From NCBI GenBank assembly GCA_963706795.1, contig OY970170.1:690001-722000 (forward strand): 32,000 bases of DNA, in the 5' to 3' direction. Below are positions 1 through 32,000 of the stretch, in pieces; positions within the stretch are counted from its first letter, which is position 1, and the number at the start of each line of letters is the position of its first letter. The notes beneath the pieces are model-generated. The model did no database searches. It had not been told where the DNA came from and saw only the letters and a program-made list of their open reading frames with translations. Both the position numbers and the translations under genes were made by a program. The DNA is from Candidatus Saccharimonadota bacterium. Lineage in GTDB: Bacteria; Patescibacteriota; Gracilibacteria; BD1-5; UBA2023.

Positions 1-1848
1 GAGTGGCAGATCCTTTCCTTTTGCCATAATCGAGTCGAGCTTACGGAAGACAAAATGTGCGTGCTCGCTTTCGTAGATCGACTGCCCGACGCAGATCTTT
101 GTGCCATAAAATTTATTGATTCCTTCAAAGCGTGAAGCGGTATTGACGGTGTCGCCGAGCGCAGTGTATTCAATCTTTTTCCCTTCACTTCCGATATTAC
201 CAACGACGGCCTGTCATTTGTTGAGACCCATACGGACAGAGATTTCAAAGCCAAATTGGGATTTGAATTTTTCGTTCATTTTCGCGATAGCTTCCTGTTG
301 CAGAATCGCTGACTTACAGGCGAGATAGGCCTGACGATCCTCGAGCCCGAAGGCTCCCCAGATCGCCATAACGGCATCACCTTCATATTTATTGACGAAT
401 CCCTGCTCGTGGATGATGATATTTGAGACTTCTTTGAGATATACTGAGAGGAAACTTACGAGCTCTTCTGGCTCCATGCGCTCCGAGATGGTTGTAAAGC
501 CAGCAATGTCTGAGAAAAAAAGCGTGACTTCTTTGCGGACTCCTCAGAGTTTTACTTCTTGATAATTGGAGAGTACGGCAGTTACGAGCTCTTCGGCTAA
601 GTATTGCGAGAGCGTATTTTTGAGAAGGCGCTTTCCTTTTTCTTCATAGATATATTTGTAACTCGTCACGGCGATCGCGGTGAGCACGACCACCATAATA
701 ATCTCAGTCGGGTGGAGGAAAATCTTGGATGACATACTAAACACCACCAGATAGAAAAATCCACCAATTGTCAGTGCAACAAATGAATACGCGAGCTGAT
801 AGATGCGATTTTCGACGTGCATCAAAAATAGTGTCAGTGCGAGTGCTAAAAAGAGGATGATGATATATTCACTTCCTTGAGAAACATACGAAAGAAAGGC
901 ACTATTGAGGATAGTATTGACGAGATTGAGATGCACATTTACTCCATATGTAATGCCAATCGGAGTAAAAAACTCGTCATGCAATGCGGTTGCGGTCGCT
1001 CCAATGAAGATAATTTTGTCCTTCACCAAAGCGGGATCAAAGGTGTCATTATAAATATCCACGAATGAGATCGTCGAGAACGAAAGATCTTTTGGGATGT
1101 AGTTTATAAGTACTTCGTTTTTGTTCGATTGAGAGAGGGGAATGTATTCATATTTTCCGGTATGAAATTTGAGATATCACTCATAGTCGAGAGCTCCAGT
1201 ATTGACGTTTGTATTGATCGCATTCGCTGTATCGAGATATGTTCGCATTGTTGCGAGCGAGAATGGCTCATATACTGTTCCACTGTTAGTCTTGATGATC
1301 GGCGCAATGCTATATACCAGACCATTCGTACTATCAAGAAGTGGCTGGAAGTATCCGATCGATTTTGCGGATTCGCGGAGTTTTTCGGTGGGATAGATGA
1401 GCTCTTCTCATTTGGAACTGCGAGCGATGGACATTCCAATGGTGACATTACCAGCTCGCTTGATAGCAGCTGCGAGAACATCATCGCCATCGGCCTTCTC
1501 AGAAAAAAGTACGTCTATTCCAATTGCGATCGCTCCATGCTTCATGAGGTTGTCGATCGCCTGGGCGTAGTACTCTCGTTTAAATTCTTGCCAGCGTCCA
1601 AGACCACCCCTGTCGCCATCAAGAAGCGTTCTATCATCGATCGCCACGAGCGATATACTCTGATTTCGCTCTCTTGGATGCCACGGGATCTCCATTGAGA
1701 AGAGAATATTTCGAATCCCGAGATTCGAATATCGTACGACCGTCGCAAACGGATAAATATTTGAGATGATTCCCACAACGAAGAGTACGAGCGTGGTGAT
1801 GAGTACTGAAAACAGCCACTTATTTCCGATGAGCGAACGATTTTTCAT
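1..1848 (-). CDS. CHASE2 sensor-domain class III adenylate/guanylate cyclase (C-terminus runs off window start), read with UGA=Gly
   Basis: ORF-track fragments 1408..1848, 544..1062 and 214..477 share one frame. I hand-translated the gaps and found only TGA (1408-1410, 1177-1179, 544-546, 214-216), with no TAA/TAG. The N-terminus has a TM helix and a CHASE2-like extracytoplasmic region (SLVAIDDRTL...GIDVLFSE). A block of hydrophobic helices follows, then cyclase-homology motifs FFSDIAGFT, YEGDAVMAIWG, VVGNIGS and YTALGDTVNTASRFE. Confidence 0.85.
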
Positions 1849-3185
1849 TATTTCCCAGAGGTAATGGAATCGATCGTACTATTGAAGTTTTTGATGTCCC
1901 GCATGATACTGTCTGTGTCGAGCTTAAAGGTTTTTTGTGCCCATTCGGTATCTGAGAGAATATCAAATCCTGTCATTTTCTTCCATTCGGCGATTTGTGC
2001 ATTAAAGGCGTCGGTGATCGATTTTGGAAGAGCATCCTGAATAGACTTGAGGTCTGTCGCATTTGCTCCGTTTTTGATGTATTCTTCAATACTCTGACGG
2101 AGTTTTTGTGTGCGCTCTGGTGAGTCCTGTGCCATACTTGCCCAGCTCTCATAGAGGGCCGCACGAGCAAAGTAGTCTTGGTATTGCGCGCGTTCGCTTG
2201 CAGGGATGATTTTTTCGAGAACATCACGAACGGCGATTTTTGCATCGACGTTCGCTCCAGTATCCTGAAGCCCTGAGAGTACTTCGTAGATAGCATAGAC
2301 CGACTGTGCATCCTGACCACCGAGCTGAGCTACCTTTTTAGGATCCACGAGGATCTTGATATTGCTTCATTCAGAAGATACCGTAAATGGCAGTTCGGCC
2401 GTCGGCATTCCAAAGAAATTTCTGAGGATAAATTGGAGCTTTTCGACATCGGAGACATTGTTATAGTCGTCGATCAGCTTTTTAAATTGCGTGAGGCGTT
2501 GAATAGAGAGCTTATCGTCTTCGCTGAGATTGAGTGTATTCCATACAAGATCGAGAGCGCCTGGTGGAATATTATTCAAGACATTATTGATATCGACGCT
2601 TGAACCGGCTGTGACTTGATTGAGCACGGTTCCACTGTTGTCGGCAATCGTAATTGCGTGGTCTACTGTATGGACATAGCCTTGTTCAGTATTGATTTCA
2701 AAGACTGTTCCGCGGACTGCGGCGATCTTGGTGTCATTGTCGAATCGTTCCTCAAAATGCGAATCAGGATCGAGATAGCGAGCAATATTTGACCAAGTTT
2801 TTCCTTCAGTAAGTGAAAAATTAACCTTTGTTGCATTGTTTTGCTCTTTTTTGAGCTCATTGATCGAGATATTTGTCTGCTCAGCCAGGCGTGTGACGCT
2901 TCCATCAGGCCAAAAAAGTGTCGCAGTGGACTGTGCAAGGGTACGAATACGATCGTTTTCCTGAATATTAAACCGATCATGGATCTCGAGTGTCTTGCTC
3001 GTATCTCATCGTCTGACGATCACTTTTCACTCAGTACAGAGCACGTACGGGTCAATACGCGTCACGCTGATGCTTCTCCCAGAAGTCCGAGAGACGTCTA
3101 CAAAGAGTAAAAATACAATAGACGCAACGAGTGCGACGATCAGCGTGGAGACAAAATTCCGTCGAAAGAATGTCGAAATGCGCAT
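1848..3185 (-). CDS. FecR-domain membrane-anchored protein, co-operonic with the CHASE2 cyclase
   Basis: I hand-translated from the ATG at 3183-3185, which has an in-frame TAA just upstream. The N-terminus has a TM helix (LIVALVASIVFLLFV). FecR-like motifs are present (LFWPDGSVTRLAEQTNISI, IAAVRGTVFEI). There are three in-frame TGA (3027-3029, 3006-3008, 2367-2369). The TAA stop at 1848-1850 overlaps the cyclase ATG (1846-1848) by 1 nt. Confidence 0.7.
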
Positions 3186-3259
3186 GTCGAATTAGAAAAA
3201 AGCAAAGTTTTGGGTATTGTACACGAAAGTTTTTCCCCCACAAGCACGTGAATCCTCGG

Positions 3260-3655
3260 ATGCAATATATTCTCGCTCTTCTCATCCTCGTAATTGTCTA
3301 CGAGGTATATTTGGTCGTGTACTATAAATATCAGGATTTCCAGGTAAATACCTATATGCAGAGCCTCGAATGAGAGAATCTGCATATCTATGATTCGATC
3401 GAAAAAAAGAAGGAATACTTCGCTTCAGTTCAGACAAACGCCTATCTTGATCGCATCATGAAGGGTTCACAAAATCGCAAAAATCCAGGCGAAGAAGCAA
3501 TATTTCTCATCGACGAGAAAGAAGTCGCCGACTACAAAAAACTCGACACAACCGAGATTATTCTCTCAGCCAAAAAAGATCTTGCCAAAACCTATGGTAT
3601 GAGCAATAGAGAGAAGTGGGTGTATTATTTCTTAGGTGTAGATACGCGGGATTAG
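3260..3655 (+). CDS. Small single-pass membrane protein, possibly DivIC/FtsB-like septum formation initiator
   Basis: The gene starts at ATG 3260 and joins ORF fragments 3131..3373 and 3458..3655 (same frame) across TGA 3371-3373. It ends at TAG. The N-terminus has a TM helix (ILALLILVIVYEVYLVVYY), followed by a coiled-coil-like stretch and a ...NAYLDRIMKGSQNRKNPGEEAIFLI segment that resembles the FtsB/DivIC C-terminal motif. The function is a weak call. Confidence 0.45.
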
Positions 3656-3862
3656 AGGGAGGCTCAAAATAACTTCGAACTTCATGCTTAAAACTGTGCT
3701 CCTTGTTTGGAGTACTTGCCAGTACACCAAACTGCGGTGCTCGTTTTGCACATGAATTTCTTTGTTCTTTTGAGCCTCAGTGGATATTGTTGTCTCTTGA
3801 ATCGGTCACGGCCGCGCTGCGATGGGAGATTTTGTAGGATTGAGCATTTAACACAATCAAGT

Positions 3863-4594
3863 ATGAAAAAATTCGGAATCCTTGTTCTTGTGTTTTTGCT
3901 TGCTTCATGTGCATCTGAGAGAGTGCCACTTGGCGAGACAGCAAAAGAGTCATCGCAAGAGACCATAAAAGCATCATCTGGATGAGTCGTAAATAAGCCT
4001 CCAGTTTTTTGAACGCTTAAATGTGAACGAAAGAGCGGTGTCGAATCAAACTGGACAGATATATATAAAAAAGATATTGATCCAAGCTATCCAAGCGGAG
4101 TTTGGCTCGTCGAAAAATGTGCGGATGAGGGCGAACAGTGAATGATCGCCCTATTGACTCGTACATATTGGGATCCTGTATTTGTGCGGCGCCTTTGACA
4201 CCAGTGAATACTTCAAGAGGCAAAAACTGCATATGTTGGTTTTCAGAAACTTGGGAATTTCTATGGAGGACATAGTAATCTTGAGTCTATTCTGCGAAAA
4301 GTATCACAAAATGATGCATCAAAACAGGGCTTCCGTAAGCGAAATGGTGATACTATAAGTGTCCAGTTCTATAATTTTATTCTCGCAACTGAGACAAAAA
4401 ATTACCTTAAAAAGCAAAAAAATATTTCCTACTGCGAACGACAGGGCTATTCGGAGCAGCCAATTTGTGTAGCCGATATCGAACTCGAATATAATTTCGT
4501 CACGAATATTGTTCGTGAAAAGAAGGTATGTACGTACTACATAGATGGTGTCTCTGAGTCCAAAAAGGTTCTCGAGCCGTGTATTACCTTCTAA
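3863..4594 (+). CDS. Hypothetical Cys-rich lipoprotein
   Basis: The ATG at 3863 gives MKKFGILVLVFLLASC, a signal peptide with an L-A-S-C lipobox. The frame stays open for 243 codons to TAA 4592-4594 if five in-frame TGA (3983, 4010, 4139, 4196, 4205) are read as sense. I found no TAA/TAG on hand translation and recognise no family. Confidence 0.7.
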
Positions 4595-4601
4595 ATATAA
4601 T

Positions 4602-4625
4602 AAATCCCCTCATTTGAGGGGATTT
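4602..4625. terminator. Bidirectional intrinsic terminator hairpin between convergent lipoprotein gene and ssb
   Basis: The sequence aaatcccctc-attt-gaggggattt forms a perfect 10-bp stem. It is flanked by A/T runs on both sides. Confidence 0.7.
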
Positions 4626-4643
4626 ATTATTCAGGCACTTAGC

Positions 4644-5108
4644 CTAGAACGGAATATCTTCGATGTGGATTTCTTCTTCGATCTTTGGGGCTTTCTTAGA
4701 CTTTGCTGCAGGAGCCGAGTCCATGCCTTCTGATGATGAGTATCCGCTGTCTCCCATGCTGTCGTCACCTCCTGCCGCTCCACCTGAGAGCATAATGAGA
4801 TTGTCGCATACGATTTCAGTTCGATATTTCTTAACACCAGCCTGATCGTCCCAGCTTCGAGTCTGAAGGTATCCTTCAATGTAGACCTTCTTTCCCTTTG
4901 CGAGGTACTGTTCTGCAATTCCTGCGAGTCCTCGCCATGCAACGATGTTGTGGAACTCAACCTGTTCTTGCTTCATTCCTGCTGTATCTTTCCATACGCG
5001 ATTTGTAGCAACTGAGAAAGTTGCAACCTTCTGTCCGTTCGGTGTCTCGCGGACTTCTGGATTGGCCGTGAGATTCCCGATAATTTGAACCTTATTCAAA
5101 GAGTTCAT
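4644..5108 (-). CDS. ssb: Single-stranded DNA-binding protein
   Basis: This is an intact 154-aa ORF. It has an OB-fold SSB N-terminus (MNSLNKVQIIGNLTANPEVRETPNGQKVATFSVATNR...FHNIVAWRGLAE), a Gly/Ser-rich linker and the canonical acidic tail ending DIPF. It contains no TGA. Confidence 0.97.
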   Translation of the reverse strand: MNSLNKVQIIGNLTANPEVRETPNGQKVATFSVATNRVWKDTAGMKQEQVEFHNIVAWRGLAGIAEQYLAKGKKVYIEGYLQTRSWDDQAGVKKYRTEIVCDNLIMLSGGAAGGDDSMGDSGYSSSEGMDSAPAAKSKKAPKIEEEIHIEDIPF

Positions 5109-5220
5109 GACTATAAAAAAAAGAGCTAAAAGTTTGCGCTACGACATATCATAAAAAAAAACAGCAATAGATCAAGCAGGGTTATTTGCGCAGAAGGAAT
5201 GTCTGTGATAGCATGCCAGT

Positions 5221-6405
5221 ATGAAGGCATTGCTTCGAGCTATTCCCGTTCTTGTTTTTCTCCTCTTTGTACTCATCGACGGAGTATTTTTTGTGGCCGG
5301 ACTTGGTATTTTTGGTTTTCCAGAAATGTTTCAAGAGTATCTGGGCGCGAGTTTTTTTGCGATTTGGGCGATGGTGCAGATTGCGGTGCTCTTTGTGATC
5401 ATGCAATTTATTTATGTACGTCCGATTGCGATGCTCAGGCATGAGATTGCATATTTTTTGGCGGGAGCACGACAGACAAATCGACTCGATGATATTCCAC
5501 TCAATCCAGATCTCGCATATGTTGCGAGTTTTTTTCATCGCAGTCTCGAGATCCTTCGTAACTTTAAAGAAGAATTCCAATCTGGGCGTGTTCTTCGTTC
5601 TGAGGTCGAGCTTGCCGCCGATATCCAAAAGCACGTACTTAAAAAGTCATATCCAAAAGTGCCGCTTCTTGATATTGTTGCTGATACCAAGAGTGCTACA
5701 GAAGTAGGTGGCGATAGCTATGATATTATCACGCAGGGCGACAATACATATATCTATCTTGGTGACGTTACGGGGCACGGCGTGGCATCTGGATTTGTCA
5801 TGATGGTGGTGAATGCGCTCATATCGGGATTTTCAAAAATGCTTGTCAGTTCGGCCGAAATTATTGCTCGAACTAACGAAATCCTCAAGCCGCGAGTAAA
5901 ATCTAATATGCTCATGTCGCTTCTCATGGTGCGCTGGAATGAGTCAGAACGCAAGCTCTATATGACTGGTGCCGGCCACGAATACCTCATTATTTACAAG
6001 AAAAAACAAAACGAAGTCTACAAAGTAAAATCTGGAGGTGTTGCTCTCGGTATTACTAAAGACGTCTCAAAAATCCTTAAAGAAGTCCAGATTTCGTTCG
6101 AGCCAGGAGACTGTATTGTACTCTATACCGACGGTATCACTGAAGCCCGCAACGGAAACAAAGAATCTAATCTCATGTTTACGGTTGATCGTCTCGTCCA
6201 GACAGTGAAAGATGCAGGTGATAAAACGGCACATGGACTCTTTCGCCACATAACAATTGAGCTGTCGAAGTTCATGGGCTATAACCATAAACAATTTGAT
6301 GATATAACCCTCATCGTAGCTCATTACAGAGGTGATACTCCATCGGATCCTGAGCTCACGCGAGACATCGAAAAGGAATATATTACCGAATGGAATTGGC
6401 ACTAA
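5221..6405 (+). CDS. Membrane-anchored SpoIIE/PP2C-family (RsbU-like) serine phosphatase
   Basis: This is an intact 394-aa ORF. It has two N-terminal hydrophobic helices and a HAMP-like linker. A PPM/SpoIIE domain follows, with motifs ATEVGGDSYDI, YLGDVTGHGVASG, MTGAGHEYLIIY, VLYTDGITEA and DDITLIV. Confidence 0.9.
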   Translation: MKALLRAIPVLVFLLFVLIDGVFFVAGLGIFGFPEMFQEYLGASFFAIWAMVQIAVLFVIMQFIYVRPIAMLRHEIAYFLAGARQTNRLDDIPLNPDLAYVASFFHRSLEILRNFKEEFQSGRVLRSEVELAADIQKHVLKKSYPKVPLLDIVADTKSATEVGGDSYDIITQGDNTYIYLGDVTGHGVASGFVMMVVNALISGFSKMLVSSAEIIARTNEILKPRVKSNMLMSLLMVRWNESERKLYMTGAGHEYLIIYKKKQNEVYKVKSGGVALGITKDVSKILKEVQISFEPGDCIVLYTDGITEARNGNKESNLMFTVDRLVQTVKDAGDKTAHGLFRHITIELSKFMGYNHKQFDDITLIVAHYRGDTPSDPELTRDIEKEYITEWNWH

Positions 6406-6506
6406 ATCTTGAGCAGACCATGTTCCTCCTTCGTGTAAAGGTAAAAGCCCTGTCCATCTTTGCCTTTCGACGCTTCACTTGCTAGAATAGAACCAATACA
6501 ATCCAT

Positions 6507-8456
6507 ATGTCAGATACTCAATCAGTTCTCCTTGAACTCGTCGCAAAAAACTATACTGGTGATGCAGAAGGCCACGAAAAGCCTCTCTATGATCGAAGTG
6601 TCGCAGCAGTTCTCGCTCCCGAAACCATCTCTACTCCGGTTGCTTCGACTCCAGTTCCCGATATTTCTGAGTCTCCGTCTGACATAGAAGTCTACGATCC
6701 CAAAAAGAAACTCACGAAAGAAGAAGCTGACGCGATCCGCAAAGGTGAAAAAGAATACCAAGAAGCGCTCGCATTTATTAAGGATACGATTTCACCATCG
6801 ATGATGAAGGTCGATGCACGTCAGATCCAGATCGGAGACACTTATATCCGATCGGTTTTCACGTACGCATATCCAGACTTCCTCGAAGGAAACTGGCTTT
6901 CTCCGCTCATCAACTGGGACATCAAGTTCGACATGTCGATGTTCATCTATCCGATCGAAGGAGCATTCGTGATGAAATTCCTCAAAAAACGTCTTACTGA
7001 ACTCTACTCAGAGCGCTCGATCAATATGGATAAGGGTCTCATCTCAGATCCGGCACTCGATGCACAAATCCAAGACGTTGAAGAACTCCGCGGAAGTCTC
7101 ACGCGTGGTCAGGAGCGATATTTTCACTTCTCGATCTACGTAACTGTCTACGGCGATAGCGAAGAACACCTTAAAAAGCTCAGCAATACCTTTGATTCGC
7201 TTCTCTCAGGACGAAATATTCTCACGAAGCAGGCATTTCTCCGTACTGAGCAGGCCTTTATTGCAACGGGGCCATTTTGTAAGGACGAGGTTGGTGTCTA
7301 CCGTAATATCTCAACGAAGGGTCTCTCGACGACTTTCCCATTTACTTCGAGTTCACTCTCGCAGGATGATGGTATTCTCTACGGTATCAATACGCACAAC
7401 AATTCACTCGTCATTTTCGATCGATTTAAAACCGAAAACGCAAATATGGTCGTTTTCGCCAAATCTGGTTGAGGAAAGTCGTTTGCTGTAAAACTCGAAA
7501 TCCTCCGCTCGCTCATGCTCGGAACTGACGTTATTGTCATCGACCCAGAAAACGAGTACAAAGCTCTCGTCGATACTGTTGGTGGAAGTTATCTCAATAT
7601 CAATCTCAATTCGAACGAGCGCATCAATCCATTCGACTTGCCCCGTGCGATGAAGGATACTGAGACAAAACCAGGTGACCTCCTTCGAGGTTCGATCATC
7701 AATCTCATTGGCCTCATGAATCTCATGCTCGGCAAATGTACGCCAAGCGAAGAAGCCATTCTCGAAAAAGCCCTTACAACTGTCTACTCACTCAAGGGTA
7801 TTACCTACCAAGATGACGATGTAACCGGCAAAGAAATCCCTGTGATGAAGGATCTCTACTCGGTTCTTGAGACTATGGATGGTGGAAAAGGTCTCTGTGA
7901 GCGCCTCGAAAAATATGTCTATGGAGTATTTGCTGGAGTCTTCTCCGAGCAGACAAATATCTCGATGAATGACGGACTTATGGTTTTCTCAGTGCGTGAT
8001 CTCGATGAGATTCTTCGTCCTGTTGCCATGTACATCCTCCTCGGTTACGTCTGGAATGTTACGCGTTCTGCTCAAAAAAAACGTCTCCTCGTCGTAGACG
8101 AAGCCTGGAATATCATGCAGCATGAGGACAGTGCTAAATTCCTCTTCGGTCTCGTTAAGCGAGCTCGTAAATACGGACTTGGGGTTACTACGATCACACA
8201 GGATGTCGAGGACTTCATGGGCTCAAGCTACGGAAAGGCGATCGTGACGAACTCTTCGATCCAGCTCCTGCTCAAGCAATCTCCCGCTTCGATCGATGTG
8301 CTCCAAAATGTATTTAAGCTCACCGACCAAGAAAAATACATCCTCCTCAATGCCGCAGTCGGAAGCGGACTCTTCTTTGCCAGCAATGAACATGTCGGTA
8401 TTCAGGTTCTCGCGAGTTATTTTGAAGAAAAAGTAGTCACCACAAAGCCAGGATAA
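6507..8456 (+). CDS. VirB4/TrsE-family (AAA_10-like) secretion/conjugation-type ATPase
   Basis: ORF fragments 6507..7472 and 7515..8456 are in the same frame. The single interruption is TGA 7470-7472, inside the Walker A motif (VVFAKSG-[TGA]-GKS). Walker B is LLVVDEAW and a TQ sensor is present (TTITQDVEDF). The N-terminal half resembles VirB4/TraC-type proteins. Confidence 0.85.
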
Positions 8457-8606
8457 GAGATTTTCGTAAAACGCGATCTTTGCGCTCAGGCTTTACGTTT
8501 CCTCGTTCAACGTACAGTCGTACGTCTCACTCCGGTACGCAGTCTTCGCACAAATCTCATCGTTTTTCGAGAAATCTCGGCACACTTGTTCGATATATTT
8601 GTTGTT

Positions 8607-9197
8607 ATGAAAAACTCACTCGTTCTCGTGGGAGGTGGCGATGCCTTCGATACAGATGAAGAATATCTCGCTTCTCTTGCGCAGATACCGTGGGCGATTG
8701 CTCCGTATAACTGACAAAAGAAGCGTTGGCGAGTAAATATTGCTGACAAATATCGTGTACTCACCGATGTCTACATGCCCGAGCTTCCTTGTAAGCAAAA
8801 TGCAAAATATCGTGAATGGAAGCTCCTCTTTGATCAGCTTGCTTCTGGCTTAAACGAAAAAACTATCTATGTTGGACATTCGCTTGGAGCGAATTTCCTC
8901 GCAAAATATTTCTACGAATCCGGCAAGCACGGCAAAACCCTTCATCTCGTTGCTGGATGCTATGGGCTCGGTGGTGGATTTGATTTGCCGGATGATCTTT
9001 CGGTGCTTCATGACCAGTTCGACGCTGTCCATCTTTGGCAATCAACGGATGATATGGTGGTTGGATTCGATGACTTCCAAAAATATAAGACCTCACTTCC
9101 AAAGGCGATCCCACATGTATTTGATGACCGTGGACACTTCAGTACCGAGACATTTCCCGAACTCGAAGAGCTCATTACAGCCGAAATCGACGACTAA
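8607..9197 (+). CDS. Small alpha/beta-fold serine hydrolase (YdeN-like)
   Basis: ATG 8607 is in frame with ORF 8775..9197 across TGA 8712-8714. The nucleophile elbow is GHSLG. Later D and H candidates are WQSTDDMVV and FDDRGHF. The product is about 196 aa. Confidence 0.7.
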
Positions 9198-9229
9198 AAT
9201 AATCCCTCAGGAATTCCTGAGGGATTATT
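9198..9229. terminator. Bidirectional intrinsic terminator between convergent hydrolase gene and argS
   Basis: The sequence aataatccctcagg-aatt-cctgagggattatt is a perfect palindrome. It is flanked by an A-run and a T-run. Confidence 0.75.
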
Positions 9230-10999
9230 TTACATCTCACTTGGCATGTCGATTGCGAGTATTTCGAATGCTTTTTTGAGTGTTTCTGCGGTTTTCTCTA
9301 CGAGCGAGAGTCGGAAGGCACGAAGCGCTTCGTTTGATTCTTCGAGAAGTTTTGGTGTGTGAACGTAAAAAGTACTGAATGTCGTCGCGAGTTCGTAGGC
9401 GTAGATCGCGAGGAGGTGAGGTTTATATTTTTCGGTTACTGCACGCACGCTCTCTTCAAATCGAGCGAGCTTTAAGAGAAGGAGGCGATCAAATTCGCTT
9501 GTTTCGACATCTGCGAGAGTATCCCATTTGATTCCTGCTTCTTGTGCTTTTGCGAGAACTTTGGTAGCGCGAACATAGGCGTACTGGATGTATGGACCAG
9601 AGTGACCTTCAAAATTGAGAGCTTTATCCCAGTCGAAGGTGATGTCCTTTTCGCGGTCTTGCATGAGATAGGAGTACTTGATAGCCCCTACTGCAATAGC
9701 TTGGATATCAGTGTCCTTGAGATTTGAGCCCTTGGATTCGATAATGGCTTTGGTGCGATCAAATCATTCATCTAAAAGCTTGTCGAGGAAGATCACTGTA
9801 CCATGTCGTGTCGACATTGCTCCTTCCTTGAGCCTGATGTATCCGTTAAAAGCATGGAAGAGTTCGACGCCTTCGGTGAGCTCTGGCCATGCCATATGTG
9901 CAATAGCAAAAGCCTGGCGCATATGAAGTTGTTGGCGAATGTCGATACAATAGATGAGTTTCGATGGATTCCATCCGTTTGTGAGGCGGTATTTGATAGC
10001 GGCAAGATCCGATGTCAGATAGAGACCGGTTCCATCCTTTTTTTGAAGTACACATGATGGAATTTTGGATTCTTCCGAAAATACTACTCCGACTGAGCCA
10101 TCCTCATTCTGTGTGGCGATGCCCTTCTCGACGAGTTCTCGAACGATGGACTTCATGTCGAATTCTAATTCGGGGTAGTCCTCATTATTTGGCCGAGGAA
10201 GCCCCATTCCTTCATAAAAACTCTCTCCTATATTGTAGGTCGCCTGAACATTCAGGACCCTGAGCTGGATCTCAATTGCCTGGATGGATATCTCAGTAAA
10301 CCATTTCCAAAGGTGCACTGACTCTGTGTTTCATTCCGCAAGGAGTCGGAATTCGAGCCTGCAGGCTTCATCGATTACTCCAGAAGTGTCTTCGTCAATG
10401 AGTTTCGTTGCTTTTTGGTAGAGCTCAACGAGGTAATATGAACCTCGTTCTGTGATCTGTAGGTCACTCTCTGTCTGCGTTGCGCAGACTGCATTATTTT
10501 TATATGCCCAGAGAATCTTACCAAAGACGCCCCCCCAATCACCAAAATGTGAGTCTCCAATGACTTCGTATCCAAGATAATCGTGTGCATTTATCAGTGC
10601 CTGACCGATACAAGGAGTACAAATATGGGCGATATGGAGCGGTTTTCCAGCATTTGCGCCTATATAGTCCACCACCATAGTCTCGCCATTTGGCTTCATA
10701 GCCTCTGTGCTAAGCTTCTCAAGAAGCTTACGGGTGAGTTCTTCGCCAAGTTTTACGTTTACATATCCACCCATTCCCTGGGCAGATATAAATCGTGGAT
10801 CGGCAGCAATTACTGCCGCGAGCTTTGTCGAAATAGCATTTGGTGCCTCGCGGAGAGTTTTTGACAGTCCGAAGATATTGATAGCGACATCGCCTAACTC
10901 AGCCTTGGGAGGCTGATCAAACGAAAGCGATGTTGTGTCGATTTGGTCTCCAAAGGAGTTTTTCACAATATCTTGTAGTATGTCTCTCAAAATGTGCAT
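9230..10999 (-). CDS. argS: Arginine--tRNA ligase
   Basis: Fragments 10331..10999, 9764..10318 and 9230..9664 share one frame. They are joined across TGA 10331-10333 and 9764-9766, and the gaps I hand-translated contain no TAA/TAG. A HIGH-like motif (PLHIAHI) and an MSTR motif (GAMSTRHG) are present. The DALR anticodon-binding C-terminus ends in ...PSEM. Confidence 0.95.
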
Positions 11000-11572
11000 A
11001 TGTTGTCTAAAAATGGCGAAAAAAGATTGGTGCTATAGTATCGATTTTGGCTTACTGATCAAGAGTAATTAGAATTATTTTTTTGATCATCCCTGTCGAA
11101 ATTGGCATGTTTTTGAATAAAAACATATAAATTATCTCATAAGAAATATAGATTGTTCACTTCTCTCTATAGAGAGAAGAACTCAGTATAGAATTTATTC
11201 TTTAACATATATCTATGAATGTACAAGATCTGGATAGTCGCACGCTTTCGAGAAGTGCGCTACTATACATATGTACCTGAAGCAGGAAGCAAATATCTTC
11301 TCTCTTCAGAGCTCATTAAGAAAGCCTCACTCTCCCAGAACGGTAATCGGATTGTCACCCGAGAGCCTCCACTCAAATAAATATAAACACGTCTTGCGAT
11401 ATAAACACCAATAGACCTACCAATAGGAAAGAGATGGTATCCTGCAGCTTTTACTAAAAGAGCCCCAAAAAGCCCTATTTTTTTTAAAAAGATTCAGAAT
11501 AACCTCTCTTTCCAACAAAAATAACAAAAAGTCGGAAAGGTAAATATGCCGAGTTACAAATTTTTCCCCAAG

Positions 11573-11757
11573 GTGGAGTGAGCCAGTGTAATTACACTGT
11601 AGAGCCTGACAAGCTCAATCATACTACTTGGTTTCTCCACTTTATCAGGGGTTTCGACCCCTCTTCGGATGAGATTAAGAGCATAAGTTGGTATCGGTCC
11701 GCCTACCAAGGCTAACGATAACCAGAACAAACCTCGCTTCGGCGAGGTCTTTTTTTT
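11573..11757 (+). ncRNA. Unassigned structured RNA candidate ending in an intrinsic terminator
   Basis: No credible ORF lies between 11000 and 11841. The plus strand shows nested helices: gtggag (11573-11578) pairs with ctccac (11635-11640), enclosing the perfect palindrome cagtgtaattacactg (11584-11599). Further hairpins are aggggtttcgacccct (11647-11662) and ggtatcg...cgataacc. A GC-rich terminator follows. The 5' boundary and the family are unknown. Confidence 0.25.
11731..11757 (+). terminator. Intrinsic terminator
   Basis: The stem-loop acctcgc-ttcg-gcgaggt (UUCG tetraloop) is followed by a run of eight T. Confidence 0.6.
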
Positions 11758-11762
11758 CTTAA

Positions 11763-11787
11763 AAATCTCCAAAAAGGGGATTTTTTT
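11763..11787 (+). terminator. Second, weaker tandem terminator-like hairpin
   Basis: The hairpin aaatctcc-aaaaa-ggggattt contains one G-U pair and is followed by a T-run. It lies about 55 nt upstream of the methylthiotransferase start. Confidence 0.4.
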
Positions 11788-11841
11788 GACCATATGCTCG
11801 ATCTTTACAGAACACTAAGTTTTTTTATACTCTGTGCTCTT

Positions 11842-13182
11842 ATGAAAACTAAAATCTTCGGGTGCAAGACAAATAAATATTTCTCAGAAAAATGGGAATC
11901 ACATCCCTCCATGCAAGGAGCTCAGGGGATTTTTGTAGCGTCGTGTGTGGTTACGGATCAAGCAAAGGCTAAGTGGGTAAAATTCGTTAAGCGATCCATA
12001 GTCTGACTCTGATCGGGCGAAAAGATTTATCTCACAGGATGTGGGTCGATTCGTGGAGGGAAGATCGATGAGGCATTTTATGAGCAATATAGCGAACTCG
12101 CTCCGTATAAAGATCAGATAGTGCTTCTCTGAGAAGATCCGGAGGATGTTGATGCACGCAAAAATATTCCCACGACTAAAGTGGATATGGCATCCAAGAT
12201 CGCCGCATTCAAGCTTAAAGCGACCAATGAGAAGCTCTATACGCGTAAGCATCTCGTTATCCAGACTGGTTGTGACAATTTTTGTACATTTTGTCTCACT
12301 CTTCAGGCTCGTGGGCGTCACAAGAGTAGGGATATTGACTCGATTCTCGATGAAATCCGCGAATATGAGGCGGGTGGCGGCAAAGAAGTCGTGCTCACTG
12401 GAACAAATCTTTGAGCATGGTGAGCTGCAAGTTCCAACGACTTTAAGGCTTCTAAGCTTATTGATCTCATTGATCGCATCCTCACTGAGACAACATTGCC
12501 TCGTCTCCGAATCTCAAGTCTGGGTGTAGAATTTGTTTCGGATGAGCTTCTAGCGCGTTTTGCTCTCAAGCGGATTCATGCCTACGCACACCTCTCGGTG
12601 CAGTCTGGATCAGACAAAATACTCAAAGCGATGAATCGTCACTATGACCGTCCGTGGCTCCTGGATCGCCTCCAAAAACTCGTACATCTCAAAAGAGAAG
12701 ATAGTGTTGGGATCCAGATTGGTGCGGATTTGATCGTAGGTTTTCCGGATGAGAACGAGGCTGATTTTGCTGATACGCTCTCGCTTGTCCGACAATTTGG
12801 AGTGACTCAACTCCATGCATTTCCATTTTCGGCACATGTCGACAAATACCATGTGCCGGCCTGAGTTTTCCCAAATCAGGTAGAGGAACGTACAAAACTT
12901 GATCGACTTGATCTTTTACTTCAGGAATGAGATATCTCAAAAGATACCTTCCTCCGATTAAATCATGGTAAGCGCTTTGCGGTTCTTCTTGAAGGAAAGC
13001 CAAGTTCGACTGTGTTTAAGGGTTGGAGTGAGAACTACATTGCCTGCAGCGAAGAGAATTTTATACCTGATGCAGGCTCAAAATTTGTTCGAGGTGAAAT
13101 CATCTATGGTGCCTATCAGTACCACGCTCTGCCAAAAAGAAGTGAATGAACTTTGCAAAATTTGGCCGATGAAATAGAATAG
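11842..13182 (+). CDS. Radical-SAM methylthiotransferase, MiaB/MtaB/RimO family (MtaB-like tRNA modification enzyme)
   Basis: ATG 11842 is in frame with fragments 12181..12414 and 12496..12864. I hand-translated to TAG 13180-13182 and found eight in-frame TGA and no TAA/TAG. The N-terminal MTTase domain has GCKTN...ASCVVT...LTGCG. The radical-SAM cluster is CDNFCTFC. Other motifs are LTGTNL-[TGA]-AW-[TGA], HLSVQSGS and a TRAM-like C-terminus. Confidence 0.85.
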
Positions 13183-13206
13183 GCAGTTATTTTTTAAGAA
13201 AACAAT

Positions 13207-13521
13207 ATGACAGTTTTACATACAACGGACGCAACATTTGCAAATGATACATCAACAGGACTGGTTCTCGTGGATTTTTGGGCTGAATGGTGTGGGCCAT
13301 GCAAGATCATGCTTCCTCGCCTCGACGAGCTCGCTGACAAGATGGGTGAAAAGGCAAAGATCATGAAGATCGATGTTGATGAAAACAACGATACAGCTGG
13401 TCAATTCGGGATCATGTCTATTCCAACTATGATTCTCTTCAAGGATGGTCAGATGGTAGAAAAAGTCACTGGAACCCGCGAAACTGCTGATCTTGAAGCT
13501 ATGATCGCAAAACACGCATAA
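13207..13521 (+). CDS. trxA: Thioredoxin
   Basis: This is an intact 104-aa ORF with the WCGPC active site (DFWAEWCGPCK) and the cis-Pro region SIPT. It contains no TGA. Confidence 0.97.
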   Translation: MTVLHTTDATFANDTSTGLVLVDFWAEWCGPCKIMLPRLDELADKMGEKAKIMKIDVDENNDTAGQFGIMSIPTMILFKDGQMVEKVTGTRETADLEAMIAKHA

Positions 13522-13544
13522 TACGAGTTTGCCAATATTTAAAA

Positions 13545-13570
13545 AATACTGCGAAAGCAGTATTTTTTTT
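13545..13570 (+). terminator. Intrinsic terminator after trxA
   Basis: The stem-loop aatactgc-gaaa-gcagtatt (GNRA loop) is followed by a T-run. Confidence 0.75.
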
Positions 13571-13688
13571 ATGACGTCCTTGTATTGGAGGGGCGCGCAA
13601 GAATTTTTGACTTGTGGATCTTCTTTATATACTGTTCACGTTTCATAAGTAAGTCTTTTTTGGCGTAACAAGTGACTCAAAAACAAAT

Positions 13689-13694
13689 GGAGGT
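13689..13694 (+). promoter_or_regulatory. Canonical Shine-Dalgarno (GGAGGT), 3 nt upstream of ATG 13698
   Basis: The sequence reads aaatGGAGGTactATG. None of the other roughly 15 start sites I inspected in this window has a recognisable SD. Confidence 0.5.
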
Positions 13695-13697
13695 ACT

Positions 13698-14009
13698 ATG
13701 CGTACAATCAATGTTGTTAAAGGGAAAGAAGTCCGAGGCTTTGGGGTAGCAAATTTTACAGGGAGGATTAATATCCCAGGCCAAGGTGAAGCAGAAAGAC
13801 TGGCAGCAGAATTACAAGCCCTATCAGTGTCAGAGCAGGAATCGATTGCTCGTAGCCTGCATTTGCCACTTGCAAGACTGCTGTCATGGGCAGGGCAATC
13901 CGGTCAGAAGCCAGAAGCAGTTATAGAAGTTCCACCCAACGAAAATGAAGGGCTGTTTGCGTGATGAACTCGATTTTCTTTTCTTCTTAGTCAACTCTAC
14001 ATCATGTAG
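13698..14009 (+). CDS. Hypothetical orphan protein (88 aa if TGA stops; 103 aa under code 25)
   Basis: The ORF has an ATG with a strong SD. It ends in tandem TGA-TGA (13962-13967); under UGA=Gly the frame continues to TAG 14007-14009, inside the terminator stem. By eye it is more GC-rich than its neighbours. I recognise no family. Confidence 0.5.
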
Positions 14010-14018
14010 AGTTTTTTT
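13993..14018. terminator. Intrinsic terminator between convergent orphan ORF and cNMP-binding gene
   Basis: The hairpin aactctaca-tca-tgtagagtt is followed by a T-run on the plus strand. Confidence 0.6.
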
Positions 14019-14030
14019 GTGTGTATTTTC

Positions 14031-15152
14031 TTATGTAAGCTGCTCATTGACAGCAGTTTTTGTGGCTTCGATGTGCTGTTCGGGAGTCAGCTTTTCGTTG
14101 TTTTTGGCGATTATACTGCTGAATTCTAGAGCAATGTTTTTATAGAGAAGCACTTGTTGCTTGAGCGGAAGGGAGGCAATAAACTCTTCACTTATTTCGA
14201 GAGTGATGGATTCTGTGTCGGTCACTATCGAATTGTGATGGTACGGGACTCATGAAAGAAAGGTCATCGTTCCAAATGATCCACTGTCCCCCATTTTTGC
14301 TATTATTTTATTTGCTCGAACAATAGAGACTTCACCTCGGGCAAGTATAAAGAAATGCCTATTGTTTCAGCGTCCTTCATGGAGTGCTATTTTTCACTCC
14401 TCGATTTTTCTGACAGGGATAGATCAATCAATAACGGATCTGTGAAGGATTTCGCTATCCATTCATTTAATTGGAGGGGAAATCTTTACGAGTTTTTCAA
14501 TGATTTTTCGACAGGCATTTTGTTGCTCGGTAGGTGCTCGGGAGAGATCCACAAGTGTTCACTGGTCAATTTTGCTCTTATCGAGTATTTTCGCTCATTC
14601 TATTCCAATTTTTTTTACATGTTCCTCATTGTGAGCGGCGACAATATTTCAGAACTCACAGGCTATATTTTTATATAGGAGAATCTGTTCTCTTAAGGGG
14701 AGATGTGTTACAAATCTTTCTCCAATCTCGAGAGTTACCGCCGATGATTCGGTAATAATGGAGCTGTTGCGTGTCCCTCAAGATAAAAAAGCCATGGTCC
14801 CAAAGGAGCCATTATTTTCGAGAATTGCAATGGTCTTACCTCATCGTACTACAGCTATTCGCCCCTGAGCTAATACAAAGAAATTTGTGCAGTTTCCTTC
14901 ACCCTCGCGCATTATTACTTCTCATTTTTCTGCTCTTCGTAGTGGTACAACACGAGAAAAAATACCGTGATAGATAATTTCACTATCCATTCACTTGAGA
15001 GTAGGTGAAATCTTTACAAGTTTTTTCACGATTTCACGCACTTCTGTTTGTTGCTTTTTTGTCTGTAGCAGGTCGATTACGCTTCCGCCGTAATCTTCTA
15101 CGGTTCGTATTTCTGGAGGCACACTTTTACTTCTTGCAAGGAGGCGATGCAT
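14031..15152 (-). CDS. Tandem cyclic-nucleotide-binding (CAP-effector type) domain protein, no recognisable output domain
   Basis: I hand-translated from ATG 15150-15152 (in-frame TAA 12 nt upstream) to TAA 14031-14033. The frame covers 373 codons with 12 in-frame TGA and no TAA/TAG. It contains two paralogous cNMP-binding domains (REGEGNCTNFFVLAQGRIAVV...GSFGTMAFLSGG...VTLEI and HEGRGNNRHFFILARGEVSIV...GSFGTMTFLSG...ITLEI). The plus-strand ORFs in the track here are antisense shadows. Confidence 0.85.
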
Positions 15153-15235
15153 GAGGAGGGCTTATACTGAGAGTCAGTGTATTCTTAAATATTAATTATT
15201 TCTTAATTTTTTGATGCAATCGTATCGCAGGCAAT

Positions 15236-15263
15236 AAAAAACCCTCTTTCGAGGGATTTTTTT
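15236..15263 (-). terminator. Intrinsic terminator after the giant-gene/tsaB/bPH operon
   Basis: The hairpin ccctc-tttc-gaggg has A/T extensions, and a T-run follows on the minus strand. The stop codon of the bPH gene abuts the stem. Confidence 0.7.
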
Positions 15264-15804
15264 ATGGTGTTTTCATGCGTTCTCGGTGAGTTCCTTTGAA
15301 TTCTTGGACGATATTGAGGATGATGCGAGCATGTTCGATTGGTTCGGGCGCGAGCATCATATTGAATTCTGAGGTTTCTGAGGCAGTGCGGATGGTGACG
15401 GTTCCAAAATTCAGAAGATTTTGCATGAGTCAGCGAGCCTCTCCGTTGATTTCTTGGACTTGGTCGAGCGAACATTCACGGACGGTACGATTGAGGAACG
15501 AGAGCTGTTCGATACCGATGATACGTTCGTTCGTAACGATAAAGAAGTCGAGCTCGTTATCTACCCAGTATACGTAGATGAAGAGACTAAATACCATGAC
15601 GAATCCAATCACACTCAGGTCGATAAACGAAGTCGAAAGGAATGCTGGCATAAATGCCTTGTAGACGAGTATAGCAATCGCGAGAGCGATCATGAGACCG
15701 ATGTAGAGACCAGTATAGGCGAGAGTGATCCAATGCCTATGAAGCACATACTGCACTTCTTCTCCTGCACGGAGATTATGTATGCGAAGATCCTGTGGAA
15801 CCAT
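15262..15804 (-). CDS. bPH_2 (YdbT/YdbS-like) membrane-flanked PH-domain protein
   Basis: The gene starts at ATG 15802-15804, or possibly at TTG 15876. Two TM helices are followed by a bacterial PH-like domain (FFIVTNERIIGIEQLSF...LLNFGTVTIRTAS). ORF 15430..15876 continues across TGA 15430-15432 to TAA 15262-15264. Confidence 0.65.
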
Positions 15805-16432
15805 GGTGTTTGGTTGAGAAGGTAATATTGGGACGCTTGAGGTAAAGTGTCTCGATTCGCTTCTGAGAATGATCAAGATCTACCGACTGCACGAGCAAGC
15901 TCGTGTTCATGGGCAATTGTACACGAATTTTGCGCGCGGCAAAGTCAGGAAGTGTAACAAAGCCTGAGTACACGCCTTCGGTCACCTGTTCAATCGGCGT
16001 GAGATGCATGGCTTCTTGTGCATCTCTTTTCTCTATGCATTCAGCTTTGTTTGCCTCGAGTAACATCGGATATGTGCCGCCGCTCAATCGACAATATTCA
16101 AAGAAATCGATTGCAAAAAGTGCGGTTTTATTTGCAAGTGCGAGGGTATTTACGGTGAGACTTGCGATTCTTCAGCCTGTAAAACTGGCAGGACCATTCA
16201 CGAGGATAATATTTGAGAGGTTCTTTGTGCTCGTTTCGTGCTTCTGTAAAAAAGCTTCAATAACTTCCAAAAAGAGATCAAATTCATGTCCTTTAATATT
16301 GATGGTTTCGGTCGCAATAACGATTCGATTACGAGCATCAAAGAGCACCAGCAACCCTGGATCAGTGATGCTCTGTATGAGTAGGCTATTTGACGATGAA
16401 TTCTGCATGAATGTTATAGACGAATGAAGCAA
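15776..16432 (-). CDS. tsaB: tRNA N6-threonylcarbamoyladenosine biosynthesis protein TsaB (YeaZ)
   Basis: Fragments 16172..16432 and 15776..16087 are in the same frame and join across TGA 16172-16174. The hallmark motif is VNGPASFTG-[TGA]-RIAS (compare GPGSFTGLRIG). The start is TTG 16432 or ATG 16408, and the stop is TAA. The product is about 218 aa. Confidence 0.8.
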
Positions 16433-19400
16433 CTATAGAGTTCTTAGCATCTCGGACTTCGATGACAATGCGTCATTTATTAGTCGAATAGGTGAGGCGA
16501 TAATTTTTGTCGATTATATAGAGATTACCGTCTTGTGCGATACCGATGACTGGTTTGTGATCTGCAGTTGTGAGGTATCCACCACTTGGGAGACTTGCAG
16601 CATTTGGTCCATTACGCACAAAGGTAGTATCATCTCAGGTGATGACCGCCAGTCCTGTATTTTTGATTGCATCGATGCTGCCTGCGGATTCAATTGCTGT
16701 ATTTGGTGAGAGTCCAAATGATTCACGATAGAGCGTTGTTCCATTTTGATTTTTGAGGAAGATGCTCATTGGAGAATTCTTTGAAGCTGGTTCTACGCTC
16801 ACATTTAATCCATCAGCTTTTGGTTCAATAGTACCAGAGAATTCATCGATATTGGCGATGACTCCACTGCCTGATCGTAGTACTACTCCGTTCGCAGTAC
16901 GTAATTGTGTAACAAATCCTCAGTTTGTATCGGTCATGCTTGATCCACTTCCGATACGAGTGATGTTGCCGTTACGGTAGCGGATGAGGTCGATTGGCTC
17001 GCCATTTCGCTTCTCTCCGAGAGCTCCAGAGATGGTTGTACCGCTCTGAGATGCAATATTTGGTACTGGAGCGTAGATGATGAGCGTGAAGTTGCGGTAG
17101 CTCGTATTATTGTTTTCGTCGGTTGCCCAGATGCGTATTGGGCGATCCTCGAGCTTTTGAGATGGTCAAACAATAAAGTCGAATGGACGCTCTCATTTAT
17201 GAATAATAGCTGTCACATTATCAGAATCGCGATCATTTTCCTTGATGCCGTCGCCGTCACTGTCAGTCTTGAGATCGGAGTCGATCATGATGTCCTTGAT
17301 ACCCGAAACATCATCGACATATTGCGTCATATTGACGGTATCAGTGAGGTATACCGGCACGCGAATAGACTGTCCAATGCTGATATTTGGAGCCTCATTA
17401 TCGGCAGCAAATTGAGGAGAGAGAAGCGTAATATTAGCCTCAGTGTTGTCATCTACTCCGTTGACGCTCTTGAGTCCTGCGTAATACCAGTTGTTTTCAC
17501 GCTGGAGATTGACGTTGTAAGTGTCTGATTTTGGTCCGATTGATTGGTATTCGTACGAAGTCGCACCATTCATTTCGAGTTGTGCACCATTAAAGTAGGC
17601 AAGATCGAGGCGTGCAGCTGGCAGATCAATATCGATCTTGGTGCCAGGAAGCACCGGTTGTCACTTGAGATCTGAGAGATTTATCTTGATGGTACTTGGA
17701 GCAATGCTTGGGAGGAGGATATTTCCGTTGATCACCTCGATATTCATCGTTGTGAGGAATTCAACTTCGCTGTTTTCTGGAAGCTCGAGGATACCGCCGC
17801 TTCCGCTATTATCGGATGGAACATACTTGATACGAGCTCACCCAGCATCGGTAAAGATTGTGCGATTGCCTCCGACTTCGATGAATTGTCACCTCGTAAG
17901 TGTGCGGATCAATGGTGTGGTCATCGTCACTTCTCATCGTCCAGAAGTATAGAATGCCTTTTGAGCACGTAGTACTAATCCTGGCTTTTCGGCGTCGATC
18001 ACCGTCTCATTATCGAGATCAGGGAAGAGATCGACGTATGAGCGAACTGTCTTTGGAGTCATTTGACTTGGATCTTCTCCTGCCATCATGCGATCGAAGC
18101 GATCGATGTATTCAAAGAACTCGAGACGGAACATGTCATCAGCTTCTTTGCGAGCAGGGGAGAAACTGACATTGATCTCGCTCGTATTTGTAAATCGTTC
18201 TTCGAAGTGGTTTGGTGCACTCGGTACAGTCGTATCACCGAGGAGATTATCCATGGTAAATGTATCGATCGATGATGTCACTGGTTTTGGTGGCGTCGCG
18301 TTGATTGGATATTTAATAAAGATACCATTACCAATCTGATATACGAGATCGGCTTCATTTGCCTTGATTGGATCGATTTTGAGAACTTTTTCGTCACCAG
18401 TGAGTTCGTCGGTGTAGTCGAAGAGGCGAATTTGTTTGCCATTGTCGACACCGTAGATACCACGATATTCGTAGCTTCCGACGCTTGGATCGGTATTGCC
18501 GAGATCACTTGCGAGCGTGGTGTTTGCGTCAGTTTCGCTTGCTGCAAATCTGAGATCTGCACGGCTACTGTCTGCACTGATGCGAGCAACAGATGCTCGA
18601 AGGGCAGATCATTCATTTGCGATTTCGGTGAGAGCAGGATCTGGCTGACTGAGCGCGAGGAGTGCTTTATTTGTACGCTCGTCGAATTTAGACATATCAG
18701 GAAGTGCGTCCGTTGTTTTTGTCTCTGCGGAAACGAGCGTGTGCTCACTTGGATTACCAAAGACTTCGGCGAGTGTTTTTTTGCCAGCCATAACATCAGC
18801 AATTTGTGCCTGCATGATGCGATTTTTTTCAGTTTCAGACTGGATGTAGTCCTTCGCGATTCTAAATTTTTCGGTGTTGTCTTTTTGGAGATCGGCGATG
18901 AATTTTTCTTCGGCTGCTCCGTCATAATTGAGGCCGCGTTCGAGTTCGTGCTTAATGGCATCGATTTTTGGATCTTCACCTGACTTGATTGTGAGGAGAT
19001 CTTTTTTGAGATCCTCCTTAAAGTCATCGAGCGTGAGAGATTCTTTTGCTTGACGAGCTCCTTCTGTGAGCGCAGAGCGGAAAGAATATGCGAGTGTTAC
19101 TCCAAATACACCAAGAACATCATTGGTATTCATTCCGATCTTGTTTGGCGCCACATCAATTCGCTGATTGCCTGGAGCAACTCCGCGGTAATCAAAATTG
19201 CCGATTGGCTTCACATTGCTGAGGTTGGAGAGATCTGACGTAAATCGATTGAGCGGCGTGAAGGTTGATTTTGCCATCTCAAGAAGGAAATCCACTTGGA
19301 ATTCGAGATTCACAAAGGTTGTCACCTTGATCGCGTCAATAAAACTTGTATTGAATTGTGGGTATTCGACACTAAGGAAATCGAGTCCAGGAATCTTGCC

Positions 19401-22400
19401 CTGACGCTCGGTAATCTGTGCAATCGCGTCTCCAGCACGCCATTCTGGAACGAATGGATTGGTGCGAAGAATACACATGATCTTTTTAATAATGCGCAAA
19501 ATATTGAGTGTCGCACTGATCGCACTAAAGAGTTTTGGAATCGTTGGCGGCGGTGGTAACTCCGGAAGTGTGATACTTGGTAGACTTGGTGGTGTCGGCA
19601 AATCAGGGAGATTTGGAAGTCGTGGAAGCTGTGGAATACTCGGGAATCCAATTGCGAGCGAAGGTACGTCCGGCAAGAGGAGTTTCGGCGGTCTTGGAAG
19701 TACGATTGGAGTCGTACTAAAATGGTATTCTGGCATCAAAATGCGCAGTCCGAGACGAATATTGTGGAGATCGAGAATGATATCCGGCCATTTCGGAAAT
19801 TTGATTACCGGAATTTTCGGAATAATCGCACTAATGATCTTAAAGATAAAATACTTCGCGTCATAGCGCTCATTACGACAGACACCACATTCCGCAGAAT
19901 ACTGTGTGAAAAGATCCGGAATAATCTGCCATGATTTGAGGATGGCCTTGATCAGGATCGTGAGCTCTACCCATGCACGGAAACGCTTACCATTATTGGA
20001 AATCCAGCCTCCCATCATTTTTTCGAGGGATTCTACATTACAGAGTGCCCATGACGCGTAGCGCTCCTTCCAAGTGAGGTATTTGGAGAGTTTTTCGGGG
20101 AAGCGTTTGTAGTCTTGGATAGTTCGGATATTTGACTCGATTGAGCTGATGAGACCTTGGGATTCAAGGATGAGCTTTTGATCAGCTCCGTCCTTCGTAC
20201 CGAGTTTGCTCCATTTTGCTGTTTTTGAGTCGAGTTCTGCGCGTGCATTTTTAGCGGCAGCAGTCCATTCTTTTTCGGCCTTGGTGAGATCTTCTTCGCT
20301 GATGATTGGCACAGTGATATCAAGCGTAGAATTCTCAAATTTGAGCATCGGCAATCGCGAGAGGAACTCATATGCGGCCTTTACTCCTGACACGGTTCGT
20401 CCTGCAGTATTGAGAGTTCCTGCGCTATTTTGAAGTGCCGAATTTGCACTCGATTTTATATCACCAATTACCTTTTTATCGCTCGTTCCTACTGAGAAAT
20501 CTCGGTCTTTGTAGCCGCTCGTTCCTGCAGAATACGCAGCGTCGATCTTGTTCGTAAATCCGCTCCATCCGCTCTCAAATACGCCTCGCATATCTGGGAG
20601 AATGATATAGAGCGTTGGGAGACTTGTGAGTTTGTTGACGACTTCTTCGAGCTGACGATTGACCCAATCCATAATAAAGTCAGGGAAGGCAGAGATTCGA
20701 CTGTGCGAGATCTTTACGATCGAGCCAAGGCTAAAATTACGAAGCGCAGCAACATCGATTGAAACATCAAAATCTTTATTTCCATTTGCTCGTGATCCGC
20801 CGAGTCCGATTCCAATGAGTGGGTTTCGTGGGATTCCGAGGCCACCACCCTTTGATGCGTTTTCGTTGATGTGGGCAGCAAGGCTAGAGTTCCCATTTAG
20901 GTAGTCACGAATCAGTGAATTGTTCTCATTGTTTACAGTTGCAGTCGCCGTGCTTTTGCGACATGCACCAGCATTAATAAATCCATCTCCTGAGCTTGCG
21001 GCTCCGCCAAGAGAGGCAGCATTTCCATCTGAACCATCGTCTTTACAACCAAGAAGTGGCGCAGCAGCGACGATACAATTTCCGCCTGGAATCAGTGGTG
21101 AAAGTCCAGGTGGTGGGAAGAATCCGCCAGCGACATTATTTCCAAAACATGCGGCAGTTCCGACTGCACCCGTGATTGTTGGAGTGACAAAAAGTCGGAA
21201 TGGTCCAGGTGCGAATCCAAAGATTCCTCCAGCTCCGAGCGCACATGGGGGCCAAGCTCCTGGATGCGTGCCACACCAAGTGACTGCCGAGTAGGCCGGC
21301 AATCCCGTAAATGGAGTCATAGGCCCAAGTGGTATTCCAAAAGCGACCGGTGCAGAACCTGGTGCGAGTGGTGCCCAGTTGAGAGGAAGCGAGAGACAAC
21401 TTCCTCCCCCAAATCCACAGCCGAGTCATCGGACAATTGTATCGATACCGTTATTGATGGCGTCGACATTGGATTTTGAAAGTCCTGATACATCGATCGT
21501 TCCATCGCCATTCGCAATCAAAAATGGATTACCTGCTGTGTCATGTGTATCAGGAAGTCCGATATTTTGCTTCCTGATATCTACGTTTTTTGCTGCGAGT
21601 ACAAAGTGATTGAAGGTTGCCTTCGTGAGGATCTTCCAACCAAGTCCAAATGTTCCCTGATTGTCAGTCCACTGAGGCTTGCTCGTCTCATTAAATTGGA
21701 TCGAACAATCGACAGATTGGCCGTCTGCACCTGTTTTTTTAGCGGATGCATAGAGTTTAAAATTCCCAGCGCTGTCATTCACGTCGGCTTCGTTTATGGT
21801 TTGTTGCCAGCCAGTGAGACGAATATCCGAAGTTGTGTAACCATCGCCTCCACACTGTGCATAGCCCGTTCCAGTCGCCACACCGATTCCAAAAAGCTTG
21901 TCGCCACTCTTATATCCGTTTTTGAGTTCAGTGGTTGCAAGTACAGGAATATCGCCGGATTCGGATACAGAATTTTGCTGAATATATCCCTTCTTTGAAT
22001 CTGTAATAATACGTCCAATCTCAACATTACCAGCAGAGATTGAACCCGAAGTATCGCGTGCTTCTCTAAATACGAGAATACCGTCCTTGGTTGGATCCCA
22101 GAGATTTCCACCAATACTGTAATTGTCTCCGTCTCCTGAGAGGACATCTATATAGTCCGGCTGACCATTATGATTGAAGTCCGTATATCGCCCCTGAAGT
22201 CCGCCCGTAGGATCAGACGAATTAGTTCATTCTTTGACTGTACGAGTGTAGCTTCGAGGACGTGGATCGACGGTTTTCCAGAGGACTTCTGCTTCGCCAC
22301 AGAGGCCGTTGGCATTCATGGCGACATCTCCAAATTGGTCATCTGACTCTAGAAGTCCGACTCTAAATTTACCGAATGCAAGGGCATTTGCATTCATCTC

Positions 22401-25400
22401 ATAGGTGATTTTGATGGTTTCTTTTGGTCCAATATCAAAACCTCCGAATTGCAGATCAAATGGTCCATCTAAAACATCCGAAAGCGCCCCAGAAAATACC
22501 TGACCAGCACCATTCGTACGAGTATAACGAGGCGTGTCTGTTTTGCTAAATACTCCAGAATCATTCGAATCAAGATAGCTGACATTTCGGAGTCTGTCTG
22601 TCCCTGAGTTCGTGAGTGAGACAGTGATTTCTACGCGATCACCCGATTGAAGCGTACCGCCATTCTTGTCTTTATAGGTTTTGGAGGCGATGATATTTTT
22701 GGCATCGAGGAATTCAGATCTGAGATAGGTCTTGGTTTCTTCGATGGTATTATTGCTCAGTGCATCGGTATTTACTGCGTCATTTGCCGCTTTATCTGAG
22801 ATATCGGCGATACCGCTTTTGATTTTTTCGATGAGCGCAGTGTTTGGGTTTCCAGGATTTTCTGGATCATCGCCAACTCATGCCTTTAGGCGAATAGTAG
22901 CAGCTGCCTGACTTGAGACTGCTCGTGAAGTCTTGGCAACGTAGTAGAGTTTGCTGTCGAGTAGACGCTTCTGATCCGTTGCAGAGAGCGCGCTGCTGGT
23001 TGAGTTGTCAGTCGTGCTCGGGTTTTGACCAAGTGCAAGTGACTCGTTGTAATAGTCGGTCTGATCAGGGCTCTGCACTTCTGGAAGTCCGTCCCAATGC
23101 ATGGCACCACCTTCGTTCATAGCTTCGCTTGTGAGCTTGAGCCCGAGGTCAGTTGCGAGTACTTTTTTAGTAAACTTTGTCCCAGAAGCATCCGATCCTC
23201 CGTACAAAATCGAGAGCTCGCCTGAGTCATCGGTAATAACGATATCATCTGCACCGTCCTTATCCATATCAAAGGTTTCGAGCTGCATGATGCCGCCTTT
23301 TATGACTGCTGGATTGCCGGATTCATCAAAGATGCGTGGTACTGTTCGTGAAAATTTTCCCTTGTTGTTGTCGAGAATGATGAGCTTGCCCTTCTTATCG
23401 ACCATCACGATATCCGTGTAGCCATCGTGCGCGAAATCACCCGTTCATTTGCGACTCTTACCAGCATCGGCAACATAGGCGAGATAACCAACGCTCTTGA
23501 TAGTTCCACTATAGTTTTGGAGAAGCTCGACGCGACCATCATCATAAAATACAACGATATCAGGATATCCGTCGCCATTCGTGTCGATCTGAGAATATGA
23601 TTCGATGATACCTTCTGCGCTTTCGGTGAGTTTTTGACCAATGGTGCGATCATATTTCGTCTTCCCGTTTTCAATGCGTGGAAGCTGGGCGACAGGATCA
23701 CCGAGATTGATCATGCTGTAGGTGGCAGCAAATTTCGTTGCTTCGCCTACTGAGGCTCCGGCTGCGAATTCGAGGAGACTAGTCGATCCATTTCCAAATC
23801 AGATTCCTTGTTTTGTGCGGTATTCCTCGAGACCGGTTTTTGTCGCGCTTCCGACCATTTTTTGATTAACGGAAGTCGTGGCATCTTCGATTTCGTAGAG
23901 TGTGATTCCGCGAGGTCATTTCGAAGAATTCCCAAGGCTATTTGAGCTTGTGCGGTAGCGACTTGAGATTTTTTCGAGGACGAGGGTGCCAGGATTGGCA
24001 GCGACGACATTATTTACTTGGTCAGGATCAGCAACTTCGACATGATTTGCATTCCATTTCATGGCGAGATATCCGATCTTGGTTGTACCAGAGAGGATAG
24101 TAAATCCGAGAATATTTTTGGTCTGATCTTTGTCGTATTCGACAGTGACAGATGGATATTTGCTCACATTTCCAGTTGGATCGATCTCAAATACTTTGGT
24201 ACCACCAACTTCGAGAGCGAGAGTTCGCCCCTTCGTTACTTTGCTCTGACCAAGGGCTTTGAGGAGCACAAATCTGTCATTGGCTGTAGACTCGCAATTT
24301 GAGAGCGTCTCGGAACCATCCGCATCACATGGCACGAGAGGTGTGTCATTTTGGAGATTTAAGTGGATGCGAGCGACATTTTCGCGTAAGAATGGATCGT
24401 AGACTGAGATCGACGAATGCCCATTCGCACTCTCGAGTTCCATTCTCGCAAGCGAACTCGAATCCCCCTGAGCCGTGAGTTTCCCACCTGGCGTGAGTGA
24501 CAGGATCGAGTGCTTTTCAGAGGCATCGTTGAGTGTACTCGTCACCGCAAGCGATCTGCTATCTGGCGCAAAGAGGATTTCTCCAGCGAGATAATTAGGA
24601 ACCGTGACATTACCATAATCCGCACCCAAGAGTGTCGTATAGAGCGCGTTGTAATTGGTATTCTGAAGCTTTTCCTTATTCCACAAATAATATGTATCAA
24701 CGAAGGCGACGTTATTCGAATATCCGTGAATCGTGAGGTTGGCGCCAGATTTGTCAGTAACCGTAAAACTATTGTTCTCGAGTCATGGTGCCACCTTTAC
24801 GCCGTAATAGAGCGTTCATGGCATACGTGAAACGAGCAGATCCGTTCGTGCGATTCCATCTTTAAAATCTACAGTATCCGCACCGAGACGACCAAACTGT
24901 TTGGCGCTGTCAGGTATGAAGAATGTAGCCTTCACTCCCGAAGCGTGGTTGTAGGCGACATTACCATATCGGTCGAAGAGCTTGGCAGTCGCGGTTGTTT
25001 TTACTCAGACGCGTGCCTCGAGCGATGTCTGATCAGCCGAAAGACCAACTCGCATCGCCACATCAGGAAGGACGGTTACAGTATTTGATTCGATATCTTT
25101 GATCCCTGGGATTTGGATATCGAGGGCGAGATTTTTGGCAGCGAGATATTTTGGAGTGAGCGTGATCTTGTCAGTATTTACTCCATTTTTGATCGAAACA
25201 AAATTGGTCGAGAGCACCCCAGAATTCTTTGGAAAATCGAGCGAAGCCACTCCAGAAAATCCATCAATGAGCGCACCATTTTTGTCGACTACCTTAATAT
25301 GCACTTCGTGTGGATCTTTACCTGCAACGATCGTATCACTGCTATCTACATCCACATGGATCTTGGCATAATCCACCGAAGTCAGTTTGATGCTCGTCTC

Positions 25401-28400
25401 GAGATTGCTTCCGTCGAGTGCGATCTTGATAGTCTCGGTTTCACCTCCATTATTTGAAGTCAGATCAAAGCTCGAAAATCCATCCACCGTCGTCTTTTGG
25501 ATTTTGGTATCTTTGTTATCAAGGAAGTATGCACCGCCCGACAGTGTGCCATTGAGCTTGAGGAAATTTCCCTTTGCAATGTTATTAAATTGGTCGATTG
25601 CACGTACGAGAACCGTATCTTTTTGTCATCGCACAAATACGCTCGAGCTCGCAATAGCATCGAGCCGAATTGGTTTTGCAGGAAGTACTGTAAATGTCTT
25701 GTCAGCAAATCGGTCTGAGCTGTCAGTAAATTCAAATCGGTAATTGCCAGCGCGCGTGAGCAGTGGTCCTTTGTAGCTAAAACTACTCGAAGTAATTTTT
25801 ATTGGTCCTTCTACTCGTGTGTTATCGACATCATCATAGATATTGAGTTCGATCGGGAAACTCATATTCATGAGATCGCCATTTGCCTTTTTGGTTGTGA
25901 GTGCAAATTCGAGCGAGTCTGCGTTACCTGCAGTGATTGTGGACTCCACTGATTTCACTCCATTTTTCTGGCTATTGGATGCGATATCGAGTGATTCGGA
26001 TCGAACTTCGAGTGTGAGTTCGTTGGAGGTTTTTGTGAATGCGACAGCATTATTTTTGTCCTTTGGCGCGACGGTTGCATCGAGGATCACATCGACATCT
26101 ACGTTTTTTGCCTGGATGGTGTATTCGGCAACGCCCATTTCGGCACGTACGCTGATCGGCGTAAAGTTGATATATTTTTGAAGGGTTTCAATCTTTGAGC
26201 TATCACCGCTTCCATTACGAGCATAGACGATACTGCTCTTGCCTCATTGATAAGCAACGACGCGCTTTACATCGAATGAGACTTCGTTAAACGAATCATT
26301 CGCGAGAACCTTGTCATCTTTTTTGAAGGTTGCCCTGATCGGAGTGCTTGCGTTGTATGCAAGACGTTTGTGGTCTGCAGAAAGATCGATATTCCCGTCT
26401 TTGATCCATTCATATCCGTCGATAATTCCGTTATTATTCGCATCAACTTGCCAGTCAGGAATACCGTCCTTATTCGCATCAACTGCCGTAAAGAAATCTC
26501 GATCCTTCGCTCTATTATTGGCCGGTGCAACGCCACAAGAACCTGCTCCAATTGTTGGAGGAAGTATTGATCCAAGCCAACAAAATACTGCAGGAAGCCA
26601 TTGCCAAATAGGAACTCCTTCTGGTGGTCCACACTTAAAGACGGCTTTGTTTTCATTGAAATCTCCCACATTGGCTCCGTCGAGGAGATTTTGGAGAGTA
26701 TTTGCTTCGTTCTGAATATCGCTGATTTCTGGTGGCAGAATACCCTTGGCAGCAGGATCTATTTTCAGGAAGAGATTTTGTGCATCACCCGATCCAGCAA
26801 TATATGCCATTTCATAGTCCGACTTGTGACCAGGAAGCGGATAACTCGAATTTCCATCTCGATCAAGTCCATGCTCGAGCACAAATGCGTATTTTGAAGT
26901 CGCATTCCTGAGATTATACCAAAGCACTGAGTCAACAATGCTGTTCATAGCGACTTCATTCGAAGTCAGAACATTATAGAGATCAACCTTAGCAGCTGGG
27001 TATTCTCCGGATTTTAAGAGATCATAGACAGCTTTTTTCTCTGCCGTAAGACTCGCGGGACTTTCGCTCGTGATGAGAGCATTAATCTCGACACTTTTTG
27101 CATCAAGCTCGGCTTTGATTCGTGCTTTGACCTTGTCAGTAGTGAGATCGACTCATTCTGGCCAAGTCAGGCGATAAAAATTTGGAAACTCGATTTTGAC
27201 GATATTTCCCTTTGGCGAAATAAAATCGATATAGCGATTTTTGTCTGCTGCAAGTGACGGCGTTGCAAAATTTTTGAGTGCTGCGCCGTATTCCTCGTCC
27301 GTAGGTGAGATGTGCTCAATCCAAGAAGGAATCTTTTTAAAATCTCGTGATTCGTGGACTGTGCTGTCTATTGGACCATTTTCTCAGGTGCTGGCACATG
27401 ATGAACCATAACTCTTCACGCCAGTTCCGCCGAGTTTGATATCGGTGATCGTACAAGACTTTGGTGATTTTCCTAAGATTGCGGTCTCAAAATCAAGAAC
27501 ATCACCGAGTTCTTTGTGGCCATTTGCGGACTCACCAGTTCATTTCATTGCACAGACAAATCGCGTCCCTTTGCTAGCGTCTGGGTAGTAGTATGTCGTG
27601 CTGCGTGATCCCACATCAACATCCGTTGCAGAATACGGATCCGCCAAAAAGTTTGTCTTGAGACAATCCGCTGGCGATGCAATCTGAAGCGCGCCTCCTG
27701 GAGTGATTTCCTTGCTTCCACCGAGATCAAATGTAGGCGAAATATATCCAGAATACTTGTTGTTTTTAAGGCTGAGTTCTGTAGAGATCTTATCTTTGTA
27801 TTTTGCGAGATTTTCGGGTGTTGCGTTTTTGGTGATGTCGGCAATATCTGCCGCCGAGAGACTATTCGTCTTGAGATTGAGTGGTGAATTTCCTCCCCAA
27901 GTGTCCAGTGTATATGCACTTCCATCAGCCGCAAAGCAGGCTCCTCAACCGAGTCCGACAAATGGTGTGACATTTGGATTGCTCAGTGCGTCGAGATCCT
28001 TCTGTACATTTTGCACGTTATATCCACGATTCGCCTCTACTGGAAGCGTCGATCCTCGGACAATGCTACAATCTCCCGCGGTTTCGAGACTGTCTGCGCG
28101 ACGTCCGAAGAGATAGTTGCTATAGCTTTTTGGCTCTGTGCTAAAAAGAGGCATACCGTCTGGTCCGACGAGTCCGCCAGTTTTTGTATATGTGGTTGGT
28201 ACGGCAATATCTCGCGAGAGACCATTTTGGACGATCTGGGTGATTTCGGATTCAAAGATGCTATTCGTATCTTTGATCGACTTCTTCATAAATTCGTCCT
28301 GCTTGGATATCAGGACAGGTGCGACATCGGCTCTTACATTTGTGCCATCTCCGTAGCGCCCAGTGTTATAGACAAACTTGAGGATGTCACCGAGATATTT

Positions 28401-29435
28401 CGCATTAAAGACTTCGAGGAATTGCTTTACGGATTTATCAATTGCTGCCTTTGTTTGGACATCTGGCGCATTCGAAAAATCGATAGAATCCTTGCCAAGT
28501 GATCATGCAAGTGCTGCGACTGCAGGATCATCTATCGCACTGATTCCAGTATCTTGGAAACTCTGATAGCTGTCATAGAGCGTCTTTGCGAGATGCTTAT
28601 TAAAGCGGTTGTAGGCGATATCTTCGAGATTTTCGAGATAGAGACCGTAGGCTTTCCAATTGGCGAGGCTCGTGGATTCTTGGTCGTGATACGCATCGAG
28701 ATAAAAAATCGAAGGCTCGCTCAGCGAAGAGCTAAAAGCCCCTTCGCGATTATAAAAATCATGTGTCTTATCGAGGAATTGCCCGAGACGCTGCTTGTCC
28801 TGATCATGAGAACCTGTATTTGGCATGATTACTCCGTGCCAAATCTCTGGGGTATCTTTGATATTTGCAGTCTTTGAGACCTCGTAATATCCATCCTCGG
28901 GACTGTATTCGAATACTTTGTCATCAAAATCCGTGTACGGATAAATGCTCAAAAAACTATCCGTCCCGCTATGCACAACTGGCAAAGGAAGTGCCCCTAT
29001 AAGTACCGTTCCTACCAGTCTCGAAATCCCATTGCCGTCACCCTGATAAAACAGTTTTTCGTTCAGTGCTGCGATATTATGCGGAGAAACATTGTCCGGA
29101 ACCTCTACAATGAGTACTCGAGTATTGCCGAGTGCATTTTGGATATCGTTCGCATAACGCTTGATCTTGGATTTGATATCGCCCGAATTTGTATCCGAAC
29201 TCACAATGATCGAAACAAGGTTTGGTGCCTCGCTTCATGCCGCCTGAGTCAACGGAATCATCGGAAACTGGACTGTTTGGACGAAAAATATCGAAAAAAT
29301 CAGAAATCCCGACAGGAATTTCTTGAATGGAATCTTGGAAGCCTTTAAAAACATGGTTCTTCGAGTATGGATGCGAACTTTGGGACTTTTGGCGCATACT
29401 ATCATTTTCGATGTCATTTGCAAAGTTTTCACCAT
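16386..29435 (-). CDS. Giant signal-anchored surface/secreted multidomain protein (about 4,349 aa), adhesin-like
   Basis: Thirteen track fragments are all in one frame: 29235..29459, 28503..29204, 27945..28289, 26244..26948, 25626..26138, 25005..25487, 23916..24686, 23445..23714, 22878..23408, 21426..21881, 18609..21320, 17934..18281 and 17193..17654. I hand-translated every gap and the 3' extension to 16386. They contain 27 TGA, no TAA/TAG, and protein-like sequence throughout. An in-frame TAA lies upstream at 29472-29474, and the stop is TAG 16386-16388. The N-terminus has a hydrophobic anchor (FKKFLSGFLIFSIFFVQTV). The start is ambiguous: ATG 29435, 29405 or 29354. Confidence 0.9.
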
Positions 29436-29516
29436 GGGTTTTTGCTCTTTGTAGAGCACACTATTTGAAGTTTATTTCAAAATAAAATCCAAAACTTTTA
29501 CTCTCTTAAAAAAAGA

Positions 29517-29545
29517 TTCGACTTTCCGCGCGAATTCTCTAGAAT
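29517..29545 (+). promoter_or_regulatory. Sigma70-like promoter candidate for tRNA-Lys
   Basis: TTCGAC (29517-29522) is separated by a 17-nt spacer from TAGAAT (29540-29545). The tRNA 5' end lies 15 nt downstream. Confidence 0.4.
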
Positions 29546-29559
29546 ACGCCTCGCTTCTT

Positions 29560-29635
29560 GGGTTCGTAGCTCAGTAGGTAGAGCAGGGCCCTTTTAAGGC
29601 CAAGGTCGCGGGTTCGAGCCCCGCCGAACCCACCA
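29560..29635 (+). tRNA. tRNA-Lys (anticodon UUU), CCA encoded
   Basis: I folded the cloverleaf by hand. The acceptor stem GGGTTCG/CGAACCC is perfect. The D-stem is GCTC/GAGC. The anticodon loop is CT-TTT-AA on a 4-bp stem with one mismatch. The T-arm is GCGGG-TTCGAGC-CCCGC. The discriminator is A, followed by CCA. Confidence 0.95.
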
Positions 29636-29642
29636 AAAAGCA
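29616..29642 (+). repeat. Direct repeat copy 1 (3' end of tRNA-Lys plus 7 nt of flank)
   Basis: gagccccgccgaacccaccaaaaagca is a 27/27 match to 29772..29798. Similarity continues (tcaaaa) after a 1-nt indel. Confidence 0.85.
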
Positions 29643-29648
29643 ATCAAA

Positions 29649-29678
29649 ACTCCCATCTTTCACGAGAGGGGAGTTTTT
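29649..29678 (+). terminator. Intrinsic terminator after tRNA-Lys
   Basis: The stem actcccatct pairs with agaggggagt (one mismatch) around the loop ttcacg. TTTTT follows. Confidence 0.55.
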
Positions 29679-29771
29679 ATATGAATTTCTTGGCTCGAAC
29701 GCGAGGTAAAATGCGTTAGCATTTTAGGATGCCAACGATTTGGCATCCGGCCGAGAGCGTCCCAAAGGAAA

Positions 29772-29798
29772 GAGCCCCGCCGAACCCACCAAAAAGCA
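29772..29798 (+). repeat. Direct repeat copy 2 (orphan duplicate of tRNA-Lys 3' end; att-like)
   Basis: This copy is identical over 27 nt to 29616..29642. The upstream sequence does not fold into the rest of a tRNA. Confidence 0.85.
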
Positions 29799-29912
29799 TC
29801 AAAAATCGAGTCGACTCCGTCGTATTTCGATGAATGAATGCAGTTTCATAAAAAGAAGTAATATGCCTGAAGTTTCCTGTATATAATCCATCATCTATTT
29901 TCATGCTTCTGT

Positions 29913-30995
29913 ATGACCAAAAAAACTAAAATACTCTTAGGGACTGCAGCTGTCGCATTGTGTGTCCTCATCATCTGAGTAGTCTTTACTCTGAGACACG
30001 AGATACAAGCAGAGCAGAGTATCGAGGTATCGTTTACACATAAAAAAGATACCCTTGCAGGAACACTCCTGCTTCCAAAGGGGTCTGGTCCATTTCCTTT
30101 GGTTATTTTTGTCCATGGAGATGGTCCACAGACGAGGGGTTTGGAGAATTACGCACTGATTATCAATGAATTGCTCCGATCCTGAATCGCCTGTTATTCT
30201 TGGGATAAGGCAGGTACTGGTGCATCATCTGGAAATTGGCTGAACCAAACCATGAGTGATCGTGCTGATGAGGCTATCTCACTTTTGAAATCTATTACAA
30301 AACGTCAGGATATCGACCCCAAATCTATTGGCTTCCTTGGCTTTTCACAGTGAGGTTGGGTAATACCCGAGATAGCAAATCGATCAGAAGTCCCCGCTTT
30401 TTATATGACTGTCGGTGCTGCGGTGAATTGGAGAACTCAGGGTGAATATTTCACTCGTACTCGATTGGCCCGTGCGGGCATAGTCTGAGAGCAGGCAGAT
30501 CGGGTGATTTTGTGGCAAAAAAATGCTCCTCAGCCGAGTCTCTCGCGAGCCTACTGAGACTACGTACGTGCGTTTGAATTGTATAAAACATCTATTTCCG
30601 TACCAGAGGGTGCAAGTATTGAAGTTCTCTCAGAGGAGAGATACCATTTTATAGCGCTCAATATTGATTCGGATGCGACCCAGTGACTCTCTGCTATAAA
30701 AAAACCACTCCTAGCCATCTGGGGAGAGGATGATCTCAATGTGGATGCAATAGAGAACGCTCATACATACCGTACCATACTCGAAAAGCAAACTACGAAG
30801 TGAAGTATGGTACGAGTATTTGCTGGTGCAGATCATAAAATGCTCAGATCTGATGCATACGCAGCACAACTTCCGTCAGAGTGGACTATGCTCATGAGTG
30901 TGCGATATTTCTTTGAAGCGGAGTCAGCATTTGTCCCAGGCTATCTTCAACTGCTTACTCATTGGATTAGAGAGATACCGCAATCTCCTAGGTAA
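29913..30995 (+). CDS. Membrane-anchored alpha/beta hydrolase (Ser-Asp-His)
   Basis: ATG 29913 is in frame with ORF 30807..30995. I hand-translated 360 codons and found seven in-frame TGA and no TAA/TAG. The N-terminus has a TM helix. The motifs are VIFVHGDG, the nucleophile elbow G-F-S-Q-[TGA 30351-30353], LAIWGEDD and GADHKM. Confidence 0.85.
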
Positions 30996-31026
30996 GAACC
31001 CTTTTTAATTACATTCATTTAAAAAC

Positions 31027-32000
31027 ATGGAAGCAAACAAACTGCAAAGCATCCTAGATGCTGTCGTTGATAATAGAAAAATATGGTGAACCTCATTTTC
31101 TATTTCTTACAAAGGAAAATCTTGGAGTGGAACAAGTGGTAATTTTTCTGAAAATGATCAATTCTTCACTGCGAGTACTACCAAATTGTATACCACAACA
31201 GTACTCCTGAATTTAGAATCTGAAAATAAGATCGATATCAGCGACCCCATTTCCAAATACCTCTCAAATGAGATTATACATGGACTACATATCTTGGATG
31301 GAATTGAATATTCGGGTGCTCTTACGATACAAAATCTTCTTGCACATACTTCAGGGTTGCCAGACTATTTTCAGCAAGTAATAGACAAAAAGGGGAGTCT
31401 GCTCGACCTGATCTCAAAAAATACAGATATATCTTGGACATTCGAACAAGCGATCGATTGGTCGAAAAAAATGAAACCAAAATTTATACCAAATAAAAAA
31501 GGATCCGCCCACTATTCGGATACCAATTTTCAACTGCTGGGAAAAATCATAGAAACAGTTACAGAAACAAGCCTAGAAGCAAATTATGAAAAATATATCT
31601 ATACGCCGTTGCAACTAAAGAACACGTATTTATATCGTGATTTTCTCGATCAGAAGCCGAAGAATATCTACTTTAAAGAACACGAACTAACGATTCCGAA
31701 GGCCATGGCATCATTCGGTCCAGATGGATGAATCGTGTCTACATCGCAAGAATTACTCAAATTTCTGATGGCTTTTTCAACTTGAAAACTATTCCCAAAA
31801 TGAAAACTCGCCACTCTTCAGGTATGGAATCCTGTATTTTTCCCTATTGAATCAGGAATTGGTATTCATAGATTCAAACTTCCATGGATTTTGAATCTAT
31901 TTTGAAAAATCCCTACCCTCATAGGGCACTCAGGATTATCGTGAACCTTTGCATATGGAAATACTGATATGGATCTCTATATTGCAGGAACCGTAAATCA
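31027..32000 (+). CDS. Beta-lactamase-family serine hydrolase (PBP/esterase-like), 3' end beyond window
   Basis: ATG 31027 is in frame with ORF 31186..31731. There are six in-frame TGA within the window and no TAA/TAG up to position 32000. The SxxK motif is ASTTK, the YxN motif is YSDTN, and the third motif is GHSGLS-[TGA]-T. Confidence 0.85.

Follow-up and report, generated by a model that had tools for sequence, protein, structure and literature searches.

The window, by which the whole analysed stretch of 32,000 nucleotides is meant, is almost certainly chromosomal DNA of a Gracilibacteria bacterium (BD1-5; 'Candidatus Altimarinota' in NCBI; Patescibacteria/CPR) that follows NCBI translation table 25, with UGA as an ordinary glycine sense codon and UAA and UAG as the only stops. 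An earlier sequence-only reading had proposed UGA = Gly throughout the window, and the ORF structure, the codon pairs with a syntenic relative and the distant homologs all agree with it. Judging from comparative sequence data, which make up the whole evidence base, the amino acid placed at UGA is predicted to be glycine and not tryptophan.

The 17 protein genes of the window (~9,700 codons) contained 79 in-frame TGA, counted from each gene's first ATG onward, and neither in-frame TAA nor in-frame TAG. This reproduced the hand count of roughly 80 in the sequence-only reading, which had also ascribed each gene interruption to an in-frame TGA and whose six cited coordinates were all correct. The TGA codons were distributed over 14 of the 17 genes and made up about 11% of the glycine codons. 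All 15 complete genes ended at TAA (11) or TAG (4) and never at TGA, as had been noticed for the 15 gene ends inspected before, and the C-termini were the same as those of the orthologs in the syntenic relative (L001) in 9 of the 11 cases compared. With table 11 the stop-to-stop ORFs of at least 100 aa summed up to 15,060 aa with the longest of 938, while reading TGA as sense resulted in 32,816 aa and a longest ORF of 4361 codons; the control reassignments of TAG or TAA to sense gave 20,030 and 20,981 aa, respectively, with the longest ORF staying at 938 in both. Reading TGA as sense left the longest ORF unchanged in all three control loci from bacteria with the standard code. Gene calling with table 25 versus table 11, a check proposed in the sequence-only reading, left the genes intact at a coding density of about 92% in the former case, and in the latter it shattered the 16 analysed genes into 95 fragments (median length 58 aa).

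The possibility that these TGA are real stops of the standard code, which would then belong to decaying pseudogenes, arise from assembly or sequencing errors, or be passed by selenocysteine insertion or programmed readthrough, has a negligible probability, albeit the public protein collection does contain table-11 fragments from the window's contig (P0122; gene calls on L081). It is contradicted by the ratio of in-frame TAA/TAG to TGA (0 versus 79), since decay or error would give the former as well, and by homology across the TGA: translation continues across UGA within conserved genes, where Pfam domains and solved-structure alignments span it, and in no gene did the homology end at a TGA. 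Moreover, the reading frames are preserved in nine related genomes, where the TGA stand at other positions, an independent assembly matched 9224 bases of the window with 100% identity, and no selenoproteome comes near to 79 sites spread over 14 of 17 genes.

The comparison with L001 (protein identity 65–93%) was based on 4806 aligned codon pairs. The window TGA (n = 25) stood opposite GGN in 18 cases, TGA in two, other codons in five and TGG in none; the binomial probability of glycine in 18 out of 23 was 1e-16, while the 5 of 25 facing Val, Asn, Thr or Ser codons are a point against glycine. In the reverse direction, TGA of L001 were paired with window GGN 13 times, with TGA twice and with TGG once. 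UGA is interchangeable in evolution with GGN and not with UGG.

Tryptophan at UGA (table 4) is highly improbable. Tables 4 and 25 produce the same ORF structure (bioRxiv 10.64898/2026.05.24.727570), so that coding density is unable to separate them, and Trp does occur in public data: a full-length gene call for the window's beta-lactamase gene (P0272) has Trp at all six TGA positions, and Trp is present at Gly columns in 27–47 of 120 MtaB homologs. However, gene calling with table 4 accounts for the Trp in these database proteins, with W standing at exactly the six TGA codons of the same sequence. The table-4 assignment is contradicted by the lack of TGA/TGG exchange with L001 (0 of 25, against 52 of 54 window TGG that were paired with TGG) and by a score of −46.1 bits for Trp over 14 homolog columns; neither the GxSxG elbow nor the GxNTG motif of the cyclase contained Trp in any of the solved homologs, and the Trp content would be 1.76% instead of the 0.94% resulting from TGG alone.

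Over the same 14 columns glycine was the only residue with a positive log-odds score (+8.0 bits), Ala having −6.8 and Cys, the usual counterpart of selenocysteine, −34.0 bits, which argues against selenocysteine insertion as well. Glycine dominated in five of the 14 columns and the remaining ones were variable, with Trp favored in none. Several TGA fell on columns occupied by other residues in distant homologs, which counts against glycine; among them were positions 55, 57 and 97 of MtaB, positions 259 and 293 of the beta-lactamase, and the Walker A site with Ala/Ser. In the alignments of the beta-lactamase family, MtaB and the solved structures the TGA fall preferentially on Gly, including glycine columns of homologs from outside the lineage. 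Alignment to homologs had been suggested as a further check, and every proposed check that lies within the window favored the glycine reading.

The beta-lactamase/S12-family serine hydrolase (31027..32000, plus strand, with the 3' end lying beyond the window; Pfam Beta-lactamase, 5e-40) was compared with 94 representative homologs, of which ten were looked up and one was named Candidatus Berkelbacteria. Glycine was present in 38, 82, 67, 6, 10 and 78 of the 94 homologs at its six TGA with first bases at 31087, 31729, 31783, 31801, 31903 and 31942, respectively, the last (31942–31944) being the TGA of the GHSGLS-TGA-T motif recognized before. The MtaB-type radical-SAM methylthiotransferase (11845..13182, plus; Pfam Radical_SAM) contained eight TGA, starting at 12004, 12010, 12130, 12412, 12421, 12862, 12928 and 13147; the TGA at 12421–12423 corresponded to Gly in 60 of 71 standard-code homologs, and L001 had GGN at six of the eight positions. 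Among the seven TGA of the alpha/beta hydrolase (29913..30995, plus; Pfam Hydrolase_4 and related families), the one at 30351–30353 (GFSQ-x-G) corresponds to the final Gly in the GxSxG nucleophile elbow, and both this position and the TGA at 30183 were occupied by Gly in all three solved homologs. The CHASE2 plus class III adenylate/guanylate cyclase protein (1..1848, minus, with the 3' end lying before the start of the window; Pfam CHASE2 2.7e-43, Guanylate_cyc 1e-20) had four TGA (1408–1410, 1177–1179, 544–546 and 214–216), of which 214–216 matched the Gly of the G-I-N-T-G motif in three of three solved cyclases and 544–546 matched Gly in two of three.

The claim that several TGA fall on invariant glycines is wrong for the Walker A motif of the VirB4-like ATPase (6507..8456, plus; Pfam P-loop_TraG and AAA_10; best solved match VirB4 4ag5, 7e-43). 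Its single TGA at 7470–7472, in FAKSG-x-GKS, occupies the fifth, variable position of [AG]xxxxGK[ST], which is taken by Ala in 4ag5 and by Ser in TrwK, so the site is not an invariant glycine; its counterpart in L001 is also TGA. The arginyl-tRNA synthetase (9230..10999, minus) is complete only if both its TGA, at 10331–10333 and 9764–9766, are translated, as had been proposed: three Pfam domains run across both, an alignment to E. coli ArgRS covered residues 29–585 and showed Gly and Ala opposite the two TGA, and the L001 codons there were GGG and GGC. The tandem cNMP-binding protein (14031..15152, minus; Pfam cNMP_binding in two stretches) had 12 TGA, or 41% of its own Gly codons. The alignment of its two domains, previously offered as internal evidence for Gly, does contain the pair of TGA 14367–14369 with GGA 14895–14897 (both on the minus strand), but the argument rests on this one pair, the remaining TGA being matched twice with TGA and then with CGT, GCA, GTC and AGC.

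In the FecR-domain protein (1848..3185, minus; Pfam FecR), two of the three TGA (3027–3029, 3006–3008 and 2367–2369), namely the first and the second, corresponded to GGA and GGC in the L001 ortholog. Likewise, the only TGA of a weakly alpha/beta-hydrolase-like hypothetical protein (8607..9197, plus; sub-threshold Pfam match; TGA 8712–8714) was replaced by GGT in L001, that of a membrane protein with a bacterial PH domain (15262..15804, minus; Pfam bPH_2; TGA 15430–15432) by GGC, and that of a TsaB-like protein (15776..16408, minus; TGA 16172–16174 within GPASFTG-x-RI) by GGT; the latter protein had a sub-threshold TsaD-family Pfam match (22.2 bits) and no match among solved structures. A hypothetical protein at 3170..3655 (plus) with one TGA (3371–3373) gave no match in the Pfam search and had an L001 ortholog with 86% identity, while a putative lipoprotein with a signal peptide ending in LLASC (3866..4594, plus) had five TGA (3983–3985, 4010–4012, 4139–4141, 4196–4198 and 4205–4207), no Pfam match and no L001 ortholog. 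The largest gene encoded a giant protein of 4349 aa (16386..29435, minus) with 27 in-frame TGA and FG-GAP_3 as the sole Pfam match above the curated cut-off; its L001 ortholog was 70% identical over 1816 aa, in which nine of the 27 TGA were aligned, five of them with GGA.

The use of UGA was uneven among the genes. No TGA was present in the single-strand DNA-binding protein (4644..5108, minus; Pfam SSB, 1.5e-37), the SpoIIE/PP2C-type phosphatase (5221..6405, plus; Pfam SpoIIE, 6.8e-40) and the thioredoxin with the WCGPC motif (13207..13521, plus, TAA end), which together with VirB4 and ArgRS had TGA shares of 0–5% of the Gly codons, while the share reached 24–41% in the cNMP-binding protein, the two hydrolases, MtaB and the lipoprotein. 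A protein identical to the SpoIIE/PP2C-type phosphatase is present in public data on a 1,267,896-bp contig. This strong difference by gene, from 0 to 41% (chi-square p = 2e-8), would fit a dual or context-dependent UGA, mostly Gly and a stop or poorly decoded in some genes, and slow or leaky decoding is compatible with the window data. Such a dual meaning is nevertheless very unlikely: each of the 15 complete genes stops at TAA or TAG, with stop positions that are conserved in L001, no gene's homology stops at TGA, and we know of no precedent for it in the lineage. It is rather unlikely that the uneven use of UGA is functional and not a result of drift, either as a slow or conditional decoding that tunes expression or as a mark of the gene's residence time in a recoded genome.

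The best 120 MtaB matches listed were named Candidatus Gracilibacteria/Altimarinota wherever a name was given (taxid 363464 is Candidatus Altimarinota), and in-frame TGA were present in all of the nearest genome loci (L001–L009). Such best matches suggest that the window belongs to the Gracilibacteria/Absconditabacteria clade (GTDB class JAEDAM01), for which code 25 was set up (PMC8629427), which supports the glycine reading. In this group the change from UGA stop to Gly is accompanied by a tRNA-Gly(UCA) and the loss of RF2 (PMC8629427; bioRxiv 10.64898/2026.05.24.727570), and UGA-to-Gly recoding has been described for a BD1-5 bacterium in a study that included proteomics (PMC4032931). By extension from the lineage, UGA in the window would be decoded by a dedicated tRNA-Gly with the anticodon UCA, and release factor 2 would have been lost, leaving RF1 alone to terminate at UAA and UAG. 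The only tRNA of the window was a tRNA-Lys(UUU) (29560..29635, plus; ARAGORN; Rfam 71.2 bits). A tRNA(UCA) was absent from the window, L001–L009 and L081, which is expected for 32 kb and does not contradict the decoding proposed; prfB was also absent from the 32-kb window, a span too short to bear on RF2 either way.

Knowledge of glycine at UGA in Gracilibacteria/SR1 dates back to 2013, and a separate NCBI table covers it, so the result adds nothing new biologically, and its relevance is practical, for annotation, rather than a discovery. No annotation of this contig with table 11 can be correct, with the 4349-aa protein falling into 28 pieces, and table 4, the default choice of coding-density heuristics, places Trp where the cell places Gly. 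Both errors are present in the public protein data for the source genome: next to the Trp-containing version, the collection includes a 181-aa piece of the beta-lactamase gene (P0122) that stops at TGA 31729, in line with the bad fragmentation foreseen for standard-code annotation.

Among the known systems, selenocysteine recoding also includes translation of in-frame UGA, but the window has 79 such sites in 14 of 17 protein genes, on Gly instead of Cys, and no selenoprotein families. Table 4, used by the Mycoplasmatales and several insect endosymbionts with UGA = Trp, gives the same ORF map with UGA as sense, but the residue in the window is Gly and not Trp. The Absconditabacteria (SR1) variant, in which CGA/CGG = Trp is combined with UGA = Gly (Shulgina and Eddy 2021, PMC8629427), shares the UGA assignment and the CPR affiliation with the window. 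In contrast to this variant, CGA and CGG are common in the window and are located on Arg codons of L001 (43 of 52 for CGA and 6 of 7 for CGG) and never on TGG, so the CGA/CGG = Trp reassignment is absent from the window. No difference from the window was detected for table 25, the code of Candidate Division SR1 and Gracilibacteria (Campbell et al. 2013 and Rinke et al. 2013, as cited in PMC8629427): they have in common UGA as a sense codon on Gly, stops limited to UAA and UAG, the closest named relatives among Gracilibacteria/Altimarinota, and a GC content, 44.5% in the window, inside the range of 0.21–0.53 of these clades (PMC8629427).

The open reading frame (ORF) content of the window (44.5% GC over 32 kb), measured stop-to-stop and summed over ORFs of at least 100 aa, was 15,060 aa under the standard code (table 11), with a longest ORF of 938 aa, and increased to 32,816 aa, with a longest ORF of 4361 aa, when TGA was read as sense. 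The same treatment of TAG or TAA gave 20,030 and 20,981 aa, respectively, and the longest ORF stayed at 938 aa in either case. With TGA as sense the longest ORF was unchanged in three standard-code control loci, while it rose strongly in nine related loci. Gene re-calling under table 25 (UGA as Gly), suggested by the sequence-only reading, produced intact genes at a coding density of about 92% (17 protein genes and one tRNA), while table 11 broke the 16 analysed genes into 95 pieces (median length 58 aa) and the giant gene into 28, so that a standard-code annotation is as badly fragmented as had been asserted. The genes of the window contained 79 in-frame TGA, close to the hand count of roughly 80, and neither TAA nor TAG in frame. 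The TGA codons cited in that reading were all found at the right coordinates, at 7470–7472 and 30351–30353 on the plus strand and at 10331–10333, 9764–9766 and 14367–14369 on the minus strand. The 15 complete genes terminated with TAA (11) or TAG (4), never with TGA, as observed earlier. Since 9 of 11 C-termini fell at the same place as in the orthologs of a syntenic relative, the gene ends are real and no artefact of the ORF definition. A dual meaning of UGA is unlikely and found no support: all gene ends are TAA or TAG and conserved. Pseudogenes, sequencing errors or selenocysteine as the source of the TGA codons are excluded by the ratio of 79 in-frame TGA to no TAA or TAG, by the nine genomes that keep the reading frames and by an independent assembly: a Logan contig of 13.9 kb (L081, run ERR12037365) was 100% identical to window positions 1–9224 and extended 4660 bases further upstream, which rules out an assembly error.

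The choice between glycine and tryptophan (table 4) was approached by codon exchange with the syntenic locus of 'Patescibacteria group bacterium Deming_bin.574' (L001), which had been returned by a genome scan with MtaB and shares 12 genes with the window at 65–93% protein identity. Among 4806 codon pairs in conserved context, the window TGA codons were paired with GGN in 18 cases, with TGA in two, with TGG in none and with other codons in five (GTC, AAT, ACT, ACA and TCA). In the opposite direction, the L001 TGA codons were paired with GGN (13), TGA (2), Ser codons (5), TGG (1) and once each with GAG, GAT and GCT. Glycine at 18 of the 23 non-TGA partners is highly improbable at a glycine background of 7.5% (p = 1e-16), while 52 of 54 window TGG codons faced TGG in L001. 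Alternation of GGN with TGA at shared MtaB positions was also seen in eight additional related loci.

Homologs from outside the lineage pointed in the same direction. Among 71 MtaB genes from standard-code bacteria (mostly Clostridia, about 30% identity), the column at TGA 12421–12423 was Gly in 60, the other seven TGA columns being variable; the MtaB paralog MiaB was uninformative, since its columns at these positions lack conservation. For the beta-lactamase-family hydrolase, the TGA-free segment 31090–31728 served as the search query and full-length matches were then realigned locally, resulting in 94 full-length representatives at no more than 55% identity, with unrecorded taxonomy; ten of them were looked up and gave three named clusters with Candidatus Berkelbacteria as the sole organism. 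Glycine occupied the six TGA positions in 38, 82, 67, 6, 10 and 78 of the 94 sequences, the sixth being the GHSGLS-[TGA] motif singled out earlier. When log-odds were summed across the 14 columns of MtaB and the beta-lactamase family, Gly was the sole positive residue (+8.0 bits), followed by Ala (-6.8), Cys (-34.0) and Trp (-46.1); the alignment of the recoded proteins to homologs, proposed earlier, therefore showed a preference for Gly at TGA. The strongly negative Cys value also speaks against selenocysteine, and the Trp value together with the absence of TGG among the L001 partners excludes table 4. Reading under table 4 would bring the Trp content to 1.76%, compared with 0.94% otherwise, and the Gly content was 6.7% with GGN alone and 7.5% with TGA included.

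Comparison of each protein with the three solved homologs that matched it best placed Gly at the alpha/beta hydrolase GxSxG elbow in 3/3, confirming that the nucleophile-elbow TGA falls on a glycine, and at a second hydrolase site in 3/3; at the cyclase G-I-N-T-G motif Gly was present in 3/3, and at another cyclase site in 2/3. The two ArgRS sites corresponded to Gly and Ala in E. coli ArgRS. Two claims stood only in part. The Walker A TGA of the VirB4-like ATPase was correctly located, but it does not fall on an invariant glycine: it lies at the fifth position of [AG]xxxxGK[ST], which is variable and is occupied by Ala in the solved VirB4 4ag5 and by Ser in TrwK, and where a small residue fits. 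In the tandem cNMP-binding domains, GGA 14895–14897 (minus strand) does align with TGA 14367–14369, but this is the sole TGA/GGA pair among the seven TGA-containing pairs.

The names attached to the best 120 MtaB matches listed, where present, were only Candidatus Gracilibacteria or Altimarinota (taxid 363464 is the phylum Candidatus Altimarinota, Patescibacteria group). Between 27 and 47 of these 120 Gracilibacteria homologs (P0001–P0120) carried W at columns otherwise occupied by G. The beta-lactamase gene is present among public protein records in two erroneous forms: a 181-aa fragment (P0122) ending exactly at TGA 31729 is a table-11 gene call, and a 348-aa protein (P0272) with Trp at 6/6 TGA is a table-4 gene call, the latter being also the origin of Trp at the MtaB glycine columns. 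Coding-density heuristics choose table 4 and are blind to the difference from table 25 (bioRxiv 10.64898/2026.05.24.727570). A public protein look-up gave no exact match to ArgRS or VirB4 with either G or W at TGA, while the TGA-free SpoIIE protein was matched; a different start-codon call is probably responsible for the missing matches. Both this SpoIIE protein and the beta-lactamase fragment P0122 come from an NCBI/ENA contig of 1,267,896 bp. Three GTDB representative MAGs (L003, L004 and L008) are labelled 'uncultured Candidatus Peribacteria bacterium'. They were rejected as close standard-code controls because of in-frame TGA in their own MtaB (3, 3 and 1, respectively); with TGA as sense their ORF content increased 2–3 fold, and they are therefore recoded genomes, whose Peribacteria label looks doubtful.

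The use of TGA among glycine codons was very uneven between genes (chi-square p = 2e-8), from 0/15 in SSB, 0/27 in SpoIIE, 1/44 in VirB4 and 2/39 in ArgRS up to much higher shares elsewhere: MtaB, the lipoprotein and the two hydrolases stood at about 25%, and the cNMP-binding protein at 12/29.

Besides these, the protein genes encode a CHASE2-cyclase, a FecR-domain protein, two hypothetical proteins, a thioredoxin, a bPH membrane protein, a TsaB-like protein and a giant protein of 4349 aa (16386–29435, minus strand); the SpoIIE gene product is a SpoIIE/PP2C phosphatase, the lipoprotein is putative, and the beta-lactamase-family gene occupies 31027–32000. The signalling genes, located at 1–6405 (CHASE2-sensor nucleotide cyclase, FecR-domain protein and PP2C/SpoIIE phosphatase) and 14031–15152 (cNMP-binding protein, minus strand), suggest that this reduced CPR genome encodes signalling by cyclic nucleotides. 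In the window, the cNMP-binding protein carries two paralogous domains in tandem, in contrast to a 266-aa ORF at the syntenic L001 position (11715–12512), which aligns with domain 1 only, at 44% identity, suggesting a lineage-specific domain duplication or loss. With first-ATG start calls, the ends of three adjoining minus-strand genes overlap, those of bPH and TsaB over 29 nt (15776–15804) and those of TsaB and the giant gene over 23 nt (16386–16408). The earlier TsaB assignment proved weak, with a Pfam score under the family cut-off and no solved-structure match at E ≤ 0.1. The giant protein has a hydrophobic N-terminal segment and is Pro-rich near residue 3270; its last 1816 residues are 70% identical to the ortholog in L001, and one FG-GAP-like repeat was the sole Pfam match above the curated cut-off. 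The last 20 bases of tRNA-Lys(UUU) (29560–29635), the sole tRNA in the window, plus downstream flank are copied 156 bases downstream as a 34-nt direct repeat (29616–29649 and 29772–29805, 91% identical), which resembles an att-type scar, as left when an element inserts into the tRNA gene or is excised from it.

Between the starts of ArgRS (10999, minus strand) and MtaB (11845, plus strand) lies an unannotated candidate structured RNA of about 550 nt (11215–11765, plus strand), which has no convincing ORF and, in an alignment of 588 nt with L001, is 72% identical. The z-score of its folding energy was -4.1, pairing was kept through two-sided changes in 18 of 93 predicted pairs (for example, GGGGU-UUCG-ACCCC in the window vs GAAAC-UUCG-GUUUC in L001), and it has three UUCG tetraloops on the plus strand; its 3' end consists of a terminator-like hairpin and a T8 run (approximately 11738–11765). 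Rfam gave implausible weak matches only (E ≤ 1) and no credible family, an 18-mer scan of metagenome contigs chance matches only, and nhmmer against all other loci no homologs.

Judged by sequence comparison, the ORF, codon-exchange and homolog-column evidence demonstrates UGA as a glycine sense codon, with termination by UAA and UAG only, and supports the earlier claim for the entire window. By analogy with the clade literature (PMC8629427; bioRxiv 10.64898/2026.05.24.727570), UGA would be decoded by a tRNA-Gly(UCA) and RF2 would have been lost; tRNA scans of the related loci L001–L009 and of L081 detected no tRNA at all in these loci. UGA-to-Gly recoding was described for a BD1-5 bacterium in a study including proteomics (PMC4032931). 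The phenomenon is already known and the genome already public, and the practical lesson is that table 25 is required to annotate the contig. The window shows code 25 in its textbook form, in a bacterium from the clade that this code was defined for. An extra reassignment of CGA/CGG to Trp occurs in Absconditabacteria and some Gracilibacteria (PMC8629427); in contrast to the Absconditabacteria code, the window lacks this second reassignment, since its CGA and CGG codons pair with Arg codons in L001.

Follow-up and report, generated by a model that had tools for sequence, protein, structure and literature searches.

Gracilibacteria and their relatives live as episymbionts and predators that have barely, if at all, been brought into culture. 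An earlier note, made from the sequence alone, had read 13 kb of a 32,000-nucleotide stretch of a Gracilibacteria genome (the window) as one gene for a giant surface protein. Is it a single gene, and what might its product do?

A single giant gene with TGA read as glycine

Read on the reverse strand, 16386..29435 comprises 13,050 nt, from an initial ATG to a final TAG (16386-16388). Its 4,349 sense codons include 27 in-frame TGA, read as Gly, but no TAA and no internal TAG. The probability of finding neither stop in 4,349 codons, computed from the base composition, is ~1e-72, while each of the other five frames of the interval contains 17-126 TAA and TAG together. Upstream, the nearest in-frame stop is a TAA at 29474. 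The count of 27 TGA without TAA or TAG given in the earlier note is therefore correct, translation of 29435..16386 with table 25 is open throughout up to the TAG, and each of the quoted peptides was found in its place or a few bases off. The proposed length of ~4,350 residues holds for a start at 29435; the family N-termini indicate Met28 (ATG at 29354-29352) as the probable true start, giving ~4,322 residues rather than 4,349.

In an alignment of 53 full-length orthologues, the TGA columns contain Gly at 42%, against a background of 4.7%, and Trp at 0.2%. In a pairwise comparison with locus L002, 13 of the 27 TGA of the window gene stand opposite Gly; taken the other way round, 5 of 9 do so, and no TGA faces Trp. 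Only TAA and TAG terminate genes here, and the neighbouring genes likewise require TGA as sense: those of ArgRS and of radical SAM, cNMP-binding, CHASE2-cyclase and TraG-type ATPase proteins keep their domains intact across TGA, and the TGA sites of ArgRS line up with Gly and Ala of the E. coli enzyme. TGA usage in the giant gene resembles that of housekeeping genes. A separate Logan assembly is identical to the window over 9203-22804. Promoter-like and terminator-like sites within the giant gene show no excess over shuffled sequence.

The interval 16386..29435 is thus a single gene of a code-25 genome, in which TGA is Gly. Under the standard code it is invisible, as had been claimed: TGA cuts it into 28 pieces, 14 of them of at least 100 codons (the earlier note had listed thirteen ORF fragments), and public gene calls yield only fragments. 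Public protein collections hold the family mostly as code-11 fragments, or with Trp replacing Gly at TGA positions, so that any family-level analysis needs retranslation with table 25.

A colinear family of near-constant size

In more than 50 other species the same frame is found as closed, colinear ORFs of ~3,940-4,566 codons with 2-297 in-frame TGA, which supports the claim of a single gene. The positions and counts of TGA differ among these species, with full-length colinear conservation, and in standard-code relatives the genes of the family contain no TGA. Judged by sequence homology, the family extends colinearly through Gracilibacteria to standard-code Peregrinibacteria-type relatives. 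It occurs in at least 133 GTDB species genomes and in 638 cluster representatives, at a single locus in every genome retrieved. All 80 loci among the matches listed belong to Gracilibacteria, 'Peribacteria' or Patescibacteria MAGs, and the best relative among them has 77% identity over the core query and 71% over the full length. Contrary to the earlier note, the protein is not strictly undescribed: databases contain orthologues translated with code 25 and named 'hypothetical protein' (MDD2487531.1, 4,224 aa), and membrane proteins as large as this one are reported from Vampirococcus.

Segment lengths and architecture are near-constant across 53 species of 20-59% GC. The family motifs KYLTWKERYA, CxVCRNERYD, FPKWPDIxLDLHNIR and NPFVPEWRAGDxIAQITERQG all occur in the window protein, whose homology is colinear and full-length. 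Against locus L003, the giant protein has 71% identity, next to 73% for ArgRS, 79% for radical SAM and 67% for TsaB; the family keeps 25-45% identity across the class-level clade.

Architecture of the giant protein

All features below lie on the reverse strand. A probable Sec signal peptide, counted from Met28 (29235..29354), consists of a basic n-region, the hydrophobic stretch FLSGFLIFSIFFVQTVQF and then TQAAG|SEAP. Hydropathy places the hydrophobic segment at aa 40-63, behind a basic stretch, in agreement with the signal anchor noted earlier. In the family N-termini, 41-46 aa precede an LVSIIV anchor, with A-x-A-like motifs at their end.

The conserved N-terminal region that follows (aa 68-960, 26556..29234; ~890 aa) has an α/β subdomain, helical and β parts and numerous invariant polar and aromatic residues; it was modelled by AF2 on the 65%-identical orthologue P0164 (pLDDT 66). 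The N-terminal ~900 residues have no match in Pfam, NCBIfam or PDB sequences. At 26406..26627 lie a low-charge Trp/Cys-rich segment (aa 937-971) and then an acidic loop, the latter recognized at motif level. This DxDxDG-like loop, DANKDGIPDWQVDANNNGIIDGYEW (aa 986-1010; peptide DANKDG... at 26406-26480), gives in the orthologue a weak EF-hand_5 match (E 0.48).

A run of putative Ig-like β-sandwiches with D-x-(F/Y)-G-N signatures comes next (aa ~1011-1560, 24756..26405). Homologues match Invasin_D3, Big_1 and Glyco_hydro2_C5 at equivalent positions, and the orthologue model matches Ig folds of the PDB over aa 966-1143 (E ~1e-4). The Ig-like domains proposed earlier thus have indirect support, from homologue profiles and orthologue-model folds, but the run in the window protein itself has no Pfam match. 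Behind it lies a conserved region with the motif LYTTLLGADYG (aa 1561-1900, 23736..24755), to which no family is assigned.

FG-GAP is the sole family that reaches Pfam significance in the window protein, and it is also found in 10 of 11 homologues. PF13517 matches with E 5.3e-11 (43.4 bits, for a cutoff of 26.9) in three stretches, aa 1937-2067. Where four or five FG-GAP/VCBS-like repeats had been counted, three are recognized (aa 1937-2080, 23196..23627); the three strings quoted for them lie at 23196-23576. At 22236..22688 we place a candidate DUF11/CARDB-like β-sandwich (aa 2250-2400), with the GDRVEITV... peptide at 22569-22643. Homologues P0128 and P0103 have DUF11 (E 1.4e-5) and DUF7507 matches at the equivalent position after FG-GAP, and IMG labels some family members 'TIGR01451 family'. 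The CARDB/DUF11-like segment had been claimed before; it is backed by the DUF11 match of one homologue, while aa 2250-2400 of the window protein have no Pfam match. FG-GAP, Ig-like and DUF11 are adhesion-type domains, which would suit plain adhesion equally well.

An insertion of ~170 aa (aa ~2440-2600, 21636..22118; alignment occupancy 0.12-0.21) is common only to the window and six other loci (L003, L005, L008, L009, L016 and L020). The Gly/Pro/Cys-rich segment that follows (aa 2670-2797, 21045..21428) is strongly conserved and nearly free of charge, with a single charged residue, 35% Gly and Pro, and seven Cys among its 128 aa; AF2 confidence is low over it.

The best-conserved part of the protein is its core (aa 2900-3420, 19176..20738; 60-73% column identity). 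It contains long helical hairpins, a CxxC motif (ECGVCRNERYD), FPKWPDIxLDLHNIR β-hairpins, NPFVPEWRAGDxIAQITERQG and a poly-proline tract (aa 3246-3303, 19527-19700), and its AF2 pLDDT is 70-93 across aa ~3015-3335. The central core (aa ~2650-3420) has no sequence match in Pfam, NCBIfam or PDB, and the core model no fold match in PDB or BFVD; as the confidence of the models is no more than moderate (mean pLDDT 64-66), the absence of a known fold may partly reflect model quality.

The C-terminal region is β-rich (aa 3650-4349, 16389..18488), with an acidic DSDGDG motif (17220-17282) and a conserved end, ...AE(F/Y)(I/V)(I/V)K. TSP3_bac occurs near the C-termini of homologues, in 4 of 11. Of the two Ca-binding-like acidic repeats reported earlier, the motif strings are present, but the acidic DxDxDG motifs of the window protein match no TSP3/EF-hand-type Pfam profile at E<1. 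Nor does the window protein have an SLH match (PF00395) at E<1, a Pfam match to the RTX family, or detectable tandem or internal repeats. Altogether, ~85% of the protein, including the most conserved core, is without known family or fold.

Gene neighbourhood and operon context

Housekeeping genes (TsaB, SerRS, ribosomal proteins) surround the giant gene. The start of a TsaB-like gene (15776..16408, reverse strand) overlaps its 3' end by ~23 nt, and the two are probably co-transcribed; a TsaB-like gene is directly downstream in ~21-25 loci, at a median distance of -4 nt. Also downstream, at 15262..15804 (reverse strand), is the gene of a small membrane protein whose bacterial PH domain matches bPH_2 (Pfam PF03703); this neighbour is conserved downstream in 23 loci.

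The standard-code relatives have another context. SLH domains are present in 5 of 11 homologues, some of which NCBI calls 'S-layer homology domain-containing protein'. At each of the seven standard-code loci examined, the giant gene is followed on its own strand by four genes that match in size from locus to locus and whose products are secreted; by homology, the second and third recur at all seven loci, the first at six and the fourth at five. Genes for PilB, PilC and a pilin lie upstream at five of the seven. These loci share wider synteny (UvrA, PrsW, HTH_17) and are therefore not fully independent. Homologues of PilB, PilC and the four partners are found neither in the 32-kb window nor within 10 kb on either side at 80 Gracilibacteria loci, so the operon argument comes from the sister lineage only.

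A proposed envelope or contact structure and its alternatives

We suggest that the non-repetitive protein of ~4,320 residues is exported through its N-terminal Sec signal peptide, which would leave nearly all of it outside the cytoplasmic membrane, in an extracellular position. A rigid scaffold, possibly stiffened by Ca2+, would there be made up of Ig-like and FG-GAP modules along with DUF11-like and acidic Ca-binding-like ones. On it would sit three modules that are both conserved and novel: the N-terminal ~900 aa, the Gly/Pro/Cys segment and the helical poly-proline core. In relatives, C-terminal SLH domains would fix the protein to the cell wall, and it is encoded with four secreted partners, usually beside the genes of a minimal type IV filament (PilB, PilC, pilin). 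From the fixed architecture, the modules, and the anchoring and partners of the relatives, we read the protein as the principal subunit of a conserved apparatus of the surface or of cell contact, rather than a variable adhesin. We hold it moderately probable that the protein is such a subunit, in a Sec-exported, lineage-wide envelope or cell-contact structure of fixed geometry. It may have a role in host or prey contact, and a link with a type IV filament in the organism of the window is conceivable.

A bolder version, to which we give little credence, would make it the core subunit of an unrecognised envelope apparatus that defines the Gracilibacteria-Peregrinibacteria lineage and contacts or breaches the envelopes of host or prey. 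In the standard-code branch it would further include the four secreted partners and a minimal type IV filament motor dedicated to it, and the Gly/Pro/Cys segment with the core hairpins would be the membrane- or wall-engaging element. It would be analogous to the hydrophobic regions that serve delivery in large translocating toxins.

The protein could instead be a classical giant adhesin, in line with the host attachment expected in the earlier note: a long surface fibre that holds the binding specificity of the episymbiont for its host or prey. In Vampirococcus and related taxa, giant membrane proteins are read so in the literature (PMC8080830, PMC13059738). A metaproteome contained a VCBS-annotated protein from WB Gracilibacteria 25_16 (PMC11452946), the genome of locus L066, and this protein may be the orthologue. 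FG-GAP/VCBS, Ig-like and DUF11-like modules and acidic Ca-binding-like motifs are indeed typical of adhesins. Specificity for diverse hosts should leave more of a variable footprint, however: the best-conserved parts are the novel core modules rather than a variable tip, and the sole variable block is the one clade-specific insertion. The constant segment lengths and order across 53 species of widely differing GC, the non-repetitive chain and the housekeeping-like divergence do not fit a fast-evolving host-specific adhesin, and we consider this explanation rather unlikely.

Still less likely, the protein would take no direct part in host contact and would be an S-layer protein, or else the envelope's principal structural lattice or spacer, anchored to the wall. 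The SLH domains of many homologues and the S-layer naming of some by NCBI would agree with it, as would the one locus per genome retrieved, the apparently vertical inheritance, the housekeeping neighbourhood and the constant geometry. Yet neither the window protein nor its Gracilibacteria orthologues have SLH, and a chain of 470 kDa with many modules and no repeats is unlike known lattice-forming S-layer proteins. S-layer proteins usually diverge fast, whereas this family retains 25-45% identity across a class-level clade. Finally, it is hardly credible that the interval holds several small genes, a decayed pseudogene without TAA and TAG, or TGA as Trp (code 4), selenocysteine or readthrough: public callers do fragment the ORF and some database entries of the family show W at TGA, but the improbability of a chance open frame, the Gly-rich and nearly Trp-free TGA columns, the full-length colinearity in species with differing TGA sites or none, and internal promoter- and terminator-like sites no commoner than in shuffled sequence all argue against it.

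The protein is a concrete and testable candidate for a structure central to envelope or contact throughout the clade, since the gene takes up ~1% of the genome, is colinear and of near-constant size in at least 133 species, and is ~85% without family or fold. The standard-code operon offers partner proteins as test material.

Comparison with known systems

The deposited Candidatus Gracilibacteria orthologues (such as MDD2487531.1) are of the same length class and code 25, with the full colinear architecture (P0014). VAMP_16_20 of Vampirococcus lugosii, a 'hypothetical protein' of 4,163 aa inferred to be at the membrane or surface (PMC8080830 Supplementary Table 1), is a possible counterpart, alike in size and lineage. 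Peregrinibacteria-type SLH giants (MBI2464194.1, 4,699 aa, 'S-layer homology domain-containing protein') are homologous over the whole length, from the N-terminal region to the C-terminal β region; the FG-GAP repeats, the putative Ig-like and DUF11 modules, the Gly/Pro/Cys segment and the helical poly-proline core all have counterparts in them. They differ in their standard code without TGA, their extra C-terminal SLH and TSP3 repeats and their length of 4,100-5,860 aa; their operon of four secreted proteins, usually with PilB-PilC-pilin ahead, is absent from the window.

The giant repeat adhesins of Gram-negative bacteria (LapA, SiiE and MpIBP, RTX adhesins) are very large and extracellular, with Ig-like β-sandwiches and Ca2+-binding acidic motifs, as is proposed for the window protein. 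They have near-identical tandem repeats and a C-terminal RTX/T1SS signal, and are exported by type I secretion. The window protein differs from them in its N-terminal Sec signal and in lacking both an RTX match and any detectable internal repeats. With integrin-alpha-like FG-GAP/VCBS proteins (PF13517, PF01839) it shares three repeats above the Pfam threshold; these make up ~3% of its length, against the seven blades of a complete propeller.

Giant proteins or genes are also described in other ultra-small episymbionts and predators, the nanohaloarchaea (PMC10266531) and Omnitrophota (bioRxiv 10.1101/2023.11.21.568195). No sequence relationship to these was found, and their domain content is different. 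As with them, a host-dependent organism of reduced genome gives up part of it, here ~1% of ~1.27 Mb, to one secreted giant; in length and order, the present family varies far less.

Reading frame and genetic code

The reverse complement of 16386..29435 is 13,050 nt long, starts with ATG, ends with TAG and contains 27 in-frame TGA codons, no TAA and no internal TAG. This agrees with an earlier note on this DNA, which had claimed a single TGA-containing frame; the peptide strings that it quoted all lie where it placed them or within a few bases. The nearest upstream in-frame stop is a TAA at 29474. Given the regional base composition, 4,349 codons free of TAA and TAG would arise by chance with a probability of about 1e-72; the remaining five frames contain 17-126 TAA and TAG codons.

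The meaning of TGA was read from alignments. Compared with L002, a full-length orthologue of 44% identity whose single closed ORF runs to 4,362 codons, 9 of them TGA, 13 of the 27 TGA codons of the window lie opposite Gly; reciprocally, 5 of the 9 TGA of L002 lie opposite a Gly of the window protein, and none is opposite Trp. When the window protein is aligned with 53 complete orthologues, the other sequences show Gly at 42% and Trp at 0.2% in the columns that hold a TGA; the background for Gly is 4.7%. Two TGA codons of the neighbouring ArgRS gene face Gly and Ala of E. coli ArgRS, and reading TGA as Gly gives intact Pfam domains in ten neighbouring genes (CHASE2 and cyclase, FecR, SpoIIE, TraG-type ATPase, radical SAM, two cNMP-binding domains, bPH_2, TsaD-like, hydrolases). 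The organism uses code 25: the TGA-Gly alignments and the intact neighbouring domains exclude code 4, selenocysteine and readthrough.

TGA makes up 7% of the Gly codons in the giant gene, 5% in ArgRS and 9% in TsaB. Between window genes this share varies from 0 to 41%; compared with the 5-9% of these three, it is about 25% in the radical SAM gene and two hydrolase genes. The double cNMP-binding gene (14034-15152, minus strand) has 12 TGA versus 17 GGN, with a GC content of only 0.41.

Conservation of the frame across species

With each GTDB species represented by one genome, a scan found relatives in 133 genomes. All 80 loci listed from these genomes belong to Gracilibacteria, 'Peribacteria' or Patescibacteria MAGs; the complete genomes CP042461.1, CP060226.1 and OY782392.1 are among them. 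Counting loci whose gene lies wholly within the contig, more than 50 have a TAA/TAG-bounded frame of 3,940-4,566 codons. Over a GC range of 20-59%, in-frame TGA codons number 2-297 per locus and increase as GC falls (more than 50 loci). Their positions vary by species, yet the frame stays open, which is explicable only by selection for one product. Standard-code relatives encoding the same family offer a natural control: they have no in-frame TGA. An independent Logan assembly (run ERR12037365) matches window 9203-22804 at every base, and a scan for promoter-like and terminator-like sites within the giant gene gave chance level only. The segment 16386..29435 is one functional code-25 gene.

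Public code-11 gene calls cut it into at least a dozen pieces, the biggest being the 903-aa entry P0001, and public collections hold the window's own gene as code-11 fragments only. The family as a whole is mostly mis-translated there (P0001, P0014-P0159; consensus lines of alignments A7 and A8). Many full-length Logan entries show Trp at DNA TGA sites, as table-4 gene calling would give: the consensus 'VWESTK', for example, corresponds to 'VGEATK' in the window.

Anatomy of the giant protein

Family N-termini lie 41-46 residues ahead of a conserved LVSIIV strand; the stretch before it opens with a basic n-region, continues with a hydrophobic core of consensus LIFSxLF and closes with an A-x-A-like motif. 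Met28 (ATG 29354-29352) agrees better with these N-termini than Met1 (29435), so that the precursor would measure about 4,322 aa. The protein bears a predicted Sec-type signal; hydropathy indicates no further strong transmembrane segment in the window protein. At the other end, the C-terminus ...AE(F/Y)(I/V)(I/V)K is kept up to the final residue across the family, and an LPXTG motif is absent.

The anatomy rests on Pfam, alignment conservation, segment lengths, composition and motif positions, with residues numbered from Met1. The signal peptide (aa 28-67) is followed by an N-terminal conserved region with numerous invariant polar and aromatic residues (aa 68-960), a Trp/Cys-rich low-charge stretch (aa 937-971) and a DxDxDG-like acidic loop (aa 986-1010). 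Ig-like domains (aa ~1011-1560) then precede a conserved region with no family (aa 1561-1900), FG-GAP repeats (aa 1937-2080), a DUF11-like segment (aa ~2250-2400) and an insertion common to the window's sub-clade only (aa ~2440-2600). A highly conserved segment (aa 2670-2797) has 1 charged residue in 128, 35% Gly and Pro, and 7 Cys. The best-conserved core (aa 2900-3420) displays a CxxC motif, FPKWPD beta hairpins, a 58-residue poly-proline tract and the motif NPFVPEWRAGD; it is followed by a variable helical stretch (aa 3420-3650) and a beta-rich region with a DSDGDG motif (aa 3650-4349).

FG-GAP_3 (E 5e-11) is the sole family for which the window protein exceeds Pfam thresholds, and NCBIfam gave no match on its whole length. 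In 11 full-length homologues, Pfam additionally recognizes Glyco_hydro2_C5 (6/11), SLH (5/11), TSP3_bac (4/11), Invasin_D3 (3/11) and DUF11 (1/11). Most of the domains that the earlier note had called hold at least through homologue domains at equivalent positions, and FG-GAP holds in the window protein itself. Neither DNA tandem repeats nor internal protein repeats were detected in the giant gene and its product.

Conserved orphan modules

The giant protein contains three conserved orphan modules. The core was modelled with AlphaFold2 on P0001, a TGA-free fragment (window aa 2706-3608), using 47 aligned sequences. The mean pLDDT is 63.9, rising to 70-93 across window aa ~3015-3335, where the model consists of a beta hairpin, three long helices arranged as hairpins, two beta hairpins, an extended poly-proline tract and another helix. 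Foldseek found no match to this model below E 0.7 in the PDB and BFVD, nor did a profile search of PDB sequences match the core sequence.

The N-terminal model was made on P0164, an orthologue fragment of 1,161 aa and 65% identity. It has a pLDDT of 66 and opens with an alpha/beta subdomain. Foldseek against PDB folds returned Ig-like matches only; as they are confined to the final ~180 residues, the first ~900 aa are left with no fold assignment. PDB sequence and profile searches, and Pfam on 11 N-terminal fragments, gave no informative match. A clan-CD (caspase/gingipain-like) pseudo-protease was considered, and is not claimed, for the first alpha/beta subdomain, which has an H-G motif after a strand and an Asp at the place expected for Cys. 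Altogether, the empty family, sequence and fold searches leave about 85% of the giant protein with no assignable family.

Evolution and genomic neighbourhood

Segment lengths are near-constant over 53 species: the core spans 521 aa in the window for a median of 527 (SD 17.5), and block 3650-4010 spans 361 aa versus 371 (SD 10). Sequence comparison indicates that the giant protein is colinear clade-wide. It is 71% identical over its full length to its closest relative, at locus L003; for the same genome pair, identities are 73% for ArgRS, 79% for radical SAM, 77% for bPH_2, 67% for TsaB and 46% for the cNMP-binding protein. The 3' end of the giant gene is overlapped by a TsaB-like gene, followed by a bPH_2 membrane protein; in other species SerRS or ribosomal protein genes lie nearby, so that the neighbourhood is a housekeeping one. 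The giant gene behaves like a vertically inherited core gene, unlike a fast-evolving island adhesin. Searched with a profile, 1.84 billion cluster representatives yielded 638 members, 338 of them at E<=1e-30; many family members measure 3,900-5,860 aa.

Elsewhere in the window, the only RNA gene found is a tRNA-Lys(UUU) (29560-29635, plus strand), on the opposite strand 125 nt upstream of the giant gene. Genes for SSB (4644-5138, minus), a SpoIIE-type phosphatase (5212-6405, plus) and a TraG/VirB4-type P-loop ATPase (6486-8456, plus) are grouped, and the Walker A of the ATPase includes a Gly encoded by TGA. A link between this ATPase and the giant gene was rejected: they are 8 kb apart with unrelated genes between them, and an ATPase (85% identical) neighbours the giant gene in just one other locus, L016. 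ArgRS and the radical SAM gene are separated by an intergenic segment (11033-11793) where GC reaches its minimum for the central window (0.377 for 11001-12000); this segment has no Rfam match and no convincing ORF. Window 1-3191 (minus) encodes a CHASE2-domain adenylate/guanylate cyclase, truncated by the window edge, then a FecR-domain protein. These genes and the one for the double cNMP-binding protein point to probable cyclic-nucleotide signalling in this genome.

Standard-code relatives and their operon

Family members carry various names: 'hypothetical protein' in Gracilibacteria (MDD2487531.1), 'S-layer homology domain-containing protein' in Peregrinibacteria (MBI2464194.1) and one Gracilibacteria-labelled MAG, and 'uncharacterized repeat protein (TIGR01451 family)'. 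Seven loci of Peregrinibacteria type that use the standard code were examined, and in each of them the giant gene is followed by four closely packed same-strand genes encoding proteins of ~200, 230, 500-700 and 350-450 aa, none with a Pfam family. In L083-L087 all four are mutually homologous and have signal peptides, with only 22-40% identity between loci. Profile searches recovered the second and third genes in both L089 and L090, the first in L089 only and the fourth in neither; from position and size, the fourth is probably present in both. Two unknown genes and genes for T2SSE (PilB), T2SSF (PilC) and a T2SSG-like prepilin lie upstream of the giant gene in five of the seven. The four secreted partners, PilB, PilC and the prepilin were not found in the window, nor within 10 kb of the gene in 80 Gracilibacteria loci.

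The N-terminal region of the giant protein may be an autonomous module, split or duplicated: immediately ahead of the giant gene, L084 has a separate gene of 822 aa (7495-9963, plus) whose product is similar to that region, at 34% identity to the window protein. The conserved cluster of the seven loci, in which the upstream genes are on the same strand as well, could be the operon of an uncharacterised envelope apparatus.

Possible role

We favour the reading that the giant protein would be the main subunit of a surface or contact structure of fixed geometry, and consider it reasonably probable. The earlier note had spoken of a host-interaction machine, a label that is an inference; on these data a conserved apparatus becomes the likelier reading of it and a variable adhesin the less likely one. 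Adhesion-type modules are present in the protein, and a classical host-specific adhesin is a possible, clearly less probable explanation, against which count the uniform architecture, the absence of repeats and a slow rate of divergence. In the sister branch, sequence and gene order indicate SLH wall anchoring and a predicted operon that includes genes for the secreted partners and for type IV filaments. That the giant protein is an S-layer or structural spacer with no contact role seems unlikely. That it is not one gene, or is recoded otherwise, is very improbable: the open frame, more than 50 colinear species and the TGA-Gly alignment bear out the single-gene, code-25 reading of the earlier note.

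The giant gene itself is already in databases; the picture at family level, namely the family's breadth, its constancy, the fold-orphan core and the operon partners, is so far undescribed. Our literature search for the family returned general statements on giant surface proteins only, with the family itself undescribed. Giant surface proteins of these lineages are generically taken as attachment factors (PMC8080830, PMC13059738, PMC4736985, PMC6851277). In the Gracilibacteria metaproteome of PMC11452946, whose genomes 25_16 and 25_26 correspond to loci L066 and L025, a VCBS-annotated protein was detected; this protein and the 4,163-aa hypothetical protein of Vampirococcus may be orthologues of the giant protein.
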